IMG/VR virus record: IMGVR_UViG_3300036853_000446
Span: 343,635-407,634 of that record
Length of the DNA stretch: 64,000 nt
Strand: one strand, 5' to 3'
Below the pieces are notes generated by a model. That model was not told the DNA's origin and ran no database searches. It saw only the letters and a list, made by a program, of their open reading frames with translations. The position numbers and the translations under genes are program-made. Positions 1 to 64,000 of the stretch are shown one piece after another. Numbering within the stretch: the stretch's first letter is position 1; every line of letters starts with the position of its first letter.

Positions 1-67
1 CTCCACATCCTATTGCTCGGGATAAGCGCGGATACTGAAGACGTCCTCAGCCCAGTGCGTCCGGTCG

Positions 68-475
68 GTGGCGACGCCGATCTCAGAAGGGGTGTCCGCA
101 GGGCGCTTGCTTGTCTCGACGCACTGCGAGAGCGCCTGCAAAAGAGCTGACGGTTTGAACCGCCCTCCGACGTGGCTACGGCCACATCGCGAAAACGAGC
201 CTCTGCCGCCTCGAGGAGCGTTCGAGTACTGGAGACGAGCGAGCGAGCCCGTGCTCAGCTTCCTCCTCGACGAGCCCCGGAATTGGAAGACCCTGGATCA
301 ATGGGCCAAGGACACCCGCTTTGGCAAGAGCCGTCTTCGTCACGTGCTCGCCTGGCTCGAGCAGCGCGGAGAAGCTTACACGTTCACGCAATTGGAGGGA
401 CGAAAGGCGATCATCTATTGGGCTATTCCAGAGACGTTGAAGCCGTGTACCGCTTTGCGACCGCCGCAGAGGTGA
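68..475 (+). CDS. hypothetical protein, possibly small winged-helix-like; start uncertain
   Basis: ORF track; C-terminal half looks globular (LDQWAKDTRFGKSRLRHVLAWLEQRG); converges on the 2H gene. Confidence 0.35.
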   Translation: MATPISEGVSAGRLLVSTHCESACKRADGLNRPPTWLRPHRENEPLPPRGAFEYWRRASEPVLSFLLDEPRNWKTLDQWAKDTRFGKSRLRHVLAWLEQRGEAYTFTQLEGRKAIIYWAIPETLKPCTALRPPQR

Positions 476-1025
476 AACGGTCAACAACCCTCCGGGCCAT
501 GGCCGCCACCACCGCGTTGGTTGGGTTCAGTGCCAGGGGGAACGTCACCGTGAGCTTGCGGTCCCCCTCGTCACCGCCCCACATGCTGATCTCGTGCGCG
601 CCCCATTCGATGGTTGGGATTCGAAACTCTTCGACGGCGTCGGGCGCGTAGGCCAGGGTCACATGCGGCCTAAACGTACGGAATTTCTTGTTGAACTCGA
701 CGCCAGCCTCATCGAACGCCGCCACCAGATTGTTGCGCAGCGTGTGCAGGTCATCGGACTCGATGTGCGCGACGACAGGGTGTGACTCGTCGCCGCTAAT
801 GGGAAAGCTCGCGACCCGCGACGTCCCTACGGTGAATGGTCGCGTCCGGGCCGTGACCGCGTAGGTGGCCTTGATGGCTTCGGCGAGCATGTCTATAGGC
901 ACGTCGTCACCGATATAAATCAGCGTAATGTGCTGGTGGTCCCTTGGCGTCTTGTCCCCGGGGACTTCAATGTCGCTCAAGAGACGTGACGTGGGCGCGG
1001 GAATCGGCAGTCCGATCATCGCCAT
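423..1025 (-). CDS. 2H phosphoesterase (2'-5' RNA ligase / Acb1-like fold)
   Basis: Two HxT motifs (QHITLIY, PHVTLAY) about 90 aa apart; C-terminal tail ARRVVDRF/AAVAKRY. Confidence 0.85.
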   Translation of the reverse strand: MAMIGLPIPAPTSRLLSDIEVPGDKTPRDHQHITLIYIGDDVPIDMLAEAIKATYAVTARTRPFTVGTSRVASFPISGDESHPVVAHIESDDLHTLRNNLVAAFDEAGVEFNKKFRTFRPHVTLAYAPDAVEEFRIPTIEWGAHEISMWGGDEGDRKLTVTFPLALNPTNAVVAAMARRVVDRFTSAAVAKRYTASTSLE

Positions 1026-1027
1026 AT

Positions 1028-2437
1028 TTAAAGATCCTCTTTTCCTGTCATGACGGCTTCGAAGCGCTCGAGGATCTTGTCATCCCAATTACCTCTGGTG
1101 CCGAAATGCCCGAGAGCAAACAGCTCAGCGAAGGATTCACTCCCGCCGAAGCCCTCGGTACGGCTGTAGCTGGTCGTGCGCCACTGTTCCCGGTCGAAGT
1201 CTTCGGGCAGCCGGTTGAACCTCTCGAACCGGTGGCCCAGCTCATGCACCAGGATGTAGTCGGCACTCCCATAACTTCCTTCGCCGCGCTTCATGACCGC
1301 GGGCGTGGCCTTGACCCACATCTCGTCCTTGGCATGGATGTACCTGCCTTGTGACTTGATCTGCCCGGCGCCTTGAAAGACGACCGTGAGCGATCCTTTG
1401 AGTGCCTTGGCGCGCCATCCCTTTATCCGACCGAAGACGGCATCAATTTTCTCAGCATACTTCCGGAAGTTGACCTCGCTGATACTGGCTCGGCTCACGT
1501 AGACGGCATGCGCGAGCTTCAACTCGACAATCTGCTCCTTATTGCCGGCTGAACCATCTCCCTCGACCGTGAAGTATCGAACGAGGTCATCAAGGGCTGG
1601 CTCGAGGTGGCTCGACCAACCCCACCCCCACTGACCGTTAAAGTCAAAGAGTGAGGCACGGGCCGTTGAGTAATCACGGCTGTACTCCTCGAGCATTTTG
1701 AGGAAGCGGTTTGCTTCTTCCTTCAGCTTCTTCTGCCCTTTGGGCGTCTTCGCAGAGTCGACACGGAAGGTCTTCCGAAACCAGGCTGCAAACTCTTGAA
1801 CCTTGCCCTTGTCCTCTCGACTGAGCGGGGCGTCAGCGGGGTACGCCTTCACTCGCCCTTGGAGGTCGTCGACCTTTCGGACGAGTTCCTCCTTGAGGCC
1901 TGCCCGGAACACCCGCATCCCGGCCGCGGTGATATCCCAGAAATCACCCGCCTGGCTCTGGCCAGCGAGCTTCACGAGGCCTTGGGCCTTCAGGGCGTCG
2001 AGCTGCCCCTTGGGCGCTAGGACCACGCCCCCGTGGGCCATGATGCAAAGCTCATGCGTATGGGCGCCTGAAGCCTCCTTCTTGCCCCTCCAGCCGCCAC
2101 CGAAGCCGTTGTACTGCTTCACCGCCCACGCGATGCCGTACGGATTGGGCATGTGCTCGTAGCCCCTACCCTCGTTCGGCGCGTGGATGGTTCGTCCCGA
2201 CTGCGTGAATTCACGTCGGTCACCGTTCGCGACCTCGAGGCATTTGTCCCAGAGGTGCGGATTCGTTGCTTCGGAATCGTCCCTCAGGTTCGGCTCTGAG
2301 GGCGCCGTCTTCACGGCCCTCTTGACAGGGCGCTTGGCGGCCCTCTCGACCGGCTTGGGCGCGTCTTCCCGCCACGCGGGGGCTGAGGCACGAGCCTCCT
2401 CAGCCCAACGCAGCTGTCCCGTCCTCGACGTCTCCAC
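1028..2437 (-). CDS. multidomain protein with C-terminal zincin (gluzincin-type) metallopeptidase
   Basis: LVHELGHRF followed by TSYS...SESFAELFA; N-terminal NPHLW...PYGIAWAVKQYNGFGGGW segment; stop lies 2 nt before the 2H ATG. Confidence 0.75.
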   Translation of the reverse strand: METSRTGQLRWAEEARASAPAWREDAPKPVERAAKRPVKRAVKTAPSEPNLRDDSEATNPHLWDKCLEVANGDRREFTQSGRTIHAPNEGRGYEHMPNPYGIAWAVKQYNGFGGGWRGKKEASGAHTHELCIMAHGGVVLAPKGQLDALKAQGLVKLAGQSQAGDFWDITAAGMRVFRAGLKEELVRKVDDLQGRVKAYPADAPLSREDKGKVQEFAAWFRKTFRVDSAKTPKGQKKLKEEANRFLKMLEEYSRDYSTARASLFDFNGQWGWGWSSHLEPALDDLVRYFTVEGDGSAGNKEQIVELKLAHAVYVSRASISEVNFRKYAEKIDAVFGRIKGWRAKALKGSLTVVFQGAGQIKSQGRYIHAKDEMWVKATPAVMKRGEGSYGSADYILVHELGHRFERFNRLPEDFDREQWRTTSYSRTEGFGGSESFAELFALGHFGTRGNWDDKILERFEAVMTGKEDL

Positions 2438-2476
2438 GCATGGAGCCAGTCATTTAGTAGATTAGCGGGCCTCTGC

Positions 2477-3109
2477 TTATGCCGCGCCCATGCTATAAGC
2501 CGCCCGAACCTCTGGCAGCGGTTTGACTTTCAGGACGACGCCGCCCATTTCGAAGAAACCAGCGATCTTCCGGTGTTGCTTCGACCCGGGCGCAATGTGG
2601 GGGCAAACGTCTTCGAATGCTCCGAGGCTCGTAACGAGCGTCTCGCGCTGTACCCCGGGGTAGTTGATGTAGCCAATTCGCTTGGCTTCCCTCGGCGACA
2701 TCTCTGCCGGCGTCGCTCCTCCTCTGACCGACGGAGGCGGTAACAAGAAGGTGCCACTCTTACGGCGTAGCATGATCTGTTTGGCGTTCGTCTTGACAAG
2801 CCCCGTTTCGACTACCACGGAAGCGGTCGTCGAAACGGGCGACGGGGTTGAGAGTGCACGCTGCGTCGGCTGCATCGGCGGCGCGCCGGGTTCGCCCTTT
2901 TGCCATGTAGGGACGACCACGCGGCGTCTCGATGTCGGTTCCGCATCGAGCTTTTGGCCAAAATAGACCTTCTCGATCCAGGCCTTCTGTTTGTCGCTAC
3001 AGCGATTGAATCGGTGGATCCGATCCCACATGTCAGTGAAAGATTCGCGCTCGCGCTGATTGAGTTCAGCCCGTCGAAGCACAACGGCGAGCATGTCCTT
3101 GGCTGTCAT
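2477..3109 (-). CDS. hypothetical protein
   Basis: 210-aa ORF with AGGAG SD upstream of the ATG. Confidence 0.6.
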   Translation of the reverse strand: MTAKDMLAVVLRRAELNQRERESFTDMWDRIHRFNRCSDKQKAWIEKVYFGQKLDAEPTSRRRVVVPTWQKGEPGAPPMQPTQRALSTPSPVSTTASVVVETGLVKTNAKQIMLRRKSGTFLLPPPSVRGGATPAEMSPREAKRIGYINYPGVQRETLVTSLGAFEDVCPHIAPGSKQHRKIAGFFEMGGVVLKVKPLPEVRAAYSMGAA

Positions 3110-3551
3110 TCTTCTCTCCTGGGGACTCCCGATGAGTCAAGAGCGAGGCTTGCCTTTTTCTGGAAGGCCGCGACTCAACTCTGTTCGTCCCCCGCAGACG
3201 ATAAACGCTCTCCGCGTTCAGTTAACGCTCCCACGCGATCTTGTCAACGACTCAACTATAGCATCCCGATGTGGCAGGACCCAAATCTCGAAGCCACGAA
3301 ATAGTGTCACCCGGCGAGAGCACATCGCCCAATTGGGTCGAGCCTGTGTGGAGAAAGCACGAGCTTTCAATACCCCGCCCCTGTACCAAACCATCCGGGC
3401 GATCCCGCCGTTCTGGCGTCTCCGGCGCTTCCGGCTTTTCCGGTGTAACGGTTATCACGTTTATCCGAGAGGCTCATGTGATAGCAACAAAGTTCGCTGT
3501 CGGTGCACCATATCTCATCGTTGCATCTGACGAGATATGGGGGCGAGCTTG

Positions 3552-4124
3552 ATGACGTCGCGAGTTGCCTTCTGCGGCGCCAGTGGGACGGGCAAGACAA
3601 CGCTGACCGAGTGGGTCAAGACCACGTACTCTCTGCCCATCAATCCGGTGGGAAGCCGTAACGTCGCACGCGCGATGGGGTTCAGCAACGCCTACGAGAC
3701 GGATGCGGCCGGCAAAAGATCGGAATTTCAGATACGACTGATGCGGGAAAAGATCGAATGGGAAGCCGACCACAACGAGTTTGTGACGGATCGGACCACG
3801 TTCGACAATCTTACCTATTCGACGCTCCACGGCTGCTCGAGCATCGACGCCGCGCAGTTTGAAGCCGCGTGCACTGGCATGAACCGCTACGAATGCGTCA
3901 TCTATTGCCCAGTCTCCGTATTCATCGACTTGGGGGACGATCCCGAGCGTCTATCGAGCATGACTTATCAACAGCTCTATGACGCAGCGTTGTGGGGGCT
4001 TCTGCAGAAATTTCGCCCGCCCGGTACTCGACTCGTTACCATGCCATTCCCAAAGCTCGAGCACCGGAAAGACTTCCTACGTCAGCTGCTGCGAACCGGC
4101 CGCGAAGGCGAAGAGGACTCCTAG
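3552..4124 (+). CDS. P-loop nucleoside/nucleotide kinase-like protein (AAA_28/NadR-kinase-like)
   Basis: VAFCGASGTGKTT Walker A at the N-terminus; FVTDRTTFDNLTY motif. Confidence 0.75.
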   Translation: MTSRVAFCGASGTGKTTLTEWVKTTYSLPINPVGSRNVARAMGFSNAYETDAAGKRSEFQIRLMREKIEWEADHNEFVTDRTTFDNLTYSTLHGCSSIDAAQFEAACTGMNRYECVIYCPVSVFIDLGDDPERLSSMTYQQLYDAALWGLLQKFRPPGTRLVTMPFPKLEHRKDFLRQLLRTGREGEEDS

Positions 4125-4149
4125 AGGAGCCCTAGACCAGCTCCGGGAT

Positions 4150-4908
4150 TCAGCTGGCTGCGCGTAGGGCCGCGATGATGTCGGCCTTTGTCATGCCGTA
4201 CTTGGTCTCGACGCCCTTCTCGGTTGCGGCGGCGATCAGCTTCTTCTTGCTCCACGATTCGTAGTGCTCGGCATTATCGTCAGACACCTCAGCCTCCTCA
4301 GCGTCATGTGCGGGCGTCACAGCGATGGTGTCGGCAGCGTCAGAAATCGACTCTGCAGCTCCTGCGATCGAATCGGCGGCTTCCGCAATCGACTCTGCGG
4401 CCTCGGTGCGGCGCTCTGCACGATCCCCTCGCGGTGGCTCGCTCGCCCTGGGACCCACCAGAGTGGGCTCATCAACCGAGACGGGTTCAACCGAGGCGGG
4501 TTCAACCGAGACGGGCTCGTACTCATCAGCAACCGAGGCGGACTCATCCGAGACGGGCTCCTGGGTCGAGTTTACGGAAGTCTCCCGCGGGAGATCTTCT
4601 AACGGAGCTGCTTTCGGAGGGTCTTCCGACGGAGCTGCTTCTCGAGCTGGCTCAGACGATTGAGCTGGCTCGGATGGCCCAAATGATTCAGTGGGTTGAG
4701 CTGGCTCGGATGATTGAGCTGGCTCGGATGGCTCGGATGGTGGCTCCCCGATTGCCGCACGGCACAAGGCCGAAAGCCCTGCCGGCGAGGCGTCCGTGCC
4801 CCCCATTTCCTGGGCGTAATGGTCGCCGCGGGCGATCGTGTAGCCACGCAGCTCGGAGAGTCGAGCACGGCGGAGTAGGTCAGTGAGATCGGGGAGGTTG
4901 AGGCTCAT
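4150..4908 (-). CDS. acidic, repeat-rich protein with C-terminal HeH/Rho-N-like helical domain
   Basis: EPAQSS and EPVSV repeats; C-terminus YESWSKKKLIAAATEKGVETKYGMTKADIIAAL. Confidence 0.6.
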   Translation of the reverse strand: MSLNLPDLTDLLRRARLSELRGYTIARGDHYAQEMGGTDASPAGLSALCRAAIGEPPSEPSEPAQSSEPAQPTESFGPSEPAQSSEPAREAAPSEDPPKAAPLEDLPRETSVNSTQEPVSDESASVADEYEPVSVEPASVEPVSVDEPTLVGPRASEPPRGDRAERRTEAAESIAEAADSIAGAAESISDAADTIAVTPAHDAEEAEVSDDNAEHYESWSKKKLIAAATEKGVETKYGMTKADIIAALRAAS

Positions 4909-4941
4909 TTGGGGTTGGGTCCTTCCAACTTCCTCGGGGTC

Positions 4942-4950
4942 ATAAAAGGA
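4942..4950 (-). promoter_or_regulatory. TCCTTTTAT motif (candidate second promoter class)
   Basis: Identical 9-mer at 22365 and 29985; variants at 13714, 20332, 41812 and 60895, each upstream of a minus-strand start. Confidence 0.4.
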
Positions 4951-4988
4951 TTTTTGTTCCGCTCACGTCGGGACCGGGCGGATCGCCC

Positions 4989-4995
4989 CGGTGTA
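4989..4995 (+). promoter_or_regulatory. CGGTGTA motif, 10 nt before ATG 5006
   Basis: Exact heptamer; same positional relation at ten genes. Confidence 0.6.
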
Positions 4996-5005
4996 TGCCG
5001 AGCCC

Positions 5006-5479
5006 ATGATCGATCTCGCGGTCTTCCACCGAAATCTATTGGGCCTCGACCCAAAGAGAACCCCCGTCGAATTCCGTCTCACCAAAACACATGAACGCCT
5101 CTACGCGGCAAGCCGCGAGTCAGCCCGCCACGGATTTCTCCTCCCTTCAAACCGAAACCTCGAGAGTTGGGAGCACTTTCTGGGGACCTTCGTCTTGGCG
5201 TACGGCCAAACTCCGATTGGCTCCGTGACCTTTGCCGTGAGCGCGCCCGTCCGCCGGTGGGCGAATGAACAGCTCAAGAAGGTCGCGCACCACATCTTTT
5301 CGTCACGCGCCAAGGCGTCGAGAGCGAGCATTGACGACCTCTTCTCGAAGTTTCAACGACTCGAAATCGGGTCGAGCGTCCTGCAGATGGCAGAGCCCGA
5401 GCGATGGGTCGCGTATGGGTTCACCGACGAGGACATCCTAACCCCTTGGATGCGCAACCGACTCCTCATTGCAGCATGA
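5006..5479 (+). CDS. hypothetical protein
   Basis: ATG 10 nt after the CGGTGTA motif; ATGA overlap with the next gene. Confidence 0.6.
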   Translation: MIDLAVFHRNLLGLDPKRTPVEFRLTKTHERLYAASRESARHGFLLPSNRNLESWEHFLGTFVLAYGQTPIGSVTFAVSAPVRRWANEQLKKVAHHIFSSRAKASRASIDDLFSKFQRLEIGSSVLQMAEPERWVAYGFTDEDILTPWMRNRLLIAA

Positions 5480-6075
5480 ATGTGACCCTTCCTCTGAACC
5501 CTAAAGACCTCTGTGTCGCCCTCGACCGAGAGGCCCCCGCCCACCTGACACTTGCTCCTTTCGACCTCGACGACGTCAGAGCCACACTTCGCCGTCGCCG
5601 TCCTCTACTGCTCCTCGAGTCGAATTCGGGGGCAATGGTCGACGTCGTGGAAGCGCTGCGGCCACATATCGAGATCTTCATCGACAGCCTGGTCCGCGTC
5701 GCCGATCTCGTGATCGGCGATGATTTACAGCAGGTTCTCGATCTCGGTCTTTATAATCCGCGGCTCGGCGTCCTGTTCGAGACCCTGTGGGCTGCGCGAT
5801 TCGAGCACCTCGAGCATCGGGATTTCTCAGCCCCTTTCCTCGAGCTGACGAAGACGACATTCGACGATCCGTCTGCCCTGATTCGCAATGACGCGCTCCT
5901 CTTCTGGTTAACCCTCCTCCGGCAAAACGATGCCACGACCACGAGACAGGTCATTCTCGTCATCAGGAGCCCTGGCGGTCTGGACCCCGCGATGTGCGCC
6001 TTCGTTCGTGCGGCCGAGCATTGGATATCGCTCGGCTCTCCCGTCCGCATCGTCACGGAGGCGACCGTCAGTTGA
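5476..6075 (+). CDS. hypothetical protein
   Basis: Start overlaps the previous stop (ATGA); Leu-rich globular composition. Confidence 0.6.
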   Translation: MNVTLPLNPKDLCVALDREAPAHLTLAPFDLDDVRATLRRRRPLLLLESNSGAMVDVVEALRPHIEIFIDSLVRVADLVIGDDLQQVLDLGLYNPRLGVLFETLWAARFEHLEHRDFSAPFLELTKTTFDDPSALIRNDALLFWLTLLRQNDATTTRQVILVIRSPGGLDPAMCAFVRAAEHWISLGSPVRIVTEATVS

Positions 6076-6556
6076 GCACCTTCGAAGGGTCGGGAGGTAG
6101 CTCCGGCGTCTCGAACTCGTTCGGAATCCCGGCCTTCCGCAGGGCATGCGCGCGACCCAGCTCGATCAGCTTATACGCAGCATTATGAAGGGCCTTGTCC
6201 GCTTTGGAGGCTTCGAGCCGCGCTTGGACGGCCTGCGCCGTCCCGACCATCTCGTTCATCCTCTGCGCGGCGACTTGATTCGCCATGTCGGCGTAGCCCG
6301 CCTGGAGCAGGGCCTGCTCCCACTCGAGAAACAGCTCCCGCGCCTCATGAACCGGGTGCTCCGCCGTCCCTAAGACTTCCACCTGAGCCCGACGCCGCGC
6401 GAGTGCGTCCCAAAACACAGCGGCGGCCTCGTCGGGCGTATAGTCCGGCCCATAGATCAGCCTGCCGTCCGGTTTTATCGTCACGAGCACTCGAGACGCC
6501 GACGTGCCGATGACCAAATCCTTCTCCGAAGGTGAATCGTCTCGTGAATCGCCCAT
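6068..6556 (-). CDS. hypothetical protein
   Basis: 162-aa ORF, helical composition, fills the gap between plus-strand genes. Confidence 0.55.
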   Translation of the reverse strand: MGDSRDDSPSEKDLVIGTSASRVLVTIKPDGRLIYGPDYTPDEAAAVFWDALARRRAQVEVLGTAEHPVHEARELFLEWEQALLQAGYADMANQVAAQRMNEMVGTAQAVQARLEASKADKALHNAAYKLIELGRAHALRKAGIPNEFETPELPPDPSKVLN

Positions 6557-6708
6557 AAAATCCGCGCCAGTCCGATGGTCGCCCCATTCTAGCGCGCTAC
6601 CGAAGTTTACGGCAAGCTGCCTTCGGGTTGCGGCGGTCCGCGCGCATCACCAAGGTCACACCGAGTTGCTCCCGACTCTTTAGGGAGTCACTCTTTATAG
6701 TAACCCAA

Positions 6709-6915
6709 ATGAAGTGGATGTTGCTCGCGCTCTTGGCCCTCGGAACTCCCTCTCGAGAGTCACACTGTTTCCATAACTGCTCGCAATGCGCCTTCCGGTG
6801 TAAACGCGCGAGTGACCCTGAAACGTGTCGCCAAACTTGCTTCGAACTCAAACGCGAGTGTTGCCAAAGTTGCAAGTCAGGACCAGGACCTCAAAAGACC
6901 TGCGCCTGCACATAA
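6709..6915 (+). CDS. small putatively secreted cysteine-rich peptide
   Basis: MKWMLLALLALG hydrophobic leader followed by 11 Cys in about 50 aa. Confidence 0.55.
   Translation: MKWMLLALLALGTPSRESHCFHNCSQCAFRCKRASDPETCRQTCFELKRECCQSCKSGPGPQKTCACT
6796..6802 (+). promoter_or_regulatory. CGGTGTA motif, 9 nt before rnhB start
   Basis: Exact heptamer. Confidence 0.6.
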
Positions 6916-7573
6916 ACAGAAGGCCAACGCTCTCCTCGAGAAATCCACTGCGGAGTGGATCCTCGGCTCGGACGAGGCCGGTTATGGTACACTCGCGGGC
7001 AGTCTGGTCGTCGTCGCCATGGCGGTCCGTCGATCGTGGGGCGATCCTGAGGTTACCGATTCAAAGGTGCTTTCTGACACAAAACGTCGGAGCATCGTGC
7101 GACGCTACCGTGGGGCTGAGGACGTCTTCAGGGTCGTCCACACGACGTCTCCTCGAGGGATCGATGAGGTGGGTGTTTGGACCTCACTGATCAACGCTCA
7201 CAATCAGGTGCATGAAGCTTTAGAAGCCAAACTGCGAGCCGTAGACCCATGGGGCGAGCTGCTTCACATCGTGGATGGTCTGGAGAACGCGCGAAGACGC
7301 CTCGACGCCCGTTTCACCCCACTATCCTCGGCGGACCTCTATGTTCCGGCCGTCTCGCTGGCGAGTTGCTTCGCCAAAGTCGTTCAATGTGAGTTGATGG
7401 ATCTTGCTGCGAAAAGCTACCCAGGATATGGCTTCGAGAGGCACCGCGGCTACGATACGCCGCAGCATCGAGAGGCGCTCGCGCGACTCGGGGTCACTCC
7501 GATCCACCGCAAGAGTTACCGGACTATCCGGGACCTGCTGAGCGCCGATGGCTTCTCTGCTGATCGTGGATGA
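6812..7573 (+). CDS. rnhB: ribonuclease HII
   Basis: GSDEAGYG, DSK, IVDG, HRGYDT...H motifs of RNase HII. Confidence 0.88.
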   Translation: MTLKRVAKLASNSNASVAKVASQDQDLKRPAPAHKQKANALLEKSTAEWILGSDEAGYGTLAGSLVVVAMAVRRSWGDPEVTDSKVLSDTKRRSIVRRYRGAEDVFRVVHTTSPRGIDEVGVWTSLINAHNQVHEALEAKLRAVDPWGELLHIVDGLENARRRLDARFTPLSSADLYVPAVSLASCFAKVVQCELMDLAAKSYPGYGFERHRGYDTPQHREALARLGVTPIHRKSYRTIRDLLSADGFSADRG

Positions 7574-7949
7574 TGACCTCATGGTCCAACGCGCTCTGAT
7601 ACGTGCCCTTCGCGAACACATCTGCGTTGCAGCTTGCAACGGCTGCGAGGCCCTCCGATTGCTCGGCGTCCAGCCCTTTGACCTCGTCATCTCGGACGTC
7701 GACATGCCCGTGATGAATGGCCTCGACTTCTACAGGAAGGCCCGCGAGCTTTTCCCGAACCTTCGGATCATTTTCCGGACGGGATCCAAAGTACCGGGAC
7801 TTGCGTCGATCGGGGTCCCGGTCCTACCAAAGGACTGGCCTTTGACCGACACGCTCGAGGCGATCGATTCTTTCGTAACGCGCGGTGTAACGCACATGGA
7901 TGCCGGCACTCTTCAAGGCAAAGCCCTTTCTGAAATGGGCGGGCGGTAA
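7548..7949 (+). CDS. single-domain response regulator (CheY-like receiver)
   Basis: LIVDDD, LVISDVDMPVMNG (phosphoacceptor Asp), IFRTG, LPK. Confidence 0.88.
   Translation: MASLLIVDDDLMVQRALIRALREHICVAACNGCEALRLLGVQPFDLVISDVDMPVMNGLDFYRKARELFPNLRIIFRTGSKVPGLASIGVPVLPKDWPLTDTLEAIDSFVTRGVTHMDAGTLQGKALSEMGGR
7883..7889 (+). promoter_or_regulatory. CGGTGTA motif, 10 nt before dam start
   Basis: Exact heptamer. Confidence 0.6.
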
Positions 7950-8766
7950 GACTCGTCTCCTCGAGACGCTATCGAATCTTCTCCCCGAGACGATCGACAC
8001 CTACTACGAGCCCTTCATCGGCGGCGGGGCTTTGTTCTTTCACCTCGCACACGAGCAGCGCTTTCGGCACGCGATCCTCAACGATTTCAATCCCGAACTG
8101 GTCAACTGCTACCAAGTCGTCCGCGACGCAGTGGAGGCCCTCATCGCGCAGCTAAAGACATTCCAGGTGACCCGCGACGAGTTTTACGCCGTGCGCGCGC
8201 TCGACCCTCTCGCGCTGTCTACCGTCCACCGGGCTGCCCGCACGATCTATCTGAATCGCACGTGTTTCAACGGCCTGTATCGGCTGAACAAGCGCGGCGC
8301 ATTCAACGTGCCGCGGGGCGATTACAAGGATCCTCGCGTTGTCGATGAGGGCAACCTCCACGCTTGCTCTGCTCTGCTTCATTCGGTGACGCTGCGCGAG
8401 GGCGGTTTCGTTCAGGCCGTAAAAGGGGTCGTCAGCGGGGACGCCGTCTATTTCGATCCCCCCTACGTGCCGCTCAACGCAACCAGCAATTTCAAGAGCT
8501 ACACGAAGGAGGGCTTCACGTTGGACGACCAGCAGCGGCTCGCCGAATGCTTTCGAGAGCTGGCGGATCGCGGCGTCTTCGTTCTCGAATCGAACTCGGA
8601 CACGGCCACCGTCCATAACCTCTACAAGGGTTTCGAGAGACGGGTCGTTCGGATGCGCCGCAACATCAACAGCAAGGCCGACAGTCGAGGCGCCGTCAAC
8701 GAGTTGGTCGTCATGGTCCGACCCGGCGGTGGCGAAGAATGGGATCACCGTGGCTATCAATCCTAA
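7900..8766 (+). CDS. dam: DNA adenine methyltransferase (Dam/D12 class)
   Basis: KPFLKWAGGK, YYEPFIGGGA, YLNRTCFNG, YFDPPY. Confidence 0.92.
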   Translation: MPALFKAKPFLKWAGGKTRLLETLSNLLPETIDTYYEPFIGGGALFFHLAHEQRFRHAILNDFNPELVNCYQVVRDAVEALIAQLKTFQVTRDEFYAVRALDPLALSTVHRAARTIYLNRTCFNGLYRLNKRGAFNVPRGDYKDPRVVDEGNLHACSALLHSVTLREGGFVQAVKGVVSGDAVYFDPPYVPLNATSNFKSYTKEGFTLDDQQRLAECFRELADRGVFVLESNSDTATVHNLYKGFERRVVRMRRNINSKADSRGAVNELVVMVRPGGGEEWDHRGYQS

Positions 8767-9031
8767 GGACTGGCTCGGAAGGGATCGGCGACTGCACCGA
8801 ACCCTCGTAATTGCCCTCATCGTCGTGCTGGCCACCCTTCGTGATACGTTCTGGCGAGACGCTCTCACTTATGTGGGTCTGGTCCTGATCGGTATTCACG
8901 CGGAATTCCGCCATGCTGCCTTACGGCATCTGATCGCCAGTCGCCCTTTCGACGATTTCGTCAGAGCCTACCGTCCTCGAGGACGAGATGGGCGGGATGC
9001 CAACCCGCCCGAACCTCGCATCTACAGTTAG
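8750..9031 (+). CDS. small membrane protein
   Basis: Two hydrophobic stretches (TLVIALIVVLATL; ALTYVGLVLIGI); overlaps the Dam 3' end. Confidence 0.45.
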   Translation: MAINPKDWLGRDRRLHRTLVIALIVVLATLRDTFWRDALTYVGLVLIGIHAEFRHAALRHLIASRPFDDFVRAYRPRGRDGRDANPPEPRIYS

Positions 9032-9269
9032 CGCAGAGCAGCGTGCAACGGTCGAGAGCGGGTTGGATTTGCTCCCAACTCGAGGAGGACGAGATGTAGA
9101 AAGCGCGGTCGCGGGTGTCGGCGAAATGGAAATGCAGCGCCGCCGGACAGCGACAGTAGCCACAGATCTGGCAACGCCCGCCCTTGTACGCGAGGGCCCT
9201 TTCCTTGAGTCTGAGGTGCCGCCGGTGGGCTCGGAAGCGACGCTGCCACCGCTCATCGAGTTCGCCCAT
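8961..9269 (-). CDS. HNH-endonuclease-like Zn-finger protein with degenerate catalytic His positions
   Basis: YKGGRCQICGY...ALHFHF...LDRCTLLCANC; CGGTGTA motif 10 nt upstream. Confidence 0.75.
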   Translation of the reverse strand: MGELDERWQRRFRAHRRHLRLKERALAYKGGRCQICGYCRCPAALHFHFADTRDRAFYISSSSSWEQIQPALDRCTLLCANCRCEVRAGWHPAHLVLEDGRL

Positions 9270-9279
9270 AGCCCCGTCT

Positions 9280-9286
9280 TACACCG
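9280..9286 (-). promoter_or_regulatory. CGGTGTA motif, 10 nt before HNH-like start
   Basis: Exact heptamer in a 20-nt intergenic gap. Confidence 0.6.
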
Positions 9287-9289
9287 CCT

Positions 9290-10396
9290 TCAGAGGGTCA
9301 GCTCAAAGCGCTTCATCACCGACGAAGGTATCGGCATGTTGAACACGTACGTCGCGAACGTCTCAGCGAAATCCTCACGCACGTTCGTCGCCGCGTAGCT
9401 CGACACGGTTTCTACCTTCACGGATTTCAGCCGAACGTATCGGTGATTGGGGCGCACGACTTGCCGTTCGACCCAAGCTCCCGCCTCGCTGTAGGCTCGC
9501 CAGTAATCCTTCGGTGAGGCTCCGATCTCCTTCAGATACTCGGCGACGGGAAGCCCCTTCTCTCGGAGAAATTTCTTCGCAGCCGCCGGCCTGAACTCGC
9601 CCTTCACGAGTGCTTGAAACAGATCCTGCCGCTGGTCGACGGTAAGTCCGCCCGCCGAGTACAGGTCCTCGTACTGCTCTTGCTGTGCCGTCGAGAGATG
9701 CTTGTGCCATCGCCGGTGCCCTATCTCGTGTACCAGCGTGAAGACGTCCGAGTGTTGATTTTTCGCATCTACGGTCAGCGCGATCGAGTCGCTGGCCTTA
9801 AAATATTCCCCTGCAACGCCAGGGCGACTCACTTTCGTATCCAGCAGGACTTCCCCGTACAGCAGGTCTCCGAACCCCTTTGCACGGACACGATCGGAGG
9901 CTTTGTCCAGCACCTCGAGGGGCTCGGCGTACTCCGACACGGAAAAGCCGTACTTGTTGACGATCTGCCATGGCCCATGGCTGAAGGTCTTCTCAACCTT
10001 AGCGTAGCCTTCGATCCGGTCTGCGACACGGCTCAACGACTTGAGCGTGTCTGCAAGCGACTCGAGGTGGTTGTGAATATGAATGTCTTGGATCGTCTCG
10101 TCGAGTTCGAGAGATCGGGAGTCGAAAGCTCTCTGAAGGTGCCGCAACCACCCGATCACGTTTTTCAGCTTCCGCTGCTCGTCTGGCCGCGAGAACTTGA
10201 TGTTGTCGAGCGCCGACGCGAGTGGCGCCAGCTCCCGTCCAAGTTCGAGGAACCGCTCCTTGGCTGCGGGAATGTTCTTCGCCTGGAGGAGGGCTTCGAT
10301 TCGCGGCCGCGCCGCCCTGAACGCTTGAATGGCGTCGTTCACGAGCTGTTTCGAGGCGTAGCGGGTCGCGACCCGGTACACCATCGTACTGGTCAC
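9290..10396 (-). CDS. zincin metallopeptidase paralog C with N-terminal RVATRY tag
   Basis: LVHEIGHRR...SSYAATNVREDFAETFA; GTG start overlaps the upstream stop (GTGA). Confidence 0.8.
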   Translation of the reverse strand: MTSTMVYRVATRYASKQLVNDAIQAFRAARPRIEALLQAKNIPAAKERFLELGRELAPLASALDNIKFSRPDEQRKLKNVIGWLRHLQRAFDSRSLELDETIQDIHIHNHLESLADTLKSLSRVADRIEGYAKVEKTFSHGPWQIVNKYGFSVSEYAEPLEVLDKASDRVRAKGFGDLLYGEVLLDTKVSRPGVAGEYFKASDSIALTVDAKNQHSDVFTLVHEIGHRRWHKHLSTAQQEQYEDLYSAGGLTVDQRQDLFQALVKGEFRPAAAKKFLREKGLPVAEYLKEIGASPKDYWRAYSEAGAWVERQVVRPNHRYVRLKSVKVETVSSYAATNVREDFAETFATYVFNMPIPSSVMKRFELTL

Positions 10397-11526
10397 AGAA
10401 GCGACTCCATGATCGCGCCAATGCCCGGGGGCAGGTTCTTCCCCATGACATAGTGCGCGAATGCTTCCGCAAAGTTCTCCATCCAGCCGCCTGTCTTCCC
10501 GTAGCTCGTGACGTACTCGGGCTCGCGGACGACCTCCTTCGTCTTGATGGTAAAGTCCTTGCCGCTGACGACTGCCTTGCGCAGCTCCGCTTCGACGTCC
10601 TCCCCCTTCACGAACCGAACGCCAAGCTTTTGGGCAACGGAGCCAGCCGGCGTGCCGATGGTATGCCCCATCCACTCCAGGAACAGCTCCGATGGTTTCG
10701 GCTGGGGCTTGCCGTCACGCCGCGCCTTCGCGATGTCGATGTATTCGGCCGCGACGTTCTCCCGAGCCCCGGCGTCATATGTGATCTCGCGGTGCTCGGG
10801 CGTCGTGGAAAGACGCATGAACTCGTCCCGCTGGTCCTTGTTCTTCCAGAACTTGTAGAAGTACCGGTGCCCAAACTCGTGGCACAAGGCGTGGACGTCT
10901 CCGATGTTGCCCCGGGCCTTGAGGCTCAAGTAGACAACGTCGTTGGTCACATTGTAACGAGCGGCCGCCATATGATTCGACAGATTCTTGACGATGAAGA
11001 CCCGCCCGTAGAGGACCTTTGGAAACTTTGGCTGGAGGATCTTGTAGGCCTTGTCGAGCGCCTCGAGACATTCTCGAACTTTAGGCCCCGTGACTCCGTG
11101 AGGCACGATCTCGAAAACGCCGTGCTGGAAGGTCTTGTCGTCGGCCTTGTTGATGATACCCTGCAGCCATTTGATTTCGAACGCGAGTTGGCCAAAAAGC
11201 TCCTGAGGAGCTGCGTCTGGTTCGAGCACCAGTCGTCCAAGAGCGCGAATGATGGTCAATGCTCTCTTCTGATGGCGGGGGCCGAGGGCGGAGTACCAGT
11301 CCGCGTCCACAGACCATCGGTCACCGTTACGTATGACATCGAGTTCCGCGAGCGCCTGCTCTACCAGGGCCACGTTGAACTTACCCGTACTCAGGCCCTG
11401 AACGACGGGGCCCAGAGCGCCGCGCGACAGGATGTATCGCGCCGCTACCCGCCCGGTCATCACAGCGGCTGCGGCCACCCGCGCCTTTACAGCCCACCGC
11501 GTGGCCACCCGAGCCGTCAGGTTCAC
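10393..11526 (-). CDS. zincin metallopeptidase paralog B with repeated N-terminal RVAxR tags
   Basis: LCHEFGHRY...TSYGKTGGWMENFAEAFA; GTGA overlap with the upstream gene. Confidence 0.8.
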   Translation of the reverse strand: MNLTARVATRWAVKARVAAAAVMTGRVAARYILSRGALGPVVQGLSTGKFNVALVEQALAELDVIRNGDRWSVDADWYSALGPRHQKRALTIIRALGRLVLEPDAAPQELFGQLAFEIKWLQGIINKADDKTFQHGVFEIVPHGVTGPKVRECLEALDKAYKILQPKFPKVLYGRVFIVKNLSNHMAAARYNVTNDVVYLSLKARGNIGDVHALCHEFGHRYFYKFWKNKDQRDEFMRLSTTPEHREITYDAGARENVAAEYIDIAKARRDGKPQPKPSELFLEWMGHTIGTPAGSVAQKLGVRFVKGEDVEAELRKAVVSGKDFTIKTKEVVREPEYVTSYGKTGGWMENFAEAFAHYVMGKNLPPGIGAIMESLL

Positions 11527-12884
11527 GCGACACCTTGAAGCGACAGATAGCGCTCTGCCACTCGCGTCGCGGCCAGTTTGGCCCCACCCAACCCACAAAC
11601 CTGGCTGAAGAACTCCCGCGTCCATGGTTTGACGGCGCGAGGCCCCTTCGTAATCCACAGGCGAAAGACTTCGGCGAAGGCTTCCATCGGGTTCGTATTG
11701 CCGTAGTCGGTCGTCTCTTCGATCAGAACCGGCTCCCCTACCTTGGTCTCGAGAAATTTCGTGTAGGCTGCGGGGTCAAAGACTTTCACGTCCCAAGGCA
11801 TGAGAATCATCTTAGCTAGCTCTCGAAACTTGGCTTCATCCGCGGCACCCCCCGCGTGAGGCAGAACCGCCCGTAACCGATCGTCGTCCCCGTCCAGAGC
11901 CCTTAGTGTTTGAGAGTCAACCTTACGAATGATCAGGTCGGCGAACCTACGCACGTCGTCGCGCGTGATCTTCACCGACCGCGACATCATGACCTCCTCC
12001 CAGTGGTTTCGTGCCTGCACCGGCAATTCCCGAAAGTAGAAGCGGTGCCCACACTCGTGTACGAAAGTTCCGTGACCAGAATCGTCTCCCACGATTCCGA
12101 GCGAATACATGCTCAATGTGTCGGTCGCGGGCTGATACATCCCGGTTGTTGCCCACTCTTTCGCCTTCGTGTCGAAGTCGACCGTTACCGTCAGCCCTTT
12201 GACTGCCCCTCCGAATCCAGACCGTTTGATCTCGTCGACTCGTTGCCTGAGGCTTCGAAGGAAGGACTCGAGATCATTCTGATCATCATCGTCACGTCCA
12301 AAGTTCAGTAGCACGACGTGGACGCCGCCTACCTCCAAATGGTCGACCGGGATGTAACGCTCGACTTTGCCTTCTGGTGACATTTCAAGGTAGTCGTCGA
12401 TTTCCTTCAGCGCCTTCGTTGCCTTCAGTTGATAGCGCTTGATATTGCGGTCACGTTCGTGTCGAAGCTTCGACCAGTCGGGCTCCTTGCTCGGGTGGAA
12501 GACGGGGAAGAGCTGGTGGGCATCGAGTTCGTGCCTGAGGTCCCACGCGCTCGTTCGAATCGCCTTCTCCATGTGGGTTTCGGGCCGGTCCGACGCATGG
12601 GTCTTCGGGAGGAGTTCGCGATAAACCCACTCCTCAAAGTTTTCCCGAAAGTTACGAAACAGACTTCGGGCCTGCTCGAACACGGCGCGCGCATCACGAA
12701 CGCGAGTCACGTCCGCGTCGTAGGGTACATCGGCGTCGATGGAGCGGTAGATCTTCGTCATGATGCGGAGGTCTTTCCGCCACCGATCAACAGTACTCTT
12801 GTCGAGGGTCCTCGCGCTTCGACCGCCGGTTGACAGATAGCGATGGACTAGACTCGCCGTGAGAGGTTCTCCGTCCATGATCAC
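11523..12884 (-). CDS. zincin metallopeptidase paralog A
   Basis: FVHECGHRF...TDYGNTNPMEAFAEVFR; C-terminus TRVAERYL; GTGA overlap with the topoisomerase stop. Confidence 0.8.
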   Translation of the reverse strand: MIMDGEPLTASLVHRYLSTGGRSARTLDKSTVDRWRKDLRIMTKIYRSIDADVPYDADVTRVRDARAVFEQARSLFRNFRENFEEWVYRELLPKTHASDRPETHMEKAIRTSAWDLRHELDAHQLFPVFHPSKEPDWSKLRHERDRNIKRYQLKATKALKEIDDYLEMSPEGKVERYIPVDHLEVGGVHVVLLNFGRDDDDQNDLESFLRSLRQRVDEIKRSGFGGAVKGLTVTVDFDTKAKEWATTGMYQPATDTLSMYSLGIVGDDSGHGTFVHECGHRFYFRELPVQARNHWEEVMMSRSVKITRDDVRRFADLIIRKVDSQTLRALDGDDDRLRAVLPHAGGAADEAKFRELAKMILMPWDVKVFDPAAYTKFLETKVGEPVLIEETTDYGNTNPMEAFAEVFRLWITKGPRAVKPWTREFFSQVCGLGGAKLAATRVAERYLSLQGVA

Positions 12885-13699
12885 CGCTCCAGATAGATTT
12901 CTGCGACGCAGGCCGCGGTCTTGACCATCTTGTCCATCACGCTGCCATCTTTCAAATACGCATCGGATAACCCAGGCACGAGGTATTGATTCTCCAGCGT
13001 ACCGGCCTCGTGGCCAACAGCCTCTGCTGTGGTCTCGAGTGCCTTCTTGAACTCCTTCTTGAGCTGAGTCTTACGCTCTTTCGGATCGGTTGGAAGCTTT
13101 CCACCTTTGCTCCGGACCGCCTTGAGTTCCGTCTTCATGGTTTCGTTTGCATGAAGTCCGCGAATGTCCTTGGCACTGATGTCAAATTCGTCGAGAAAGG
13201 TATTCACCTTCTCCGCCGTGATCTTACCCCCTTCATGGCAGAAGAGATCGCCGTCTTTGCAGTTCTCATGAGCATGTTTGAGAGCCGAGACGAGGGCCTT
13301 GTCGGTCACGGTCTTCTTCTGCTTGACTCCGCTCTTGCCTGTGTAGCTGATCGTAGCCTTGGCCTTGCCAAAGCTCACGTGGCTCTTCTGCCACCCGGTC
13401 ACGCCCACGTGACCGAGTTCTTCCTTCGAAGTATCATTGCCGACCCGTTCCGCGGTGTGATCCATCAACCCGACGACGAGCGCCGTCAGGGCCGTCTCGG
13501 GGTCCTTTGACGCGAGGTCCTTCTTGACGCGGGCGCGGAGCTTGTGGACGCTCTTCCGCAGCTTCTCGAGCCGTTTGGCCTTGTCGCTGTTGCGCTTGGC
13601 AATTTGCCGCTCGGAATACTCGTAGACGACCGTGTCCGAGTCCGGGATTTTCTTCTTGGATTTGTAACGAGCGGCAACTCGGGCAGCAATGGACGTCAC
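12881..13699 (-). CDS. type IB DNA topoisomerase (catalytic core only)
   Basis: Catalytic pentad ERVGN (R), YTGKSG (K), KDIRG (R), AVGH (H), NQYL (Y). Confidence 0.88.
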   Translation of the reverse strand: MTSIAARVAARYKSKKKIPDSDTVVYEYSERQIAKRNSDKAKRLEKLRKSVHKLRARVKKDLASKDPETALTALVVGLMDHTAERVGNDTSKEELGHVGVTGWQKSHVSFGKAKATISYTGKSGVKQKKTVTDKALVSALKHAHENCKDGDLFCHEGGKITAEKVNTFLDEFDISAKDIRGLHANETMKTELKAVRSKGGKLPTDPKERKTQLKKEFKKALETTAEAVGHEAGTLENQYLVPGLSDAYLKDGSVMDKMVKTAACVAEIYLER

Positions 13700-13812
13700 C
13701 CCCCTGCCGCGGCAACAGAGGATTAGGGGCCGGCGATTCTGCGCGTCCGGCGAAACCCGTTCGGGTGACGGCGCGGCCGGGGGCTAACTTCCACTTGTGC
13801 AGCTCCCCTGGC

Positions 13813-15105
13813 ATGAGCCTCTCGGAGTCACCGTCGAACAATCTACCGGTCGCCATCTATCATGCCTTCGACCTGCCATTCACCGAGGTCGAAAGTCTCG
13901 TGGAAGTCATTGCAAAGCAGGGTTACTCTCACGTTCAGATCCCGCCCGCTCAGAAGTCGAACGACGCGGGCGGCGCGTGGTACGAGCGCTATCAGCCCGT
14001 TGACTACACCGTGATCGAGGGACGAGGGAGCGAAGCCGAACTCGAGAGTCTGACCAAGGCGGCCCATGCCTGCGGCCTGCGAGTGATCGCCGATGTCGTT
14101 TTCAACCAAATGGCCAACAGCCCGCCTTACTACGATAAGGAAACGGGCAAGCTCGATTTCCCCGGCTTGACTCCAGAGGACTTTCATCCCAAGAAGGACA
14201 TCGATTACGGGAACCCAGACCTGATCAGAGACGGTTGGCTCAACGGCGATTTGCCGGACCTGGACCATACCCGACCCGCCGTGCAGCGGCTTCAGAAGGG
14301 GCACCTCGCCAAGTTGCTCGCGCTCGGCATCGACGGCTTCCGGTTTGACGCCGCCAAGCACATGGCGATGAGCACCCTGCAAGACTATCTCGAATTCATC
14401 AACGTCGAGACCAACAACGAGGCCTGGAATTACCTCGAGGTCATCGAGGGCGATGGCATCTCGGGAGATAGCTACCAAAGCATCGCTGCCGTTACCGATT
14501 TTCGTCTCTACCATGCCGTCCGCGATGCCTTTTCCTTTGGAGGAGACCTAAAGAATTTGCGCATGCCACGCGGACTCGACGACTCGCGCAGCGTCCTTTT
14601 TGGCATGAATCACGACACCGATACGAACAATACCGAAGGCCTCAACGAGATGGCTTACGCCGAACGAAGTGATTCGCTGCTCGCAACGGCCTACGTGCTG
14701 GCCCGCGAGAACGGGGTCCCCCTCGTGCTCCATAGTGACAATCAGGTCGACTATATCCAGGCCGGCGCGAAGTTCCGGCAGATCATGCGAGCGAAATCGG
14801 GCGAAGGTCTATCCGTCACGGAGAATGTGCTCGGGATCGTCGAGGGAGACACGATACTCGTCATGGAACGGGGGACCGAAGGACTCTTCATCGTCAACAA
14901 GGCCGCAGAGACCTTCGATATTTCGAAGCTCGACGTGACGTTTACTCACCTCGGTGGGCGCTACCGCGAGCTGCGCCACGGCTTTACGATGGACATCGAA
15001 CGGAAAGACGATCGGAAGGCCATCGTCAACTGGGGCGATACGAATCGAGATGGCCTGTACATCAAGGGAAGGGATGCCCTCTATTTCGTCCGCGCCGCTT
15101 CATAG
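13813..15105 (+). CDS. GH13 alpha-amylase, no signal peptide
   Basis: Conserved regions DVVFNQ, GFRFDAAKH (nucleophile), YLEVI (acid/base), MNHDT; WYERYQPVDY. Confidence 0.9.
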   Translation: MSLSESPSNNLPVAIYHAFDLPFTEVESLVEVIAKQGYSHVQIPPAQKSNDAGGAWYERYQPVDYTVIEGRGSEAELESLTKAAHACGLRVIADVVFNQMANSPPYYDKETGKLDFPGLTPEDFHPKKDIDYGNPDLIRDGWLNGDLPDLDHTRPAVQRLQKGHLAKLLALGIDGFRFDAAKHMAMSTLQDYLEFINVETNNEAWNYLEVIEGDGISGDSYQSIAAVTDFRLYHAVRDAFSFGGDLKNLRMPRGLDDSRSVLFGMNHDTDTNNTEGLNEMAYAERSDSLLATAYVLARENGVPLVLHSDNQVDYIQAGAKFRQIMRAKSGEGLSVTENVLGIVEGDTILVMERGTEGLFIVNKAAETFDISKLDVTFTHLGGRYRELRHGFTMDIERKDDRKAIVNWGDTNRDGLYIKGRDALYFVRAAS

Positions 15106-16040
15106 GCAGAGATGACCAGCTGGAGCATCTTGTACGGGTTCGGAGAGTCGAGGGTCATCGGCACATTGAATCCCGCAGCTTTCGTGTGCCCCCCTCCCCC
15201 GTGAGCAAGGGCCAAACTGCCGCAGTCATACGAACCCCGCGAGCGCGAACTGCAGAGGAGCTTGAAGCCGCCCTCTTCATGGGCGATGTCGTACGCCACG
15301 ACCAGGTCGATCTTTGCCCCCATCGCCTCGGCCACGTCGCTCGACCATTTCACGCCCTGAAACAGGGCGACCCGAGTACCCACGGGGCTCGTCCAGTGGT
15401 AGGCTCTCTCGGTAATCTTGGCGACCGTCTTGAGCTTCTTGGCCCAGAGATGCCCGCCAAGGCTGAGTTCGCTTCGCCAAAAAGCGGGCCCGTCCTTCAG
15501 CAAGTGCTCGAGGGGCCAGAACCTCAAGGCCTCGGCCATCTCACAGGCTTTATTCCAATCCGGGTCCCCCGTTTGCCACGTGTCACGGATGCCGCTCAAT
15601 CGGGCGAACTCGCGGACAATGAGGGGCTCGGCGTCGAGCAGCTCCGCTGACCCCTTCAGCGGCCTCCAGACGTGCTCGTAGGCGAGCACGGCACCGCAGA
15701 CCCCAGGGTCCTTGTCCTCGTCCCCAAAGACCCCGAGGCCCGCCTGGACGAACGCCTGAACGCTACTCCCCTTCTTGTGATGGTCGAGAACGATGGTTCC
15801 CGCGTCGATGAAGGCCTGCGCCCTCTCTTCCGGGGGGCTGAAATCCACGAACATCATGCCCGGCACAGCCTCGAGGTTCGATTTCTCAGTGGTACCGTGG
15901 TCAATGACCCGGATTTCGGGGCGACCCGCGCCGTAGGCGTCGGCCACGATCATGGCGGATGCGACGCCGTCTGGGCAACTGTTGCCGTGGCTGATGACGA
16001 GTTTGATGTTCCGAAGTTGCTCGAGCGTGAAATATCCCAT
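15081..16040 (-). CDS. DHH/DHHA1 family phosphoesterase
   Basis: SHGNSCPDG, FVDFS, LDHH, GGGGHTKAAG. Confidence 0.88.
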   Translation of the reverse strand: MGYFTLEQLRNIKLVISHGNSCPDGVASAMIVADAYGAGRPEIRVIDHGTTEKSNLEAVPGMMFVDFSPPEERAQAFIDAGTIVLDHHKKGSSVQAFVQAGLGVFGDEDKDPGVCGAVLAYEHVWRPLKGSAELLDAEPLIVREFARLSGIRDTWQTGDPDWNKACEMAEALRFWPLEHLLKDGPAFWRSELSLGGHLWAKKLKTVAKITERAYHWTSPVGTRVALFQGVKWSSDVAEAMGAKIDLVVAYDIAHEEGGFKLLCSSRSRGSYDCGSLALAHGGGGHTKAAGFNVPMTLDSPNPYKMLQLVISAYEAARTK

Positions 16041-16050
16041 TCAGTGGCGT

Positions 16051-16057
16051 TACACCG
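16051..16057 (-). promoter_or_regulatory. CGGTGTA motif, 10 nt before DHH start
   Basis: Exact heptamer, intergenic. Confidence 0.6.
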
Positions 16058-16085
16058 CGCCAGGAAGCGATCAGGTTTCTAGCGC

Positions 16086-16841
16086 TCAGTTTTCGAGGCG
16101 GTGCTTCTTCTCACGAATGGCGTCGAACAGCTCATTGCGCAACCGTTGGCTGGCGATACTGGCCATTCTCCCCCGCGAGGCCCGGTACCACGTCTCGAGT
16201 TCGTCCATGCCTGCGATCCCGGAAAGCTCCGCCAAGAGGACCTGCTGTGTCAGCACCTCGGTCGTCTGCCTGGGCGGGTCGACGAAATCGCGATTGGTCG
16301 TCGCCTCGGGATGTTCCTCGATCTTCTGGTGGGTGGCCGCCAGCTGCGGAGCGAGGTCGAGGAGACGGTTTATTCCCTCACGGGCTTTTGCCGCCGAGTC
16401 TTGGTCGAAGCCGTACGCCGCGTTGATGTAGATTTGCAGAGCCTGCCAGGCGTGGAGAATGAGATCGAAGTGGGCCTGCGTCTTGCAGTTCGGTATTGCC
16501 TGCTTGATGGCATCCTCGATCATTTGGGCTGGTGTCTCCGCCGGTGTCTCCGCCGGTGTCTTCGCCGGTGTCTTCGCTGGCGTCTGCATTGGTGTCTCGG
16601 CTGACGACGGGGTTACGACCTGCTTCTCCTGCTTCTCCCGAGCCTCGACCTTCAGCGCTTCGAGATCGATACCCGCGGGCTGGCCCAGGGCCTCGAGGAG
16701 GCGCTCGATGTACGCGAGGCCCTCATCCTTCGAGAGAAGGTCTCGAAACAGACCCCGCAGTGCGTGCTGAAAGTCCTCATCGCCGTGTTCCTGTCGAATC
16801 CTTTGAAGAGTTTCGACCATTTGTTGGAGATTGATCTGCAT
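16086..16841 (-). CDS. hypothetical helical protein with TPA[KE] linker repeats
   Basis: 251-aa ORF with 12-bp tandem repeats in the linker. Confidence 0.65.
   Translation of the reverse strand: MQINLQQMVETLQRIRQEHGDEDFQHALRGLFRDLLSKDEGLAYIERLLEALGQPAGIDLEALKVEAREKQEKQVVTPSSAETPMQTPAKTPAKTPAETPAETPAQMIEDAIKQAIPNCKTQAHFDLILHAWQALQIYINAAYGFDQDSAAKAREGINRLLDLAPQLAATHQKIEEHPEATTNRDFVDPPRQTTEVLTQQVLLAELSGIAGMDELETWYRASRGRMASIASQRLRNELFDAIREKKHRLEN
16531..16590. repeat. 12-bp coding tandem repeat (TPA[KE])
   Basis: ggtgtctccgcc / ggtgtcttcgcc units. Confidence 0.8.
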
Positions 16842-16847
16842 GTCTTC

Positions 16848-17156
16848 TCAGGCTTGCGTCTTGTGGAGGCGATTACGTTGGGACTCGATTAACCGCGTGA
16901 ACAACTTGTCGGCGGCTCGTTTGGCACGATGCGGCGCCACGCCGAATCTCAGCATCAGTCGTTCGGCGGTCCCTCGCATCAGCTGGGGGGCGGCCTGTGG
17001 GTCCTTGAGAATCGACCAGCACGGTTTGCAGTAGACGAGCGAGGCGGGCGGTTTCACACCCGCCTTGACAAAGGTGATTTCCTCATCAGCCCTCAACTCG
17101 AGACACACACAGCTTGCATCGGGCGTCGACCGCTCGCAAACAATGCAGGTCTTCAT
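16848..17156 (-). CDS. small CxxC zinc-finger hypothetical protein
   Basis: CIVC...CKPC; start overlaps the upstream stop. Confidence 0.55.
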   Translation of the reverse strand: MKTCIVCERSTPDASCVCLELRADEEITFVKAGVKPPASLVYCKPCWSILKDPQAAPQLMRGTAERLMLRFGVAPHRAKRAADKLFTRLIESQRNRLHKTQA

Positions 17157-17788
17157 GTAGAACGACTCAACATTTTGAGCAGCGTCAGCGGGATCTCTTC
17201 CAGCTGAATTTCTTCCTCGACGATCTGACAGCCGAGCAGGATGGCCACCGAGAGAGGAACATGCTCATCCAGGCCCCGCACGTGGTCGCGACTCGCCTTC
17301 GAGGCACGACGCTCGGCTTCCGAGAATTCCGCCGTCTCCCGTTGAGTGTTCTCGAATGTCTCGGGGCCAAAATAGACCGAGCGGCACATGTCCGGATCCT
17401 TCGTGGACGAGGTGACGCGACATCGGAACGGTCGACTGTAGTAGACGCTGCAAAGGCCATCGACGAGGAGCGGACACGGGATGGCCGCCATCAACCAGAT
17501 CTCTGGCGCTGCACCGAAGGTCAAATGCGCGTGACGCTCGAGACTGGTCTTCAGCTGCGATCGCCATAGGCCATCCTGCTGGAGAACCCGATACAAGGAG
17601 ATGCCCTCCCAGATCGAGATCGTGACGGGGTAGTGGCAGCAATGATTGCAACCTTTGTGGCAGGTGATGTTCTCGAGGCCCACCTTCATGGCAAACGAAA
17701 CTGCGAGCCTGGATTTGGCGAGACGGCAGGAGGCAAGCCCCTGCTCCACCACGAGAGGGAGGTGGCGAACGCCTGAATCAGTCGACAA
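17153..17788 (-). CDS. YkgJ-family cysteine cluster protein
   Basis: CHKGCNHCC, CPLL..GLCSVYYSRPFRCR. Confidence 0.8.
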   Translation of the reverse strand: MSTDSGVRHLPLVVEQGLASCRLAKSRLAVSFAMKVGLENITCHKGCNHCCHYPVTISIWEGISLYRVLQQDGLWRSQLKTSLERHAHLTFGAAPEIWLMAAIPCPLLVDGLCSVYYSRPFRCRVTSSTKDPDMCRSVYFGPETFENTQRETAEFSEAERRASKASRDHVRGLDEHVPLSVAILLGCQIVEEEIQLEEIPLTLLKMLSRST

Positions 17789-18266
17789 AATCCTCCCCGT
17801 CGAGGTAGTCCATCAGGCCGCGCTTCTCGCTAACCCCCGACGCCCTCACCTTGCGCTCGGCCATCGACCCATACCGCTTGGTGATGACGATACGACTGGC
17901 GCTACCATTCTTGTATTGGGCGATGAGAACTTCGCCGACCTTGAGCTTCAGCGCCGGGGTCATGAAGATCGAGCCCCCAGCGCGCGCCATGTCGCTTGGC
18001 ACCCATTCAACGAGTGGCTCGAGGCACCTCGACCGAGCCCCCCGGGTCAGGGAGAGCTTGACGAGAGGGCCCGCGCTCGGCTTCACGCGGGCCGTAATGA
18101 CGGGCCAATCGCTGGGGTTCGCCATGACTTGAGCCCCGGGGTCATCGTCGGCGATCTCTTCGAGATCACCACCCCACCGGATGAGGGTCACCGTTCTGAC
18201 GTTTTTGTCTTGTTTATAGACACGCCAGCGGTGACCCCCATATTTGACGAGGGCCCCGAGATCCAT
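17778..18266 (-). CDS. hypothetical protein
   Basis: 162-aa ORF packed between neighbours. Confidence 0.6.
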   Translation of the reverse strand: MDLGALVKYGGHRWRVYKQDKNVRTVTLIRWGGDLEEIADDDPGAQVMANPSDWPVITARVKPSAGPLVKLSLTRGARSRCLEPLVEWVPSDMARAGGSIFMTPALKLKVGEVLIAQYKNGSASRIVITKRYGSMAERKVRASGVSEKRGLMDYLDGEDFVD

Positions 18267-18268
18267 CG

Positions 18269-19237
18269 TCAGGCCGCGTTTGCGCCAGCGAACGGGCCAT
18301 CGAGCACGTTCGATCCGAGGTCTTCGACACCATTGGAGCCGTGACTCTTCTTGCCGTTCGGCTTGCGCACCGTGACTTCTTTCTTGGCCGCGCCACCCTT
18401 GACCGGTACTGCAGCCTTGGCAGTAGCAGGCGAGGGGGTAACGGGGGCCGGTGGCGTGCCAGGCGTGCTGGGCGTGGGATCGGATCCGCCCCTCTTCACC
18501 CGGTAAACCCCGCGCTTGACGCGATCGAAATCGTCGGCAATGTGCGTCGACAGAATGAGGCTGATATAGCCGCTGAGATTCGTGCTCGTTGGAACCCAGG
18601 CCGCATTGTGCGCCCTCAAAAGCTCGATGGCCTCGGGGATCGTTACATCGCGCGAGCCCATCACGACCTTGAGCCTCTCAGTCAGTGGCGGGCCTCTCTC
18701 AGCAGAGACGCGGGCAACCTTGACCCCCCCGTTCTTCTTCGTCTTGACGGCCTTTGGCGGCTTCACCTTATCGGCTGACTTGTCTGCAGCCTTATCGGCT
18801 GCCTTGTCGGCTGCCTTGTCCGCAGCCTTGTCCGCTGCTTTTGACTTCGTCGCCGAGGCTGCAGCCGTCGAAATCACGGCCGCCGCTTGTGCGGCTGTAG
18901 CGATCTTTTTGCCCCCTGAGCCCTTCGGGCGCCCTCCGCGCTTCTTCGCGGGCGCCTCGACAGGCGCAACAACCTCAACCATTGGCCTGGCCGCCGGGGC
19001 TACCGCTTGCTCTGCCTCTGCCTCCTCTTCATTATCGTTCTTGACCAATGACTCGGCGGCCACGAGGTAGCTCGTCGCGATGACCCTCTTCTCATTGGCG
19101 CTCTTCAGCAGCCTTCCACTCTGTTTCTGCAGATCTACGATCCGCTCCGCGAGGACGGATCCGTCCGTCTCCTCTTTCTCGGCCTCCGTCAACAACTGCC
19201 GAGCCTCGATCATCTTCGCAAATAGTAATGCACTCAT
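18269..19237 (-). CDS. Lys/Ala/Pro-rich histone H1-like protein with AT-hook-like motif and probable HTH
   Basis: KKRGGRPKGS, AADK repeats, central domain LTERLKVVMG...DFDRVKRGVYRV; AAGGAG SD. Confidence 0.65.
   Translation of the reverse strand: MSALLFAKMIEARQLLTEAEKEETDGSVLAERIVDLQKQSGRLLKSANEKRVIATSYLVAAESLVKNDNEEEAEAEQAVAPAARPMVEVVAPVEAPAKKRGGRPKGSGGKKIATAAQAAAVISTAAASATKSKAADKAADKAADKAADKAADKSADKVKPPKAVKTKKNGGVKVARVSAERGPPLTERLKVVMGSRDVTIPEAIELLRAHNAAWVPTSTNLSGYISLILSTHIADDFDRVKRGVYRVKRGGSDPTPSTPGTPPAPVTPSPATAKAAVPVKGGAAKKEVTVRKPNGKKSHGSNGVEDLGSNVLDGPFAGANAA
18768..18842. repeat. 12-bp coding tandem repeat (AADK)
   Basis: gccttgtcggct-like units, about 6 copies. Confidence 0.8.
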
Positions 19238-19333
19238 CTCGCTAACTCCTTTTCGGTTCTCCTCCCTCGAAACGAGAGATTCATCAAGAACGACTCCGGA
19301 ACACTTGGGAATGTCAAGTACAAGTTGTAAGGT

Positions 19334-19651
19334 TCATGATTCACTCTGTGTGAGTCTTTCGATCACACTCTCTTGAGAGGGACTCATGTCGATGGATTTT
19401 TTGTTGGTGAAGAAGCACTGCTTGAGTTGAAAACAGGTCGCGACGACGTCCGGACCTGCCTTCAGCCCTTCACAGGATTCGCATAGCGATGAGCCGAAAT
19501 TCTTCGAGAACCGATCGCGCGCGGCGTCGTTCGAAAACGCTCGAATCTCTTTGATGAATTCATTCACGGCCGCCCAAGCCTTGGCGGGGTCTCCCTCGGA
19601 AAAGGTCTCGTAGATCGCTCGCTCGTAGCGATCGATCTCCGTCGAACTCAA
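19334..19651 (-). CDS. hypothetical protein with Cys motifs
   Basis: TTG start overlapping the upstream TGA; LCESCEG...CFQLKQC. Confidence 0.5.
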   Translation of the reverse strand: MSSTEIDRYERAIYETFSEGDPAKAWAAVNEFIKEIRAFSNDAARDRFSKNFGSSLCESCEGLKAGPDVVATCFQLKQCFFTNKKSIDMSPSQESVIERLTQSES

Positions 19652-19869
19652 AATTCTCGGTCTAGGTCCTGATCGCAAACGATCCCTAGAGATCGCAGGG
19701 TTTTCTCCTCCTGATTCAGCTCCAGGGCTCTCTCGAGGCCCAGCACTCGGCGGTCCGCCACCTTCCGTGCTCGCACCAAAGCCTTCTGACAAAGAGCCCT
19801 CCACTCTCGCGGCGTCGATGCGGCGCGCGGTATGACCGGTTCGCGATTACGCAGTACGGTTTTCGGCAT
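19648..19869 (-). CDS. small hypothetical protein
   Basis: 73-aa helical ORF coupled to neighbours. Confidence 0.35.
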   Translation of the reverse strand: MPKTVLRNREPVIPRAASTPREWRALCQKALVRARKVADRRVLGLERALELNQEEKTLRSLGIVCDQDLDREF

Positions 19870-20296
19870 GTGTCGAGTCTTCCTGATTCAGCTCGCTGCT
19901 GCGTCGGAGATGCATGCCCACTGCCGAACCGGATCCAGCGGCAGCATGAACGCCATCAACACGGCCTTCTTCTCTCTCGGACATGACCTGCATTCGAAGA
20001 GTGGACTCCAGTCGCCTCCAGGCGTCCAAAGGCGCGTCTAACGGTTTCTCGAACACCACGGCCTGAAGCCGTAAGCTGACCTCCCGCTGAATCTCGATCT
20101 CCGCCGAAAGGGTCTCGTAATCATCGGCGAGCGCGTTCGCCAACATTTCGAGTCGAGCCGTCTGCTCCTCCAGGTCCTTGATGACCTTGGGCAGCTCCGT
20201 CGTTCCGCTCAAAGCTTGAACGGCGCTCTGCACTTGGGTCACGGCCTCATGAAGTTTCGTGACCCCTTGCCGTCGAAGACGTCGTGCGGCGCTCAT
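19847..20296 (-). CDS. coiled-coil hypothetical protein
   Basis: ATG overlaps the upstream stop (ATGA); heptad-like composition. Confidence 0.55.
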   Translation of the reverse strand: MSAARRLRRQGVTKLHEAVTQVQSAVQALSGTTELPKVIKDLEEQTARLEMLANALADDYETLSAEIEIQREVSLRLQAVVFEKPLDAPLDAWRRLESTLRMQVMSEREEGRVDGVHAAAGSGSAVGMHLRRSSELNQEDSTHAENRTA

Positions 20297-20670
20297 CGGC
20301 GTGCCGTGGGGGGTCGACCCCGAAAGACCGAATAAAAGGGTATACCGGCGGGGTTGCGAGCCTCGCGAGCCTGTAGTTCGTCGGACCACTCGATGTTCGG
20401 GAGGAGCCGGGTAACATTAATGAGCTGACGCAATTGCGGGTTCGACGTCACCTTGGGCAGATCCTCCCGGGCGCGGGGATCGTGCTCGAGGATATCGACA
20501 ACTTGCCGTTCGGATAGCAAGTCGAGCATGCAGATGCCGCGCTTCCCGGTGGAAAGATCAACGACGCCCTCGACCCACACGTTGTTGACGACGTCGAGGT
20601 CACAGTACGTCTCGGGCTCTGAGCCCGCGCACGTTTCGTATCCGGTTTCTGAGGGGTCGACAGCGGACAT
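20293..20670 (-). CDS. hypothetical protein
   Basis: 125-aa ORF in a co-oriented run. Confidence 0.55.
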   Translation of the reverse strand: MSAVDPSETGYETCAGSEPETYCDLDVVNNVWVEGVVDLSTGKRGICMLDLLSERQVVDILEHDPRAREDLPKVTSNPQLRQLINVTRLLPNIEWSDELQAREARNPAGIPFYSVFRGRPPTARR

Positions 20671-20679
20671 GTTCTTCCT

Positions 20680-20985
20680 TCAAGGCGCGTCTTGGAGCCA
20701 ATCAACACGGTGCAGCAATACTTTTTGAGGCTCGCCCGGGCAAACGAGGTAGGACCTCAAATATAGGTGAGGTCTGCGTCTCCGAACCTCGTGGCCCCCG
20801 AGGGCATAGCGCGCGTCCCCCTTCCCTACGGATGCTTCTCCTGGAGATAAAGCCCTGACCAACAGTTGAGCCAGCTGGTTGAAATCGGTGGTTACAGTCG
20901 CGCTCGAGACTTCACTGTCCGTGAGATCCAAAGAGTCCTCGTCCGGCGGCATCGAGGGAACAAACGTGGCCTTTGCATCAGTCAT
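20680..20985 (-). CDS. hypothetical protein
   Basis: 101-aa ORF in a co-oriented run. Confidence 0.5.
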   Translation of the reverse strand: MTDAKATFVPSMPPDEDSLDLTDSEVSSATVTTDFNQLAQLLVRALSPGEASVGKGDARYALGGHEVRRRRPHLYLRSYLVCPGEPQKVLLHRVDWLQDAP

Positions 20986-21796
20986 TTGTTGATCCCTTCA
21001 ACATTCTGAGCCTGGTTGTGTTGCGCTTCTTGGGAGAAGTGGCCTGATTTGCGGAGTAACAGTACAGACAACCATAGGGGCAGGCCTCATTCTGCGAGAA
21101 AGGGTCTACCAACAGCGCGCAACCGCAACCTTCCCCTTTGATCTTGGGACCAAACCGCAACCCATCCTCACAGATCCCCCGCCGCACGCGCTCGTCGATG
21201 GGTGTGGATAAGTCATCGTTGCACAGGATCAACTCGAGGGTCGTGACCTTGGACAGTCTCGAAAGGAGGGCTTGCCTTTCATCCCGAGTTCGGGTTTCGG
21301 GAGCCCAATCGTTGTCTTGGACGAACGCGAGATAGACGTCTTTGATCCCTAAGGTCGTGGCTCGAGCCGCGATGCGTTGGAAACGCTCGACGGCGTCATT
21401 AACGATCGGCACGGGCGAAAACCGCCAACGGACGTTCTCGACCCCAAAGGCCTCGACGGCGCTTGCCAGTAAATCGAGGCCCTCCTCTATCCCCGGCGCT
21501 TTCGATTCGACCTCGTGCCAGCCGGTGAGGGTAAAGTGGATGACCTTTTGGTAGGCGCTCAATATTCGAGCGTCTTTGACCAGGTTCCGGCAGTTTCGGG
21601 TCCAGAAAACGAGCCCAAGAGTGTCGGCCGGGTCCAGGGACCACCGATCGGGGAGCCCGGTTCTGGGATCCATCGCAATCATGCTTCTTTCTGCAAGCTG
21701 GGTCCGAAACCACTCCCACTTTCCCGCGGGCAGATCGGTCCAGCGTGACAGACTATAGGGAAAGCCTTCGGCGAGACCTCGACGTATTTGGCTCAT
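20978..21796 (-). CDS. DUF1848-like (radical-SAM-related) protein
   Basis: SLSRWTDLP...WF, VFWTRN, VRWRFSP, terminal CPYGCLYCY. Confidence 0.75.
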   Translation of the reverse strand: MSQIRRGLAEGFPYSLSRWTDLPAGKWEWFRTQLAERSMIAMDPRTGLPDRWSLDPADTLGLVFWTRNCRNLVKDARILSAYQKVIHFTLTGWHEVESKAPGIEEGLDLLASAVEAFGVENVRWRFSPVPIVNDAVERFQRIAARATTLGIKDVYLAFVQDNDWAPETRTRDERQALLSRLSKVTTLELILCNDDLSTPIDERVRRGICEDGLRFGPKIKGEGCGCALLVDPFSQNEACPYGCLYCYSANQATSPKKRNTTRLRMLKGSTND

Positions 21797-21809
21797 GACC
21801 TTTGATCCC

Positions 21810-21816
21810 TACACCG
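21810..21816 (-). promoter_or_regulatory. CGGTGTA motif, 13 nt before DUF1848-like start
   Basis: Exact heptamer, intergenic. Confidence 0.6.
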
Positions 21817-21834
21817 GTGGAGCGGGGGCAAATC

Positions 21835-22350
21835 TCATAGGTTTGGGATCGCCTTCCGGAGTCCTTCGAGAGCAATATCGAGCCAAGCCGAGAAGTGTTT
21901 GTGCCAAATCTCGAGTCGGCGCACATCGTAGGCGATTTGGTTCCGTTTGAATCCCGGCCGCTCGAGGAACTCGGTTACCTCCGTCGCGAACTCGATTTGT
22001 GCTTTCGTCGGCGGGTCGAGATAGGATTCGATTCGAGAGGCCGTTTCTGGATTTGCATCCATGACGTCATCGTAAAGAGCGAGCAGCTCACGTTGGATGC
22101 TGGTGAAAGGCTCCCAAAAGTCGATGAAATCATCCTGCCAGACGAAGTCCCCATCCAAATCCTTCCGTGACGAGAGCCGCGCCCCCCTCAGCGTGGCGGG
22201 GAAAGTCGAAGACCACGCCTTGTATTTCTCGAGCTGGGCCAAAGCCTCCTCGAAAAGGGCCCGGCTCTCGTCGACAGCGAGGTGCTGCCGCGCCACGCGG
22301 TCCGACATGATTCGCTCGGTAACCCGGAGGGCGATGGTTTGGCGGGGCAT
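21835..22350 (-). CDS. hypothetical protein with N-terminal RVxxR tags
   Basis: MPRQTIALRVTERIMSDRVARQHL; TCCTTTTAT motif upstream. Confidence 0.6.
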   Translation of the reverse strand: MPRQTIALRVTERIMSDRVARQHLAVDESRALFEEALAQLEKYKAWSSTFPATLRGARLSSRKDLDGDFVWQDDFIDFWEPFTSIQRELLALYDDVMDANPETASRIESYLDPPTKAQIEFATEVTEFLERPGFKRNQIAYDVRRLEIWHKHFSAWLDIALEGLRKAIPNL

Positions 22351-22364
22351 GCCCTTTGGCGCCG

Positions 22365-22373
22365 ATAAAAGGA
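22365..22373 (-). promoter_or_regulatory. TCCTTTTAT motif, 14 nt before start 22350
   Basis: Intergenic AT-rich 9-mer in GC-rich DNA. Confidence 0.4.
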
Positions 22374-23624
22374 CTAGGCTCGCGCGGCTTGGACTTGGGT
22401 CCTCTCGACAATGACAGGGCCGGCGACACCGTTGACGAAATCGGCCGTGACCCGAAGGGCCAAAACCTCGGGACGGCTCGGGATATCGAGGTCGTAGGGC
22501 AATAGCAGCCTCTTCAGAGTGCCCCGCAGCGCGCGGGCCCCGGTCTCCCTGGCCTTGGCTTTCTTCGCGATCGCGAGCAAGGCGTTCGAGTCGAACTGCA
22601 GCTCGACATCGTCCATGGCGTAGAGTGCCTGCAGTTGCTTCACGATGGCGTCTTTTGGCTCGGTCAAGACGCGCACCAGCTCGGCCTCGGTCAGCGGCAA
22701 GACGCTCGTGAGCACGGGCAGCCGTCCTGCCAGTTCGGGGATGATGCCAAACTCGATGATGTCCTCGTCGATCAGGCTCGGGTAAAGGTCGGCGTCGGAC
22801 ACATTCTCTCGCAGCTTGTTCCCAAACCCGAGCTTGGCCGTCTTGTTGAGCCGGTTGCCGATCGTGTTTTGGATTCCGGCGAAACTTCCCATGGCGATGA
22901 ACAGGATGTTCGTCGTATCGACGACGATGGCCTCCTTGGTCACGTCGCCCACGCGGGCCCCCAGCCCCTTGGATACGGTCACCTCGCCGCCCTCCACCAT
23001 CTTTAGGAGGGCCTGCTGGACGCCTTCACCGCTGACGTCCCGATACCCCGCCACCTCGCGACCCGTCTTGCGCCCGATCTTGTCGATCTCGTCGATGACG
23101 ATAATCCCCCATTTCGCCTTCTCGACGTCCCAGGAGCATTTCTCGAGGAGCCCTTGAAGCAGGCTTTCGGGGTCGTCCCCCGCATACCCGGCCTGAGTGA
23201 TGCGCGTGGCGTCTCCGATGTGGATGGGCACTCGGAGCATCCGGGCGATCGTGCGAGCTATTTGCGTCTTGCCGGACCCCGTCGGCCCCACGATCAGGAT
23301 GTTGCTCTTCTCAATGTCGACGGTTTCTCCCTTGAAGGTGAAGCCGCGCCGCACGGCGTCCCGCCGCTTGTAGTGTTCGTAGACGGCCGCCGCGATCGTG
23401 CGCTTCGCTAGGTCCTGCCCAATCACGTAGTCGTCGAGGCGAGCGAGTATCTCCCGCGGTTTCGGCAGCGGGACGTCCGACGGGTCTTCTTTAGGTTTTG
23501 CTGATAATGCTCGGATGCCATCACGCAGACACCCATCGCAGATGAAGGCGTTTGGGTCGCGCGTGGAAGGGACGAGGATTTTGACTTCGTTTCGAGGGCG
23601 ACGACAGAATGAACAATTGACCAT
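22374..23624 (-). CDS. clpX: ClpX AAA+ unfoldase
   Basis: CSFC..CDGC Zn domain, GPTGSGKT, IDEIDKI, RDVSGEGVQQALLK, LGF loop, GARAL. Confidence 0.95.
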   Translation of the reverse strand: MVNCSFCRRPRNEVKILVPSTRDPNAFICDGCLRDGIRALSAKPKEDPSDVPLPKPREILARLDDYVIGQDLAKRTIAAAVYEHYKRRDAVRRGFTFKGETVDIEKSNILIVGPTGSGKTQIARTIARMLRVPIHIGDATRITQAGYAGDDPESLLQGLLEKCSWDVEKAKWGIIVIDEIDKIGRKTGREVAGYRDVSGEGVQQALLKMVEGGEVTVSKGLGARVGDVTKEAIVVDTTNILFIAMGSFAGIQNTIGNRLNKTAKLGFGNKLRENVSDADLYPSLIDEDIIEFGIIPELAGRLPVLTSVLPLTEAELVRVLTEPKDAIVKQLQALYAMDDVELQFDSNALLAIAKKAKARETGARALRGTLKRLLLPYDLDIPSRPEVLALRVTADFVNGVAGPVIVERTQVQAARA

Positions 23625-23637
23625 CAGAAAACGCCAA

Positions 23638-23644
23638 TACACCG
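23638..23644 (-). promoter_or_regulatory. CGGTGTA motif, 13 nt before clpX start
   Basis: Exact heptamer, intergenic. Confidence 0.6.
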
Positions 23645-23650
23645 ATGATT

Positions 23651-23884
23651 TCAGGTTCTCAGGGTCTCAGAATCGCCATCGGTGTCCGCGGCGAACGCTG
23701 CGAGAATGATTGCAGCCTTGACCTTGGCAGCCTCCCAAGACTCGGCGCTCAAGGTCTGAACGATCGGATACGGTTTGCGCCATCTGAAGTCGACACAGTC
23801 GTTGTGGGCGCTGTATCTCACCGGGCAGAGCAAGCAATCCCGCAAGTCCTCGGTGAAGAGCAGCGTGTATTCAGACGTCGTCAT
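23651..23884 (-). CDS. small hypothetical protein
   Basis: ATG overlapping the nitrilase 3' end; 77 aa. Confidence 0.45.
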   Translation of the reverse strand: MTTSEYTLLFTEDLRDCLLCPVRYSAHNDCVDFRWRKPYPIVQTLSAESWEAAKVKAAIILAAFAADTDGDSETLRT

Positions 23885-24593
23885 AGACGATGCAGGGCTT
23901 CGACCACTCGAGTCCCCGACAGTGCACACGGCCCTCCGGATTGATGATGCAGATGCCGCCTTCTCCGAAGTCGTTATTTTCCTCCAGCCCGAATCTGTTG
24001 CTAACGATCAGATGAACTCGATTTCGTTTGGCAAACCTCACCCATGAGCCGCTCGGGAACGCGCCATTGCCGAAATTCGCACTGTACGCGATGACATCCG
24101 CGTCTCCCGCTTCGTAGAGATCATTCAGGGAATCCGACTTGTCTCTCACGTCTCGGCAGATCAGGAGACCGATTCGCTTCCCTTCGACCGTCACGACCGG
24201 GGGACTCATCGTTCCGGGCGTGGCCCAGAGCCAGTCATTTCCCCATTGATTTAGCTTCCGGCACGAAGACTGAAGCCCACCGGGTCCAACGAGCGCCTGG
24301 CAGTTGTATAGATTCCCATCGTCACCAAGCTCCATGAATCCGTACGCCACGTGCACGTCGAAGCGCGAGCACAGGCTCATCATCGAACGACAAGTGCGCC
24401 CGTCTTCAACGGATTCGGCAAATGGGCGAGCCTCATCGTCATAGAGGAAGGAATACCCACACGTCGCGAGTTCGGGCAGGACGACGACACGGGCCCCCGC
24501 CTGCGCAGCCTGCGCGGTGAGTTTCAGCATTTGACTCAGGTTGGCCGCGTAGTTCTTAAACCTTGGGGCCATCTGGACGGCAGCGACGAGCAT
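23871..24593 (-). CDS. carbon-nitrogen hydrolase (nitrilase superfamily)
   Basis: AAVQM, VLPEL (E), CRK (K), LLICRD (C) catalytic triad. Confidence 0.9.
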   Translation of the reverse strand: MLVAAVQMAPRFKNYAANLSQMLKLTAQAAQAGARVVVLPELATCGYSFLYDDEARPFAESVEDGRTCRSMMSLCSRFDVHVAYGFMELGDDGNLYNCQALVGPGGLQSSCRKLNQWGNDWLWATPGTMSPPVVTVEGKRIGLLICRDVRDKSDSLNDLYEAGDADVIAYSANFGNGAFPSGSWVRFAKRNRVHLIVSNRFGLEENNDFGEGGICIINPEGRVHCRGLEWSKPCIVYDDV

Positions 24594-24648
24594 CGCCTAC
24601 GCGGGTCCACAAGTGGATCAAGTGCCTCGCGTCAGACCCTGAAATCCG

Positions 24649-25020
24649 TCAACTCGGAAACTGCCGCGTCCAGAACTTGTTGGCCGTCCCCCGCCAGCGG
24701 CGGTTGTAACCGGGCAATCTGGCTGCCTGGACGTTCACGATCGGAATTGCCCCCTCGGTCGTCTTCGAGACCAAGAGGTAACCGGCCTGGCTCGGCAGGA
24801 TGAGAGCGCGGGCTTCCTCTTGAAAGAACGGGAGGAGCGCCTCGAGTCGCGGACAGTCCGTCTTGAACCGAACAAATGTCGTCGCCCCAACGCTCAGCGG
24901 CCCATAGGGTTCGAGGAAGTCGAACTTTAGGCCGATGGCGTTGGCGTACTTAAAGAATGTCTGGATCCCGTGAACCTCTCGCTCGCCGGCTTTGATCTCG
25001 ACGGCGGCAAAATGGCTCAT
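24649..25020 (-). CDS. hypothetical protein
   Basis: TGATG overlap with the upstream gene; MSHFAAVEIK start. Confidence 0.5.
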   Translation of the reverse strand: MSHFAAVEIKAGEREVHGIQTFFKYANAIGLKFDFLEPYGPLSVGATTFVRFKTDCPRLEALLPFFQEEARALILPSQAGYLLVSKTTEGAIPIVNVQAARLPGYNRRWRGTANKFWTRQFPS

Positions 25021-25220
25021 CAGACGAGGCCCTCTTTTGCCGCGAGCCAATACGGCAGCGAGATGTCTCCGTCTTCTCCTACCTTGCCCAGCGAGCCGCA
25101 GTAGGCTCGGGGCACCCAAACCTCGTCGCCCGTATCGAACCTGCAAAGGAGAGCGCTCTCCGTTGCAGCGACGACTGTCTTGACGGTCATGTCTACGTCT
25201 TCTTCGTCATCATGTGCCAT
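25020..25220 (-). CDS. small phage-type hypothetical protein
   Basis: TESALL...EVWVPR...SLPYWLAAKEGL; GGAGGG SD. Confidence 0.6.
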   Translation of the reverse strand: MAHDDEEDVDMTVKTVVAATESALLCRFDTGDEVWVPRAYCGSLGKVGEDGDISLPYWLAAKEGLV

Positions 25221-25262
25221 TTGAATCCCTCCGATGTAGTGAGTGCCCGCCTTTTGGGTGGC

Positions 25263-25523
25263 TCAAACGGGCTCTACACCGGAGGGCCTGGCCCTCTCGT
25301 ATCGAACGAGCGAACCGATCTTCTCGACGATTTTTACGACGAGATTCTCCATAAAGAGGTCTTCGAGCAGCCGTTCGGCGTCCTCGAGACTCCACAATGC
25401 GCCGCACGCGAGGGCCACCTCACCCACCAACATCGGGCGGCACTGCTTCTCCATCAGCTCGAGCGCCAGCGCTTTGGCTTCGTCCCGAGTGGCTCGGCGC
25501 TCTTTACGTTCCCAATCGCTCAT
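25263..25523 (-). CDS. small HTH-like hypothetical protein
   Basis: 86-aa ORF coupled to neighbours. Confidence 0.45.
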   Translation of the reverse strand: MSDWERKERRATRDEAKALALELMEKQCRPMLVGEVALACGALWSLEDAERLLEDLFMENLVVKIVEKIGSLVRYERARPSGVEPV

Positions 25524-25764
25524 GGTCAGGCCCGCGATCCCCCACCAAAAGAAGGTCGTCCAAGGTCGTAGGCGGTTGCTCGATCGGATTGATAGACAGC
25601 ACCTTGACGCCCAAATCTTCCAAGCGGCGGCGCACTTCCTCGATGTCCCGGGTCATGACCGTGAAGACGTTACAGCCTGGCTCGAGGAAGGCCTCCGGGT
25701 TGACGATCGAAACTTCCAGCGTGGTGTGAGCAACGATACTGAACTGCTTCATAACTTGACTCAT
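25504..25764 (-). CDS. small hypothetical protein
   Basis: 86-aa ORF in a co-oriented run. Confidence 0.45.
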   Translation of the reverse strand: MSQVMKQFSIVAHTTLEVSIVNPEAFLEPGCNVFTVMTRDIEEVRRRLEDLGVKVLSINPIEQPPTTLDDLLLVGDRGPDHERLGT

Positions 25765-25773
25765 GATCTTCTT

Positions 25774-26967
25774 TCAGGATGGCTCGACCGAAGATGCCCG
25801 CGCGATCCCGACAATCGACAGGACCTGGACCTTACGGAGGTCGACGTAGATCGTGTAGGGGACGGTCGCGGTGACCTCCCAGCGATCGGACAGTTCTCTG
25901 GTTTGTACTCCAAAGTTACTCGAGACAGAGAGCGACCCGACACAGCCGCTCATCCCGATGGTATCGGCACTTTCCACCGGAAAGACCTTCGTCTTGGCAG
26001 AACCGAGCAGCGAGAAAATGTCGGGGTCGCTCACCCAGAGTTCCTGCGACGCAAACAGCTGGTCCCTCACGCAATCCACGTTGAGCGGCACGATAGACCC
26101 GGCTTGTTCCTTAGCGCGGAAGCTCAATTGCCGGGCGATATCCCTGACCCATGCCTGGGGCGCGACGCTACGCAACGCCCCGAGCCGATTGTATCCCAGG
26201 TTGATCGTCCTCATGTCCTGGATGCCGAGGACTGACCGGGAACGGGCGACGCCCTCGATACGGACGAGGCAGGTCGTGTCGGTCGATACCTCGCGGGTGA
26301 AGCGCCTCAGAAACATACCGGCGGTGCCACCGGCGCGCCACAGCAGCTCGGACGGGTCATCCTCGGACAGCTCCTTGGCAAGGCTCGTCCGCCCAGCCCT
26401 CGACGCCACCCGCAAGCGACCATCCCCCTCGTCCCGCAAGAGATCCGTCTGATGGGAGCGCGCGACCAGGCTCGAGACGGTGTCCCCTTCCCGCGCGCGC
26501 TCGTGCCGACCGGTGACCAGTGCGGTCTCCAAGGCGGGGCTCAGCCGCGGAAGCGCTTGCCCCATGATTCCCGACTCTCTCGGAAGGACGCCGGGATCGT
26601 GGAGGTCACCCTCGGCCACGACCAATTGAACCCGTCCCGTCTCCTTGTCGACGAGAAACACGCCCTCCTCGAGGGGCGCGCCCGGGAGGCACGCGAGCTG
26701 GTGGTATTCGTCGGCCAGGTATTGGCAAGCGTCGGCGACCTCGTCGAACGAGTGCCCGTCAGCCCGAACGAACACGCGGGTGACCAGCATGTCTCGAAGC
26801 CACTCCACGGATTTATGCTCGGCCTTGAACTGCACGAACAGCGCCCGAAGGTCAGTGTCCCGCTGGAGCACGCCTCGAACAAAGAGCAACAACGGTGCCA
26901 CCGGGTTGGCAGTGGACCGAACCAGGACCGTCGGCGCCTCGCGGCCCTGGACGACGAGAAGGCTCAC
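25774..26967 (-). CDS. hypothetical protein
   Basis: 397-aa ORF, GTGA-coupled to the AAA ATPase. Confidence 0.65.
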   Translation of the reverse strand: MSLLVVQGREAPTVLVRSTANPVAPLLLFVRGVLQRDTDLRALFVQFKAEHKSVEWLRDMLVTRVFVRADGHSFDEVADACQYLADEYHQLACLPGAPLEEGVFLVDKETGRVQLVVAEGDLHDPGVLPRESGIMGQALPRLSPALETALVTGRHERAREGDTVSSLVARSHQTDLLRDEGDGRLRVASRAGRTSLAKELSEDDPSELLWRAGGTAGMFLRRFTREVSTDTTCLVRIEGVARSRSVLGIQDMRTINLGYNRLGALRSVAPQAWVRDIARQLSFRAKEQAGSIVPLNVDCVRDQLFASQELWVSDPDIFSLLGSAKTKVFPVESADTIGMSGCVGSLSVSSNFGVQTRELSDRWEVTATVPYTIYVDLRKVQVLSIVGIARASSVEPS

Positions 26968-28583
26968 TCCAACCCGCCCTCGAGTAGCCGCGTCGTATTG
27001 CTGCTCTTCTTGGTGCTCGCGTAGCGTGCCCGCAACCCGTCACGAGAATCCTCATCGTAACCGACCCAGTTGATGACCTCGCGCACCTCGGTGTCCATCG
27101 TCTTGAGGATCCGGGGCTTCGTGCGCAGCTCCCTCTCGAAGATCTCATAGTCGAGCCGAGGCTTCTTGCGGACAAACGACTGGCGAAGCGCGGCCTCGAC
27201 CGCCTGTGCCATCTCCCTCGGGACCATGTTCTCCGAAGCCTCGGCCAGCCGTCGGAGGTTGAATTCGGAGATCTGCCCTTCGCTGAGATTGCCGAGCGTG
27301 CTCAGATGGATCTTGAGGATGTCAACCCGATCGTCCTCCGAGGGCAAGTCGAAGAAGAATCGCTCGCTGATTCGATTCGTAAACTCGACGGGCAGCGTCT
27401 TCAACGAGTTGGCGGTCAATGCCAAACAGACCTCGGCGCTCGTCTCCTGATGCCACGTGGACAGGATGCCGAGCGAACGCGCCGTCGTGCCCGCATCCGA
27501 GAATGAACTCGAGTGGGCCCCGCTGAACGACTTCTCCGCCTCGTCGACCATCGCGATGCAAGGCGACATGGCCTCGAGATAGCGGGTGACACGATACGTA
27601 TTGGCTTCGGTGTTGCCGACGCCAGAGTCACGAAGTTTGCCGAGTTCGAGCTGGATGAGCTGCACCCCCCAAGCTCGACTCAATGCCTTGACGGAGAGGG
27701 ATTTGCCGCAGCCCCAGACGCCGATACACAGCACACCCTTCGGCGGTCGAAGACCGAATGCCTTGCCCGCCGCCGTCCACGAGTGCCGAGTCTCCTCAGC
27801 CCAAGCCTTGAAGCGATCGACACCCCCGACGCGCTCGAAGCTCTCCTCAGAGGTATCGATCAGCTTGAGCAAGTCGGTCTTTCGGATCCGCTCGCGCTTG
27901 TACTGGAGGATGCACTCCTTCGTGACGATGCCCCGCTTCTCGGGGTCAGGATCGTTCTTGGTAATGCCGATCGACTGCCCCGCGGCGCTCGTGACCTGAT
28001 AGGCGGTGAGGCCGCTAAACCACGTGTGAGCGTCCGCTGGCAGGGTACTTCTGACATTTTCGGAGAGTCCGTCGAGGACCTCCTGGATCTCTTCCCCGGT
28101 CAAGAGGTCGTCTCGAATGACGTGGACGTAGCTCGCGAGCTTTGGCGGGATCACGAGCGACGCCCCGATGAAATAGATGCACTTGACGATCTTGAGGTTG
28201 CTGTTGACCTGGTGAATGATGTTGAGGATGCGCCGCACGACGTCATCGTTCTGCAGGAACCGCTCGGGGTCTGTGATCAGGTAATAGTGCACGCGATCCT
28301 GCGTGTCCTCCATGAAGATTGACTCCAGGACCTTGATGATATTCGCGTGGTGCTCATCACGAGCGAGCGAGCGTTGCTTCAGGTTGACCTGATACTGCTC
28401 GACCGGGATGAGACCGAACGCCGCGTTGAACACCTTGACGGAAACGCTGGGGGCCCCCTTCTTGGAGGCCTTTCTCTTGACGAACGAGTTGGCGATCGAG
28501 TTGATGACCCTGTCCTCTTCTTCGGTCACGACGTAGTTGACATACGTCATGCACTTCAAGTTTCGCTTCAAATCAGGATGCAT
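26964..28583 (-). CDS. Ycf46-like AAA+ ATPase
   Basis: Degenerate N-terminal AAA domain; C-terminal GVLCIGVWGCGKS, VDEAEK, TANS, FFFDLPS. Confidence 0.85.
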   Translation of the reverse strand: MHPDLKRNLKCMTYVNYVVTEEEDRVINSIANSFVKRKASKKGAPSVSVKVFNAAFGLIPVEQYQVNLKQRSLARDEHHANIIKVLESIFMEDTQDRVHYYLITDPERFLQNDDVVRRILNIIHQVNSNLKIVKCIYFIGASLVIPPKLASYVHVIRDDLLTGEEIQEVLDGLSENVRSTLPADAHTWFSGLTAYQVTSAAGQSIGITKNDPDPEKRGIVTKECILQYKRERIRKTDLLKLIDTSEESFERVGGVDRFKAWAEETRHSWTAAGKAFGLRPPKGVLCIGVWGCGKSLSVKALSRAWGVQLIQLELGKLRDSGVGNTEANTYRVTRYLEAMSPCIAMVDEAEKSFSGAHSSSFSDAGTTARSLGILSTWHQETSAEVCLALTANSLKTLPVEFTNRISERFFFDLPSEDDRVDILKIHLSTLGNLSEGQISEFNLRRLAEASENMVPREMAQAVEAALRQSFVRKKPRLDYEIFERELRTKPRILKTMDTEVREVINWVGYDEDSRDGLRARYASTKKSSNTTRLLEGGLE

Positions 28584-28592
28584 GGGGTCCGA

Positions 28593-28599
28593 TACACCG
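28593..28599 (-). promoter_or_regulatory. CGGTGTA motif, 9 nt before AAA ATPase start
   Basis: Exact heptamer, intergenic. Confidence 0.6.
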
Positions 28600-28606
28600 C
28601 ACGTTC

Positions 28607-28642
28607 GTTTGTTCCAGCGTTTGTTTCAGCGTTTGCTTCAGG
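28607..28642. repeat. three imperfect 12-bp intergenic direct repeats
   Basis: GTTTGTTCCAGC / GTTTGTTTCAGC / GTTTGCTTCAGG. Confidence 0.65.
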
Positions 28643-28964
28643 CGACCGCGACGTTTGCCGTGAGGCGAATCGTTCCATCCCCGAGAACGGTTCGCTCTTC
28701 GAGGTAGCCTCCATCTGCGATACGGTTCATCCAAAGGGCCTCGCTGTAAGCAACGCCGAAGGCGAGGACGGCATCCTTCGAATGAAGATCGGAATCCCCG
28801 ACGAAGGCACCCGTCGTCATGTTGAGCGAGGCTCCGAATAACGGACCGCCGTCAAAGGCCACACGGCTACCGCTGATCTTGTAGAGCCATTCCCTGTCGT
28901 TGCAGACCTTCTCGATGGCGGCCTGGTTGGTGATCTCGGTCTTGATCGTTATCTTGTGTGACAT
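28638..28964 (-). CDS. DUF1257 (Ycf35)-like protein
   Basis: MSHKITIKTEITNQAAIEK N-terminus typical of the family; adjacent to the Ycf46-like ATPase. Confidence 0.65.
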   Translation of the reverse strand: MSHKITIKTEITNQAAIEKVCNDREWLYKISGSRVAFDGGPLFGASLNMTTGAFVGDSDLHSKDAVLAFGVAYSEALWMNRIADGGYLEERTVLGDGTIRLTANVAVA

Positions 28965-28983
28965 CTCATTCTCCTCGGACCCG

Positions 28984-29169
28984 TCAGACGGATCCTTCAC
29001 TCATGTTCTCGTGAACCTCGTCGCAATCGGGGCCCGTGCGCTCGTCAGCCTCGATCGACATGCCCTGCACGAGGTGGTGCGAGACTTTGGTGCAGTGCTC
29101 GCCGTGCTCGCGGTCCAGGACCTCGTAAACCACTTTCCCGTCCGGCCTGATGTCGACTTGAATTCTCAT
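28984..29169 (-). CDS. DUF2997-like protein
   Basis: IQVDIRPDGKVVYEV...GEHC pattern; gene context. Confidence 0.7.
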   Translation of the reverse strand: MRIQVDIRPDGKVVYEVLDREHGEHCTKVSHHLVQGMSIEADERTGPDCDEVHENMSEGSV

Positions 29170-29213
29170 TTTATATCGCTTCCCTTCAGGTGACCTGCCA
29201 AGCCCTTACACCG

Positions 29214-29882
29214 TCACGCCGTAAACTTGATTCTCGCGCCAACCTTCACGATGGGTGGGCCCACTTCCAAGGGCGTCGAGCTTGGCACTGGCGGAGCAAT
29301 CCAGCGGTCGACGGGCTTTGGCGGGGCAGCACTGCCAGAGTCGAGAACGAGGCCCTGTGAAAAGGGCGTGTTCAGCGGCGCCCGGGACACTGGAGGGGAC
29401 CCTGACGGCGCTGGCACTGGCGATCTGGCTTCTGGCGTCCGGGCCACTTGGGCTTCTGGCGAGGCGCCCACCGATTCGGCCATTGACTCGGCCACGGATT
29501 CTGCCGTGGGTTCATTCGACGGCGGCGTTGGCGCCCTTGGACCCCGAACCGTCCGGGGCTTCACGGGCGCTTCCGATTCATCTTGGAACGCCCGCGGATC
29601 CATCCACTCGGACTTTCCGTCGACCTCCGGGATTCGGCCCGTGTTGATCTCGATGAACCGCTTCGCCGAGATGAGCGAATACAGAGGGTCATCTTTAGAC
29701 ATGCGCGCGGGGTTTTCAAAAAGGCGCTCCTCCCATGTCGCCACGCGCGTCTCGAACAAGCCACCGGCACGACTCCGCGAGCACTCGGGCTGGACGCACC
29801 GCACACAGAACGTGGCCTGAAACTCGGTCAATGGCACGCCATGGTCGTTGCAGACCGCGAGGTAATCGCGTCGCTCAGCCAT
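29214..29882 (-). CDS. hypothetical protein, Cys-containing N-domain and Pro-rich tail
   Basis: FCVRCVQPECSRS; P/A/E-rich C-terminus. Confidence 0.6.
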   Translation of the reverse strand: MAERRDYLAVCNDHGVPLTEFQATFCVRCVQPECSRSRAGGLFETRVATWEERLFENPARMSKDDPLYSLISAKRFIEINTGRIPEVDGKSEWMDPRAFQDESEAPVKPRTVRGPRAPTPPSNEPTAESVAESMAESVGASPEAQVARTPEARSPVPAPSGSPPVSRAPLNTPFSQGLVLDSGSAAPPKPVDRWIAPPVPSSTPLEVGPPIVKVGARIKFTA

Positions 29883-32800
29883 TCAATACCTCTTCTCTCT
29901 CGACCCACGAATCCAGTAGGTCGAGCCGCCGCAAGTTGATCTCGAGTTCCTGTACGTGCACGCGGTACCCCTCTTGAGCCGAATATAAAAGGACTCGATC
30001 GGGGCCCCCCGCGAGGAATTCGATGACCATCTCCTTTTCCGGCTGATCGAGTCGAATGCCTTCGATCTTGGCCGCCGCGAGTGCCCCGGCCACCGCAATG
30101 GCGTTTTTCTTGGTGACGTGAAATGGCCTGAGTTTGAAGGAAGCGATCTTCGTAGTGGTCCGATGCCTTGGAGATCCGTTGCCGTTCGCCGGTGATAAAG
30201 CCGTCGGCAACGCTGGAGGCTCCGTCTTTATCGCCACGGTCTCGAGTGCCACGGTCTCGAGTGCCACGGTCTCGAGTGCCACGGTCTCGAGTGCTACGGT
30301 CTCGAGTGCTACGGTCTCGAGTGCTACCGTGTCCGGCGCCGTATCTACCACCGCCCCTGCCACCAGCTCCGGCTTCGGAGCAAGGGTCGCCACCGGTGAA
30401 GCGGGGACGACGGAGAGATGCCTCGAGGGCGGCAGCGAAGCCGTCACACCTCCGAGCACCAGAACCTCTGGATGGGGATTGATCTCGACGCCCTCGAGAT
30501 ACGCCGGGCGCGGCGTGGTGCCTTTGAGGATGGCCGACCACGAGATCTTGGCAGCCCACGAGGGTCCGATCTCGGCTTCGGCGATGAGCGGGACTCTCCA
30601 CTCCTTCATTACCGACGGGTGTTCCATGATCTTGACGATGATGGGCACCGCCTCCCCGACGCGCTCCTCGCGGATCTCGAACACGATTTCATCGTGCACG
30701 GTCATGAGAATGCGCACACTGTCGTCACCGCCGTTCTTGAGCCATCCCCGCAGATCCAATTCACGCAGAAGCCGGACGAGGCTGATCTTCAGGATGTCCG
30801 CCCCAGATCCCTGGATCGGAAAATTGATCGCCTTTCGCTCGCAAGCAGCCCGAATCTTACTAGCCTCCTGCGCAGCCTCAGGCTCGGGCAAAGGCTCCTT
30901 ATTTGTTGCTCGGCGATTGCGCTGGATCTGGTCTCGGTCAATGCTTGCGTCAGGAATCGCAATGAAGCGTCCGAACGCCGTGTAGATGCCGAGCTTATTC
31001 TTGACAGACTCCTTCTGCCCCCTCACCCACTTTGCGAACTGAGGCACCGAAGAGTCAAACGCCGCCTTCAAGCGCGCCCCCTCGACCTTGTCACAACCAG
31101 TGGCCCGCTGGACGGCATCGACTCCCCCTCCATATATAAGCGCGAAATTTGCCGTTTTACCGGCGTTTCTTCGGATTTTGTAGTCCGGAGAGCCCTTCGT
31201 CAGTCCGGGGAAGAATGCCTGGGCCGTCAGAAAGTGCAGGTCAGCAGACTCTCCGGTCTGAGTCTCCTTCTCGTACTCGGCGATCCATTTCTGTTCGCCG
31301 GACATCGAAGCCGCGATGCGCAGCTCTTGCGAGGCGTAATCGACCTTGACCATCACGTACTTCGGTCGAGCGATGAACATCCTTCTCAGGCTGTGTGCGA
31401 CCTTCGGCTTCTTCGGGTCGTCGCGTGCCGGGATCCCTTGAATGGGAATGCCGGCGTAACCCTGATCTGGAGCGCCACTCGGCGCCGTGAACCTGCCCGT
31501 TGCAGCGCCCGTCGGTTTGAAGTTTAGGCGTAACTGATCCAATAGGTCCGTGTTGTTGGCCAGGTTCTGCAGGTACGTGCCGCGGACCTTGTTGATTCGC
31601 CGGTGTTTGAGGACCAGGGTGAAGACCTCCGGCGCTCCCACTTCCTTCGTGTATTCTTCGATTGTCTTCTCGTCGGTTTTGAACTGGCCTTCCTTTGTCT
31701 TCTCGGGCTTGTCGCCTTTCCAGACGCCCTTCGGGCCGAACAAGAAATCCGCGAGTTGAGCCGATGAAGACGGGTTGAATTCCTTGGGGAAGCCGAGACC
31801 CACGGCCTGATTTCGAATGACCTTTTCGGTTGCGACGAGTTCCTCGTCCGCCTCCTCGAGCAGGCTGGCAATCTCGCCCTTGTTAATGAGAACGCGCGTG
31901 CGCTCGATGATGCGGACGACCTGCACAACCTGCTTTTCAAGGGTGTAAAATTTCAGGAACGGATTCCTTTCCCTGACCTTAGGCCCCAGGAGCTTGCACA
32001 GCAGGTTGGTGCAAATGCCGTCCGAGCATCCGTAAAGAACGACATTGTGACCCTCGCCATCCTCTCGAGGGATCAGCTCCTCGAGCTTGCGATCGCGCTT
32101 CTTCATCCCTCGAGCAAAGAGTTTCGCGAACTCGATCATCTCGTAGGCGTGGGAGTTCCCAGTCTCCGGATCAACGATGGGCGGCAACCGGAGCCGTGCA
32201 TTTTCCTTCAGATTCTGTTCCGCGTCGGAATCGAGCGCGTAGACCATCAACATGCCGTCCTCGAACGAGAACGGATTCCAGATGTCGATGCCCGTGATCG
32301 GGTACAGCATTTCTTGGTCGAACTTGGCGTGCCAGAATTCGATGATGACGCGCGGCGGCGTCTCGAAATCCTCCTCCTTCGCTCCGAGGATGTCTCGGAA
32401 ACCCTCTTTCAAGACGGGTTGAGCCGCCAGGCAGAGGCGCGTGATCTCGGACTCCGCCTGCTCGACCGAGTCGATGTTGACGAGGCCCTCATGCACGTTG
32501 CCCTTGTGGCGCACGGGGATGTAATAACCCTCGCCTTCGAGGCCGATGCAGTAGCCGATGATGCTATGTTGCGTGTAAGGGCTCCCGTCGAGGCGGTACT
32601 CGATCCGCGTGTCGAGGCCCTGCGTCTCGGTGTCGAGTGCGACGTGGCCAACCTGGATGGCGCGGTCAACCAGTTCGCGAACCTTGTCCGCGGACCTGAC
32701 CAACTCCATCCGATGGAATTTCATCCACCCCTTGGTGAGGGGCACCTCCTCGCTCATGAGCTTCAGGTCGTCGAGGGCTGCGTCGTTGCCCTTCGACATT

Positions 32801-32928
32801 GGCCTGAGCGCAAGGGCCGTTGCGGGCCCCATTCTCTTCTCAATCACCGCGTCAACGGTGACGCTTCCGTCAAGTTGACCGACCACATCCTCCAGGCCGG
32901 GATCCGTGTCATTCGTCATGCGGTTCAA
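29875..32928 (-). CDS. polA: family A DNA polymerase with 3'-5' exonuclease, no recognisable 5'-3' nuclease domain
   Basis: ALDTET (ExoI), DYASQELR (motif A), RNAGKTANFALIYG (motif B), VHDEIV (motif C). Confidence 0.95.
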   Translation of the reverse strand: MNRMTNDTDPGLEDVVGQLDGSVTVDAVIEKRMGPATALALRPMSKGNDAALDDLKLMSEEVPLTKGWMKFHRMELVRSADKVRELVDRAIQVGHVALDTETQGLDTRIEYRLDGSPYTQHSIIGYCIGLEGEGYYIPVRHKGNVHEGLVNIDSVEQAESEITRLCLAAQPVLKEGFRDILGAKEEDFETPPRVIIEFWHAKFDQEMLYPITGIDIWNPFSFEDGMLMVYALDSDAEQNLKENARLRLPPIVDPETGNSHAYEMIEFAKLFARGMKKRDRKLEELIPREDGEGHNVVLYGCSDGICTNLLCKLLGPKVRERNPFLKFYTLEKQVVQVVRIIERTRVLINKGEIASLLEEADEELVATEKVIRNQAVGLGFPKEFNPSSSAQLADFLFGPKGVWKGDKPEKTKEGQFKTDEKTIEEYTKEVGAPEVFTLVLKHRRINKVRGTYLQNLANNTDLLDQLRLNFKPTGAATGRFTAPSGAPDQGYAGIPIQGIPARDDPKKPKVAHSLRRMFIARPKYVMVKVDYASQELRIAASMSGEQKWIAEYEKETQTGESADLHFLTAQAFFPGLTKGSPDYKIRRNAGKTANFALIYGGGVDAVQRATGCDKVEGARLKAAFDSSVPQFAKWVRGQKESVKNKLGIYTAFGRFIAIPDASIDRDQIQRNRRATNKEPLPEPEAAQEASKIRAACERKAINFPIQGSGADILKISLVRLLRELDLRGWLKNGGDDSVRILMTVHDEIVFEIREERVGEAVPIIVKIMEHPSVMKEWRVPLIAEAEIGPSWAAKISWSAILKGTTPRPAYLEGVEINPHPEVLVLGGVTASLPPSRHLSVVPASPVATLAPKPELVAGAVVDTAPDTVALETVALETVALETVALETVALETVALETVAIKTEPPALPTALSPANGNGSPRHRTTTKIASFKLRPFHVTKKNAIAVAGALAAAKIEGIRLDQPEKEMVIEFLAGGPDRVLLYSAQEGYRVHVQELEINLRRLDLLDSWVEREEVLNG
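30236..30325. repeat. 15-bp coding VNTR x6 (TVALE) in polA
   Basis: acggtctcgagtgc(c/t) x6. Confidence 0.95.
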
Positions 32929-33356
32929 TCATCGAAGACCGCGATGACATACACCTGTTCCTTCCAAAGAAAGACGAGGTCACCCGCCAATCTCTTGGCG
33001 GCTGCCGTCAAGCCATCGAAGCCTGCGGGCTCGTAACACCAGGGCAGCTTCAATGATCCAACCCGACAAACGCGCGGCTGATACAACGGGCATATGCGCT
33101 GCTTGTCGCATTTCTCGCTCGGCAGCTTTTGCAGGGCCCCCTCGGTAGAAATCCCGAGAGCGGCGACGAACGGCGACGAATATCCGTTCAACAGATGATC
33201 GTACGCGCTCCGGGGGACTCTGCTGATCAAGCCCCCCAACAGCGTCGTCCGCAGCTCTTCCCAACCCACCTCCCACGTACCGTCAGAAGTCTCGGTGATT
33301 GCATGGATCTCGAGACGCCCCTTCTCTCGGGTGGGGACACTTATCCGTCGAGACAC
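32925..33356 (-). CDS. hypothetical protein
   Basis: Cys-containing ORF (CDKQRICPLY...C...PWCY) coupled to polA. Confidence 0.55.
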   Translation of the reverse strand: MSRRISVPTREKGRLEIHAITETSDGTWEVGWEELRTTLLGGLISRVPRSAYDHLLNGYSSPFVAALGISTEGALQKLPSEKCDKQRICPLYQPRVCRVGSLKLPWCYEPAGFDGLTAAAKRLAGDLVFLWKEQVYVIAVFDD

Positions 33357-33949
33357 GCGGTTGTCTTCATATGAATGCGGTCGAGCAACGCCTGCAGCAC
33401 GTGAACGCCCCGCTCGGGGGTCCACAGGTCATTGCCGACTCTGAATTTGACTCGATCCAGAATGCTGCCGGCGTTCAAATATCCCCGCATATCGCCCTGC
33501 GTCCTGTAGGCCGACTTACTAGCGAGGAGCCGCCCCTCACACGCGAGGTATACCCTCTCGAACCGTTCTCCCTCCGTGTCGACCTTGGGAGCAGCGTCCC
33601 ACACTCCCTCGGGAATCTCGGGCGTCTCGAGATTGTACTCGCGCTCCAGCCGGGACACCGCCTGACCGAACGTGAGGTTGTTGAACTTCTTCCAGAGGCC
33701 TATCGCGTCCCAACCGGTCTCTTGGCACACGAAGCACCAGACATGGCTCGGGCTCGTGTCACGCGCTGGGTAGATGCGCGCCGATGGCTTCTTGTCCTCT
33801 CCGTGAAACGGGCAGGAGAACTGTTCCTCCCTGTCTTCGCCCGCCTGCGTGAGACTGAGCCCGTTCCGGCGCACGACGTCGTATGCCGTCACCTGCTCGT
33901 GAATGGCGGCAACGCGCTGCCGGTACCACTCCTTCTGGACGTCATTCAT
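33341..33949 (-). CDS. stand-alone DnaG-type CHC2 zinc-binding domain protein
   Basis: CPFHGEDKKPS...WCFVC...GWDAIGLW...FGQAVSRL; no TOPRIM domain follows. Confidence 0.82.
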   Translation of the reverse strand: MNDVQKEWYRQRVAAIHEQVTAYDVVRRNGLSLTQAGEDREEQFSCPFHGEDKKPSARIYPARDTSPSHVWCFVCQETGWDAIGLWKKFNNLTFGQAVSRLEREYNLETPEIPEGVWDAAPKVDTEGERFERVYLACEGRLLASKSAYRTQGDMRGYLNAGSILDRVKFRVGNDLWTPERGVHVLQALLDRIHMKTTACLDG

Positions 33950-35403
33950 ACTATGCGGTCCAGAATGTTTGACGTGAGGTCGTCCGGTCCGGACGTCATG
34001 TCTTCACCCATCTGGACGACGCGCGTGAGGCGTCGGGTGGCGAAATCGATGCCGATGATCATTGGCAAAAATAGAGGGTTGTCACGGTTCTTGAGGTTGC
34101 AGTAGCGCGCGCGCCCCTCCCTTCTGAGCTGGTCGTCCAAGTATGACGTCGTCACGACGTCCGCCGACCGCTCCGCTTCGTTCGCTGAGGCCAAAGCCCT
34201 GAGCTTGTATCGCCCGTCGTTCTTGTCAGCGTCGTCCTTTCCCTGTCGGTTAATCTGAAAGAGAAGGAGCAGCGCGATCCCAACCCCTTGGTTGAACTGA
34301 AGCGCGAGCTTCTTCGCGTCTCGAATGACCGAGTTGAGCCCGATATTGAAGTCTTTGAACTTGTCCGCTGGCGTGACGATTCCGCCGTGATCGATGACGA
34401 TGAACCCCAGGTCGACCTCCCGCCCATGGGCCTCGGCAGCCGCCTTGATGTCGTTGACGGTGACGTCGTGGTCGGGGGTCCAGACCTCAAAATGAGCGTA
34501 GTCTTCGTTCGTGTAGAAATCATCGAGGACGACTTTGTAAAACGTCGCCTCCTGATCCGTCAGCGCTCCATCGCGCACGTTGCGATATTCGAGCGTGAGG
34601 TTGTATCCGCGTTCCGCCCATTTATGGTGGGTCGAATGCATGACGCAAACGATGTTACGAATCTGGATGAGAGGCATCTCGAGCGACACGAAGAAGACGC
34701 TCGTCTTGTAACGTGTCACGAGCTGATAACACCAGTTCAGCCCCGTAACGGTTTTCAACTCCCCGCTGTACGCGGCGTGAACCCACAACTCACCGACTTT
34801 GGCTCCTTTGCAGACCGCGTCGATCTCGTCGATGCCGAAGAGTTTGCCCACCGCCTGCTCGGGAGCGGCATGCGCCTTCTGGTAGTCGAGCCACGCCTCT
34901 GGCGCTTCCTGTCGTAGGTTCGCGCGCGTCTTGACGCTCGACTGTTCGACGAGCAGCTCTGCGGCCTTTCGTTGAAAATAGAGGACAGCCTCTTTGACGC
35001 CTTCGAGGCGCTGCTTCTCCTTCCCTTCTCCGACGACGAGGCCTTTTTGCGCGATCTCTTGGGTATCCTTCAAGACGGCAGAGAGACTTGCGCGATGCTG
35101 GTCCTCGAGCACCGTCCGCAAGACATGCGAATAGTTGGCGCCTTCATAGGCCATCGCGGCGGCGATGTCCTTGAGACGTTCGACCGTCTCGATATCGTCA
35201 ATCTTGCTAAAGAACTCGACGAGGACCTTGGCTGAAGGCAGGTCCAGCTCTGCAGCGTGAAAATCCTTTACGTATTTGAAGATCTTTCGGTCGGTGGATT
35301 GGATCCAGCTGACCTTGGATGTCCTCAGCTTGTTGTAATTGGCGACGAGCCCCTCCCGCGAGAGACCACCCCAATCTATGACGCCACGGAGCAGTCGTTT
35401 CAT
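33946..35403 (-). CDS. dnaB: DnaB-like replicative helicase
   Basis: AAYSGELKT (variant Walker A), FVSLEM, IVIDH, QINR, EAERSADVV, KNRD. Confidence 0.85.
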   Translation of the reverse strand: MKRLLRGVIDWGGLSREGLVANYNKLRTSKVSWIQSTDRKIFKYVKDFHAAELDLPSAKVLVEFFSKIDDIETVERLKDIAAAMAYEGANYSHVLRTVLEDQHRASLSAVLKDTQEIAQKGLVVGEGKEKQRLEGVKEAVLYFQRKAAELLVEQSSVKTRANLRQEAPEAWLDYQKAHAAPEQAVGKLFGIDEIDAVCKGAKVGELWVHAAYSGELKTVTGLNWCYQLVTRYKTSVFFVSLEMPLIQIRNIVCVMHSTHHKWAERGYNLTLEYRNVRDGALTDQEATFYKVVLDDFYTNEDYAHFEVWTPDHDVTVNDIKAAAEAHGREVDLGFIVIDHGGIVTPADKFKDFNIGLNSVIRDAKKLALQFNQGVGIALLLLFQINRQGKDDADKNDGRYKLRALASANEAERSADVVTTSYLDDQLRREGRARYCNLKNRDNPLFLPMIIGIDFATRRLTRVVQMGEDMTSGPDDLTSNILDRIV

Positions 35404-35407
35404 GGGT

Positions 35408-36349
35408 TCATCGGCGATTCTTTGACTTTTGGTACCGGGACTTCGACTTTGGCGTGTCTATCGTGGGGACCCAGCCCCGCGCGGCAGTCTTCGGCTCACC
35501 ATCGTCAGATGCCTCTGACTCGTCAGATTCGGGGCCTTCCGCCGTGGCATCCTCCGCCGCGGTGTCTTCCGGAGCGGTGTCTTCCGGTCCGGGGACGGTC
35601 ACGCCATCCTCGTCTTCGTAGTACCCCGGCTCGACGGCTTCGAACGCAAAAAGGTGCATCTCCTCGAACGCAGACTCGACGAGCCGGACGACGTTGTCGT
35701 CACACGAGGCCATGTTGAGTGGCGCGAAAGTCTGATCGGGCGGCTCGACCAACCACGTCGCCTTGCCGAGGCCCAGGCGGAGCGATATGGCCTCCCGAAG
35801 GACATCGGCGGCGGCGCGGTTCGCATAGATGACGTGCCCGAGACGAATGACGACGAGGTCTGGACTCGAAAGCAGGTCCTCTAGCGAATTGCTGATCAAC
35901 AGCTCCCCGTCTTCCGACCGTTGTGAGGCCAAGCGGTTCTTGACGCTGGCCTTACCGAGGTAGACGTTCAGCAGCGTCATGTCCGTGACGATTCTCACGA
36001 AGAATCCGGGTTTCTTACTGCCGATGACCCACTTGAAATGGCCGAGGAACGTCCTCCAGTTCACCTGCCGGATGAACAGATCGTCCGTCGTCCGATCGAC
36101 ACCCCCGGTCGTTTGATAGAGTGGCGTCGACGCATAGTGCCGCACCTTCAAGAGTTGCGGGTCGATCCCCAACAGGCGTTGTCTCAACGAGATGACGCGC
36201 ATATTGGGGCAATCGACAGAAACCAGCTCTTCGCCGCGATGCATCAGAATTGCGCCGCCCGACGGGTATTTCAGCGTGTTTCTGCAGCCAGGCACCGGGG
36301 CCATCTTGCAGACCTTGCAAGTCTGCGGCGGATCGGAATCTGAGGGCAC
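35408..36349 (-). CDS. hypothetical protein, possible degenerate DnaC/IstB-like loader
   Basis: N-terminal CxxC; LEDLLSSPDLVVIRLG resembles a Walker-B region; lies directly upstream of dnaB. Confidence 0.45.
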   Translation of the reverse strand: MPSDSDPPQTCKVCKMAPVPGCRNTLKYPSGGAILMHRGEELVSVDCPNMRVISLRQRLLGIDPQLLKVRHYASTPLYQTTGGVDRTTDDLFIRQVNWRTFLGHFKWVIGSKKPGFFVRIVTDMTLLNVYLGKASVKNRLASQRSEDGELLISNSLEDLLSSPDLVVIRLGHVIYANRAAADVLREAISLRLGLGKATWLVEPPDQTFAPLNMASCDDNVVRLVESAFEEMHLFAFEAVEPGYYEDEDGVTVPGPEDTAPEDTAAEDATAEGPESDESEASDDGEPKTAARGWVPTIDTPKSKSRYQKSKNRR

Positions 36350-36358
36350 ACCACCCAA

Positions 36359-36365
36359 TACACCG
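36359..36365 (-). promoter_or_regulatory. CGGTGTA motif, 9 nt before GTG 36349
   Basis: Exact heptamer directly after the SNF2 stop. Confidence 0.55.
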
Positions 36366-38204
36366 CTACTCGGTGAGGGCATCTGCCTTGAGCGCACGCA
36401 GAACCTCGACGACGCTGACCGGACCACTCTTGAAATCGAGCGCGCCAACGGCGGCCTCGCCGATGACCTTGTCGATGAGGCTCTTCGCCTCCCGCAGCAG
36501 CGCGTACACGTGATGGTCGATCGTCTTGTTCTTCTTCAACGACGGGCGTTCTGCCATCAGGTGATACGTGACGACACCCTTGTGGGGGCTACCGATGCGG
36601 ATCATGCGCCCGAGGATCTGGACGTAATCCCCCCAAGTCCATGGCAGCTCGTAAAACACCATCGCCCGTGCCATTTGCAAGTTGATGCCGATTCCGCCAG
36701 CCGTCGTGATGAACACGACCCGGACGTCCGAGGTAATGTCCTGGAAGGTCTCTTGAGCCGAGGCACGCTGCTTGTCGTTCTGGGCTCCCGTGATCGCCAC
36801 GGTCTTGATTCGCTTTGACTCCAGAATCTTCTGGAGTCGCGGCACTAGACTCGCGAAGCGGGTGTAGACGATAACCTTTTCCCCTTCCAGCTCTCCGCCG
36901 TCAGAGACGAGATCGACTAAGGCCTGTTCTTTCGAGCCCAGGGCACCGACCTTGTGCGTCTTCATGTCGAGCGTGGCGAAATCCAAACCGCCCGTCACGT
37001 CCGATCCCGCCTCGAATTTGAGCATGCTGAGGGAATTGACGACCTGCTGGCAGTAGTTGAGGGCCACGAGCGTCTTGTGCTCCTCGTAGTCTTTGACGCT
37101 TCCGTCACCGAGTTCGATGATGCCCGTCAGCGCCTGAGCGTACTTGGCGTCCTCGGCAGCGTTCAGCTCGCAAACGAGGTCCTTCGAGATGAGCACGGGC
37201 AACTCGTCCGAGATATCCTGCTTGTTTCGACCGAGATAGAAGGGATCGATCTGACGTCGAAAACCGTCGAGGTTCTTGTATCCGACAATGATGGGTATCT
37301 TGCGTGCCGTGCCCGGGATCTTCTGCAACTCGGTGACGCAAAAATCCCTCATGAATGCCGTCTTCGTGGTGAAGACCCCCGGCTTGATGACCTTGTAAAT
37401 GCAGTAACCCTCGATGAGCTTGGATTTGAGAAGGGTTGCCGTCAGCCCATAGACGCGCTCTGCCCGGTCGCTGAGAAAGCGGGTGACCTCGGAGGTTTTG
37501 GTCTTATCGTTGGCAAACGCCTGGGCCTCGTCGAAGAAGACGACGAGCTTCGACCCGTTCCGGCTGGCGTCGAGCAGCACCTGGTCGAGAACGCCGGGAA
37601 CGACCGCCTTCGTTGGGTCTGGCTTGCCCTTGGCATCGACGGGTCGCACGCCCTCCGCATTCCAGTCGCGGAGCAGCAGGGCGTAGTTTAGCACCATGAC
37701 GACCCGTTCCCCGTCGGCCGCAGCCGGAGCCAGGAGCCAGTCCGCGTAGCTGGTCTTGCGCTGCGCGAGAGGCGACTCGCCGCCCTTCGTCGTCGCTGAC
37801 GTCTCCACGACGATCGGACGGATGCCCGTCGTGAACCGCAGGATCTCCCGCGCCCATTGCCGCACGGTCGATTTCGGGGTCACGATGACGACCTTGACCT
37901 CCGGGCTGCGCTCCATCATGTGGGAGAACGCCGCGATGGCTTCTAGGGTTTTCCCGGTGCCGGTCGCGTCCCCCAACACCATCCGCTGCAGCGCGAGCAG
38001 GTGGTAAGCCCCCTGCACCTGGTAGTATCGCAGGCTGAAGGGCTGCTCGATGCCGTCGAGGCCCTTGCAACGGTTGCGCATGAAGCGCGACGGCTTAAGC
38101 TCGACGGTCTTTGATTCGCGAACCTTCTTCAGAAGTTCGAGCGTCTTTTCGAGCTTCGCTTGCCGCACGGGGTCGATCGGCGGCGTCTTTTTTCGAGTGG
38201 CCAT
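36366..38204 (-). CDS. SNF2-family helicase
   Basis: LRYYQ, LGDATGTGKT, FDEAQ, LTAT, AGGIGINLQ, QILGRMIRIG. Confidence 0.92.
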   Translation of the reverse strand: MATRKKTPPIDPVRQAKLEKTLELLKKVRESKTVELKPSRFMRNRCKGLDGIEQPFSLRYYQVQGAYHLLALQRMVLGDATGTGKTLEAIAAFSHMMERSPEVKVVIVTPKSTVRQWAREILRFTTGIRPIVVETSATTKGGESPLAQRKTSYADWLLAPAAADGERVVMVLNYALLLRDWNAEGVRPVDAKGKPDPTKAVVPGVLDQVLLDASRNGSKLVVFFDEAQAFANDKTKTSEVTRFLSDRAERVYGLTATLLKSKLIEGYCIYKVIKPGVFTTKTAFMRDFCVTELQKIPGTARKIPIIVGYKNLDGFRRQIDPFYLGRNKQDISDELPVLISKDLVCELNAAEDAKYAQALTGIIELGDGSVKDYEEHKTLVALNYCQQVVNSLSMLKFEAGSDVTGGLDFATLDMKTHKVGALGSKEQALVDLVSDGGELEGEKVIVYTRFASLVPRLQKILESKRIKTVAITGAQNDKQRASAQETFQDITSDVRVVFITTAGGIGINLQMARAMVFYELPWTWGDYVQILGRMIRIGSPHKGVVTYHLMAERPSLKKNKTIDHHVYALLREAKSLIDKVIGEAAVGALDFKSGPVSVVEVLRALKADALTE

Positions 38205-38217
38205 TCAGGCCACGAGT

Positions 38218-38224
38218 TACACCG
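38218..38224 (-). promoter_or_regulatory. CGGTGTA motif, 13 nt before SNF2 start
   Basis: Exact heptamer, intergenic. Confidence 0.6.
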
Positions 38225-38294
38225 GCGGGCGAAAGACAAACTCCGACGGCCCGAAACTTCAAGGGTGCACATGGCCGCTCACGCGACGTTCAAC

Positions 38295-38633
38295 CTATGA
38301 CGAGCTGTACAGCGGCACACGCTGCGTAAACCCTAGACAGGTGGTGCCGAACCCCGAGGACCACCCCCACACGCCGAGGATGCGGACGGTCTGCGCGGAT
38401 TCATCAATCGTGTAGTAGACGTGGTGCTTCGTACGAGCGAGCAACCACCGGTGAACGGTTCTTCCCCGGCCGTCTGTGAACGGGGCCATGACGCGGGGCA
38501 TGGCCAGGATAGCGGCAATGACGACCGCGAAATCTTCGGAGAAAGCGCCCGGCGAACCCCTGCGGTTCTCACGCCACCATGAATCGATGTGCTCGGCTTG
38601 GTTAATGGCGAGAGCGGTGAAAACGAGCTTCAT
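38295..38633 (-). CDS. RelE/ParE-family toxin
   Basis: MKLVFTALA...HRWLLARTKHHVYYTID...VRILGVW; ATGA overlap with the antitoxin. Confidence 0.8.
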   Translation of the reverse strand: MKLVFTALAINQAEHIDSWWRENRRGSPGAFSEDFAVVIAAILAMPRVMAPFTDGRGRTVHRWLLARTKHHVYYTIDESAQTVRILGVWGWSSGFGTTCLGFTQRVPLYSSS

Positions 38634-38875
38634 GCAGAGTTGCGAGCGAGTAGGCGGCGCACGATTTCGTCGCCCTCGACGACTCGACCTTCTCGGATCG
38701 CCCGGAACCCAGCGTCGAGCACACGCTCTAGCTCAGCCCGATCTTCAGGGGTCATATCGTCCAGACTGTCTTCCTCCTCAACGACGACAACGCCGAGCGC
38801 CGTCCCCTCGGGGAGGTCCGTAGGCTCGTCAACGACGATGCGACCGTTTTGGACGTGGGCTTTGAGCGAGACCAT
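38630..38875 (-). CDS. antitoxin, upstream partner
   Basis: LKAHVQNGRIVVDEPTDLPEG beta-rich N-domain plus acidic C-terminus; precedes the toxin. Confidence 0.75.
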   Translation of the reverse strand: MVSLKAHVQNGRIVVDEPTDLPEGTALGVVVVEEEDSLDDMTPEDRAELERVLDAGFRAIREGRVVEGDEIVRRLLARNSA

Positions 38876-38974
38876 TCAGGAAAGGATAACGTAAATCCCT
38901 CGGAATGACAACGCCTTGGCCACCGAGCCGGCATTTGCGCGGCAAGGTCGAGTTTACGCCCTGTCGTGCCCTTA

Positions 38975-39610
38975 TCAAAAGGCGAAGTAGACGCCCGCGT
39001 TGACGTTGTGGAGGGGCTCCGTCCAACCGATTCCGTATCCCGCGTAGATACCGAAGTTGGTGGTGAGATCGAACCCGAGCCCTGCCCCGACGCTGCGAAA
39101 GCCGGCGGCGACGTTGAAATTGACCCACTCGAAAAAAGCCAGGTCAATCAAGATGCCCGCATCGACGCCGCTCTCGAAACTGCCGTGCGAGAGCTTGAAC
39201 GGGAGATAGCTGAGATATGCCTTGGGTCGAAAGCGGAAGCCGTAGGTCTCCGGAGTCTTCATACCGGCGGTGATTTGAACCTCACCGGTTGCGTCGACGT
39301 CGAGATGGCACCACTTCATCCGAATCGTGAACGGCCTTTTTGGGTCGGCCCCCGTATAGAAGACGCGACCGTCTTCGTCGGTCACGATCACCACTCGGTC
39401 GACATCGAAGACGGGTTTTTCGTGTTCGAGGCATTGGCGATCCCTCGCAATCGTCAAGAAGGTGTCTAGGTCTTTCTGAGGGAGACAGACGTAGCCCTGG
39501 GGAGCTTTGCAAGGGTCCTGCGCGTCCGCGAAGGAGGGAGCCATCGCGGACGCCATGGTCAGCACGGTTGCCGTGAGGACGCGCTTTTGCAGACGCTGCG
39601 ACACCGTCAT
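38975..39610 (-). CDS. signal-peptide protein with C-terminal amphipathic beta-strands (outer-membrane barrel-like)
   Basis: Leader ending AxA (ADA); terminal ...FGIYAGYGIG...VNAGVYFAF ending in Phe. Confidence 0.6.
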   Translation of the reverse strand: MTVSQRLQKRVLTATVLTMASAMAPSFADAQDPCKAPQGYVCLPQKDLDTFLTIARDRQCLEHEKPVFDVDRVVIVTDEDGRVFYTGADPKRPFTIRMKWCHLDVDATGEVQITAGMKTPETYGFRFRPKAYLSYLPFKLSHGSFESGVDAGILIDLAFFEWVNFNVAAGFRSVGAGLGFDLTTNFGIYAGYGIGWTEPLHNVNAGVYFAF

Positions 39611-40698
39611 GCGGCATCCTCGACAGCGGCAGACTCCAGAATCTCTTTGAGTTCGGGAGGCGAGGTTACCACCTGGGCAAGCGCCTTCAGAATCGGTTTG
39701 CCCCCGCCGCGCATCTTCGTGATGACCTTGTGACTGCCCGGAGAGTAGTACGTCCCGAAGATGGCCTTCAGGATACCCTTCTTGTCGAGCGCCTTGGACA
39801 GCTCCGGGCCGAGCTGAAATTCACGGCCATTGACCGTAATCACAACGGGGTTCCCTTCCCCGAGCTTCCCATAGACGATGTTGATCCGAATGTCCCTCTT
39901 GCGGTTCTGCCAGGGGTCGTCCTCGCCAACCAATCCGAGCAGGCTGACCGCGTCCTTGAAGGAAACCGCCTTGGTCAGATGGTCATCCATGCGCTCGGTA
40001 AACTTGGCCCCTTCGGGTATCATGTTGACTTTGGCCCCGTAGCCCTTCTTCAACTCGTGCGGAAATTCCCCGTAGAGGTCTCGAATCACTTTCGGGGCGA
40101 GCGTTCGGAATTCCCCGCGGACCTTCCTTTGAAGCATCCACCACTCGTCGATGTCTTCTCCAGTGTATGCATTCCTCGCCGTGTAATGCTGGGCGGCGAC
40201 GAACACGTGGGTCTCTCCATCCACGCCATAAAGGACGTAAGCCGATGATCGGGTGTCACCGTACCCGCCATAGCTCGTCTGGGTCTTGAATTTCCAATCG
40301 ACCTGATGGACGCCCGCCTCGGCGAACGCCTCCTCGAAGGTGATCCGCACGGGATCTGGCTTAGGACGCCCCTTTGGATTGGCGATTGGGCCATCCCAGG
40401 GTTCCGTCTCGGGTGCCGGCGGATCGCGAGGGGCGCCTAGATCGCGGTCGGGTCGCAAGTGCCCCGTCAGAACGTCTTTCGCAATGTTGTAGGGCTTGAG
40501 GGCGGTCTGGTCCGCCGCCTCCGCCGGATTCTCCCGTAGGATCTCGGTGACCTTGGCCCTGTACGCCGTCTGCACCTGAGCATCCGTCGGTCTGTCCGTT
40601 GAAGGAAAACCTAGCGTCTCGAGCGCTTCGGCGTAGGTGAAAGCCTTGAAAACCCGGTAGCGGGTGGCGACGCGAGAAGCGATGCTGGGCATATCCAT
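39607..40698 (-). CDS. protein with J-domain-like N-terminus lacking HPD; RVATRY tag
   Basis: ALETLGF...DAQVQTAYRAK...ENP...YNIAKDVL. Confidence 0.6.
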   Translation of the reverse strand: MDMPSIASRVATRYRVFKAFTYAEALETLGFPSTDRPTDAQVQTAYRAKVTEILRENPAEAADQTALKPYNIAKDVLTGHLRPDRDLGAPRDPPAPETEPWDGPIANPKGRPKPDPVRITFEEAFAEAGVHQVDWKFKTQTSYGGYGDTRSSAYVLYGVDGETHVFVAAQHYTARNAYTGEDIDEWWMLQRKVRGEFRTLAPKVIRDLYGEFPHELKKGYGAKVNMIPEGAKFTERMDDHLTKAVSFKDAVSLLGLVGEDDPWQNRKRDIRINIVYGKLGEGNPVVITVNGREFQLGPELSKALDKKGILKAIFGTYYSPGSHKVITKMRGGGKPILKALAQVVTSPPELKEILESAAVEDAA

Positions 40699-40719
40699 AA
40701 GGCTGATAGAACCTTTTTT

Positions 40720-41340
40720 CTATTTGCCGTACTTCGCGAGCAGGTCATCGACGTCCGTCGCCCGGATAGAGGACGTACTCTTCACTGTCACGTGCTTTAT
40801 CTCTTGATCGACGATGATGACGTGCTCGACGTCCTGAGCCCTTACACCGTCGGGCACGGCGACCTCGATTGGCTTCGTTGCGCCGGGCGGTGTCACTTTG
40901 ATCGTCTTCGGATCTGAAAAGAGGCCCGGCATCTCGATCGCCACGACATGCGCTTGTGTGATGCCCTTCGAATCGGCTTCGCCGATGTGGATGAGCGTTC
41001 CGTCCGCCCGAATGCGCTCGGGAGGTATCGAGTTGGCGACGGCGATCGCCTTCTGGGTGACCTTCTTGCCGAGCAGCATGCCGATCAGGCCACCGACCTG
41101 GATATTCTTCGCGCCGAATAGGATCAGAAGCGCGGCCCCCAAGACGAGCACGACCACGGGAATGGGCGCGATGACGTACTTGCGCAGAAGCGGCCAAAGC
41201 TTCAGCGCACTAGAGGGCCTCGGCGAGGACGGCGGAGGCTCCGAAATTCCCGTCGGTGGCTCGGGCGGAGCCGGCGGCGCGCTCGAGGGCTGAGTCACGT
41301 CGATGATCATCGGGGTCGGGTAGCGGTCGTCGTCGGTCAT
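40720..41340 (-). CDS. single-pass membrane protein, possible spanin-like or lysis accessory
   Basis: TM segment IPVVVLVLGAALLILFGA; ATGA-coupled to the holin-like gene. Confidence 0.55.
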   Translation of the reverse strand: MTDDDRYPTPMIIDVTQPSSAPPAPPEPPTGISEPPPSSPRPSSALKLWPLLRKYVIAPIPVVVLVLGAALLILFGAKNIQVGGLIGMLLGKKVTQKAIAVANSIPPERIRADGTLIHIGEADSKGITQAHVVAIEMPGLFSDPKTIKVTPPGATKPIEVAVPDGVRAQDVEHVIIVDQEIKHVTVKSTSSIRATDVDDLLAKYGK

Positions 41341-41768
41341 GTGCTCGCCTCTGGCGACTTCGGCGGTAACGACAGCGGACCAGGGCTTAGCGAGCCGGGC
41401 ATTTCGATCCCCTTACTCGCGAGCACCCTCTTGACGACCTTGTAGATGGCGCTCGAGAACCACCCCACGACGCCGCCATAGAAGATGCGCCCAACCGCTG
41501 TCTGTACGGATTCGGGAAAGAAGTAGGTGATCTTGAGCAGACCGAGCAGACCACCTACAAACACCGGAATTCCGTAAAGAATTACCTGCTGGTACCAGCG
41601 TGCGAGCCTCGTGCTATACGTAATGGAGGGGGCGTTTTCGTCCGCTTTCTTTCGGAGCGCTGGCCACTGTGTCTCGACGACGCGACGGATAAAGAACGTC
41701 GCGATCACGATCGAGACGGCAAAGACCATGGTTCCCAAGTTGAGGAGCTGATTGAGGGCGCTGTCCAT
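41337..41768 (-). CDS. holin-like membrane protein with 3 predicted TM segments
   Basis: Three hydrophobic helices, basic loops, 143 aa. Confidence 0.55.
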   Translation of the reverse strand: MDSALNQLLNLGTMVFAVSIVIATFFIRRVVETQWPALRKKADENAPSITYSTRLARWYQQVILYGIPVFVGGLLGLLKITYFFPESVQTAVGRIFYGGVVGWFSSAIYKVVKRVLASKGIEMPGSLSPGPLSLPPKSPEAST

Positions 41769-41880
41769 GTGGTGTTCCCGAGCCTTTCACCCATGGCGGG
41801 GGTATCAATAAATTAAAGGATCAAATCCGCGGACCCGTCCCTATTCACGGGGAGGAGGGCTGAAATAGCCCAAAAACCGA

Positions 41881-44025
41881 ATGAGCCGTTTTCGCGAGAT
41901 CCTGGTCCTGAGTCTGCTGGTCGCGGGTTGCGGCGGTGACGCCAATGACACTCTAAAGTCAGCCGGAGGCACCAGTGGCACACAGAACGTCACGCTCGGT
42001 GGCGCAGACTCGACGCCGGGCGTCGGAGGCTCGAACGCCGTCGATCAGGGCGGCGCTGGTGGTAGCACGAGCGGCAGCGCGGGAGCCTCGAGCCAAGCTG
42101 GTTCTGACCAGGGCGGCACGGGTGGCTCGGACGTCATCCCCCAAGGCGGCTCGGATCAAGGCGGCGCTGGTGGCTCGGATCCCATCGATCAGGGCGGCGC
42201 TGGTGGCTCGGTCGGGGGCCAAGGTGGTTCTGACCAAGCCGGTACTGGTGGTTCTGATCAGGGCGGCACGGGCGGCACGGATCAAGGGGGCACGGGTGGC
42301 TCAGGTGGCTCAGACGTCGACCCCGTGCCGGAGTGCGACTACCAGGGCGGAACCTGTACCGGCCTGCTTTACCAGGGATGCGACTACGGTGAGTACGACG
42401 AGTACCAGTGCCAGCTGAACTGCGTCGACAACATCGGCTGCTACGGCTCGTGCGCCAACGGAGACACTCGATGCACGGGCGAGACGGTCGAAACCTGCGT
42501 AGACTACGAGTGGGCGGTCAGTAACCAGTGCCCCTTCCAGTGCGTGAACGGGGCCTGTGAGGGCGCCTGCACGCCAGGAACGGTCGTTTGCGAGGGCACC
42601 TCGACGGCGACCTGCGGATCGGACTTCCATTATGGGAGCCCGGTCGCCTGTCCCACTCACCCTTTCGGCGTGACGTCCTGCTCGGCGGGGATCTGCGGCC
42701 TCACGCCGGTCGCCTGTGACTCGGGCACGGCCGACTGCGACGGCAACTGGTCGTGCGAGTCGAGCCTCTCGAGCACGACGACCTGCGGTGCGTGCAACGT
42801 GGCCTGCCCCTCGGTGACCAACGCGACGGCGACCTGTGACGGAGTGTCTTGCGGCTTCAGCTGTAATGACGGCTTCGCGGATTGCGACGGCAACGCGGCC
42901 AACGGCTGCGAGCAGAACATCTCCACCAACGCCCTCAATTGCGGCGCGTGCGGGTCGAGTTGCTACGGGACGACCTGTGACGCCGGTCAGTGCGAGTTCG
43001 ATTTCGAGGTCGTAAGCGACTACAGCGGGGACGGCACGGTGGTCAACAACCTGACCGTGAGTGCCACGCATGTCTATTGGCTCACGCAGCGCGAGCTGCG
43101 CCGGGCGCCGAAGGCTGGCGGCGAGTACGAGACGCTGGCCACGCTTGCAGGAACGACCGGCCTTACGAGGCCCGTTGTCGTCGTCGAGGCAGGCAAGGTT
43201 TGTTGGGCCGCATCTGACGGCGTTTACACCATGCTCGAGACGGGCGGCACGCCGACGCGGATCTTCGCCACGACCAATCTCACGTCGGTGACCGGCCTGG
43301 TAGGCGCCAACGGCAAGCTCTACTGGAATGACTCTCAGGTCGAGTCGGGCAACAACTGCATCACGCCGTCGACCTTCAACGACCAGAACGCCTTCCTGAC
43401 CTGCAGTCAGTCTCACCGAACAACCTTCCGCACCTACGACCTCGGGACGCACAGCTTCTCGAGCTGGCAACTCTCCGGAAGCGAGTATTCGCCGCCACTC
43501 GCCGTGGTCGGCAACGAGATGTTCGTGGGTGACTATCAGGCGAACTTTGCGGGCAACGCCGGATACGAGATCCGGCTTTCTGCCTTCAATGCAACGACCG
43601 GCGCCTCCCTACGGCAGATCGGCGGCACGCTGCGCCACAATGGCACCTTCAACTCGGCACAGATCCAACTGCTCGGCACGGCCGTCTCGGCTGGCACGAT
43701 GGTATACTCGGGTCTGTTTCACGGTGGCGACGTTAGAGACGCGATTGTCACGGCACCCCTCACGGGTGGTGACCAACTCCTCACGAACAAACTGATCTCG
43801 ACCGTTCTGAGTGGTGAACTCGCCGCTGACGCGACGACGGTCTACTACCTTGAGGGCGGCAACTTTACTAGTGTGCAAGCCGTGTCGCTCACGGGCGTAC
43901 CTCTCGAGCCGATCTTCCACGGCGAGACCGCCGAAGGCATGCAGATCGCGCTCGACGACACCTACGTCTACTTCACCGCGTACGCGAATGGGGGCGAGCG
44001 GGCTATTCTGCGCGCTCCCAAATGA
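41881..44025 (+). CDS. lipoprotein: Gly-rich linker, Cys-rich repeats, C-terminal beta-propeller-like domain
   Basis: Lipobox LVAG-C; GGSDQGG repeats; DCDGN...CE...NCGACG..C repeats; VYWL/LYWN/VYYL/VYFT blades. Confidence 0.8.
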   Translation: MSRFREILVLSLLVAGCGGDANDTLKSAGGTSGTQNVTLGGADSTPGVGGSNAVDQGGAGGSTSGSAGASSQAGSDQGGTGGSDVIPQGGSDQGGAGGSDPIDQGGAGGSVGGQGGSDQAGTGGSDQGGTGGTDQGGTGGSGGSDVDPVPECDYQGGTCTGLLYQGCDYGEYDEYQCQLNCVDNIGCYGSCANGDTRCTGETVETCVDYEWAVSNQCPFQCVNGACEGACTPGTVVCEGTSTATCGSDFHYGSPVACPTHPFGVTSCSAGICGLTPVACDSGTADCDGNWSCESSLSSTTTCGACNVACPSVTNATATCDGVSCGFSCNDGFADCDGNAANGCEQNISTNALNCGACGSSCYGTTCDAGQCEFDFEVVSDYSGDGTVVNNLTVSATHVYWLTQRELRRAPKAGGEYETLATLAGTTGLTRPVVVVEAGKVCWAASDGVYTMLETGGTPTRIFATTNLTSVTGLVGANGKLYWNDSQVESGNNCITPSTFNDQNAFLTCSQSHRTTFRTYDLGTHSFSSWQLSGSEYSPPLAVVGNEMFVGDYQANFAGNAGYEIRLSAFNATTGASLRQIGGTLRHNGTFNSAQIQLLGTAVSAGTMVYSGLFHGGDVRDAIVTAPLTGGDQLLTNKLISTVLSGELAADATTVYYLEGGNFTSVQAVSLTGVPLEPIFHGETAEGMQIALDDTYVYFTAYANGGERAILRAPK

Positions 44026-44137
44026 ATCGTAACTCGAACCCTAAACTCCAACCCCATACCCATACTCAAATCCGGATCAAAGTCGGGCTCTCATTCGTAC
44101 TAGATTCGAACCTAGGGCAGAGCCCGGAAAACCAAAC

Positions 44138-44623
44138 ATGAAACTCCTAAGTGCACTCCTCCTCGTCGTCCCCTTCTTCGCCCTCGCCTGCGGCGCCTCG
44201 CCGACCTCAGTCTCTACGGACGACATCAATTCGGCCCGCCAGGCCCTCGAACAGAACGAGAGCGCAAGCGTCGTCGCTCCGTCGGTCGATGCAGTCGAGA
44301 CCGAAGAGGCCGCCCCACTCGCCCTCGTGGCGGCAGACGCGGGCGCCCCTGCCCTGGAGACGGTCCCCGAAGTCTTAGTGGGCGACGCTGGTGCCGCGGT
44401 GGCTCCTGAAGCCCCCGCTCCTGAAGTCTTAGTGGGCGACGCTGGTGCCGCGGTGGCTCCTGAAGCCCCCGCTCCCATGTGCACAGAGAACGAAACCCGT
44501 CGTAGTGCCCCTCCGAATGAGCAGTACCGCGAGACTTGCATGAGCGGTGAGTGGACGTTCTGCCTGGCAAGCAACTGCCCCTTCAGCATCTATATGGACG
44601 TCGCTCAGACGGACGGGCAGTAA
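44138..44623 (+). CDS. lipoprotein with an 18-aa tandem duplication
   Basis: Lipobox FALA-C; EVLVGDAGAAVAPEAPAP x2; small 4-Cys C-terminal domain. Confidence 0.7.
   Translation: MKLLSALLLVVPFFALACGASPTSVSTDDINSARQALEQNESASVVAPSVDAVETEEAAPLALVAADAGAPALETVPEVLVGDAGAAVAPEAPAPEVLVGDAGAAVAPEAPAPMCTENETRRSAPPNEQYRETCMSGEWTFCLASNCPFSIYMDVAQTDGQ
44369..44475. repeat. 54-bp-period exact tandem duplication in a lipoprotein gene
   Basis: gaagtcttagtgggcgacgctggtgccgcggtggctcctgaagcccccgctcc x2. Confidence 0.95.
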
Positions 44624-44626
44624 CTC

Positions 44627-44962
44627 CTAGTCACCGTAGACGACTTGATCGGACACTTCGATCGGCGAAACGGGTGACTCGGGAGCTGGTGGCTCCGGCA
44701 CTGATGGCGGCAAAGGCGTCGAGTCAATCAGATCATCGGTCGCCTCGGGTGCCTCAATGTCGGGCACGGCCTCGAGTTGGGACGGGAGGGTGCCCCCCGT
44801 CCAATGTCTCAAGACAGTCTGCTGTTGGCGCGCGAGGCCACGCTGCTCGGGCGTCGCCGTAGGGTCGGACAAGACGCCCTGCAGCCGTCGTTGAGCGTCC
44901 CCTGCGGCCCGGGCGCGCAACGGCGTTGGGATGTCTTTGTAGGTGAGCCTCTTGATTCCCAT
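44627..44962 (-). CDS. hypothetical late-region protein
   Basis: Follows the large structural gene after 3 nt. Confidence 0.55.
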   Translation of the reverse strand: MGIKRLTYKDIPTPLRARAAGDAQRRLQGVLSDPTATPEQRGLARQQQTVLRHWTGGTLPSQLEAVPDIEAPEATDDLIDSTPLPPSVPEPPAPESPVSPIEVSDQVVYGD

Positions 44963-44965
44963 GAT

Positions 44966-47900
44966 TTAGTCTCCGATTCTCGGTTTGAGCGAAACCTTAT
45001 GACCGAGCACAATCTTCGATAGATTCGATGCATCGAGGTTGAAGCGCGCGCCGTCGTGCGTGAGCGGCCGTCCCGAGATGCGATAGAGGTCTGCTGCGGA
45101 AAAGCCTTCCCCCGAGCCCTGCGTTCCGCAGAGGACGAAGGCGGGCACGGTGTTGGTCGTGTGCCTGCGAATGGCCGTGGTGACGATGAGAAGCATCAGC
45201 TCGCTGCCCGCGGAGACCTCGGATGCCCCGATCGCGGTGACCGTGTTGCGCACCAGGTAGGCGATGCCACACAGGGTGGCGTTGCTCGTGACCGACGGCT
45301 CGAGCCGCGCAAAGGCTCCCGCCAGCTCGCCGCCGGGGAACGGACCAGATGCCACGAACGCCGAGCCCCCGCGCGTGGTCCTGTAGTTCGTCAAGACGGA
45401 CATGTTGCCGGTCTCGCCATCGACGTGCACGAGGACCTGCCCGGGCCCACCGCTGCCCGGCGTAGCTGTCTGGACGGGCAGAGCGACCTGTTCGAGGGAG
45501 CTGCTCCGAGCCACGTTCACGAGCTGGCCAAGTGATGGATCTCTGAACAAGAGGCCGACCGCTCCCGCGCCAGAGTCGATGGACTCCCCACGGAAATCGC
45601 GCGAGCCAAACAGCGCTCCCATCGGCAACTGCTCCGTGCACCCGTGGTAGCTCGTGCCGAGCGCGAAATGGTCGTCAGCGCTCGACAGGGCGCCATAGGA
45701 GTACGTGGGACGGGGCGAGACGGGGTTCTCAGGTGGATATAGAGCGGCGTTTTCGTATCCGGCACTCCGGAAGTCGAGTTCGCCCCTCGTGCTCGAAAAA
45801 TCCCCCGCGATGCGGCCCGTTCCGAGCGTCGTCATGAAGCCCTTGGACGCCAAGACCTGGAGGACCTTCTGATTCGGCTTCGTGAGCGATTTCTCATCAA
45901 TTTCGGTGTAGCCAATACTGTTCGCGACGCCCGACGTCAGCGGGCCGACGCTCTGACCGATGTCCTGCTGACTGAGCTGACTGCCCCAAGCATCCCCCTG
46001 GTAAGGCGTGCGACTGTAGGTGACAGCGATCGAGTCCGAGTTTTGCGAAGGCGCGGGCACAACCAGCGACACACCACCCGTCGGGACGTTTGGGTTAACC
46101 GTGGCATTCTGCGCTGGCACACGGTCCTTCGTGAGGACGATGCGACAATCCTGCTCGAGGTCGAATGCGCCACGATCGAAGCCGAATATGTTTGACTCGA
46201 TGACATAGTGCGCGGCCTCAAACGAAGTCAGGGCGTGCGGGCTTTTCGTGATATCGATCGCATCCGCATTGAGGATGAACGTCGAGTCGCCGTCATCGTC
46301 GATCTCGATCCATAGGACGGGCCCATCGAAATACTGGCGTAAGAGGTTGACAGCGCCCGACCCCGTCCGGCTACGGGTCGAGGGGTCGTAGGCAGACCCG
46401 GCATGGGTCCCCGTCTTATAGTCGTCAGCGTCGTAAACCGCAAAGAGTCGTGCAATGCCGTAAAAAGGAGGGAGTTCGAGCCCTCGACGGCCCAGTCCTC
46501 GTTTGTCATTGAAGAAGCGGGCACCCGCGAATGACGTGCCCCCATCCACAAAGGCCACATTGAACGTTGCAGGCGTCCGTGTCGATGCAATGGTGCCCAA
46601 CTCAATCGTTGAGAACGAGGCAAATGTTCGAGCCGGTGGAAGGGGGACCAACGTCCGAATCTCCGAGGTACTGAGATTTCCTTCGGTGACCAGGAACCCG
46701 AAGTTTATACCCTCTGGGAATGTAGCGTCCGTCGTATGACGGACAGGGACATGAACAGCTCCCCATCCAGGTATGAGACTTCTAGGCAAAACGATATACG
46801 TGTTTTTTCGAGTGGCGGTCGTGTCGTACATCCCGCTGAACAGATCGAGTGGATCAGTTCGTGGACCCCACTTATCGCTCGGGTTCGGCATGAGTCCATC
46901 CGCCGCTCCGGACCCGTGAATCACGTCATTCTTGATGGCTTGAAAATGGTTGACGGCATCAGTGCCAAACGAACTTGAGGGGAGGGCAACTTTCCTAAAT
47001 GGTGTCAGAAGGAGTGTCTTGCTCCCCGGATCGACGTAGCTCTCCGCAGTCGTAGGCAGCTGTCCAGCAAACATGCCCTTCCGAAACTTTGACCATAGTG
47101 GCGCCCACGCGGCACTCATCGGAACGTGATTTGCCGGGATACCTTGCTGCCTCGTCAAAGTCCCCGAAGTCGGGTTGAGAAATGCCACGCTGTGCACGCT
47201 GTCCGGCTTGCGGGCAAGGCCTCGTCCAGCTCCGTACTGAACATGAAAGGTGATGAAGAGGGCCTTCTGCACGCCGCCCGTGAAGGCTGACCCGAGGGTA
47301 ATAACCAGATCTGAATTGATGCCGCTGGGCGTCGCAACAGTGAAGCCTGCGCTACCGACAGCGAGATCACTCGCGTCGCCCGCGATGCGGATCTTCACCA
47401 CGGGTTGCGACGCAGCGTCAATCGCCGGGAACTGCACCTGATCGCCGTCCGATCCAGGCACGGTGTTGTCTTTGAACTGTGAGATCGGGACCGTAATGAT
47501 GTCCCCCTCGGAGAACTTCCCGTCTGTGACCGCAGTGCTCGTCGCGATCAAGTTGAGGTCCCAAACCGCAGAGATCGCATGTCCGGAGCGATCTGGCGGG
47601 TTCGCGATGAATTCGATCGGCTGCAAACACGAAGCGTCCGACCAGATCTGCCGAATGTTGTCTGGGCTATCGAGCCTCGAAACCCCCAGTGCAGCGGCGG
47701 ACGCTGAGATCTTGTCCTGGTAGAGAACGAAGGGGCCTTGAGGCCCGGCCCCGGACCGCTTCCAATTCGCGCGCAGCTCGCCGCGCAAGAGTTGGTCCAG
47801 AGCCTGGTCGAGTAACGACGAATACTCGAAGCCGCTCGGGTTGACCATGTGTCGCAGGTCGAGGATGTCCGTCTTCGCAATCTGATCGGCGAAGAGCCCG

Positions 47901-49081
47901 TCGGGACGCCCCGGAAACAGGGTAACGGGCGTCCCCGGGGCATGTGACTCCGCCTTGCTCCCAAGCTGGCCACGGATGATCGTCGCCGTCACGCCCGTGA
48001 TTGACGGGTACGACATGACCTCGTCGCCGACCTTGATCAATACGGGCGTCGCCGGGGTCCCGAGAGGGAGCGCGATGTTGGTCACCGTCGAGAGAGTCAG
48101 CGTTGTTTGCGTTGCCGACATCGGCGCGGCGAGCACGGCTACGGCTGTGAAGTTCCTCCAACCCGTACGGTCGATCGAGGTCGGGTTCCGGTTGAACGCT
48201 CCGTTCAAATTCTGCCCTGGGTCTCCGTCCCAAGGAACCGAATTGCGCCGGAACACGGCGCACATGGGAATGGCGTACGTGTAGCCGTCGACGGTCCCGA
48301 GCGAATTGGCGGTGCCGTCCCCCGCGCGCCAGAGGCCCGGGTCCCCGAGCGCCTGCCGCATGTTCGTGAACTGGTGCGCTGTGTCCGAACCGGCCGCGCC
48401 GCGTCCCTTGACGTTGGCCGGGTCGAAGCCATCCGGGAAAGTCTGAAGACCTACGAGTCCCGTCACGACACGAATCCGGTACTGGATTTGAACCCGCTGC
48501 GTCGTCTCGAAACCTAAAGATGGATCGATCATGTCGTCCGAAAGGAACGAATAACCCCCTTCGACATTGCCGTAGCGATAAACCCCCGAACTCGACGGCT
48601 TATTGAGAGCGCTCGGGCTCGGAGGAAGCCGTGCCTGCCACACCTCCAGAAAAACAACATCGATGCGCCCCCCGCCCGAGTTGCTTGGCGGAGGCGCCAG
48701 CGTGATGCGGTTCCAGGTGTCTGCGTCGTTCGGTGCGCCCGGCGGCGTACCCGTCAGCGTGCCGGTCACGGGAATGAGCCAGCCGTTGACCGAGGCCCAC
48801 TGGATAGCCTTCATCTCGCCCGTGCGCTGCTGCCCGAACCGGAACCAGTTCGACCACGTGGGTCTCGTAACGTAAGAGTCGCTGTCTTGAATGCCGGTCC
48901 CGAGCCATCCCGACGGGGTTGTCTGGCTCACAACCGAACGCAGCGACTCTTGGGAGATGTCCGAGAGGAGGCTAAACTCGGCATCTAACGGGGGTCGGCC
49001 CTGCTGGAAGATGACGTTCGTAAACTGCGTCTGCGCCGCATCGACGACTCGTGAGACTCCAGGACCGTAATTCTTAACCAT
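44966..49081 (-). CDS. large virion structural protein (baseplate/tail; DUF6519-like N-terminus)
   Basis: VIFQQGRPPLDAE motif; paralogous to 53623..56316; Gly/Thr/Ser-rich. Confidence 0.65.
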   Translation of the reverse strand: MVKNYGPGVSRVVDAAQTQFTNVIFQQGRPPLDAEFSLLSDISQESLRSVVSQTTPSGWLGTGIQDSDSYVTRPTWSNWFRFGQQRTGEMKAIQWASVNGWLIPVTGTLTGTPPGAPNDADTWNRITLAPPPSNSGGGRIDVVFLEVWQARLPPSPSALNKPSSSGVYRYGNVEGGYSFLSDDMIDPSLGFETTQRVQIQYRIRVVTGLVGLQTFPDGFDPANVKGRGAAGSDTAHQFTNMRQALGDPGLWRAGDGTANSLGTVDGYTYAIPMCAVFRRNSVPWDGDPGQNLNGAFNRNPTSIDRTGWRNFTAVAVLAAPMSATQTTLTLSTVTNIALPLGTPATPVLIKVGDEVMSYPSITGVTATIIRGQLGSKAESHAPGTPVTLFPGRPDGLFADQIAKTDILDLRHMVNPSGFEYSSLLDQALDQLLRGELRANWKRSGAGPQGPFVLYQDKISASAAALGVSRLDSPDNIRQIWSDASCLQPIEFIANPPDRSGHAISAVWDLNLIATSTAVTDGKFSEGDIITVPISQFKDNTVPGSDGDQVQFPAIDAASQPVVKIRIAGDASDLAVGSAGFTVATPSGINSDLVITLGSAFTGGVQKALFITFHVQYGAGRGLARKPDSVHSVAFLNPTSGTLTRQQGIPANHVPMSAAWAPLWSKFRKGMFAGQLPTTAESYVDPGSKTLLLTPFRKVALPSSSFGTDAVNHFQAIKNDVIHGSGAADGLMPNPSDKWGPRTDPLDLFSGMYDTTATRKNTYIVLPRSLIPGWGAVHVPVRHTTDATFPEGINFGFLVTEGNLSTSEIRTLVPLPPARTFASFSTIELGTIASTRTPATFNVAFVDGGTSFAGARFFNDKRGLGRRGLELPPFYGIARLFAVYDADDYKTGTHAGSAYDPSTRSRTGSGAVNLLRQYFDGPVLWIEIDDDGDSTFILNADAIDITKSPHALTSFEAAHYVIESNIFGFDRGAFDLEQDCRIVLTKDRVPAQNATVNPNVPTGGVSLVVPAPSQNSDSIAVTYSRTPYQGDAWGSQLSQQDIGQSVGPLTSGVANSIGYTEIDEKSLTKPNQKVLQVLASKGFMTTLGTGRIAGDFSSTRGELDFRSAGYENAALYPPENPVSPRPTYSYGALSSADDHFALGTSYHGCTEQLPMGALFGSRDFRGESIDSGAGAVGLLFRDPSLGQLVNVARSSSLEQVALPVQTATPGSGGPGQVLVHVDGETGNMSVLTNYRTTRGGSAFVASGPFPGGELAGAFARLEPSVTSNATLCGIAYLVRNTVTAIGASEVSAGSELMLLIVTTAIRRHTTNTVPAFVLCGTQGSGEGFSAADLYRISGRPLTHDGARFNLDASNLSKIVLGHKVSLKPRIGD

Positions 49082-49277
49082 TTGGCATCTCCATCTGATC
49101 CGTCCCGCTTTACTTACCCATGCTCGTGTTCGGGGCGCCCCGCCTGTATCGAATGGTATCAATACAATCCCGATTTGAACGACCTACCACGACGTCTCGC
49201 GAGAACTTGATTCAGCACCATTTTGGCTTTGCGCCAAATATCTAGATCAACGAAAGGGCCCCACCCGTACTGAGATC

Positions 49278-49844
49278 ATGAACGCTTCGAAGACCCTTCT
49301 AGCCCTCCTCGCCCTCCTCGCGGTTGGTTGCGCACAGAGTACTTCAGACGTCAGAGTCAGCGGGTCGGCTAGTTCAGCTCCACCGGCAGCGGCGACAGAA
49401 ACCGCACCGGAAAAGGTCGATCCACAGCCCTGCGGTCTGGCACTCGACCCAGTCCCTCAGTTGCTCGCGGAGACCACGGTGTCCGCCGCACGTTGGTCTG
49501 CGGCAACCGGCTGCGATGTACGAGTCGAAGTTGGCGGCTTGCCGGTCCGTTTCGCGACTCCTGAAGAACTGACCATGGAGGACGGTGGGCATGCACGCGG
49601 TGTGGCGTCGTTCGGCGACGACGGCCAAGTCAAGTTCATTGGTTACCGCAGCGGCTCGATGAATGACTGGACGGTCGATATGACACTGACACACGAGCTG
49701 GGCCATGCACTCGGCTGCCACTCGCACACCAACGATGGCAGCGTGCTCGACTCGCCGTCTCAGCTCTACTCGAAGATCACTGCCAATGCGCTAGAGTGTG
49801 TCTGCGCCTCGCTCAACTGCGAAGTGTTCGTTCCGGAAGCGTAA
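49278..49844 (+). CDS. lipoprotein metzincin (matrixin-like) metalloprotease
   Basis: Lipobox LAVG-C; HELGHALGCHSH zinc motif. Confidence 0.8.
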   Translation: MNASKTLLALLALLAVGCAQSTSDVRVSGSASSAPPAAATETAPEKVDPQPCGLALDPVPQLLAETTVSAARWSAATGCDVRVEVGGLPVRFATPEELTMEDGGHARGVASFGDDGQVKFIGYRSGSMNDWTVDMTLTHELGHALGCHSHTNDGSVLDSPSQLYSKITANALECVCASLNCEVFVPEA

Positions 49845-49850
49845 CCCCTC

Positions 49851-51164
49851 TTACACGAACACACGCGACGGGATGCTCTGATAGAGCTTTTGTGTCGTGG
49901 TGTTCAAGCCAAAGAGCAAGCCGTTGACGGCGACCACGGAGTCGATGCTGCTGTTCAGGGCGTGGAAGGTGACGCCGAGATCGTCGCTTACTTGAAGTCG
50001 ACCGTCGCCGACGAGGTACACGAGGCCGGTCATTGGATCGACTGCAACCTCAAGACTGGAAACCACGCTAAAGTAGACGAACGTCCAGTTGACGGCACCC
50101 GTGTCCGGCGAGCGATAGAGCCGCACCCCGCCCGTGTTGCGCACGGCCGCCAACCAGAAATAGCCGCGCGGATCCCAGGTAAGTGAACCGAAGGAGGTCG
50201 CGCTGCCCGTCGTTGAGCCCGCCGGAAGAGCCGTCTGCGTCCACGCGATGCCGTCAGCACTTTGAGCCATAAAGGTCGTGCTCGTTCCCGTATTGACTCC
50301 AAGGCAGAGCGAGCGTCCGCTCGTCTTCGAGGAGCAGAGCCGTTTGGGCTGGTCGCCGGCAACGCCGTTGAGCGATCGGCTCGTCCAGCTTGCCGCGGCC
50401 GCCGTGGGGGAGCTGAAGATGGCATTCGTGGTTGTCTGGCAGATGGCGAGCCACTGCGTGTTATTGTGGCTGATATCGAGTCCCGGATTGCCGCCGAAGC
50501 TGTTGGCCGCGGTCACGGTCGTCCATGACGCGCCCGCATCATCCGAGTAGGAAAGCGGCGATGTCGAGTCCCGCACCCCCGCAATGCGGGCGGCGAGGTC
50601 GACGCCAGCCTGCGCCACGGCTTTGAAGAAAATGAGGGGACCAGCGGCTTCGAGCGTGCCTTCGGCCGTCAACGGATACATGGGGGCATCCGTGAAGACG
50701 CGAATGAAGCCGGGCGACGTGGACGCACCGAGCGCGAGCGCCCGCCCGTTGGTGACCGGACTAGCGATCTCACGCATCGAGATCGCCAGCGAAAGGTTCA
50801 AAGGCGCGACAATCGTTGCGAGCCCATCGAGTGCAGCGCCAACATCGGCTGGGGGATCCGTCCAGCTGCTGGGCACTCCCGGTGCGTAGAGGACTTTCGT
50901 CGCCGTGCGCGAGGCGAGATCGTCGAGCGCCCCAGCGACCTCCGTCGGATCGGGGTCCGCCCAGTTGGCAGGCACCCCGGGCGTATAAACGAGGTCCGTT
51001 GCAGTTCGGGCATCGAGCGCGGTATCAACGATCGGAAGGACAACCTCAGTTACACCGCGCGTGTACCAGATGCCATTTGCGCCCTTCTGGATGATGTCGT
51101 TCTCCTCCGCATCAGCCGACGTTCCCGTCGAACCCAGCGCGCGCGGTAGACGTCGTTCTGTCAT
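49851..51164 (-). CDS. tail fibre / receptor-binding protein with Asp-box (BNR) propeller
   Basis: Two Y.PG.P..W..P..V..ALD.LA repeats; SDDAGASW, SPDTGAVNW, SDDLGVTF Asp-boxes. Confidence 0.65.
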   Translation of the reverse strand: MTERRLPRALGSTGTSADAEENDIIQKGANGIWYTRGVTEVVLPIVDTALDARTATDLVYTPGVPANWADPDPTEVAGALDDLASRTATKVLYAPGVPSSWTDPPADVGAALDGLATIVAPLNLSLAISMREIASPVTNGRALALGASTSPGFIRVFTDAPMYPLTAEGTLEAAGPLIFFKAVAQAGVDLAARIAGVRDSTSPLSYSDDAGASWTTVTAANSFGGNPGLDISHNNTQWLAICQTTTNAIFSSPTAAAASWTSRSLNGVAGDQPKRLCSSKTSGRSLCLGVNTGTSTTFMAQSADGIAWTQTALPAGSTTGSATSFGSLTWDPRGYFWLAAVRNTGGVRLYRSPDTGAVNWTFVYFSVVSSLEVAVDPMTGLVYLVGDGRLQVSDDLGVTFHALNSSIDSVVAVNGLLFGLNTTTQKLYQSIPSRVFV

Positions 51165-52975
51165 GGGGTGAACCTCGAGCCCATATCGGCGGTGAAGATC
51201 GTAAATGAGTCGACGTCGACCACGACGTTCGGCGCCCCGGCGCCTTGATAGATTCGCATGCCGAAATTCAGGCTCGGGGCCACCGGAATGTTAGCCGAGC
51301 CTCCCGCCAGCCGACTTCCGTTGAATATGGGGTCCCAAGTTCCATCGCTAAAGTAATACTCGAGCACGTAACGCTTGTTGACTACAACAGTCCCCGCGCT
51401 CAGCGTCGTGGACATCACACCACTCGCCTGTCTCAGCCCAACCACGCTCCCAGCGGGCGCCCCACCAACTCTCAAGAAGAGCCCGTTTGCGCCCAAGTTG
51501 GCCGCATCGATGTTGTCGCCGAAGCCAACATCGATCAAGTAAGCCACGCCTGGACTTGCCGTGACCGGTCTCAAAATCGCTCGGAAGCCGAGCAGTTGAG
51601 TGGGAGAAAACAGGTTGGAGGTTGGAAGATCTCCCAGGTGAATATAGCCGCTGGTGCCATCGGCGACCGTGCAGCGCAACACACCAACCTCACCCGCGAC
51701 GCCCGCTGCCCGTGACAGAAGCATGCCGTCTCCTCCGGCAGTGAATCCGTCAACAGGAAGGATGTTCGTGATGAGGCCGGCGAACTCCGCGTGCAAGGCC
51801 ACCTTTCGAGCGCTCCAATTGAACATGGGCGTCGACTGAAGCCGACCGATGCGTGAGTCGACTCGACCATCCACCCGCGCCAAAGCGGTGAAATCTTCCA
51901 CGAGACCGTGGGTCTCCGAAAGAATCGACCATTCAGCGACCGATTTCGCGATCAAGGTGACCGACCCGTAATTTTGCGCGATCACATATTGGGCTGTCCC
52001 GGCAATGCTGCTCACCCCGAGCACGCCGGAGACCTTGACGTTGTTCGTTGCCGCGGTGCCGTCGACGTCCGATATCGTCAGCGTGGCGCCGACCCGAATC
52101 GCAGTCGGCAGGGTGATGGTTTTCGTTCCCGCGACCCAGGCGGCGTTACTCGTTTGAACGAGGACGTGAATCTCGTTTGCCGAATTCGCGCTCCCGGCTG
52201 CCAACGAAATCGTGTCTGTGACCGTGACGACCGAGGCGGACTCGCTAACGGTGGTCCAAGCAATTGCCGCCGTCGATGACGTTCGGGCCAGCGTCAGGGC
52301 CCCTTGATTCGAAAGGATGACGGTACTTGGGCGTCCATCGATCAGGTCACTGCCGCCGCGCGTGATGGTGACGCTGTTGGCCGAACTCACCGTCTTGATG
52401 AAGACAATGACGTCGCCGAGCTGGGAACGCGCCGGCAGCGTAAGCGTGATGTCGCCCGTCGTCGTGTCGACGAGGACGACCTGGCTCGAGCCCGCACGGG
52501 GCAAGGTGACACTCGAGTTGACGGTGAGGGTTGCGGGCCTTTCCGAGATTGCGGCCCAGCCCCTATTTTCGTCGATGCAGACGAAGGACCGCGCTGGGAA
52601 GGGCGGCGCCCCGAGGCGCTCGGTGTCATTGAAGCCATGAATCGTGCCGAAGAGAGCGCCAGAAGCGGCCTGGATTGTCACTTCCTTGAGGCCACTGCCG
52701 CTGGCGCCTGCGCCAATGAAGGTGACCACGTCCCCGACGTGCGGTTCAAGAGGCAGCTTGATCGTGTAGGTGCCCGTCAAAGACACGACCACGGTCAGGT
52801 ATTTGCTCAACCGCGGTAGCGTCGTTGCCGAGCTGACCGTCAGAACTGTGAAATCAGATTCCTGGATGTTCGCAGGGGTCCCCGAGGGAATGGTCAGTGC
52901 GGACGCCGAAACGACGTTTGCCGGCAGTTTGCCAGGACCAAATCGCAGAGAGGTGGGTAATTTGACGGACGGCAT
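51161..52975 (-). CDS. tail fibre protein
   Basis: Three repeats of (I/L)(T/K)LP....(V/L)G..(V/I/L) beta-modules; lectin-like C-terminus; ATGA coupling. Confidence 0.6.
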   Translation of the reverse strand: MPSVKLPTSLRFGPGKLPANVVSASALTIPSGTPANIQESDFTVLTVSSATTLPRLSKYLTVVVSLTGTYTIKLPLEPHVGDVVTFIGAGASGSGLKEVTIQAASGALFGTIHGFNDTERLGAPPFPARSFVCIDENRGWAAISERPATLTVNSSVTLPRAGSSQVVLVDTTTGDITLTLPARSQLGDVIVFIKTVSSANSVTITRGGSDLIDGRPSTVILSNQGALTLARTSSTAAIAWTTVSESASVVTVTDTISLAAGSANSANEIHVLVQTSNAAWVAGTKTITLPTAIRVGATLTISDVDGTAATNNVKVSGVLGVSSIAGTAQYVIAQNYGSVTLIAKSVAEWSILSETHGLVEDFTALARVDGRVDSRIGRLQSTPMFNWSARKVALHAEFAGLITNILPVDGFTAGGDGMLLSRAAGVAGEVGVLRCTVADGTSGYIHLGDLPTSNLFSPTQLLGFRAILRPVTASPGVAYLIDVGFGDNIDAANLGANGLFLRVGGAPAGSVVGLRQASGVMSTTLSAGTVVVNKRYVLEYYFSDGTWDPIFNGSRLAGGSANIPVAPSLNFGMRIYQGAGAPNVVVDVDSFTIFTADMGSRFTP

Positions 52976-52987
52976 GTTCTAAGACCC

Positions 52988-53620
52988 TCAGTAGATGACG
53001 GACCACGAGCCCGTGTGGACGAGGCGTGACCGCGGACCCACGTCCAAAGGTCCGTTCATCAGAAATTCGGCGCGCAAAGAGCTGCCCTCCTCCCCTGGGT
53101 TAACCACCACGAGGGCGCCACTCGTCGTCTCGGTGTAGTCACCGGCGCCGTCGTAGTTCAGCGTTGCTCTGGCTGGATAGAGCCCTTCGGGTTGCTCCAC
53201 ATAGTAGCGCTCAATCCTGCCGTTTGAATCCACGTAACGCCACGTGTTGTGTTCGTAGACTAGGATGAACTGCAGCACCGTTGAGAACAGGTCAACCGTT
53301 GTCGTAGAGATATGGCCACCAATTGTCGACCGCGACCCGAGCTTACCCATACCTATGGGAAAGACGTCATCTGGGTCGAGGAGGTCATCATAAACAATCC
53401 TCGCGAATCCAGGGTACTGCGCCAGGATCCCCTGGTATTTCTGCGCCAAAAGGTCGGACAAATTGCTCGGGTTATCGACTCGAATGCCCTCCGGAATCTT
53501 TACGGGGATCAGACCATCGACACGGAACTCCGTCTGGGCTCCGGACGTCATGACGACATCGACGATGCGCGCGTCGGCGATCGTTGGAACATGCATGTCA
53601 AAGAGATAGTAGGTGCTCAT
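52988..53620 (-). CDS. virion structural region hypothetical protein
   Basis: Co-oriented, 2 nt after the upstream stop. Confidence 0.55.
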   Translation of the reverse strand: MSTYYLFDMHVPTIADARIVDVVMTSGAQTEFRVDGLIPVKIPEGIRVDNPSNLSDLLAQKYQGILAQYPGFARIVYDDLLDPDDVFPIGMGKLGSRSTIGGHISTTTVDLFSTVLQFILVYEHNTWRYVDSNGRIERYYVEQPEGLYPARATLNYDGAGDYTETTSGALVVVNPGEEGSSLRAEFLMNGPLDVGPRSRLVHTGSWSVIY

Positions 53621-53622
53621 CT

Positions 53623-56316
53623 TTAGGTAATCTCACCCATCCCGACCTGCGGGCTCGATGAGAGCGGATTGCCCTTGAGCCGATAGACGCTAGCCGACGT
53701 AAAGTTCAGCGACAGATCCGGGTCAAACCCGACGAAGTTCTCAGCATCGAACTCAGACCACCTGGAAAGAAGCACGGCCACGAGTGTTCCCTTGGGCCCT
53801 ATCGGGCCGTCTTCTGCTAGCTCGGCGATCATGGGCAACACGTTCTTGTGTCGTTTGCCGTCCGAAAGAGGCTGGGCGAAGGCGCTCGGAATGTAGAACC
53901 TCAGTGCTTCGTCCCCTCGACTGCGCTCTACCTGATTGAAGAAGGTGCGCCCTTCGGCATCGATGTCTCCGCCGCCGCGAATAAAGGTCAGCAATTCCGG
54001 GCTCGGGACCCCAGGGATCAACGTCGCGAGCTGTAGGAACCCACTCTGAGCGTTGAAATCCGCGATACTGACGAGACCACTGCCATCGAGTTCGTGGTCA
54101 CCAGAGAAGGACCCTGCGGACGAAGGGTAAACTCCAGGACTCTGAACGTACTGCTGGGGAAACGGATACGCCTCGTCGAGGGAGCCAGAGCCCGTGACGA
54201 GCGTGTACATGAAGGGAGCGATGTAGCGCGGAATCACCCTCAAGAACGTTCCGAGCAGTTCGGTCCTCAGCGTCTGCGGAGCGCGCGTTTCGTACCAAAT
54301 GGTCATTTGGACGGCGTTGTTCGGGATGGGACGAATGGCCTGATAGTCGACGTTGATGATATCGCCAAAACTCGGGGCGCCGTTCGGGTTCCACGCCGAA
54401 GCCTCGCTGCTGACGAAAAGAAAGTGCCCGTCATTCGAAACAACCACGGATCCCTCGTACGTGCTGCTCGTGGTGACGTTCGTTACGACTCCTACTTGCA
54501 CCACGCGGTCTGGAACGTATAACGGGAACGTGTCCGGCAGAGCGTCGGGGAATGCGAAGCTGACCCGCTGACTAAAGGTCAGGGTCGATGTCGAATAGCC
54601 GAGGAAAACCTCCCTGTGTGGCGCGTCTGCGGCCGTAGCTATCGATCCGAACGAGTACGGCGCGGTCTCAGGCAACTGCGCGGGATTCTCGAGAACACAG
54701 GCGATCTGGTCACTGGTCGGCGTCTTGCTGAGGCCCCCCGCCGTTACCTCCGAACCACCCGGATATGAGACGAGCAACGTGACATAAACGTCGCTCGTCG
54801 ACGGAGCGGCGAACCCGAACCCGAACGAGATTGGACCCGTTGTTCCGAGGCCAGAAATGTGCGTGAACTCGGTGCTACTACCGTTATAGGCGCCAGTTGC
54901 AGCGTCGTCGATAAATCCGTGATAGCTCGTCGCCGCGGTCGTGTCGGCGCCAACCCAATACAAGACGTCCAAGATGACGACGTTGGTGGGAGCCGCGTTG
55001 ACGAAGTTGGCATTGCCATGCGGATGAATGCGAAACGGGTCCGTCGAACCAGTCGGGTCGATCGTGAGAACTGAGCCGTTGTCCCAAACCTCTGCGCCTC
55101 CATCCTGGTCGGTCGGCACAAACCGCACGACCACCGTCTCGAGGATGGGCCGATCGCTGAACCGCCGACAGACTCCATCAAAACCAGCGCGAATTTGCTG
55201 AGCACCGGGGTTGTCCGTGGGCCCGATTTCGTCGGCCCAAATGTTGGTGTGACCTTTGGAGCCGCCCCCGAGAGGCGTCGTTGCGATCTCGGTCCGGAGG
55301 GCATTGTCGAGAATCAGATTGACGTTCTTCTGCAACAACTCCTGGAGGTCCCAGCCCGTCGTGCTGATGCTCGTTCGGAGGTCAATGACGTCGCGTTCGA
55401 CGATGATGTTGGCTGGCAAGCCGTCAGGACGACCTGACCCGCCGTTATGGTTCGTGTCCCGGGCGAAGGGGGCCGTGTTACGCCGAAACACCGCAAGAAG
55501 TGGCAGAGCATAGATAAAGCCGTCGACCGAGCCAATCTCGTTCGCGGGGTTACCGTCGCCCGCGCGCCAGAGGCCACCGTCTCCGGCGCTCGATCGAGAT
55601 GTGTAATTGAAGACCGTCGCTGTACCATTGGCATCCTCCGGGCTCGCGGGCACCGAGAATGCCACCGCCAGGGGGTCGGCAATTCCAGAGGGGTATAGAT
55701 CGAGGTCGATCCCGTTGATGACTCTCAAGCGATACTGAATCTGGACGCGCTTCGTGGTTTCGGCGCCTACGTTGGCGTCGATGATATCGTCTGCGTAGTT
55801 GAGGTTGAGATCGTCAGAGCCGTCGATCTTGACGTTGCCATTACGCCAGATGCGGCCCGTCGGAGACTTGCCGTCCGTGGACGGTGAAGCCGAAAGCAGG
55901 CGTCGCCATACCTCCAGAATCACGAGATCGGTGCGCAAAGCACCAACTCCTTCGGGAGGGGCGCCCAAATCCAAGCGGTTGAGACTCAGGCCGCCCGTTG
56001 ACCCAATGCCGGTAACAACGGGAATGAGCCAACCGTTCACCAAGGCGTTCATGCCGGGCACGGTGATCTCGTTGCTGGTCGGACTGAAGATGAAGATTCC
56101 GCTCGAATGACTCGACGTATCGAACACGTCACTTCCGAGCCACCCCGAATGCGCGAGCTGCAGAAAGCTCCGGTTACGCGCCTGGATGACGTCCTGAGTT
56201 TGGTTCAGCTCGGAATCGAGGACGGGCTTGCTGGATTGGTAGACCGTCGATTCGAAGTTACGTCCTTCAACATCGAGATAGGCCGATACCCCAGCGCCAA
56301 AGCTCTTGGTCGTCAT
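53623..56316 (-). CDS. virion structural protein (baseplate/tail; DUF6519-like N-terminus)
   Basis: VYQSSKPVLDSELN; shares LEVW, TT.RVQIQYR.RV and GLWRAGDG blocks with 44966..49081. Confidence 0.65.
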   Translation of the reverse strand: MTTKSFGAGVSAYLDVEGRNFESTVYQSSKPVLDSELNQTQDVIQARNRSFLQLAHSGWLGSDVFDTSSHSSGIFIFSPTSNEITVPGMNALVNGWLIPVVTGIGSTGGLSLNRLDLGAPPEGVGALRTDLVILEVWRRLLSASPSTDGKSPTGRIWRNGNVKIDGSDDLNLNYADDIIDANVGAETTKRVQIQYRLRVINGIDLDLYPSGIADPLAVAFSVPASPEDANGTATVFNYTSRSSAGDGGLWRAGDGNPANEIGSVDGFIYALPLLAVFRRNTAPFARDTNHNGGSGRPDGLPANIIVERDVIDLRTSISTTGWDLQELLQKNVNLILDNALRTEIATTPLGGGSKGHTNIWADEIGPTDNPGAQQIRAGFDGVCRRFSDRPILETVVVRFVPTDQDGGAEVWDNGSVLTIDPTGSTDPFRIHPHGNANFVNAAPTNVVILDVLYWVGADTTAATSYHGFIDDAATGAYNGSSTEFTHISGLGTTGPISFGFGFAAPSTSDVYVTLLVSYPGGSEVTAGGLSKTPTSDQIACVLENPAQLPETAPYSFGSIATAADAPHREVFLGYSTSTLTFSQRVSFAFPDALPDTFPLYVPDRVVQVGVVTNVTTSSTYEGSVVVSNDGHFLFVSSEASAWNPNGAPSFGDIINVDYQAIRPIPNNAVQMTIWYETRAPQTLRTELLGTFLRVIPRYIAPFMYTLVTGSGSLDEAYPFPQQYVQSPGVYPSSAGSFSGDHELDGSGLVSIADFNAQSGFLQLATLIPGVPSPELLTFIRGGGDIDAEGRTFFNQVERSRGDEALRFYIPSAFAQPLSDGKRHKNVLPMIAELAEDGPIGPKGTLVAVLLSRWSEFDAENFVGFDPDLSLNFTSASVYRLKGNPLSSSPQVGMGEIT

Positions 56317-56353
56317 GCCAGGTCGCCCTCATTCCCCGTGAAGATCACGTACT

Positions 56354-56992
56354 TCACGTCGTGATCCGCCAAGTCACGGTAAAGGTCGACGTTGTGGGTT
56401 TCGAAATTACGTTGTAGGAGAGGTAATTCAAAAGCGTCTCTCGCGTCGTGAGGTCGACCGTGGGGTCATATGGCCCGTTGGGCGGCGTCACCGGGTTCTT
56501 GATCGACATGTTCGAGCTGATGTTCCCGCCGATGATCCCCATCTCGACGAGTGGCCCCACGGCTTCCGATTCCGAGAACGTCGTCGTGAAGTCGACTACG
56601 TTCGTTGGGTAGTCTACCGGTACCCCGGTCGAGTCGATGAATTGCTTGGACGCAAACGTTTTTCGCGAGATCTCGGCATAGAGCGCTCGCTGAGTGTTCG
56701 TTGCCGGGGGCGGGGACAGGGGGTTCCAGCCGCTATCGCCCGAACCAACAGCGAGCACGAATCCGCCGAACGGCACCTCCAGGCTGTCACGGAGGAGGCG
56801 GGCCACCAACACGCTGGCATCCATCGTGATGACGTTTTTCTTCTCCCATGAATGCTCGAGCGCACCCGTTCGTGCGTTTCGAAGCTCCATGAAGACGTCG
56901 CCTCGAGGACCTCGGACTTTCTCTTCGTATCGGCCCGACAAGGTCGCACTGAAAGCGCTGCTTGCATTCCGAACGGCATCAACAATCTTCAT
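56354..56992 (-). CDS. baseplate/tail-associated structural protein
   Basis: KNVIT...LAVGSG...ALYAEISRK...VDFTTTF...EMGI pattern typical of phage tail-region proteins. Confidence 0.6.
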   Translation of the reverse strand: MKIVDAVRNASSAFSATLSGRYEEKVRGPRGDVFMELRNARTGALEHSWEKKNVITMDASVLVARLLRDSLEVPFGGFVLAVGSGDSGWNPLSPPPATNTQRALYAEISRKTFASKQFIDSTGVPVDYPTNVVDFTTTFSESEAVGPLVEMGIIGGNISSNMSIKNPVTPPNGPYDPTVDLTTRETLLNYLSYNVISKPTTSTFTVTWRITT

Positions 56993-57057
56993 TTTTACAT
57001 CTCACTCGACGAGCACGAGGCTCCTCACGGAGATGCGGGGCTATAAGCAAAAAAGCG

Positions 57058-58623
57058 TCAGGCGATGGCAAAGGGACCGACGGTCGGTCCGGCGCCGATC
57101 GGCGCCTGATTATCCGCTGTCCTGAACGCTCCTAGCGCGGCATCAATGCCGGGAAAGGTTCCCCAACGGCCGTCGTTCAGGAACGCGGCCCGCGTGATGT
57201 CGATCGGCTCGACCAGGAGTCCTTCCGGGGTGCCATCTTCCGGCGCCAGGACGCCGTCTTCACGCTGGTCGGCAAGACTAGAGATGGCTTGGCCACGGCG
57301 ATGCGCAGTCGCCCACAGAATGCTTCTCATGCGCTGAGCGACGCCGGGCGTCGCAGAAGCCGGGTTGATTATGTCCGTCCACTCATCGATTTGATCGACA
57401 ATGGTCGTGAGCGTGCCCGCTTCGGCGCGAGCTGCTGGACCGAATAGCTCGGACTCAAACTCGGCCGACACCACGTACTGATGGTGGTTGGTTCTGACGA
57501 GAGAGCGATTGCGCCACCGATTTAAGGGCTCTCCGATCACGTGTGCGACGAGTGTGCCCGGCGCAAAGGACTGGGCGTCGAGGAGGCCAAGTGTGACCGT
57601 GACGAGCCCGCGTGTCGGCGGGCCTGGGGAGGCGCCAATCAGATCGCTCGCTCCAGCCGCAGCCGGGAATGTAAACAGCGGAATCCCGGCCGCGCCAAGG
57701 TCGCTCGGAATCGAGTAAACGTCATAAGCCCTCGTGCAAACGCGGACACTGTCGATTTCGATAACGGAGTTTGCAGCGTTTGCGCCGAAAGCCGGCGAAA
57801 AGAAGATCTGACCGTCAGGAGCGCCAAGGAGTCCTCCTTTTGCCTCCCCTGAAAAGCTCCCGAATCTCAAGCGAAAGGGTCGCGGGATGGCCTCTTTCCA
57901 TTGAAGAAGGACACCTTCAGGCCGAATGGTGCGCCCCGCTTGACTACGAACGAGCACGCCGACCTGGAGGCTGTAGTACGCGAGAGGTATCAAATCCTCA
58001 GCGAGGATGAGCTGACCGCGGGTGTCGTCAGGCCCAGTCTGCTCGACTCTCTGGATGTTGGAAGCCAAACCATCGAGCCTGCTCAGCTGATAGTTTAAAG
58101 GATCGACGAAAGCGTCGTCGATCTGCATGGCCTCGCTGAACCGCAGCTGCACCTTGCGCCGGCTCTGAATTGCGGCAGCAAATGACGCCCGAGCCGGATC
58201 GCCATCGAACGTCGCCTCCGCATGCGCGGGATCAAGAAAGTCCGCACCTATCGCCTGGATGCGCCCCGATGTCGCGTTCACCACGACGACGTAGGGAATT
58301 TGGTCCTGCCTCGAGGTGCGCAGGATGACGGCGGTATTTCCAGAAGGATCGACGTCAGAGACGGTCAGACCAGCAATCGTGTAGTTGACCGGATTGAAAT
58401 TCGCAGCGTGAGTCAGGTCGAGAGTCGCCGTAAAGTCGACTCTTACAAGCACCTCCGACAGGGAAGTTGCAGTCGAAACCTCAAACAGCACGTCGCCCAG
58501 CTGTGGCCCCGTGCCAAATCTAAAGCTCCCGAAGCCTCCTGTCATGAGTTTGTCTTCTCTGAGCTGGTTATCCGCGGCCGCATCCGCCCAAAGAGTCTCA
58601 ATAGGAAGATCCTGACCCGCCAT
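57058..58623 (-). CDS. virion structural protein with Ig-like repeats
   Basis: Repeated VRVDF/VQLRFSE...NPVNY/DPLNY modules. Confidence 0.55.
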   Translation of the reverse strand: MAGQDLPIETLWADAAADNQLREDKLMTGGFGSFRFGTGPQLGDVLFEVSTATSLSEVLVRVDFTATLDLTHAANFNPVNYTIAGLTVSDVDPSGNTAVILRTSRQDQIPYVVVVNATSGRIQAIGADFLDPAHAEATFDGDPARASFAAAIQSRRKVQLRFSEAMQIDDAFVDPLNYQLSRLDGLASNIQRVEQTGPDDTRGQLILAEDLIPLAYYSLQVGVLVRSQAGRTIRPEGVLLQWKEAIPRPFRLRFGSFSGEAKGGLLGAPDGQIFFSPAFGANAANSVIEIDSVRVCTRAYDVYSIPSDLGAAGIPLFTFPAAAGASDLIGASPGPPTRGLVTVTLGLLDAQSFAPGTLVAHVIGEPLNRWRNRSLVRTNHHQYVVSAEFESELFGPAARAEAGTLTTIVDQIDEWTDIINPASATPGVAQRMRSILWATAHRRGQAISSLADQREDGVLAPEDGTPEGLLVEPIDITRAAFLNDGRWGTFPGIDAALGAFRTADNQAPIGAGPTVGPFAIA

Positions 58624-58715
58624 TCATGCGGGTACATTGAGGGATGGGGATGATGACCGCGACGACGTGACGGCCTGGTCGGTCCGGTAGGCCGCGGTAA
58701 GGTTACGCTTGGCGG

Positions 58716-59009
58716 CTAGAGTTGCTGGTAGGTGGGCACGAGGGCCGCCAACGCGACATTGAGAACATCGAGAGCTTCCTTCGTGGACAGAAAGGCGGCG
58801 TTCGCCGCTGCCCACCCGACGGTCTCGTGCGCGGTGGAGATTGCGTCGTCCAGCGCAATATTTGCCGCATCAACCGCCGTCTGCTCAGCCATGACCAACG
58901 CCGCAGTCTCGACGTTTTTGTTCACGAAGGCGTCGAGGGCGGCGTCAAACGCGACTTTTGCCGCGACGACTTCGGTTGCCATGACGCCGAGTTCTTGTGC
59001 TGTAGCCAT
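58716..59009 (-). CDS. Ala-rich coiled-coil small protein
   Basis: GGAG SD; helical composition. Confidence 0.55.
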   Translation of the reverse strand: MATAQELGVMATEVVAAKVAFDAALDAFVNKNVETAALVMAEQTAVDAANIALDDAISTAHETVGWAAANAAFLSTKEALDVLNVALAALVPTYQQL

Positions 59010-59049
59010 TTGGTCTCCCACTCCTTGATTGTGTTAGGGACTGAACGTC

Positions 59050-60879
59050 TCAGGGCATCATGGTCAGCATCACAGAAGCGTCTGCGCCGTTGCCGCCCGC
59101 GCCACTATTGCCTATCAAGCTGGGATGCGCGTAGGGCCCTCCGCCTCCGCCTCCGCCTCCGGGGAAACCGCCGTTGCCGCCGTTGCCGGCTGCCACACCC
59201 GCCACCAGAGACGACGCCCCACCACCACCGCCAGCCCCGGCGTGGTCTGCGTTACCGGCCATACCAGCGACACCCGAGCCTCCGCCACCGGTACCGCCGC
59301 CTGCGCCGCCCGCCGACCCGGCTACAGACCCACCTGCGCTCGCGGCATAGTTCACGCCGGCATCGGAATAGCCGCCAGCACCGCCGCCGCCACCGCCACG
59401 AGTTGCATCCCCGCCGGGTAAGCATCCAACGTGCTGGAGGCCTGCGGGAGTACTCGCGCCAGCACCGCCACCACTTTCTGCCTTCCCGGCCGCCGTTATC
59501 GCGATGCTGCTATTTGAAGTCCCGCTAGTGGCTCCACCGGTGCCTGTGCAATTGACCCCGGCGCCGAGAGTGCCGAACCCGCCCGGTGCGCCCCCCAACT
59601 GTCCGACGTTGGATGTCGTTCCGCCAGAACCAGCCCCGAGAGACCCGCCGCCTCCGCCGCCGGCAGCGGTAGGATTGCCGGCACACCCACCACCGCCGGA
59701 AAACGCTGTGTAGGCCCCGAAGGTTGCCGACCCGCCCGCGTTACCGGCCAGGGGCTGGCTGTTGGATGCAGTGATGGCCGCGTGCCCAGTTGGCCCGAGC
59801 GCACACGTGATGGCTATTGGCAACATCGCGACCAGGTCAGCTCGTGATAAGACCAGCTCCAGCCGACACCCGCCACCGCCGCCAGCGCCGCCAATACCGG
59901 CGTTAGCACCTACCAGCCGAGCACCACACGGACCCGAGCCACCGGTACCGACGAGCACGACCAGACCCCAATCTCCAGCACCCAGGTCCGCCGCCGTCGC
60001 AATGGTGGTCGCAGCCTCGACCGTTACCCCTGCAAACGTCGTCCCGATCTTCGCCGACGCCGCGTTGACGAATACCCTGCGTGAGAGATACCCCGGCGCC
60101 GATCCGGTCGCGCCCACGGGACCTGCTGATCCAGTTGCGCCTATAGGTCCCGTCGATCCAGCGATGCCGGTTGATCCCGTTGCGCCTATAAGTCCCGCTT
60201 CACCGATAGGTCCCGTTTCACCGGTAGGTCCCGTCGGTCCAGCAATGCCGGCAGATCCCGTTGCGCCCGTCGCACCTGTCGCTCCGACGGCGCCGTCCGC
60301 ACCTGTCGCGCCGTCGACACCATTTGCCCCGTCCGCACCTGTCGCCCCGTCCGCCCCTGTCGGCCCCGGTTCTCCGCCGACTCCGACCTCGACCGCAAGA
60401 TACAGCTCGTGCTGAGAGCGCCACCATCCCGCATAGGGGAGTGTATCGAGGGCGACGTCGTCGAAATCGACCGCGTTGTTTTGCGATAGCTCGATCTGGT
60501 CAGCACCTTCGTTAACCCACGACGCCTCTTTACTCCCCAACTCGTTGAGCGCGGGAATGAGAAGCCGCTTGTTCGGAGTCCGGATCCCAAAGATACGGCG
60601 CTCGATCGACAGACCGTCCGCTAGCAGTTCGACGAGGTAAGATCCGTAGCAGCCAGGCGACGGCGAAAAAGTCCAGACGTCGGGATCGCCCGTGGCGCTG
60701 AGCGATGCCCTCGCCGTCGTGTCGCCCGGTGGTCCCCACAGCAGACGGAACTCGGTGACGCCCTCGCTGCCGACATTTGTCAGCGTGACGACAGCGCCCG
60801 TGTCTAGCCCGTCGGTGCGCGAGACCCCAGGAGTCCCGTCAGAGAGCCCGACTTGATCGATCCGTATTTGCGCTGCCAT
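59050..60879 (-). CDS. collagen-like and glycine-rich tail fibre protein
   Basis: Long GxY run ([10 protein letters not shown]...) followed by a Gly-rich domain. Confidence 0.75.
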
Positions 60880-60894
60880 CCCCTAAGGGCTGGC

Positions 60895-60904
60895 AACAAA
60901 AGGA
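60895..60904 (-). promoter_or_regulatory. TCCTTTTGTT variant, 15 nt before the collagen-fibre start
   Basis: Intergenic; matches the motif above. Confidence 0.35.
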
Positions 60905-60905
60905 A

Positions 60906-63900
60906 TCACTCAGCGTCGTCGATGTAGACCTCGACGACGCCACCCCCGGGATCTCGCACGATGCGGTAGTCGTGATAATCGCCATCGAGGTAATCGACGG
61001 TCGCCCGGCCCATCACGGCACCGTTGTTGAGGTCAAAGACTTCGACGAAACGTTCACCCGACGGATGCGTCACGAAGCCAATGCCCAGAGTCATGCCGGG
61101 CGCCGAGAGACCGAACCGCACCTGAGAGTCCCCGATACCGAGGGTCGCGTCTTGGGCCAGACGGATTCGGAATGCCGCCGTTGTCACGTGGCTTGGGGCA
61201 TCAGGCAGCGGGGTGTTGTTGAGGTAGGCCGTTTTGGTCCCTGAATCGCCCGTTCCGTACGTCAGAACGCCGCTCGAGACGCCCATCGAGACCTGGCCAG
61301 GGTCGTCGCTGTTGAGGATCCACGGCGTAGGCGAATCCGCATTCTCCGGCAGCGCGTCCGCTTCGTAATTCAGACAGACCTCGTTCTGATAGTTGACTCC
61401 GCCATAGGAAGGATTCGGAGAATCGCCCATCGGCGCGAGAAGGCCTTCCTCGCCAGTCGCCGTCTCGACGAGCTGCAGACTCGTGTAAAGGACGTCTTCC
61501 GGCACGGTGAAGGCGTACCGGGTCTCGCCATCGTTGACGCTGAACGTCCCGGGATCGCTCAAAACCCCACCGGGATCGCTCATCGATCCGACGGGAGTCT
61601 GCGTGACGAAGGGCCTGCGGGTCTCAAATGTCTGGGTCGAGGGCACCGCTGGCGTCCCCTGATTCAACCGCGTAAAGGCCGGGACATCGCCTCGTGAAAG
61701 GAAATCGGGATCAGCCTGAGACGTCGTGCCCGTCGAGCTGCTTCGGAAATTCGTGAGGGGCACCGCCGCGGTGAGGCGTTCGGGACTCTCCATCACGTTC
61801 CACTGGTTCAAGACCTGATGTGGCGGCACCGCATTCAAATCCGTGGCGTTGCGCGTGAGCCCGTATCGAACGAAATCCCATTGAGACTGTTCGAGATGTT
61901 CAGGATTGAACGAGCCGAACGCAATCGCCGGTAGGCCGTGACTCAAGGTCTGAACAACGCCCGCCCCACTCACCGGCAACGAAATCGAATCGTAATCCAC
62001 TCGAATCAAGGGCAACACGCTCTCGTCGAGAAACACCGAGACAGAGCCCGTCGAATCTCTAGCGAGTCGATACTTGTGAGGCACGCTCCAATCCGTCTCC
62101 TGCACGATCCGGTAAGCGACGATGGACGGTTGCGCTGGCCACGAGCTGGTCAAAGTCAGCTTTTGAAGATTGACGCAGGTGGCGACCTCGCAAACGCCCT
62201 TGTTCAAGCCGTCGTCCACGACAATCGAATCTCCCGACTGAATGTTGGCCGCCACGAAGTCCGCGAGAGGGTCCTCGAGCGCGTTGCCCACGACCGTCGC
62301 CGTACCGGACGTCTTGAGGGGCAGATGATATCCGGTCAACGAGTCTCGGTCGGTCCCCTTCCAGAGGCCCATGTAGCGGCGCGGCGACGTCTCGACTCGC
62401 CAGGCGTTGCAGTACGACCAGTCGACGACAGACCGGGCCTCATCGCTCGCTGGGGTCGAGCTGCCAAAGCTGAGCATACCAGTGTCCGGTGCCGGTGCGC
62501 CAAAACCGTTATAGGCGAAGCTGATAAGGAAGGCGCCGTCGGCAAAAACCGTCACGAGATTACCCGCCGTGCTCTTTCGAACCCGATAGGTATGTGGGGC
62601 CCCGTCGTTCCAATTGAATGGGAAACGGGCGGAGACGCCAAGCTCGACGCCGTCAGAATGGAAGGCAACATACCGGACCCCTGCGATCTCGACCAGCATG
62701 ATGCCGATCGCGCGCACGCCGTCGAACACTTGAGCAAACGCGCCGGCAAACCCGGAGCTGTCGGCATCATAGGAGATGACCTCGAGGCGCGTTTCGAAGA
62801 AATAGTCGAAGGTCGAGTCGATAACTCGAAAGGCACTCTCTGAAGGAACGTCGTCCTCGATGAAATAAACGCGGCCGTCAGTCGTGCTCGTGTCCGTGAT
62901 GCGCAAGAGCCGCCCCCGCATCGCCACGGACTGATTGCCAAGGCTTGCTCCCCTCCGTGCCTCGTTGCCCGTCGACCAGACGAAGGGGGCAAACTCGTCC
63001 GGCAGGGACCGTCCGCCGTAAGACAGCCTCGGACAACTCTCAGACGGGAAGAAACACAGCTGCATGAGGCGTGTCCCGTCGTCCACGGCGACCATCAGAC
63101 CGTCGGGGTCGACGCCGTGAGTCTGGGTCAACATCTGGAGGCCCACGTCCACGACGACTTGCGATGACGCTGCGAGGAGGGGCTCGATCTTCACGTAACC
63201 GTGAAAATCACCCCCGATGAGGCCCGCGCTCGCGCTCGTCGCAACGTCCGTAGCGCTCGTCGAATCGAGGATCAAAACGCCCAAAGAGATCCGTGCTGTC
63301 CCGTGAAAGCCAATCGGCGTCCAAGGGGAAGCATCGGCTTCAGGCAATACGTCGCCCTCGTACGACACGAAGCTCGAGGGGCTCGTCTGGAAGGCATTGA
63401 TCGGCTGGCTCAAATAGCGATAGAAATCCCACGTTGACGTCGACATCGCTGGGCGCGAGAGACTGCCAAAGAACACGCCCTGGATTTCATCGAAGGGGGC
63501 ATTCAACTCCTCGAGGAACGGCGCCTCATCGGCCGTCATTCGCAATGTCCCGACGATGGAGCCATCGACGTAGAGTCGGACCACTCCTTCACGGTCGGTA
63601 AACAACCGATAGCTGCGTTGCACGGACCAGTCGAGAGGAACCGGGGCCCCTGTCGCCACCCCGTTCGAGTCGAGCCCGCCCGTCCACGCATCTGCAACGG
63701 CGACGCTGTCTCGAGCCCCCCGCTTCAAGAGACCGATCTTGCGGACCCCGCCGTCATCGAGATAGCCAATGACATAGGCGACGTGTTCGTTGGCGTACCC
63801 CGCGACAATTCCCGTCCACACCCCCTCGCTCGCGGTCACCGCATCGAGCGAGAAACGCCAGGCGGCCGAGAAAACATGATCGAAGCTCAGGTCAATCGCC

Positions 63901-64000
63901 CGTGTCCAAAAGAGCGGCGATCCTGTTGGAAACGTCTGAGCGGAATTGTCGACGACGACAAGTGAGCCCGCCGCGACGACAGGTGCCCCCAAGCCCTTGC
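60906..64000 (-). CDS. large virion protein with repeated lectin/jelly-roll-like modules; 5' end beyond the window
   Basis: Frame is open to the window edge; repeated DWS...YRL/HTYRV/HKYRL/HDYRI...V.V..DG motifs and YE.D.LP repeats. Confidence 0.65.
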   Translation of the reverse strand, partial: KGLGAPVVAAGSLVVVDNSAQTFPTGSPLFWTRAIDLSFDHVFSAAWRFSLDAVTASEGVWTGIVAGYANEHVAYVIGYLDDGGVRKIGLLKRGARDSVAVADAWTGGLDSNGVATGAPVPLDWSVQRSYRLFTDREGVVRLYVDGSIVGTLRMTADEAPFLEELNAPFDEIQGVFFGSLSRPAMSTSTWDFYRYLSQPINAFQTSPSSFVSYEGDVLPEADASPWTPIGFHGTARISLGVLILDSTSATDVATSASAGLIGGDFHGYVKIEPLLAASSQVVVDVGLQMLTQTHGVDPDGLMVAVDDGTRLMQLCFFPSESCPRLSYGGRSLPDEFAPFVWSTGNEARRGASLGNQSVAMRGRLLRITDTSTTDGRVYFIEDDVPSESAFRVIDSTFDYFFETRLEVISYDADSSGFAGAFAQVFDGVRAIGIMLVEIAGVRYVAFHSDGVELGVSARFPFNWNDGAPHTYRVRKSTAGNLVTVFADGAFLISFAYNGFGAPAPDTGMLSFGSSTPASDEARSVVDWSYCNAWRVETSPRRYMGLWKGTDRDSLTGYHLPLKTSGTATVVGNALEDPLADFVAANIQSGDSIVVDDGLNKGVCEVATCVNLQKLTLTSSWPAQPSIVAYRIVQETDWSVPHKYRLARDSTGSVSVFLDESVLPLIRVDYDSISLPVSGAGVVQTLSHGLPAIAFGSFNPEHLEQSQWDFVRYGLTRNATDLNAVPPHQVLNQWNVMESPERLTAAVPLTNFRSSSTGTTSQADPDFLSRGDVPAFTRLNQGTPAVPSTQTFETRRPFVTQTPVGSMSDPGGVLSDPGTFSVNDGETRYAFTVPEDVLYTSLQLVETATGEEGLLAPMGDSPNPSYGGVNYQNEVCLNYEADALPENADSPTPWILNSDDPGQVSMGVSSGVLTYGTGDSGTKTAYLNNTPLPDAPSHVTTAAFRIRLAQDATLGIGDSQVRFGLSAPGMTLGIGFVTHPSGERFVEVFDLNNGAVMGRATVDYLDGDYHDYRIVRDPGGGVVEVYIDDAE

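Follow-up and report, generated by a model that had tools for sequence, protein, structure and literature searches.

Organization of the locus

The locus described here is found on a 408-kb contig of an uncultured phage from a soil metagenome (CheckV completeness of 86%), and all coordinates refer to the window, i.e., the entire stretch of 64,000 nucleotides of this contig that was analyzed (positions 343,635 to 407,634 of IMG/VR record IMGVR_UViG_3300036853_000446). Two co-directional genes on the minus strand encode a zincin hub protein and a 2H phosphoesterase (Table 1). Only 2 nt separate the stop codon of the zincin gene from the ATG of the 2H gene (1025–1023), which suggests that both are translationally coupled. 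A gene for a 210-residue protein lies upstream and is a possible third member of this operon. It keeps this position in the related locus L001 and, more weakly, in L014, and family searches including Pfam and NCBIfam gave no match for it. On the other side of the pair, a convergent small ORF has homologues in nine related loci (phmmer), where most of them follow the 2H gene or the module directly, in convergent orientation. Searches of Pfam and NCBIfam gave no match for this ORF either, and its sequence suggests a predicted winged-helix fold. A scan of positions 1–4200 for promoters and terminators yielded none above the shuffled expectation.

The pair is embedded among replication-type genes—PolA, DnaB, SNF2, and TopoIB—with no recognizable head module there. 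Other zincin paralogs of the same genome adjoin a tagged TopoIB (12881–13699), an ART-PolyVal domain (PF18760; 44.6 bits against a cut-off of 31.2), and a metallophosphatase, and profile searches of the genome for MuF and PolyA_pol found neither. An AAA_28 P-loop kinase adjoins the pair. Kinase and 2H protein together could be taken as a mimic of the healing domains (kinase and CPD) found in Trl1-type tRNA ligases, a reading that we rejected since only the closest relative has retained this neighbor.

Table 1 Features of the zincin–2H locus, in window coordinates
Feature	Position	Strand	Remarks
Convergent small ORF	68–475	+	Overlaps final 53 nt of the 2H gene
2H phosphoesterase gene	423–1025	−	200 aa; core aa 1–166 (528–1025); HIT 924–932; HVT 657–665
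2H C-terminal tail helix, aa 167–200	426–527	−	Predicted helix 170–198, pLDDT 75–83
Tag 2, AVAKRY, aa 188–193	447–464	−	In predicted tail helix of 2H
Tag 1, RRVVDRF, aa 178–184	474–494	−	In predicted tail helix of 2H
Zincin hub gene	1028–2437	−	469 aa from GTG 2437; stop TAA 1030–1028; ORF list
Gluzincin catalytic domain, aa 299–469	1031–1543	−	HELGH 1232–1246; ESFAE 1124–1138
Shine-Dalgarno-like GAGGA	1035–1039	−	Within zincin 3' end, 9 nt 5' of the 2H ATG; read from sequence
Helical core, aa 171–298	1544–1927	−	Precedes zincin domain; helices 171–290 in model
Degenerate internal tag-like GMRVFRAGL	1895–1921	−	Start of helical core
Winged-helix-like domain, aa 119–170	1928–2083	−	
W-rich mobile module, aa 53–118	2084–2281	−	Includes PYGIAWAVKQYNGFGGGW at 2090–2143
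N-terminal disordered region, aa 1–52	2282–2437	−	pLDDT 41–54; conserved LRWAE(D/E) and PSxPxxTDE
Upstream co-directional gene	2477–3109	−	210 aa; 39 nt before zincin; ORF list

The zincin hub protein

The catalytic domain of the hub protein carries an HELGH motif followed by an ExFAE motif, the latter being invariant among homologues and bearing, as ESFAE, the putative third zinc ligand. Judged by these motifs, the domain appears to be a catalytically intact, lethal-factor-like gluzincin. Its likeness to Peptidase M34 (lethal factor/PPEP) is restricted to the fold level: the protein itself gave no match to PF07737 (ATLF), and its paralogs matched this model below threshold only (E 1e-3 to 0.03). 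The AlphaFold2 model of the whole protein reaches a pLDDT of 84. A Foldseek search of the PDB with this model returned nothing better than E ≥ 0.02, and the zincin fold was recovered with VIA-align only. More than 120 homologues were collected, none of them named and none with a Pfam family; the protein itself falls into no Pfam, PHROG, or NCBIfam family. A tblastn search against 50,697 phage records gave zero matches, and hence no cultured relative of the protein among these.

The public gene call of this protein (P0001) comprises 428 residues, as compared with 469 for the ORF starting at GTG. Homologues conserve the N-terminal LRWAE(D/E) segment, so the shorter call looks truncated—this conservation, together with that of PSxPxxTDE, favors the long GTG start.

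Between the disordered N terminus and the winged-helix-like domain lies a tryptophan-rich segment, which the earlier note had singled out as a separate small module. This proposal holds: the segment is predicted to form a compact β-α-β-β-α-β domain (pLDDT about 96), is missing from the short zincin homologues, and occurs elsewhere alone or in other fusions. In L048 it is a stand-alone protein encoded upstream of 2H, L050 has it joined to 2H, and L030 shows a permuted arrangement. Altogether, 143 protein clusters contain the module, which varies in position within proteins of 82–1777 residues that also bear LPD1, ART-PolyVal, Peptidase_C39, PAP2, or PolyA_pol domains; a 1483-residue protein combines it with both LPD1 and ART-PolyVal. 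An ESM Atlas feature search with the module gave no usable match.

Terminal RVxxR[FY] tags

Two copies of an RVxxR[FY] motif are located in the predicted tail helix of the 2H protein, in agreement with the C-terminal double tag reported earlier. Tag 1 is kept in most 2H orthologues and tag 2 in roughly the 14 nearest only. The convergent ORF, which is itself conserved, overlaps the codons of tag 2 and constitutes a caveat on the reading of this second copy.

Across the proteins of this genome, the strict form R[VI][AV].R[YFW] was counted 10 times in terminal segments of 30 residues and three times in protein interiors, which corresponds to a 12-fold higher density at termini; in 200 shuffles, terminal occurrences averaged 0.4 and reached three at most. 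In relatives, the helical zincin core begins with a canonical RVAAR[FY] tag in short homologues and in fusions, and P0239 carries the tag at both termini and at every domain junction. DnaJ-like proteins and TopoIB of the same genome bear tags as well, so that the capsid, a replication compartment, and an oligomeric assembly fit equally well as destinations.

Neither a full-text search with the sequence nor a literature search on capsid targeting in jumbo phages turned up a description of the RVAxR[YF] tag. The capsid targeting sequence of T4 phage and the cargo-loading peptides of encapsulins are short terminal peptides common to unrelated enzymes that share one destination. The tag described here resembles them in its shortness, its terminal position, and its presence on unrelated enzymes, but its sequence is unrelated to theirs and it is found at either terminus as well as at internal junctions.

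Family placement of the 2H phosphoesterase

Both HxT motifs of the 2H protein, described as intact in the earlier note, are indeed present (H32-I-T34 and H121-V-T123) and invariant across 54 homologues, which also share the family-specific invariant motifs EWGAHE and WGGDxGD. The model of the 2H fold has a pLDDT of 91 and displays the complete two-lobed LigT architecture—a full LigT-like core of 165 residues, followed by the long helical tail.

The same DNA had previously been read as possibly encoding an Acb1-like enzyme, with clustering among LigT/ThpR proteins named as the outcome that would speak against it. Such clustering is largely what Pfam, NCBIfam, PDB-profile, and Foldseek comparisons reveal, and the Acb1-like label is not specifically borne out by them. 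The LigT-type models PF13563 (E 4e-13; 50 bits against a cut-off of 27) and PF02834 (33.9 against 23.3 bits) pass, whereas the Acb1 model PF23474 stays below its gathering threshold (23.8 against 27 bits). The sole family match in NCBIfam is ThpR (TIGR02258), although its 41.7 bits lie below the equivalog cut-off of 65.7. A profile search hits PDB sequences of ThpR at 2e-4 and of Acb1 at 4e-3. For the Foldseek comparison that had been suggested to separate both families, the E-values favor LigT/ThpR (3e-9 as compared with 8e-6 for Acb1), whereas the target-normalized TM-scores are close (0.64–0.66 for LigT and 0.63 for Acb1). Yet, with about 19% identity to ThpR/LigT (TIGR02258; PDB entries 5h7e, 1iuh, and 5ldm), the 2H protein differs from these by EWGAHE, WGGDxGD, and the tagged C-terminal helix, and its family is phage-only in distribution and linked to zincins. 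Hence, on present evidence this protein should be labeled neither Acb1 nor ThpR, which corrects an over-specific annotation. The leaning toward LigT/ThpR in sequence and model comparisons lowers the case for an actual Acb1 and would still be compatible with the hydrolysis of nucleotide signals.

Acb1 is a compact protein of roughly 150 residues that has an HxT/HxT tetrad and in which a short C-terminal lid covers the ligand (Hobbs et al. 2022; PMC9117128). It is a possible, if unlikely, reading that the 2H protein is a functional analogue that cleaves cyclic oligonucleotides of CBASS or type III CRISPR systems and is packaged in the capsid by its tags, such that it would eliminate the signal right from the start of infection. 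Both are phage-encoded 2H proteins with the same tetrad, the TM-scores to Acb1 and to LigT are similar, and the Acb1 model (PF23474; PDB entries 7t26/7t27) is matched weakly but consistently throughout the family, by 48 of 54 members (best E 3e-9), with the fused relative L027 above the cut-off (29.0 bits). The degradation of signaling nucleotides has in fact been proposed for solo phage 2H proteins, next to a role as RNases (PMC5512222), and a counter-defense role is plausible for the protein described here, too. On the other side, LigT-type models outscore the Acb1 model in every case, and the LigT-like core with its long helical tail is unlike the compact, lidded Acb1.

The tags are compatible with packaging, and so is the location of actinophage relatives in head modules. 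The closest viral structural matches to the 2H protein (E 9e-11, TMq 0.69, rmsd 2.8) are 2H domains of capsid-morphogenesis or structural proteins of Microbacterium phage ValentiniPuff (gp7), Arthrobacter phage Laroye (gp18), and Gordonia phage GMA6 (PHROGs 2659 and 18402), whose genes follow terminase–portal–MuF or portal–protease genes in head-morphogenesis modules. The shared theme is the attachment of 2H enzymes to virion-associated proteins. However, the actinophage domains are fused to or adjoin portal, MuF, or protease genes, whereas the 2H protein of this locus is encoded solo, beside a zincin and in a replication-type region without detected MuF.

We also consider it improbable, to a similar degree, that the 2H protein is a cytoplasmic ThpR-type enzyme which opens 2',3'-cyclic phosphate RNA ends—arising from ribonuclease defenses of the host or from phage tRNA processing—either for repair or to block RtcB-type host repair, with the zincin as a mere neighbor or regulator and the tags as oligomerization helices. 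The nearest relatives by sequence and structure are ThpR/LigT and drCPDase, the genome carries 30 tRNA genes and an RtcB ligase, and distant 2H homologues are fused to nucleotidyltransferases of the CCA-adding type. However, the protein misses the ThpR equivalog cut-off, and RtcB is encoded about 135 kb from the pair. RtcB joins 3'-phosphate or 2',3'-cyclic phosphate ends directly, and by established enzymology the 2'-phosphate product of ThpR would be of no use to it. Phage 2H proteins of this kind, which are known from polyvalent proteins and as solo genes, were never found associated with RNA ligases (PMC5512222). Fusions of 2H and zincin domains further argue against the zincin as an incidental neighbor.

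Pairing, fusion, and shuffling in relatives

The coupled zincin–2H pair that had been noticed from the sequence is substantiated by its relatives. Adjacency with a spacing of −4 to +7 nt is observed in L001, L004, L014, and L030, and in L020 the gene order is reversed with an overlap of 4 nt. Three relatives encode a fused 2H–tag–zincin protein: L027 (499 residues), P0216 (81% identity), and P0219 (46% identity at 94% coverage). Seventeen pairs of homologues lie on contigs of identical size, including contigs of 1–7 kb. On more distant contigs, both modules are part of polyproteins of 1,500–2,300 residues together with NUDIX or PolyA_pol (a CCA-type nucleotidyltransferase), like L062 (2344 residues; two HExxHR zincins, 2H, and NUDIX) and L081 (1510 residues; N-terminal tag, 2H, zincin, and PolyA_pol). 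Other fusion partners of the zincin core are TopoIB (P0239, P0246, and P0249) and a DRAT-like ART (P0098). Combinations of these modules with unrelated enzymes in a single polypeptide are thus found in L027, P0219, L062, L081, P0239, P0098, and P0354. Within the close family in IMG/VR, 2H is next to or fused with the zincin or the W-rich module in only eight of 62 loci; the link is hence recurrent rather than obligate. A complex prediction for the zincin core (residues 171–469) and the 2H protein gave no answer (score of 0.00, controls absent).

That the adjacency is plain synteny among close relatives, with unrelated jobs of zincin and 2H and a tag that is just a common helix-forming sequence, is very improbable: other genes lie upstream of 2H in 54 of the 62 loci and the AAA_28 neighbor persists in the closest relative alone, but independent fusions at 46–81% identity, the reversed order, fusions of the W-rich module with 2H, co-occurrence in giant polyproteins, and a terminal tag enrichment far above shuffles all speak against it.

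A proposed split polyvalent protein

Polyvalent proteins are multi-enzyme anti-host effectors of phages and conjugative elements that enter the host along with the DNA (Iyer et al. 2017; PMC5512222). Their main hub domain is a zincin, MPTase, which has been unified with lethal factor and of which 12 clades are described (PMC5512222). With moderate confidence, we propose that the zincin–2H pair is a split version of such a phage polyvalent protein and acts as an anti-host effector cassette. What carries this proposal are the domain identities, the intact catalytic motifs, the tight coupling, the recurrent fusion and shuffling of modules, and the enrichment of tags at termini and junctions. As in polyvalent proteins, a hub zincin with HExxH and a glutamate on the next helix is joined to unrelated enzymes—2H, ART, TopoIB, NUDIX, and nucleotidyltransferases—with the same modules being fused in relatives, and LPD1 and ART-PolyVal, Pfam markers of polyvalent proteins, co-occur with the W-rich module. 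There are differences, too. Polyvalent proteins are one giant polypeptide, whereas here a stop codon and the 2-nt gap divide two ORFs. The Pfam model MPTase-PolyVal (PF18818) had no match at E ≤ 1 in the zincin or the whole genome; given 12 MPTase clades, this model need not cover all of them. And each module bears an RVAxR[YF] terminal helix.

For the mode of action of such a split polyvalent protein, we envisage the following. The first gene would provide the hub, composed of the mobile W-rich domain, the winged-helix-like domain, the helical core, and the gluzincin, and the second, translationally coupled gene a full-size LigT/ThpR-like 2H enzyme ending in one long helix with two RVxxR[FY] tags, so that both proteins would be produced together in a fixed proportion. 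The short basic-aromatic tag helices might send each module to a common partner, which would most likely be the procapsid loading site of ejection proteins or else the zincin hub itself; putative virion packaging of the pair is plausible. The putative zincin protease might act on module boundaries or on host proteins. The 2H enzyme would hydrolyze a 2',3'-cyclic or 2'-5' phosphodiester, its putative targets being RNA ends or nucleotide messengers from RNA- or nucleotide-based host defenses.

A far bolder extension, which we regard as a long shot, takes the RVAxR[YF] helix as a modular signal of soil megaphages, as yet undescribed, that serves as an address or for processing. In an ancestral polyvalent effector, it would lie at the boundaries of all modules (zincins, 2H, TopoIB, ART, and DnaJ-like), and zincin hubs would recognize it, cut or assemble these modules, and place them in the capsid. 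In this way, the 2H enzyme would arrive ready-made and destroy nucleotide or RNA immune signals of the host at injection.

Implications

Polyvalent proteins presumably form a major class of first-strike phage effectors, and they have hardly been tested so far. In this locus, their modules are split into a pair, with a zincin hub beside one effector, and since fused, reversed, and permuted versions occur naturally, the proposed roles are directly testable with small proteins. The pair poses two questions: whether the zincin processes or docks its partner, and what the 2H enzyme cuts. Beyond this, many enzymes of one megaphage may share the RVAxR[YF] motif as a portable tag for targeting or processing. 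If true, it would help to tell which proteins travel together in giant phages that have not been cultured.

A recurrent pair of zincin and 2H phosphoesterase genes

The zincin and the 2H phosphoesterase are encoded, as the earlier note had it, by two minus-strand ORFs (genetic code table 11) whose stop TAA and start ATG lie 2 nt apart, with a GAGGA 9 nt 5′ of that ATG. The 2H start at 1025 is supported by its M1, which is invariant in 54 homologues. For the zincin, the public gene call P0001 (428 aa) omits the first 41 codons, counted from the GTG at 2437, and with them a segment bearing an LRWAE(D/E) motif; since this motif is conserved among many homologues, the longer ORF is, judged from sequence, probably the real one. 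At its 3′ end, over 53 nt, the 2H gene overlaps with a convergent ORF, and the overlap takes in the codons for the second of the two C-terminal tags—short motifs of the type RVxxR[FY] or RVAxR[YF]. This ORF is kept in nine related loci, usually immediately after the zincin/2H module; a family search gave no match, and its sequence hints at a small regulator of winged-helix type. Because this conserved ORF covers the second-tag codons, conservation of that tag may be in part a matter of dual coding.

The coupling, likewise claimed before, is real and recurs in several forms. Two word searches yielded 17 pairs of zincin and 2H homologues on equal-sized contigs—some just 1–7 kb—and in a JGI metagenome contig (L001) the zincin lies directly upstream of the 2H gene, with one base common to both. 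Among IMG/VR loci retrieved with the 2H family profile (n = 80; close-family loci, n = 62), the zincin is directly upstream in L004, L014, and L030 (here with permuted module order), downstream, overlapping by 4 nt, in L020, and part of a single 2H–tag–zincin protein in L027. A word search with this fusion protein found two more 2H–zincin fusions, P0216 (81% identity) and P0219 (46%). The W-rich module of the zincin can also occur alone, fused to the 2H in L050 and as a separate ORF upstream of it in L048. The association is retained in 8 of the 62 close-family loci and is the commonest conserved neighbor, yet not an obligate one.

Coordinates of the features (window positions; G000:C1, whole-contig positions of the same phage record)
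Feature	Position	Strand	Remarks
2H phosphoesterase, 200 aa	423-1025	(-)	ORF
Zincin, 469 aa	1028-2437	(-)	ORF
Zincin, disordered region	residues 1-52		low pLDDT
Zincin, compact W-rich domain	residues 53-118		pLDDT about 96
Zincin, helical core	residues 171-298		model
Convergent ORF	68-475	(+)	overlaps 2H gene end
Zincin paralog, tagged at both ends	11523-12884	(-)	start overlapped 4 nt by TopoIB
TopoIB, N-terminal RVAARY tag	12881-13699	(-)	Topoisom_I E 9e-26
tRNA cluster, 30 genes	G000:C1:140248-164650	all (-)	interspersed: zincin paralog 160384-161556, C-tagged protein 163206-163697
ART-PolyVal ADP-ribosyltransferase	G000:C1:178804-179604	(-)	PF18760 44.6 bits, cut-off 31.2
Calcineurin-like phosphoesterase	G000:C1:324399-325274		follows two tandem zincins 325352-328791

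The zincin

The zincin belongs to no family in Pfam, PHROG, or NCBIfam, and its more than 120 homologues are unnamed and metagenomic. Its HELGH (aa 398–402) and ExFAE (aa 434–438) motifs are invariant in 57 homologues. The structure model (pLDDT 84) distinguishes five regions, and the compact fold of the W-rich segment in this model, together with the stand-alone ORF in L048, agrees with the earlier suspicion of a separate module. The genome holds at least nine HExGHR paralogs, which share ExFAE with the zincin family and align to it with 97.5% probability (hhalign, E 5e-12); the likeness to lethal factor is confined to the fold level. In the metagenomic homologue P0054 (790 aa), a second, paralog-type zincin (HELGHRYWFK) is inserted between W-rich module and winged-helix unit; both zincin families of this genome are therefore fused in one polypeptide elsewhere. 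A 188-aa HELGHALG zincin of a different type at 49278–49844 (+) adjoins tail-fibre-like genes and does not carry the HExGHR…ExFAE signature; it is probably the other "paralog" of the earlier note.

The 2H enzyme and its substrate

Both 2H motifs, H32-x-T34 and H121-x-T123, are intact as described before and invariant across 54 homologues. The proposal that the enzyme is Acb1-like is not supported as stated. The protein scores 50 bits with PF13563 and 33.9 bits with PF02834—both LigT-type models—and 23.8 bits with the Acb1 model, below its cut-off of 27; the family as a whole matches these models in 54 of 54 (best E 9e-17), 53 of 54 (4e-13), and 48 of 54 members (3e-9), respectively. The sole NCBIfam match is the ThpR equivalog model (41.7 bits, under the cut-off of 65.7), and the family profile ranks ThpR-type enzymes first among PDB sequences (2e-4 to 7e-4), with Acb1 next (4e-3). 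The Foldseek comparison suggested earlier, run with an AF2 model (pLDDT 91), likewise places ThpR/LigT (E 3e-9) ahead of rotavirus VP3 2′,5′-phosphodiesterase (2e-6) and Acb1 (8e-6). By these rankings, the protein is a full-size LigT-like enzyme of a distinct, phage-restricted subfamily, whereas Acb1, as published, has a compact 2H fold whose C-terminal lid is short (PMC9117128).

Target-normalised TM-scores are, however, alike for the ThpR/LigT and Acb1 families (0.63–0.66), and hence the fold alone is insufficient to give the substrate. As candidate substrates, RNA 2′,3′-cyclic or 2′-5′ ends and nucleotide messengers carry roughly equal weight. By established enzymology, RtcB ligase, whose gene is present in this genome, needs no ThpR-type healing step. 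The best viral structural matches are actinophage 2H domains (E 9e-11, TMq 0.69) in proteins annotated as capsid morphogenesis, structural, or "RNA ligase"; in ValentiniPuff and Laroye, the 2H genes come after terminase–portal–MuF or portal–protease genes.

A terminal tag

The double C-terminal tag seen previously takes the form of RRVVDRF and AVAKRY within a tail of one predicted helix (aa 170–198). Across 443 proteins, 10 copies of the strict motif R[VI][AV].R[YFW] lie no more than 30 residues from a terminus and three lie in the interior, a 12-fold difference in density; shuffles average 0.4 and never exceed 3. At least one interior case (window 9290–10675) looks like a miscalled start. Carriers include zincin paralogs (often at both ends), TopoIB, two DnaJ-like proteins, the 2H, and several unknown proteins. 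In 2H orthologues, the tag sits just behind the core in at least 55 of 89, the doubled form being confined to the nearest relatives. Fusion proteins bear it at every module boundary: between 2H and zincin core in L027 and P0219, and at the N-terminus, the zincin/TopoIB junction, and the C-terminus of P0239. The zincin described here has an internal degenerate GMRVFRAGL at the equivalent position, starting the core helix. A literature search found no description of the RVAxRY motif.

Two carriers are possible J-domain proteins, one N-tagged (window 39607–40698 (-); likeness by sequence reading, no significant Pfam hit) and one C-tagged (G000:C1:171064-172095 (-); DnaJ E 5.5e-6, 26.8 bits, just below the 27.8-bit cut-off); nucleic-acid enzymes are therefore not the only proteins to carry the tag. 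On a 529-kb IMG/VR contig, a 316-aa ORF (L047:1229-…) upstream of the 2H homologue opens with a tandem SRVAHRY…SRVAHRF, and doubled tags are thus not peculiar to the 2H tail.

Relation to polyvalent proteins

Distant 2H homologues sit within giant ORFs: two HExxHR zincins, 2H, and NUDIX in L062 (2344 aa); an N-terminal tag, 2H, zincin, and a PolyA_pol nucleotidyltransferase domain in L081 (1510 aa); and TopoIB, 2H, and PolyA_pol in L065 (2602 aa). The zincin core itself is fused to TopoIB (P0239, P0246, P0249) or a DRAT-like ADP-ribosyltransferase (P0098). The W-rich module is found in 143 representative clusters, N-terminally, internally, or C-terminally in proteins of 82–1777 aa, with LPD1 plus ART-PolyVal, PARP-like ART, Peptidase_C39, PAP2, PolyA_pol, and DUF5661 among its partners. 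Zincin paralogs of this genome adjoin several effector-type genes (see table): the TopoIB/zincin genes at 11523–13699 form another zincin-plus-effector pair built in the same way, and the ART-PolyVal gene is convergent to and overlaps a zincin paralog (G000:C1:177528-178826).

This design matches the polyvalent proteins of Iyer et al. (2017, PMC5512222), in which a zincin-like MPTase, unified with lethal factor, is the main hub and is proposed to process the polyprotein before or after delivery. In that study, 2H domains turned up both within polyvalent proteins and as stand-alone phage genes, in no case with RNA ligases, and were proposed to be Usb1-like RNases or degraders of 2′-5′/cyclic nucleotide signals. 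The variant described here, by contrast, is split and tagged.

Genomic setting

The contig is an IMG/VR virus record of soil metagenome origin (407,634 bp, 60.5% GC, linear class, CheckV completeness 86%) with 30 tRNA genes clustered at 140–165 kb, and the window forms its final 64 kb. No close cultured relative was found, the family-A DNA polymerase being ~24% identical to any phage record. Replication-type genes (PolA, DnaB-like helicase, SNF2, AAA ATPase, TopoIB) occupy 1–40 kb of the window and tail-fibre-like genes 44–64 kb. The match to RtcB (G000:C1:208139-209400 (-)) is broken into two parts that lie in different open frames (model positions 1–116 and 131–426), which could reflect a frameshift, an intein/intron, or an assembly error. 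A 252-aa protein (window 4150–4908 (-)) has a long acidic low-complexity region of SEPAQ-type repeats; its last 50–80 residues match the C-terminal portion of PHROG 3281 ("endonuclease VII," E 3e-9) and, weakly, Rho_N.

Conclusions

The sequence observation and coupling of the earlier note thus stand; its Acb1-specific interpretation is not supported as stated. The data are best read as a split polyvalent-type effector cassette of zincin hub and LigT-like 2H effector, in which both would be made together, each module with a short address helix. A docking or targeting role for the tag is more likely than one solely as a cleavage site, given that single-domain proteins retain it at their extreme ends and that it is conserved at 45% identity; candidates for its putative partner are the interior of the procapsid, the zincin, and another hub. 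Virion packaging of the cassette is plausible by analogy with actinophage MuF-linked 2H domains, with polyvalent proteins, and with the large amounts of ejection protein reported for giant phages. Polyvalent proteins are a known kind, to which the coupling belongs; new here is the split, tagged variant.

What the first reader, a model, noticed from the sequence alone, without database searches (positions are those of the whole stretch)
4989..38224. CGGTGTA heptamer fixed 9-13 nt upstream of ten likely start codons: candidate phage-specific promoter giving near-leaderless mRNAs
Seen: exact CGGTGTA on the coding strand before 5006, rnhB, dam, the HNH-like gene, DHH, the DUF1848-like gene, clpX, the AAA ATPase, 36349 and SNF2 (spacers 10, 9, 10, 10, 10, 13, 13, 9, 9, 13). 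No SD lies in these spacers. Some starts (5006, 23624, 36349) were chosen downstream of the ORF-track starts. Three more copies have longer leaders (3441, 25275, 29207). The few other copies I noticed are intragenic (14005, 45904, 51051, 53131), and my scan was not exhaustive. None precedes a tail gene. Inference: a -10-like element for a phage-encoded sigma factor or RNAP that defines a middle regulon. An alternative is a non-canonical ribosome-binding signal, since GGTG can pair with the 16S tail.
Basis: seen in the sequence. Interest (0 to 1): 0.72.

Follow-up and report, generated by a model that had tools for sequence, protein, structure and literature searches.

The report
Huge-phage promoter for leaderless mRNAs
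A seven-base signal, (C/T)GGTGTA, sits 9-13 bases before the start codon of about 70 genes in a 408-kb soil phage and its relatives. It is most likely a very compact promoter from which transcripts begin at, or a few bases before, the start codon, so these genes need no ribosome-binding site.

Summary
The window is the last 64 kb of a 407,634-bp IMG/VR phage contig from soil. CGGTGTA occurs 18 times in the window (3.4 expected) and 101 times in the genome. In 65 of the 101 copies an ATG or GTG that opens an ORF lies 9-13 nt downstream (about 5% expected). The same YGGTGTA-N9-10-ATG layout fills related huge phages of 235-529 kb.

Comparative evidence favours a -35-less, -10-like promoter that starts transcription about 10-11 nt after the motif:
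- Copies with short spacers have no Shine-Dalgarno (SD). Copies with long spacers have a canonical SD that begins where the ATG would otherwise sit.
- Five divergent gene pairs in a relative have 33-35-bp intergenic regions made only of two back-to-back motifs.
- C(-1)A(+1) is conserved at the ATG.
- 11 of 14 orthologues keep the motif at about 44% protein identity, and four of them switch to an SD leader.
- The motif is almost absent at tight operon junctions.

A second, bipartite (-35/-10) leaderless promoter class also exists. No phage RNA polymerase or canonical sigma factor was found, only a conserved protein with a sigma region-4 domain. No RNA data exist, so the transcription start sites are inferred.

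The parts
4989..4995 (+). Class 1 motif CGGTGTA, 10 nt before ATG 5006 (157-aa ORF 5006-5479, no family match)
6796..6802 (+). Class 1 motif, 9 nt before GTG 6812 (RNase HII, 6812-7573)
7883..7889 (+). Class 1 motif, 10 nt before ATG 7900 (Dam-type N6-adenine DNA methyltransferase, 7900-8766)
9280..9286 (-). Class 1 motif, 10 nt before ATG 9269 (HNH endonuclease, 8961-9269)
16051..16057 (-). Class 1 motif, 10 nt before ATG 16040 (DHH/DHHA1-like, 15081-16040)
21810..21816 (-). Class 1 motif, 13 nt before ATG 21796 (DUF1848, 20978-21796)
23638..23644 (-). Class 1 motif, 13 nt before ATG 23624 (ClpX-like, 22374-23624; zinc finger starts at residue 3 from this ATG)
28593..28599 (-). Class 1 motif, 9 nt before ATG 28583 (AAA ATPase, 26964-28583). 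The orthologue in relative G001 keeps the motif but has a 23-nt spacer with AGGAG.
36359..36365 (-). Class 1 motif, 9 nt before GTG 36349 (313-aa ORF 35408-36349, no family match)
38218..38224 (-). Class 1 motif, 13 nt before ATG 38204 (SNF2 helicase, 36366-38204). Orthologues in relatives keep YGGTGTA at 5, 10, 11 or 62 nt from the ATG.
3441..3447 (+). Class 1 motif with a long leader: 89 nt before ATG 3537 (thymidylate kinase, 3537-4124)
25275..25281 (-). Class 1 motif with a 54-nt leader that holds GGAGGG 7 nt before ATG 25220 (66-aa ORF 25020-25220)
29207..29213 (-). Class 1 motif with a 37-nt leader that holds GAAGGGAAG before ATG 29169 (61-aa ORF 28984-29169)
49245..49271 (+). Class 2 bipartite promoter-like site (GATCA, 16 nt, CGTACT), 6 nt before ATG 49278 (188-aa ORF)
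44075..44101 (+). Class 2 bipartite promoter-like site (GGATCAAA ... CGTACT), 36 nt before ATG 44138 (161-aa ORF)
14005..14011 (-). Intragenic CGGTGTA with no coupled start. It is one of five such copies (14005-, 40843-, 45904+, 51051-, 53131+), a number consistent with chance.

Best explanation
YGGTGTA (YGGTGTAG in some relatives) is the core of a -35-independent, -10-like promoter used by a clade of huge soil phages.

Proposed mechanism (inferred):
- RNA polymerase, most likely the host core enzyme, melts the DNA at the TA of the motif (about -12/-11). The specificity could come from the host primary sigma, remodelled or not, or from an unidentified phage factor.
- Transcription starts about 10-11 nt after the motif's last A.
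- In most copies that position is the A or G of the start codon, or 1-3 nt before it. The mRNA is therefore leaderless or nearly so, and is translated by 5'-terminal-AUG initiation without a Shine-Dalgarno sequence.
- In a minority of copies the same position is the first purine of a canonical Shine-Dalgarno sequence, or the start of a longer leader that contains one.

In this genome the motif heads about 70 leaderless-type units and about 10-16 leadered units. These are mostly DNA-metabolism and other non-structural genes.

Shown: the motif, its position, its enrichment and its conservation. Inferred: the promoter function, the start-site position, the temporal class and the factor.
For: 1. 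Enrichment and position. 65 of 101 CGGTGTA copies have ATG/GTG at 9-13 nt. Only C or T is tolerated at position 1. There is no conserved -35 region.

2. Two spacer classes.
- Short-spacer starts have SD-like words in 11-19% of cases, the same as random sequence. Copies with spacers of 15 nt or more have them in 69-74%.
- In relative G001, 8 of 18 long-leader copies have the SD core starting 9-13 nt after the motif, the place the ATG occupies in the short class. Control heptamers give a flat distribution (15 of 2996 sites).
- This points to one fixed functional position, the RNA 5' end.

3. Divergent pairs. Five divergent gene pairs in G001 have ATG-to-ATG gaps of only 33-35 bp. Each gap consists of two back-to-back motifs 1-3 nt apart, so both promoters must lie in that space.

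4. Start-site context.
- In G001, C precedes the ATG in 24 of 27 sites (spacer 9) and 19 of 28 sites (spacer 10). This is the pyrimidine(-1)/purine(+1) start-site preference of bacterial RNA polymerase (established knowledge).
- Coupled start codons are ATG 54, GTG 11 and TTG 1 in G000, and 58, 5 and 2 in G001. These are purine-initiated, as leaderless mRNAs require.

5. Conservation. Among 122 reciprocal-best orthologue pairs (median 44% identity), 11 of 14 class 1 genes keep the motif in G001, against 12 of 102 other genes (Fisher P = 4.5e-7). Four of the eleven switch from the leaderless layout to a longer leader with an SD, so the motif works independently of its distance to the ATG.

6. 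Operon position. Coupled motifs are almost absent at overlapping or tight co-directional junctions (2 of 118 in G000, 5 of 176 in G001). They are common after gaps and at divergent gene heads. A ribosome-binding site would be expected inside operons.

7. Clade-wide layout. YGGTGTA-N9-10-ATG against the reversed-pattern control: 66 vs 4 (529-kb phage), 62 vs 1 (350 kb), 37 vs 0 (235 kb). An unrelated 236-kb phage gives 4 vs 4.

8. Geometry. The T of the TA lies 11-12 nt before the start codon at spacers 9-10. Known -10 boxes of leaderless bacterial genes sit at about 12 bp (PMC3160421).

9. A second class. The genome and G001 each carry a clearly bipartite -35/-10 class whose -10 hexamer lies exactly 6 nt before the ATG. 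Leaderless transcription units are therefore normal in these phages.
Against: - No transcription start site has been mapped, and no RNA run was listed for this genome.
- The motif does not fit the sigma-70 -10 consensus beyond TA. T at -7 is absent (9% T), and the TG lies at -14/-13, not -15/-14.
- No phage sigma-2 domain or RNA polymerase was found, so the recognising factor is unknown.
- In relative G002 the 10-11-nt spacer is often AGAGGGGAT(C/T). This could be an SD at ideal spacing, which would imply a start site upstream of it.
- Spacers of 12-13 nt (13 of 74 sites in G000) imply 2-3-nt leaders, not strictly leaderless mRNAs.
- The host is unknown, so its ability to translate leaderless mRNAs cannot be checked.
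Confidence: 0.78

Rival explanations
1. The motif lies in the mRNA and acts as a non-canonical ribosome-binding or translation-enhancer signal. It would pair with rRNA (GGUG with the CACC of the 16S 3' tail) or bind a ribosome-associated factor, positioning the 30S subunit 9-13 nt upstream of the AUG.
For: The distance to the start codon is fixed and the spacers lack an SD. GGUG is complementary to part of the 16S tail (established knowledge). Huge phages with few SD motifs have been reported (PMC7162821).
Against: - Only 4 nt could pair, and they lie 11-15 nt from the AUG. That is too far for pairing with that part of the tail (inference from the canonical SD alignment).
- About 15% of genes carry the motif, and almost none of these are inside operons.
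- Long-spacer copies keep the motif and carry their own SD at the position of the ATG.
- Orthologues swap between the two layouts.
- The 33-35-bp divergent intergenic regions leave no room for separate promoters.
- The conserved C at -1 has no known role in translation.
Confidence: 0.06
2. The motif is a promoter for a phage-encoded or otherwise non-sigma-70-type RNA polymerase that starts immediately after the motif, as T7-type promoters do. This would give 9-13-nt leaders without an SD.
For: - The motif is short and strand-specific, with no -35 region.
- In G002 the sequence after the motif is purine-rich and SD-like.
- The contig is estimated to be 86% complete, and very divergent polymerases can escape Pfam models.
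Against: - No match was found to PF00940 or PF00562. The PF00940 search rang in none of the control genomes, so that negative is weak.
- Single-subunit polymerase promoters are about 20 bp long; only 7-8 bp are conserved here.
- No SD begins earlier than 9 nt after the motif, with one exception, and no ATGs accumulate at spacers 14-17. Both would be expected if the RNA began right after the motif.
- C(-1)A(+1) is conserved at the ATG, not at the edge of the motif.
Confidence: 0.08
3. The motif is the binding site of a phage DNA-binding regulator. This could be a repressor operator, comparable to the oriented 'stoperators' of mycobacteriophage L5, or an activator site. It would overlap promoters without being the promoter element itself.
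For: - The motif is an oriented, repeated short site spread over the genome.
- The phage encodes an integrase, and two relatives are classed as proviruses.
- A conserved protein with two helix-turn-helix domains exists.
Against: - Stoperators have no fixed distance to start codons (own knowledge).
- Here the spacing is sharp (9-10 nt in G001), and the SD or ATG begins at one fixed offset.
- No other conserved promoter element accompanies the motif.
- The divergent 33-35-bp regions contain nothing else.
Confidence: 0.06
4. The motif is an RNA-processing signal. An endoribonuclease would cut polycistronic RNA at a fixed distance from it and so create leaderless mRNAs.
For: Leaderless mRNAs can be produced by cleavage in E. 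coli (MazF, own knowledge). The motif is strand-specific.
Against: - The motif stands at divergent gene heads, where no upstream co-directional transcript is expected.
- It is depleted inside tight operons, where processing would be most useful.
- The C(-1)A(+1) context fits initiation.
Confidence: 0.02

Closest known systems
-10 boxes directly upstream of ORFs in leaderless ('TA-led') genes of Actinobacteria and Deinococcus-Thermus (PMC3160421; PMC12340547)
   Same: A TA-containing element lies about 11-12 bp before the start codon. There is no SD, and starts are AUG or GUG. The -10 element serves as both the transcription signal and, in effect, the translation-start signal.
   Different: - The consensus there is TANNNT, read by the primary sigma factor. 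Here the information lies upstream of the TA (YGGTG-TA), and T(-7) is missing.
- The element is phage-specific and clade-specific.
- The host and the factor are unknown.
Extended -10 middle/late promoters of Thermus phage P23-45, with the sigma-4-displacing factor gp39 (PMC3950348; PMC7403470)
   Same: - A phage uses two promoter architectures: a -10/-35 class and a -35-less class whose extra contacts lie just upstream of the -10 element.
- A phage protein that acts on sigma region 4 could favour the -35-less class.
- Only host RNA polymerase is used.
   Different: - P23-45 promoters keep a full TATAAT-like hexamer with TG at -15/-14. Here only TA is kept, and TG abuts it.
- No gp39 homologue was sought or found.
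- The candidate protein here contains a sigma-4-like domain rather than binding one.
T4 late promoters (TATAAATA at -10, no -35, read by gp55 with gp33 and the sliding clamp); own knowledge
   Same: A single short -10-region element defines a large phage regulon without a -35 box.
   Different: - T4 late mRNAs have leaders with an SD.
- gp55 is a diverged sigma-2-type protein, and no such domain was detected here.
- The sequence is unrelated.
- The regulon here is non-structural, not late.
Shine-Dalgarno ribosome-binding sites
   Same: A short, strand-specific element at a preferred distance upstream of start codons.
   Different: - There is no GGAGG core.
- The distance is too long.
- The element is absent inside operons.
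- It coexists with genuine SD sequences placed downstream of it.
Stoperators of mycobacteriophage L5 (own knowledge)
   Same: Many copies of a short asymmetric site, oriented with transcription, in short intergenic regions of a possibly temperate phage.
   Different: Stoperators are 13 bp long, bind the repressor and have no fixed distance to the start codon. Here the spacing to the ATG or SD is fixed.

Membership tests
Leaderless ('TA-led') bacterial genes | TA-containing -10-like signal about 10-12 bp upstream of the translation start | tested here: met
   The T of the TA lies 11-12 nt before the start at the modal spacers 9-10. Reference geometry is in PMC3160421.
Leaderless ('TA-led') bacterial genes | No Shine-Dalgarno sequence between the signal and the start codon | tested here: met
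   SD-like words occur in 11% (G000) and 19% (G001) of short-spacer sites, against 16-24% in random sequence and 69-74% in long-spacer copies.
Leaderless ('TA-led') bacterial genes | Transcription start coincides with, or lies within a few nt of, the start codon | not testable with these tools
   No RNA run was listed. Indirect support comes from C(-1)A(+1) at the ATG and the SD-start offset of 9-13.
Sigma-70-type -10 / extended -10 promoter | T(-12)A(-11) ... T(-7) hexamer | tested here: not met
   TA is invariant, but the position equivalent to -7 is T in only 9% of sites, and the four bases after TA carry little information. In G001 only a G directly after TA is conserved.
Sigma-70-type -10 / extended -10 promoter | TG at -15/-14, one base upstream of the hexamer | tested here: not met
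   The TG directly abuts the TA (GGTG-TA), which places it at -14/-13 if TA is -12/-11.
Sigma-70-type -10 / extended -10 promoter | No -35 element required | tested here: met
   Nothing is conserved from -45 to -2 relative to the motif in 74 sites. The divergent pairs leave no room for a -35 box outside the neighbouring gene.
Shine-Dalgarno ribosome-binding site | Complementarity to the CCUCC core of the 16S 3' tail at 5-10 nt from the start, and use inside operons as well | tested here: not met
   There is no GGAG or GAGG, and GGTG ends 11-15 nt from the start. The motif is present at 2 of 118 and 5 of 176 tight junctions.
Single-subunit (T7-like) or multisubunit phage RNA polymerase promoter | A cognate phage RNA polymerase gene in the genome | tested here: inconclusive
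   No match to PF00940 or PF00562. However, PF00940 rang in no control genome, the contig is estimated to be 86% complete, and very divergent polymerases may be missed.
Sigma-70 family factor (for the 238-aa protein at genome 107861-108577, minus strand) | Sigma-2 domain (regions 2.1-2.4) that reads the -10 element | tested here: not met
   Only one weak Sigma70_r2 match exists in the genome, in a different 76-aa ORF (E 0.03). The structure model matches only region-4 domains, with TM-score about 0.8 on the target.
Sigma-70 family factor (for the 238-aa protein) | Sigma-4 helix-turn-helix domain | tested here: met
   Sigma70_r4 E 2e-12 and Sigma70_r4_2 E 2.5e-11 at residues 60-111. A second, weaker region-4-like stretch lies near residues 167-193. 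PHROG 'RNA polymerase sigma factor' families match over residues 34-122 only.
Mycobacteriophage-type stoperator | Oriented repeated site bound by the phage repressor, with no fixed relation to start codons | tested here: not met
   The spacing to the ATG is sharply fixed. Repressor binding cannot be tested with these tools.

The most novel reading that the evidence does not exclude
A large clade of huge soil phages (235-529 kb) runs most of its non-structural genes from a previously undescribed 7-8-bp, -35-less promoter. This promoter is read not by a canonical sigma factor but by host RNA polymerase reprogrammed by the clade's conserved two-HTH, sigma-4-only protein. Because transcripts start exactly at the AUG or at the SD, whole divergent promoter pairs fit in 33-35 bp. 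The switch from the bipartite class 2 promoters, whose -35 boxes contain GATC, to class 1 might be timed partly by the phage Dam methylase, which is itself a class 1 gene.
Probability: 0.2. Interest if true: 0.8.

Novelty: new variant of a known kind. Interest (0 to 1): 0.6.

Why it matters
- Annotation. The motif gives a sequence-only handle on the transcription programme of uncultivated huge phages, for which no promoter classes are known. It corrects gene starts: 5006, 23624 and 36349 in this window lie downstream of the longest ORFs.
- Missing SD motifs. It offers one explanation for why some huge phages show few SD motifs (noted in PMC7162821). Part of their genes would be leaderless rather than using an unknown ribosome-binding site.
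- Host range. It predicts that the unknown host translates leaderless mRNAs efficiently, which narrows the host candidates.
- Parts. It provides a very small, portable promoter/5'-end module and a candidate polymerase-reprogramming protein for biochemical study.
- Contrast. The best-studied jumbo phage, phiKZ, showed no leaderless transcripts (PMC8244752).

Tried and rejected
- RNA evidence. One DNA holder (a soil metagenome, probably the source sample) and one weak holder were found. No RNA run was listed.
- Host identification. Megablast of 20 kb against GenBank phages found nothing. By protein, the nearest cultured relative is the Acidobacteriota jumbo phage Tunturi_5 (30% identity in SNF2). 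It lacks both the motif enrichment (5 vs 2) and the sigma-4 protein. A scan of GTDB genomes with the sigma-4 protein family hit MAG contigs labelled Parcubacteria, Lysinibacter, Methylobacter, Lentisphaeria and Shinella. These labels are mutually inconsistent and probably reflect mis-binned phage contigs. The host remains unknown.
- Factor search. Sigma70_r2, the RNA polymerase beta-type domain, T7-type polymerase and the S1 domain were all absent.
- tRNA test. I checked whether the motif precedes untranslated genes. Two copies abut tRNA 3' ends (genome 148119- and 159348-), but one lies 1 nt before tRNA-His and the other precedes a small ORF, so the test is uninformative.
- Third promoter class. 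A search for a late/structural class found only weak T-rich words (TCCTTTT) without fixed position, and was rejected.
- Standard signals. Sigma-70 consensus promoters and intrinsic terminators in window 20-39 kb are at chance level.
- Literature. GGTGTA + promoter + phage gave no relevant paper. Berdygulova et al. 2011 (PMC3018760) is not held.
- Palindrome scan of IMG/VR. The back-to-back motif pair gave 118 sites, mostly chance hits in AT-rich phages. Only 7 have start codons on both sides; at least four of these are from G001 or its near-duplicate contig and one is from the 529-kb relative.
- Gene calls. My own gene caller is crude: it produces shadow ORFs and uncertain starts. Counts that depend on it are approximate.

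Full report
CONTEXT. The window is the last 64 kb (343,635-407,634) of a single 407,634-bp IMG/VR virus contig. It is 60.5% G+C, classed as linear, and estimated by CheckV to be 86% complete. It carries 30 tRNA genes in one cluster. It was assembled from a soil metagenome. It is therefore a huge (jumbo) phage of unknown host.

OBSERVATION.
- CGGTGTA occurs 18 times in the window, against 3.4 expected.
- Genome-wide there are 101 copies, and CGGTGTA is the most over-represented heptamer under a Markov-5 background.
- ATG lies 9-13 nt downstream in 55 copies and GTG lies 9-11 nt downstream in 10 more. The base rate is about 5% per site, so P is about 1e-59. For the window alone, 10 of 18 gives P of 2e-9 to 2e-11.
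- TGGTGTA is the only tolerated variant (8 of 15).
- A profile of 74 sites shows nothing conserved upstream (no -35 box) and little downstream.
The ClpX zinc finger starts at residue 3 when the protein is read from the motif-linked ATG, which supports the downstream choice of start.

THE MOTIF IS A CLADE FEATURE. Relatives were found through the SNF2 protein (52% identity).
- A 312-kb relative (G001) was fetched whole. It has 167 YGGTGTA copies, 53 of them with ATG at spacer 9-10. There the motif extends to YGGTGTAG.
- Counts of YGGTGTA-N9-10-ATG against the reversed-pattern control are 66 vs 4 in a 529-kb phage, 62 vs 1 in a 350-kb phage and 37 vs 0 in a 235-kb contig. An unrelated 236-kb phage gives 4 vs 4.
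- The distant Acidobacteriota phage Tunturi_5 and the 485-kb record LR745208.1 show no clear enrichment. LR745208.1 nevertheless keeps TGGTGTA-N10-ATG before its SNF2 orthologue.

PROMOTER OR RIBOSOME-BINDING SIGNAL? Six results bear on this.
1. Two spacer classes. Short-spacer starts carry SD-like words no more often than random sequence (11-19%). Motif copies 15 nt or more from the start carry them in 69-74% of cases. In G001 a tight group has spacers of 18-23 nt with a canonical (A)AGGAG whose first purine lies 9-13 nt after the motif. That is the position of the ATG's A in the short class. This holds for 8 of 18 long-leader copies, against 15 of 2996 control-heptamer sites. One fixed position downstream of the motif is thus where the functional RNA element begins. 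That is what a transcription start site would produce, and what a ribosome-bound signal could not.
2. Divergent pairs. Five divergent gene pairs in G001 have ATG-to-ATG distances of 33-35 bp, consisting only of two back-to-back motifs 1-3 nt apart, each 9-10 nt from its ATG. Both genes need promoters, and there is no other DNA there.
3. Start-site context. C precedes the ATG in 24 of 27 and 19 of 28 G001 sites. C(-1)A(+1) is the preferred start-site context of bacterial RNA polymerase (established knowledge). Coupled starts are almost all ATG or GTG.
4. Conservation. In 122 orthologue pairs at a median 44% identity, 11 of 14 class 1 genes keep the motif, against 12 of 102 others (P = 4.5e-7). 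Four orthologues, including the AAA ATPase and SNF2 of this window, switch from the leaderless layout to a longer leader with an SD while keeping the motif.
5. Operon position. The motif is nearly absent where genes overlap or abut (2 of 118 and 5 of 176) and frequent after gaps and at divergent heads.
6. Geometry. With spacers of 9-10, the T of the TA lies 11-12 nt before the start codon. This is the geometry of -10 boxes in leaderless bacterial genes (PMC3160421).

I conclude that the motif is a -35-less, -10-like promoter core with initiation about 10-11 nt after its last A. This gives leaderless mRNAs (spacers 9-11), 1-3-nt leaders (spacers 12-13), or leaders that begin with or contain an SD.

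A SECOND CLASS. While looking for other upstream words I found a bipartite element in this genome: GGATCAAA, about 11 nt, then CCGTACT. That is GATCA-N16-CGTAC, in about 30 copies, mostly at 209-325 kb plus two in the window. The ATG most often lies exactly 6 nt after CGTACT, with a range of 4-14 nt. G001 lacks this element but has its own: GTTGATCC, about 11 nt, GGCATAC, then 7 nt to the ATG. That is a -35 box TTGATC and a -10 hexamer CATACT placed 6 nt before the ATG, again with C at -1. These are ordinary two-box promoters in a perfectly leaderless arrangement. They show independently that leaderless units are the rule in these phages.

Class 2 genes are mostly small proteins without family matches, plus a methyltransferase-helicase fusion and an integrase. 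Class 1 genes include a UvrD helicase, DNA methyltransferases, ThyX, ParB-like, RtcB, RNase HII, Dam, HNH, DHH, ClpX, an AAA ATPase and SNF2. An early (class 2) and middle (class 1) assignment is plausible but is inference only.

The tail module of the window (44.9-64 kb) and the long minus-strand block at 0-140 kb have few or no coupled motifs. Their genes often have leaders with SD words. I found no convincing third motif.

WHO READS IT? No phage RNA polymerase and no Sigma70_r2 domain were found. The one transcription-type candidate is a 238-aa protein (genome 107,861-108,577, minus strand).
- It has a sigma region-4 domain at residues 60-111 and a second, weaker HTH near 167-193.
- It belongs to a family of more than 500 metagenomic proteins, many on contigs of 230-490 kb.
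- It sits in a conserved block after a clamp-loader gene and a 5'-3' exonuclease gene.
- It is present in G001 (46% identity), the 529-kb phage and the 350-kb phage, and absent from Tunturi_5.
- An AlphaFold model (pLDDT 79) matches only sigma-4 domains.

It is therefore not a canonical sigma factor, and its link to class 1 is a hypothesis. By analogy with Thermus phage P23-45, a factor that acts on sigma region 4 could shift host polymerase from -10/-35 promoters to -35-less ones (PMC3950348).

CAVEATS.
- Start sites are not mapped, because no RNA run was listed.
- The motif fails two defining features of sigma-70 -10 and extended -10 elements: there is no T(-7), and the TG is shifted by one base.
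- In fragment G002 the spacer is usually AGAGGGGAT(C/T), which could be an SD and would then require a start site further upstream.
- The host is unknown.
- My gene calls are approximate.

COMPARISON AND NOVELTY. The mechanism resembles known leaderless -10-adjacent genes and phage -35-less promoter regulons (T4 late, P23-45 middle/late). The consensus, its clade and the extreme compaction are not in the literature I could search. phiKZ, the model jumbo phage, has no leaderless transcripts. I rate it a new variant of a known kind, with interest 0.6.

Noticed in passing
genome 209-325 kb (loci L041-L047); window 44075-44101 and 49245-49271: A second promoter class: GGATCAAA, about 11 nt, CCGTACT (GATCA-N16-CGTAC), then most often 6 nt to the ATG. 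There are about 30 copies, in front of mostly small unknown genes, a methyltransferase-SNF2 fusion and an integrase. Relative G001 instead has GTTGATCC ... GGCATAC plus 7 nt to the ATG (a sigma-70-like TTGATC / CATACT pair).
   Followed up: partly
class 2 -35 boxes; window 7900-8766: The -35-like boxes of class 2 in both phages contain GATC (GGATCAAA here; its near reverse complement TTGATCC in G001). The phage encodes a Dam-type GATC methyltransferase behind a class 1 motif, so methylation could modulate class 2 promoters.
   Followed up: no
genome 107861-108577 (-), locus L002:1114-1830: A 238-aa protein with a sigma region-4 domain plus a second HTH and no sigma-2 domain. Its family has more than 500 metagenomic members, many on contigs of 230-490 kb. 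It always follows a clamp-loader gene and a 5'-3' exonuclease gene in a conserved block.
   Followed up: partly
genome 323197-324045 (+), L047:197-1045: A tyrosine recombinase (Phage_integrase, E 1e-27) behind a class 2 promoter. IMG/VR classes relatives G001 and G005 as proviruses. These huge phages may be temperate.
   Followed up: no
relative G002 (IMGVR_UViG_3300008261_001864), e.g. 1191-1210, 5479-5498, 8428-8447 (-): In this relative the 10-11-nt spacer between the motif and the ATG is usually AGAGGGGAT(C/T). This is either a G-rich discriminator or an SD at ideal spacing. It is not explained by the simple leaderless model.
   Followed up: no
genome 140-165 kb (-): A cluster of 30 tRNA genes, all on the minus strand. 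CGGTGTA copies abut the 3' ends of tRNA-Pro (148121) and tRNA-Ala (159350). The first lies 1 nt before tRNA-His.
   Followed up: partly
genome 106770-107798 (-), L002:23-1051: A 342-aa ORF made of three tandem repeats of about 110 aa (motifs such as TPEY..W..IK.RC and YGGRGI), preceded by a class 1 motif at spacer 9. It looks like a repeated DNA-binding or homing-endonuclease-associated domain.
   Followed up: no
genome 141093 (-) and 214378 (+): Some motif copies sit directly after a G+C-rich hairpin, or within the loop of one (GGCGGAGGGGG...CCCCCTCCGC then CGGTGTA). These may be terminator-promoter junctions or regulatory structures.
   Followed up: no
whole genome: SD use is weak overall. 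SD-like words precede about 36% of the other gene starts, against 16% in random sequence. No S1-domain gene is present. Part of the 'missing SD' is explained by about 100 leaderless-type units.
   Followed up: partly
genome 84296 (-) and 136404 (-): A few class 1 motifs have a TTGATCC- or GATCCC-like box about 17-18 nt upstream, so they look like hybrids of the two classes.
   Followed up: no

Follow-up and report, generated by a model that had tools for sequence, protein, structure and literature searches.

A short terminal peptide tag on TopoIB, zincin and other proteins of a huge phage: a candidate address for loading modules into the head

A short peptide motif with the profile [LIM]-[AS]-x-[RK]-V-[AV]-x-R-[YFW]-[LK] is found at 7 sites in 6 proteins encoded by the window, that is, the whole 64-kb stretch of DNA analyzed here, which is part of a 407,634-bp IMG/VR phage contig. 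Its carriers are a TopoIB, three zincins (A, B and C), a J-domain-like protein and a 2H phosphoesterase, and all 7 sites lie no more than 35 residues from a protein terminus. In the window, the tag is both statistically clean and terminal. The block of four genes running from 13699 to 9290 on the − strand, TopoIB and then three zincin metallopeptidases, is best explained as a split polyvalent protein of a huge phage of ~408 kb. From gene context, we give about an even chance (0.5) to the reading that the tag is a portable docking helix which recruits modules into the assembling head.

The sites were scored with a motif HMM of 15 positions, trained on 106 unique sites from relatives. The highest score in the window was obtained at the N-terminus of TopoIB (16.1 bits), followed by the C-termini of the 2H protein (12.2) and zincin A (10.6) and the N-termini of zincin C (10.0), the J-like protein (8.8) and zincin B (7.6 and 7.1). 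As controls, the top score in 20× shuffled proteomes was 7.2, the best untagged real ORF of the window reached 1.7, and all remaining ORFs of the gene list stayed below 2 bits. At equal score ~0.05 sites were expected in the window, against the 7 found. A proteome scan of this kind had been proposed by the sequence-only reading that preceded this work, and by the shuffle control the 7 terminal sites exceed chance. An iterated HMM recovered the identical 7 sites and scored the next ORF at 0.6; since TopoIB-specific flanks (K at +6, +8 and +9) had come to dominate it, the censuses were made with the first HMM. When the six-frame translation of the window was searched with the HMM, the sole intruders were antisense or out-of-frame ORFs. 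The regex RV[AT]xR[YFW] gave 8 matches in a six-frame scan, 6 of them in coding frames on the − strand and all of these terminal. An RVATRY on the + strand (10362-10379) is the zincin C tag read in antisense. The HMM did not find the motif in the window ORFs for DNA polymerase, DnaB, ClpX, Dam, SNF2 and tail fibre, in agreement with the earlier remark that it had gone unnoticed in replication, metabolic and tail proteins. The six window hexamers differ at synonymous codon sites. This indicates that selection acts on the peptide and not on the DNA, and by the same difference a DNA-level repeat or palindrome was ruled out.

The four genes of the block are translationally coupled, and their start codons (GTG at 13699, then GTGA stop/start overlaps at 12884, 11526 and 10396) fit the N-termini first proposed for them. 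TopoIB (12881-13699, − strand, 272 aa, GTG start) has its N-terminal tag core RVAARY at 13664-13681. It was identified by Pfam (PF01028, 8.7e-26) and by a Foldseek match to 3m4a (E 7e-13), and its PDB profile matches to 2f4q and 2h7f (~1e-16 to 1e-17) begin at residue 20, so that the tag lies outside the solved core. In alignment A1, no variation is seen at R85, K122, R180 and Y239, and H230 is kept in 90% or more of the sequences; as far as a sequence alignment goes, the spacing fits the Arg-Lys-Arg-His-Tyr catalytic pentad. The AF2 model has a pLDDT of 86.5, with ~56 for the tag helix (residues 4-11) and <50 for the C-terminal helix. The C-terminal tail (...CVAEIYLER) resembles a tag that has decayed. 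A Tat signal was ruled out: the arginines are non-adjacent, and the TopoIB tag is followed by a charged run with no hydrophobic stretch.

Zincin A (11523-12884, − strand, 453 aa, HECGH...EAFAEVF) starts in the GTGA that overlaps the TopoIB stop and carries a C-terminal tag core, RVAERY, at 11547-11564. A tag had been claimed for both of its ends. The C-terminal one stands, while the N-terminal LVHRYL (12834-12851) is degenerate and scores below 0; in alignment A2 this N-terminus is in register with the canonical tags of eight other zincins, and we read it as a probable decayed copy. One weak match of zincin A to a 'tail assembly chaperone' PHROG (E 5.7e-4) was set aside. Zincin B (10393-11526, − strand, 377 aa, HEFGH), whose start overlaps the zincin A stop in the same way, has the two N-terminal tags proposed for it in tandem, RVATRW at 11494-11511 and RVAARY at 11434-11451, separated by a looser ARVAAA. 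It is homologous to a tagged zincin of the distant relative LR745208 (36% identity, E 1e-48). Zincin C (9290-10396, − strand, 368 aa, HEIGH...EDFAETF) again starts in a GTGA, here overlapping the zincin B stop, and its N-terminal tag core RVATRY is at 10358-10375. Its AF2 model places the tag, at low confidence, at the beginning of a helix (4-38) that precedes a helical bundle and an alpha/beta core. The tag of zincin C is continuous with the first helix of the domain, which counts against the reading as an address. A Foldseek search with this model gave no significant match; helical bundles dominated, and the zincins LTA4 hydrolase and Wss1 came at E ~0.3-0.7. Megablast of 9000-14000 against phage records gave no match, and PHROGs gave meaningful matches, among the tagged window proteins, for the 2H protein only.

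The two remaining carriers stand alone. The J-domain-like protein (39607-40698, − strand, 363 aa) has its N-terminal tag core, RVATRY, at 40657-40674. It has ENP (...LRENPAEA) in place of the HPD tripeptide; distant homologues have both PF00226 and the HPD motif. Within this family the N-terminal tag scores at least 5 bits in 13 of 23 homologues, with more seen by eye, and it is retained in homologues of as low as 26% identity. The 2H phosphoesterase (423-1025, − strand, 200 aa, HITL and HVTL) ends with RVVDRF at 474-491 and AVAKRY at 447-464; it matches PHROG RNA-ligase families at ~1e-7, and a 2H region is also present within an 861-aa 'head maturation protease' PHROG. A further proposed carrier at 21835-22350 (− strand, RVTERI and RVARQHL) was rejected, since its HMM score is ~0 and the sole homologue found (L020, 5259-5829) has no tag. 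Taken together, the claim that one motif sits at the termini of proteins of unrelated folds holds for 7 sites in 6 proteins; it is weak for the degenerate N-terminus of zincin A and not supported for 21835-22350. As for the folds themselves, TopoIB, 2H and the J domain are identified by profile, structure or motif, and the zincins only by HExxH and the downstream Glu (E.FAE), invariant in A2, with Pfam Peptidase_Mx below its cut-off.

The TopoIB, zincin and 2H proteins of the window are homologous to domains in ORFs of 900-3,046 aa in related huge phages, one of which also holds InPase (PF18823) and NTase domains, and the tag is present at many of the module junctions of these fused proteins. 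For example, in L021 TopoIB and zincin A form one ORF with the tag at the junction, and the two are split genes in the window. Stand-alone tagged ORFs of the relatives include GNATs, so that the hosts of the tag overall comprise TopoIB, zincin, 2H, J-domain and GNAT proteins, NTase/InPase-bearing giant ORFs and several unknown families, in which the tag is N-terminal, C-terminal, internal or sometimes tandem. The tag is conserved across the families of TopoIB, J-domain protein and zincin. R7-V8-A9-A10-R11 is at least 90% conserved among 33 TopoIB homologues, 89 of 120 TopoIB homologues have the tag at the N-terminus, and in nine zincins (18-46% identity, A2) the tag arginine is as invariant as HExxH. 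In the TopoIB and zincin C AF2 models and by the TopoIB PDB profiles, the tag is a low-pLDDT appended helix outside the folds. The 80 TopoIB-centred loci gave 152 regex matches in 524 kaa, against ~10 expected by a residue-frequency estimate. The canonical form RVAARY was counted by eye, ignoring phylogeny, on ~14 of 24 standalone TopoIB proteins vs ~6 of 31 embedded ones; the difference fits a tag that matters most for modules travelling alone. Many embedded domains have a degenerate copy only, which counts against the address. Among 73 unique non-TopoIB sites, 35 are N-terminal (8.6 expected), 9 C-terminal (8.2 expected) and 29 internal, the last mostly in ORFs of at least 900 aa. In LR745208, a whole-genome regex scan gave 5 matches, which is near chance; with the HMM, 8 or more sites, most of them N-terminal, scored above the shuffle maximum. 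A tblastn search of 50,697 phage records found no cultured relative; it returned one unannotated metagenomic record and matches of 28% identity in Xanthomonas and Erwinia phages.

In LR745208, as in most of 75 TopoIB-centred loci, the giant ORFs have a portal, TerL or prohead protease gene no further than 10 kb away. Around 61 portal genes, 47 unique tag sites were found, all on the portal strand and, with the portal start taken as zero, clustered between −8 and −2 kb and between +1.8 and +5.5 kb. On the window's own contig, a tagged 409-aa ORF, which had no match in Pfam, PHROG or PDB, is located between TerL and portal, and the protein directly after the portal has a variant tag. A conserved element, SLNYK..GG, is often found upstream of the tag in such post-portal proteins. 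The tag cluster of the window is ~250 kb from this head module, which speaks against the head address. Among the homologues in related loci, the tag is absent from the portal (0/28), TerL (0/26) and the prohead protease (0/39) themselves. LR745208 398706-400076 and its homologues were considered as MCP and ruled out; the MCP of the contig is L154 19453-20424 (phrog_2522, 1.5e-52). The other head-module genes in L154 are those for the portal (9695-11626), the post-portal protein (11602-14346) and the protease (15398-17011), together with ORFs at 14371-15114, 15118-15471, 17015-18778 and 18854-19489.

These results suggest that the tagged proteins belong, as modules, to a head-associated and probably packaged set. 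We infer that they bind a head component and are injected. Each module keeps an amphipathic helix of 10-15 residues with the shared consensus, and this helix may serve as a module-autonomous docking peptide for one conserved partner in the assembling head, for which a scaffold or core, the post-portal protein and the shell interior are candidates. Fusion, splitting or a gene position 250 kb from the head genes would then make no difference to co-packaging, and the modules would enter the host along with the DNA, where their targets would be host DNA, nucleotides and proteins. The portable head address first proposed agrees with the membership of the tagged proteins in a head-associated set; as an end-specific signal it agrees less well, with the tag also internal and its C-terminal copies not enriched. 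The J-domain protein is no obvious capsid cargo, which counts against an address. A broader version, somewhat less likely than not, is that a large clade of phages with genomes of 300-600 kb uses a general, position-independent cargo-loading peptide with one conserved dock in the head and co-delivery with the DNA, including a co-injected J-domain protein. In that case the J-domain protein might recruit host Hsp70 to refold the ejected enzymes.

The same helix could instead be a junction or processing signal, an exosite or cleavage determinant for zincins or the prohead protease in cutting polyvalent proteins; split genes would keep it for the docking or trimming that these peptidases still carry out on their partners. 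About 40% of the non-TopoIB sites are internal, which such a role fits equally well, and the tag marks many junctions of the 900-3,046-aa ORFs. Zincins are always present with the system and are tagged themselves, even when dispersed in LR745208, and SLNYK..GG often precedes the tag after the portal. Autoproteolysis by zincin domains is predicted by Iyer et al. (PMC5512222). However, cleavage 3-8 residues from the initiator Met or 5-13 from the stop releases nothing useful, and purifying selection is strong at exactly these places. Moreover, no conserved scissile pattern was seen directly upstream of the helix, no conserved candidate prohead-protease site was found after it in the tag alignment, and L/I-x-E, the pattern of the T4 prohead protease, is not in the tag consensus. 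Processing seems an unlikely role, though one to be taken seriously.

Recognition by a chaperone or unfoldase (a phage ClpX-like ATPase, host ClpX or DnaK), or an address other than the capsid (DNA, membrane or a phage-built compartment), is a further possibility, which we regard as improbable. The window encodes a ClpX-like ATPase together with the tagged J-domain protein, and the recognition peptides of AAA+ and Hsp70 proteins are, like the tag, terminal and basic-hydrophobic. Against this, LR745208 is tagged and yet no ClpX homologue was found in it at E≤1e-3, which weakens a phage-ClpX degron; internal and tandem copies are unexpected for a degron, and the linkage to the head module is left unexplained.

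It seems quite improbable that the helices dock the modules with one another, as a non-covalent stand-in for the fused polyvalent protein, with packaging, if any, depending on another part. Genes are joined or separated at tags: TopoIB and zincin A form one ORF in L021 but two in the window, where tags also lie on either side of the boundary from zincin A to zincin B. The four genes are, in addition, coupled in translation. But the N- and C-terminal copies share one consensus and do not form complementary pairs, a helix of ~3 turns is short for stable self-association, and some tagged genes stand alone at a distance from any partner, such as those for the J-like and 2H proteins in the window and the sites spread across 485 kb of LR745208. 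Finally, the absence of any common function, with the motif due to chance or to a shared ancestral N-terminal segment, is very hard to credit: the three zincins are paralogues and could have inherited their N-termini, but the motif is on the unrelated folds of TopoIB, 2H, J-domain and GNAT proteins, is conserved family-wide, and far exceeds expectation both in the window (7 vs ~0.05) and in the TopoIB loci (152 vs ~10).

If the head address is true, sequence alone would suffice to list the proteins probably injected by hundreds of huge phages known from metagenomes, the splitting and scattering of polyvalent proteins without loss of destination would be explained, and a simple handle would be available to load foreign proteins into large capsids. 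If the broadest reading is also true, the injected arsenal would be free to evolve via gene fusion, fission and relocation. The composition of the tagged set (TopoIB, several metallopeptidases, 2H, acetyltransferases and a J-domain co-chaperone) suggests roles in the first moments of infection, and the 2H phosphoesterase is of the kind used against nucleotide signalling.

The proposed system may be compared with the polyvalent proteins, which, according to Iyer, Burroughs, Anand, de Souza and Aravind (2017, PMC5512222), have two to fifteen effector or other domains per polypeptide, InPase PF18823 among them, and are predicted to be packaged and injected. Similarly, the giant ORFs of the related phages are arrays of zincin, 2H, GNAT, nucleotidyltransferase and InPase domains, usually beside portal and terminase genes, and the close relative L091 has a weak LPD1 match; no MuF domain was found in the giant ORFs scanned. 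In contrast, the modules of the window are separate ORFs, not many domains in one polypeptide, and its array is divided among four coupled genes that are remote from the head module. In the passages of PMC5512222 consulted we found neither TopoIB nor a J domain as a polyvalent-protein module, nor a conserved junction or terminal helix; the portion of the polyvalent-protein and jumbo-phage literature covered does not describe the helix, and in a literature search the motif strings were not found in any paper. For the internal proteins of T4, a short shared sequence brings diverse proteins into the scaffolding core and so encapsidates them, and foreign proteins can be loaded with it as well (PMC3012670). 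The present tag is likewise a short sequence common to diverse proteins; the analogy is functional only, with no sequence relationship claimed, and the tag, a candidate address, differs in being also C-terminal, internal and tandem. Short, terminal and portable peptides also load cargo into encapsulins and bacterial microcompartments, from either end of the protein and by docking it to the inner face of the shell, and the encapsulin shell shares the HK97 fold with phage capsids. These peptides have another consensus, however, and their shells hold no DNA and inject no cargo. The docking domains of split PKS/NRPS systems are short terminal helices at split points, where complementary N/C pairs set the order of subunits, whereas the present tag has one consensus at both ends and is also found on lone genes.

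A profile HMM of the tag was built from 106 unique sites of related phages. In the window seven sites scored 7.1-16.1 bits. They belong to six proteins: TopoIB (12881..13699), zincins A (11523..12884), B (10393..11526) and C (9290..10396), a J-domain-like protein (39607..40698) and a 2H phosphoesterase (423..1025; HITL and HVTL motifs), all on the minus strand, the last with two C-terminal copies. The best of 20 shuffled proteomes reached 7.2 bits and all other ORFs of the gene list at most 1.7 bits; neither an iterated HMM nor a six-frame scan altered this outcome. Over the six frames of the window, the strict regex RV[AT]xR[YFW] gave eight matches, six of them in coding frames of minus-strand genes and each of these terminal. 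The terminal motif that the sequence-only reading had described as shared was recovered in these six proteins, and not in the ORF at 21835-22350, whose listing as a carrier found support neither in the motif HMM nor in its one homologue found, which has no tag. For zincin A the C-terminal tag stood, and the N-terminus, judged from its alignment with canonical tags of related zincins, is a decayed copy.

The start codons are consistent with these positions. TopoIB begins with GTG at 13699, and zincins A, B and C begin at GTGA stop/start overlaps (12884, 11526 and 10396), so that the four genes are translationally coupled. The six tag hexamers differ in synonymous codons; therefore, the conserved object is the peptide. 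Its extended consensus, [LIM]-[AS]-x-[RK]-V-[AV]-x-R-[YFW]-[LK]-x-[AK], frequently with proline 6-7 residues further on, forms an amphipathic helix with both arginines on one side. On the plus strand, the antisense of the zincin C tag (10362-10379) reads RVATRY and that of the zincin B tag region (11402-11605) HRVATR, both in non-coding frames, because of the near-palindromic codon set. Such readings could mislead six-frame motif scans.

In all, 499 TopoIB homologues were found. Of the 120 listed, which share 57-100% identity with the query and in many cases lie on 300-570-kb contigs, 89 carry the tag in the first 45 residues and 16 in the last 25. Across an alignment of 33 sequences, R7-V8-A9-A10-R11 is conserved to at least 90%. 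The tag starts all nine aligned zincins (18-46% identity) and also ends three of them; beyond the catalytic HExxH and E.FAE positions, the residues that never vary include the tag arginine. Of the 23 homologues of the J-like protein, most start with the tag, in some cases as two or three copies; the more distant ones, which are tagged, are genuine DnaJ domains that have HPD and match PF00226. In the window copy HPD is lost and reads ENP, a substitution by which Hsp70 stimulation may have been lost. In AF2 models the TopoIB tag is a low-confidence helix (residues 4-11, pLDDT ~56), with a second such helix at the C-terminus, and the zincin C tag is the low-confidence beginning of the first long helix. 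Profile matches of TopoIB to solved TopoIB structures start at residue 20.

The motif was also scanned for in relatives, as proposed in the sequence-only reading. In 80 TopoIB-centred loci, from related viral contigs of 5-620 kb, the regex occurred 152 times in 524 kaa of ORFs versus about 10 expected by a rough residue-frequency estimate, and 83 of the 152 matches lay outside the TopoIB gene. The tagged non-TopoIB proteins form 18 similarity clusters, window zincin C being one, and Pfam identified GNAT acetyltransferases among them. ORFs of 900-3,046 aa contain modules homologous to the window zincins, 2H and TopoIB, in many cases with the tag directly before or after a module. The 3,046-aa ORF combines 2H, poly(A)-polymerase-type nucleotidyltransferase and InPase (PF18823) domains by Pfam, to which blastp added a zincin region. 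In one related locus (L021), whose TopoIB is among the most similar to that of the window in this set, TopoIB and zincin A are fused in one ORF with the tag at the junction. Embedded TopoIB domains often have only a degenerate copy (xVAAKY); by eye and uncorrected for phylogeny, the canonical tag is present in about 14 of 24 standalone TopoIBs versus 6 of 31 embedded ones. In complete ORFs of the relatives, 73 unique sites outside TopoIB were counted. The N-terminal class, no more than 30 residues from the first possible start, comprised 35 of them (8.6 expected) and the corresponding C-terminal class 9 (8.2 expected); the other 29 are internal, mostly in ORFs of at least 900 aa. Therefore, the tag is best described as a helix flanking modules, mainly on their N-terminal side, which becomes terminal once a module is encoded alone.

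A tblastn search of TopoIB against 50,697 phage records found no cultured relative; it returned LR745208.1, an unannotated 485-kb metagenomic phage (53% identical), and distant matches in Xanthomonas and Erwinia phages (28%). LR745208 has, in this order, TerL, portal, a small ORF, a TopoIB fusion, scaffold-like ORFs and prohead protease. Its complete genome has at least eight tag sites above the shuffle maximum, spread genome-wide and mostly N-terminal. The scoring sites include those of the three zincin homologues, of which two fall just under that maximum, and that of the 2H homologue. No ClpX homologue was found in this genome. Two ORFs of ~430-450 aa flanking TerL (408397-409683 and 411851-413206; locus L010) have similar N-terminal regions (KVELDPNDRQR / KTELNPNDKER); possibly they are genes of a mobile element that entered the head module.

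Within 10 kb of TopoIB, homologues of the protease were present in 51, of portal in 33 and of TerL in 32 of the TopoIB-centred loci; the tag was absent from portal (0/28), TerL (0/26) and protease (0/39) homologues of this set of loci. In a second, portal-centred set of 80 loci, of which 61 full-length ones were used, 47 unique sites of at least 8 bits were counted, every one on the portal strand and none inside portal. Those at -8 to -2 kb belong to standalone TopoIB and to a tagged family of 130-176 aa, those at +1.8 to +5.5 kb to a 900-1,370-aa post-portal protein, and few lie further downstream. The head module of the window's own contig (L154) is ~250 kb away from the TopoIB cluster and reads TerL, tagged 409-aa ORF, DNA methylase, portal, 915-aa protein, protease and MCP (phrog_2522, 1.5e-52). 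Searches of Pfam, PHROG and PDB gave no match for the 409-aa ORF (L154 6222-7448), but the tail at its C-terminus (EREYRVPP) resembles that of a NUDIX protein (2433-4130) of contig L091. The 915-aa post-portal protein (L154 11602-14346) has the variant tag SLNYK..GG..RLALRFL, poly-Asp/Glu and poly-Lys runs and a scaffold-like segment. SLNYK..GG directly before the tag, ~70-100 residues from the N-terminus, is conserved in post-portal proteins (also L092-L170). In several fused ORFs (L062, L078, L083) TopoIB, too, is followed by the charged segment EREDEEAERL..P..KPPR.

The TopoIB gene of the window is 100% identical to its match on the 407,634-bp viral contig IMGVR_UViG_3300036853_000446. The window (GC ~60%) also encodes a family A DNA polymerase, DnaB-type helicase, tail-fibre proteins and SNF2 helicase. 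Its ClpX-like AAA+ ATPase with a C4 zinc finger (22377-23624), alpha-amylase-family protein divergent from the TopoIB operon (13813-15102) and receiver domain adjoining Dam (7548-8763) are unusual auxiliary content for a phage. L091, the closest contig found (TopoIB 74% identical), keeps the order amylase, TopoIB, three genes (one with a weak LPD1 match), Dam and receiver. Three plus-strand ORFs with lipoprotein-like signal peptides (41881-44022, 44138-44623 and 49278-49844), one large and Cys-rich, are embedded among minus-strand tail-fibre genes. An NGWLIPV segment is common to the large tail proteins encoded at 44966-49081 and 53623-56316. Exact copies of CGGTGTAAC occur at 7883-7891, 16049-16057, 38216-38224, 3441-3449 and 51049-51057, and 13 more with one mismatch (18 matches versus 8.8 expected; 18 reached in 0/100 shuffles). 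It precedes the starts of the Dam, 16040 and SNF2 genes by ~8-10 nt and that of an ORF beginning near 3531-3552 by ~80 nt. It is absent from the TopoIB operon and might act, for one class of genes, as a promoter or in translation initiation.

Taken together, the tag is a portable peptide under selection, carried on modules of a head-linked multi-enzyme set. We give a probability of about one half to its being a docking helix, by which each module would bind a common partner while the head assembles. This explains most of the data: it accounts for the conserved extreme-terminal tags of standalone proteins, the tandem copies, the tagged genes far from the cluster, and the tag-free portal, TerL and protease. 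The main rival, a processing or junction signal for zincins or prohead protease, accounts for the internal sites and for zincins being always present, but not for how strongly selection has kept the tags that lie only a few residues away from a protein end; it seems rather unlikely, and the earlier claim that tagged proteins are processed by the prohead protease is without support. A role as tag for a chaperone, degron or other localisation is less well supported and improbable, and inter-module docking, likewise less well supported, is the least probable of these. Chance or pure ancestry as the source of the shared tag is excluded by the statistics. The tag, whose function we infer, has been conserved in a large clade that is uncultured, and it makes the choice of capsid cargo open to testing.

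Encapsulin and microcompartment cargo peptides are among the systems functionally closest to the tag. The capsid-targeting sequence of T4 (PMC3012670) is likewise among them. In the passages of the literature consulted, the polyvalent-protein paper (PMC5512222) included, no description of the tag helix was found. For polyvalent proteins that paper predicts packaging and injection, and it proposes that zincin domains process them (Iyer et al. 2017). The giant ORFs of relatives fit this description, and by descent the tagged proteins are to be grouped with these polyvalent proteins.
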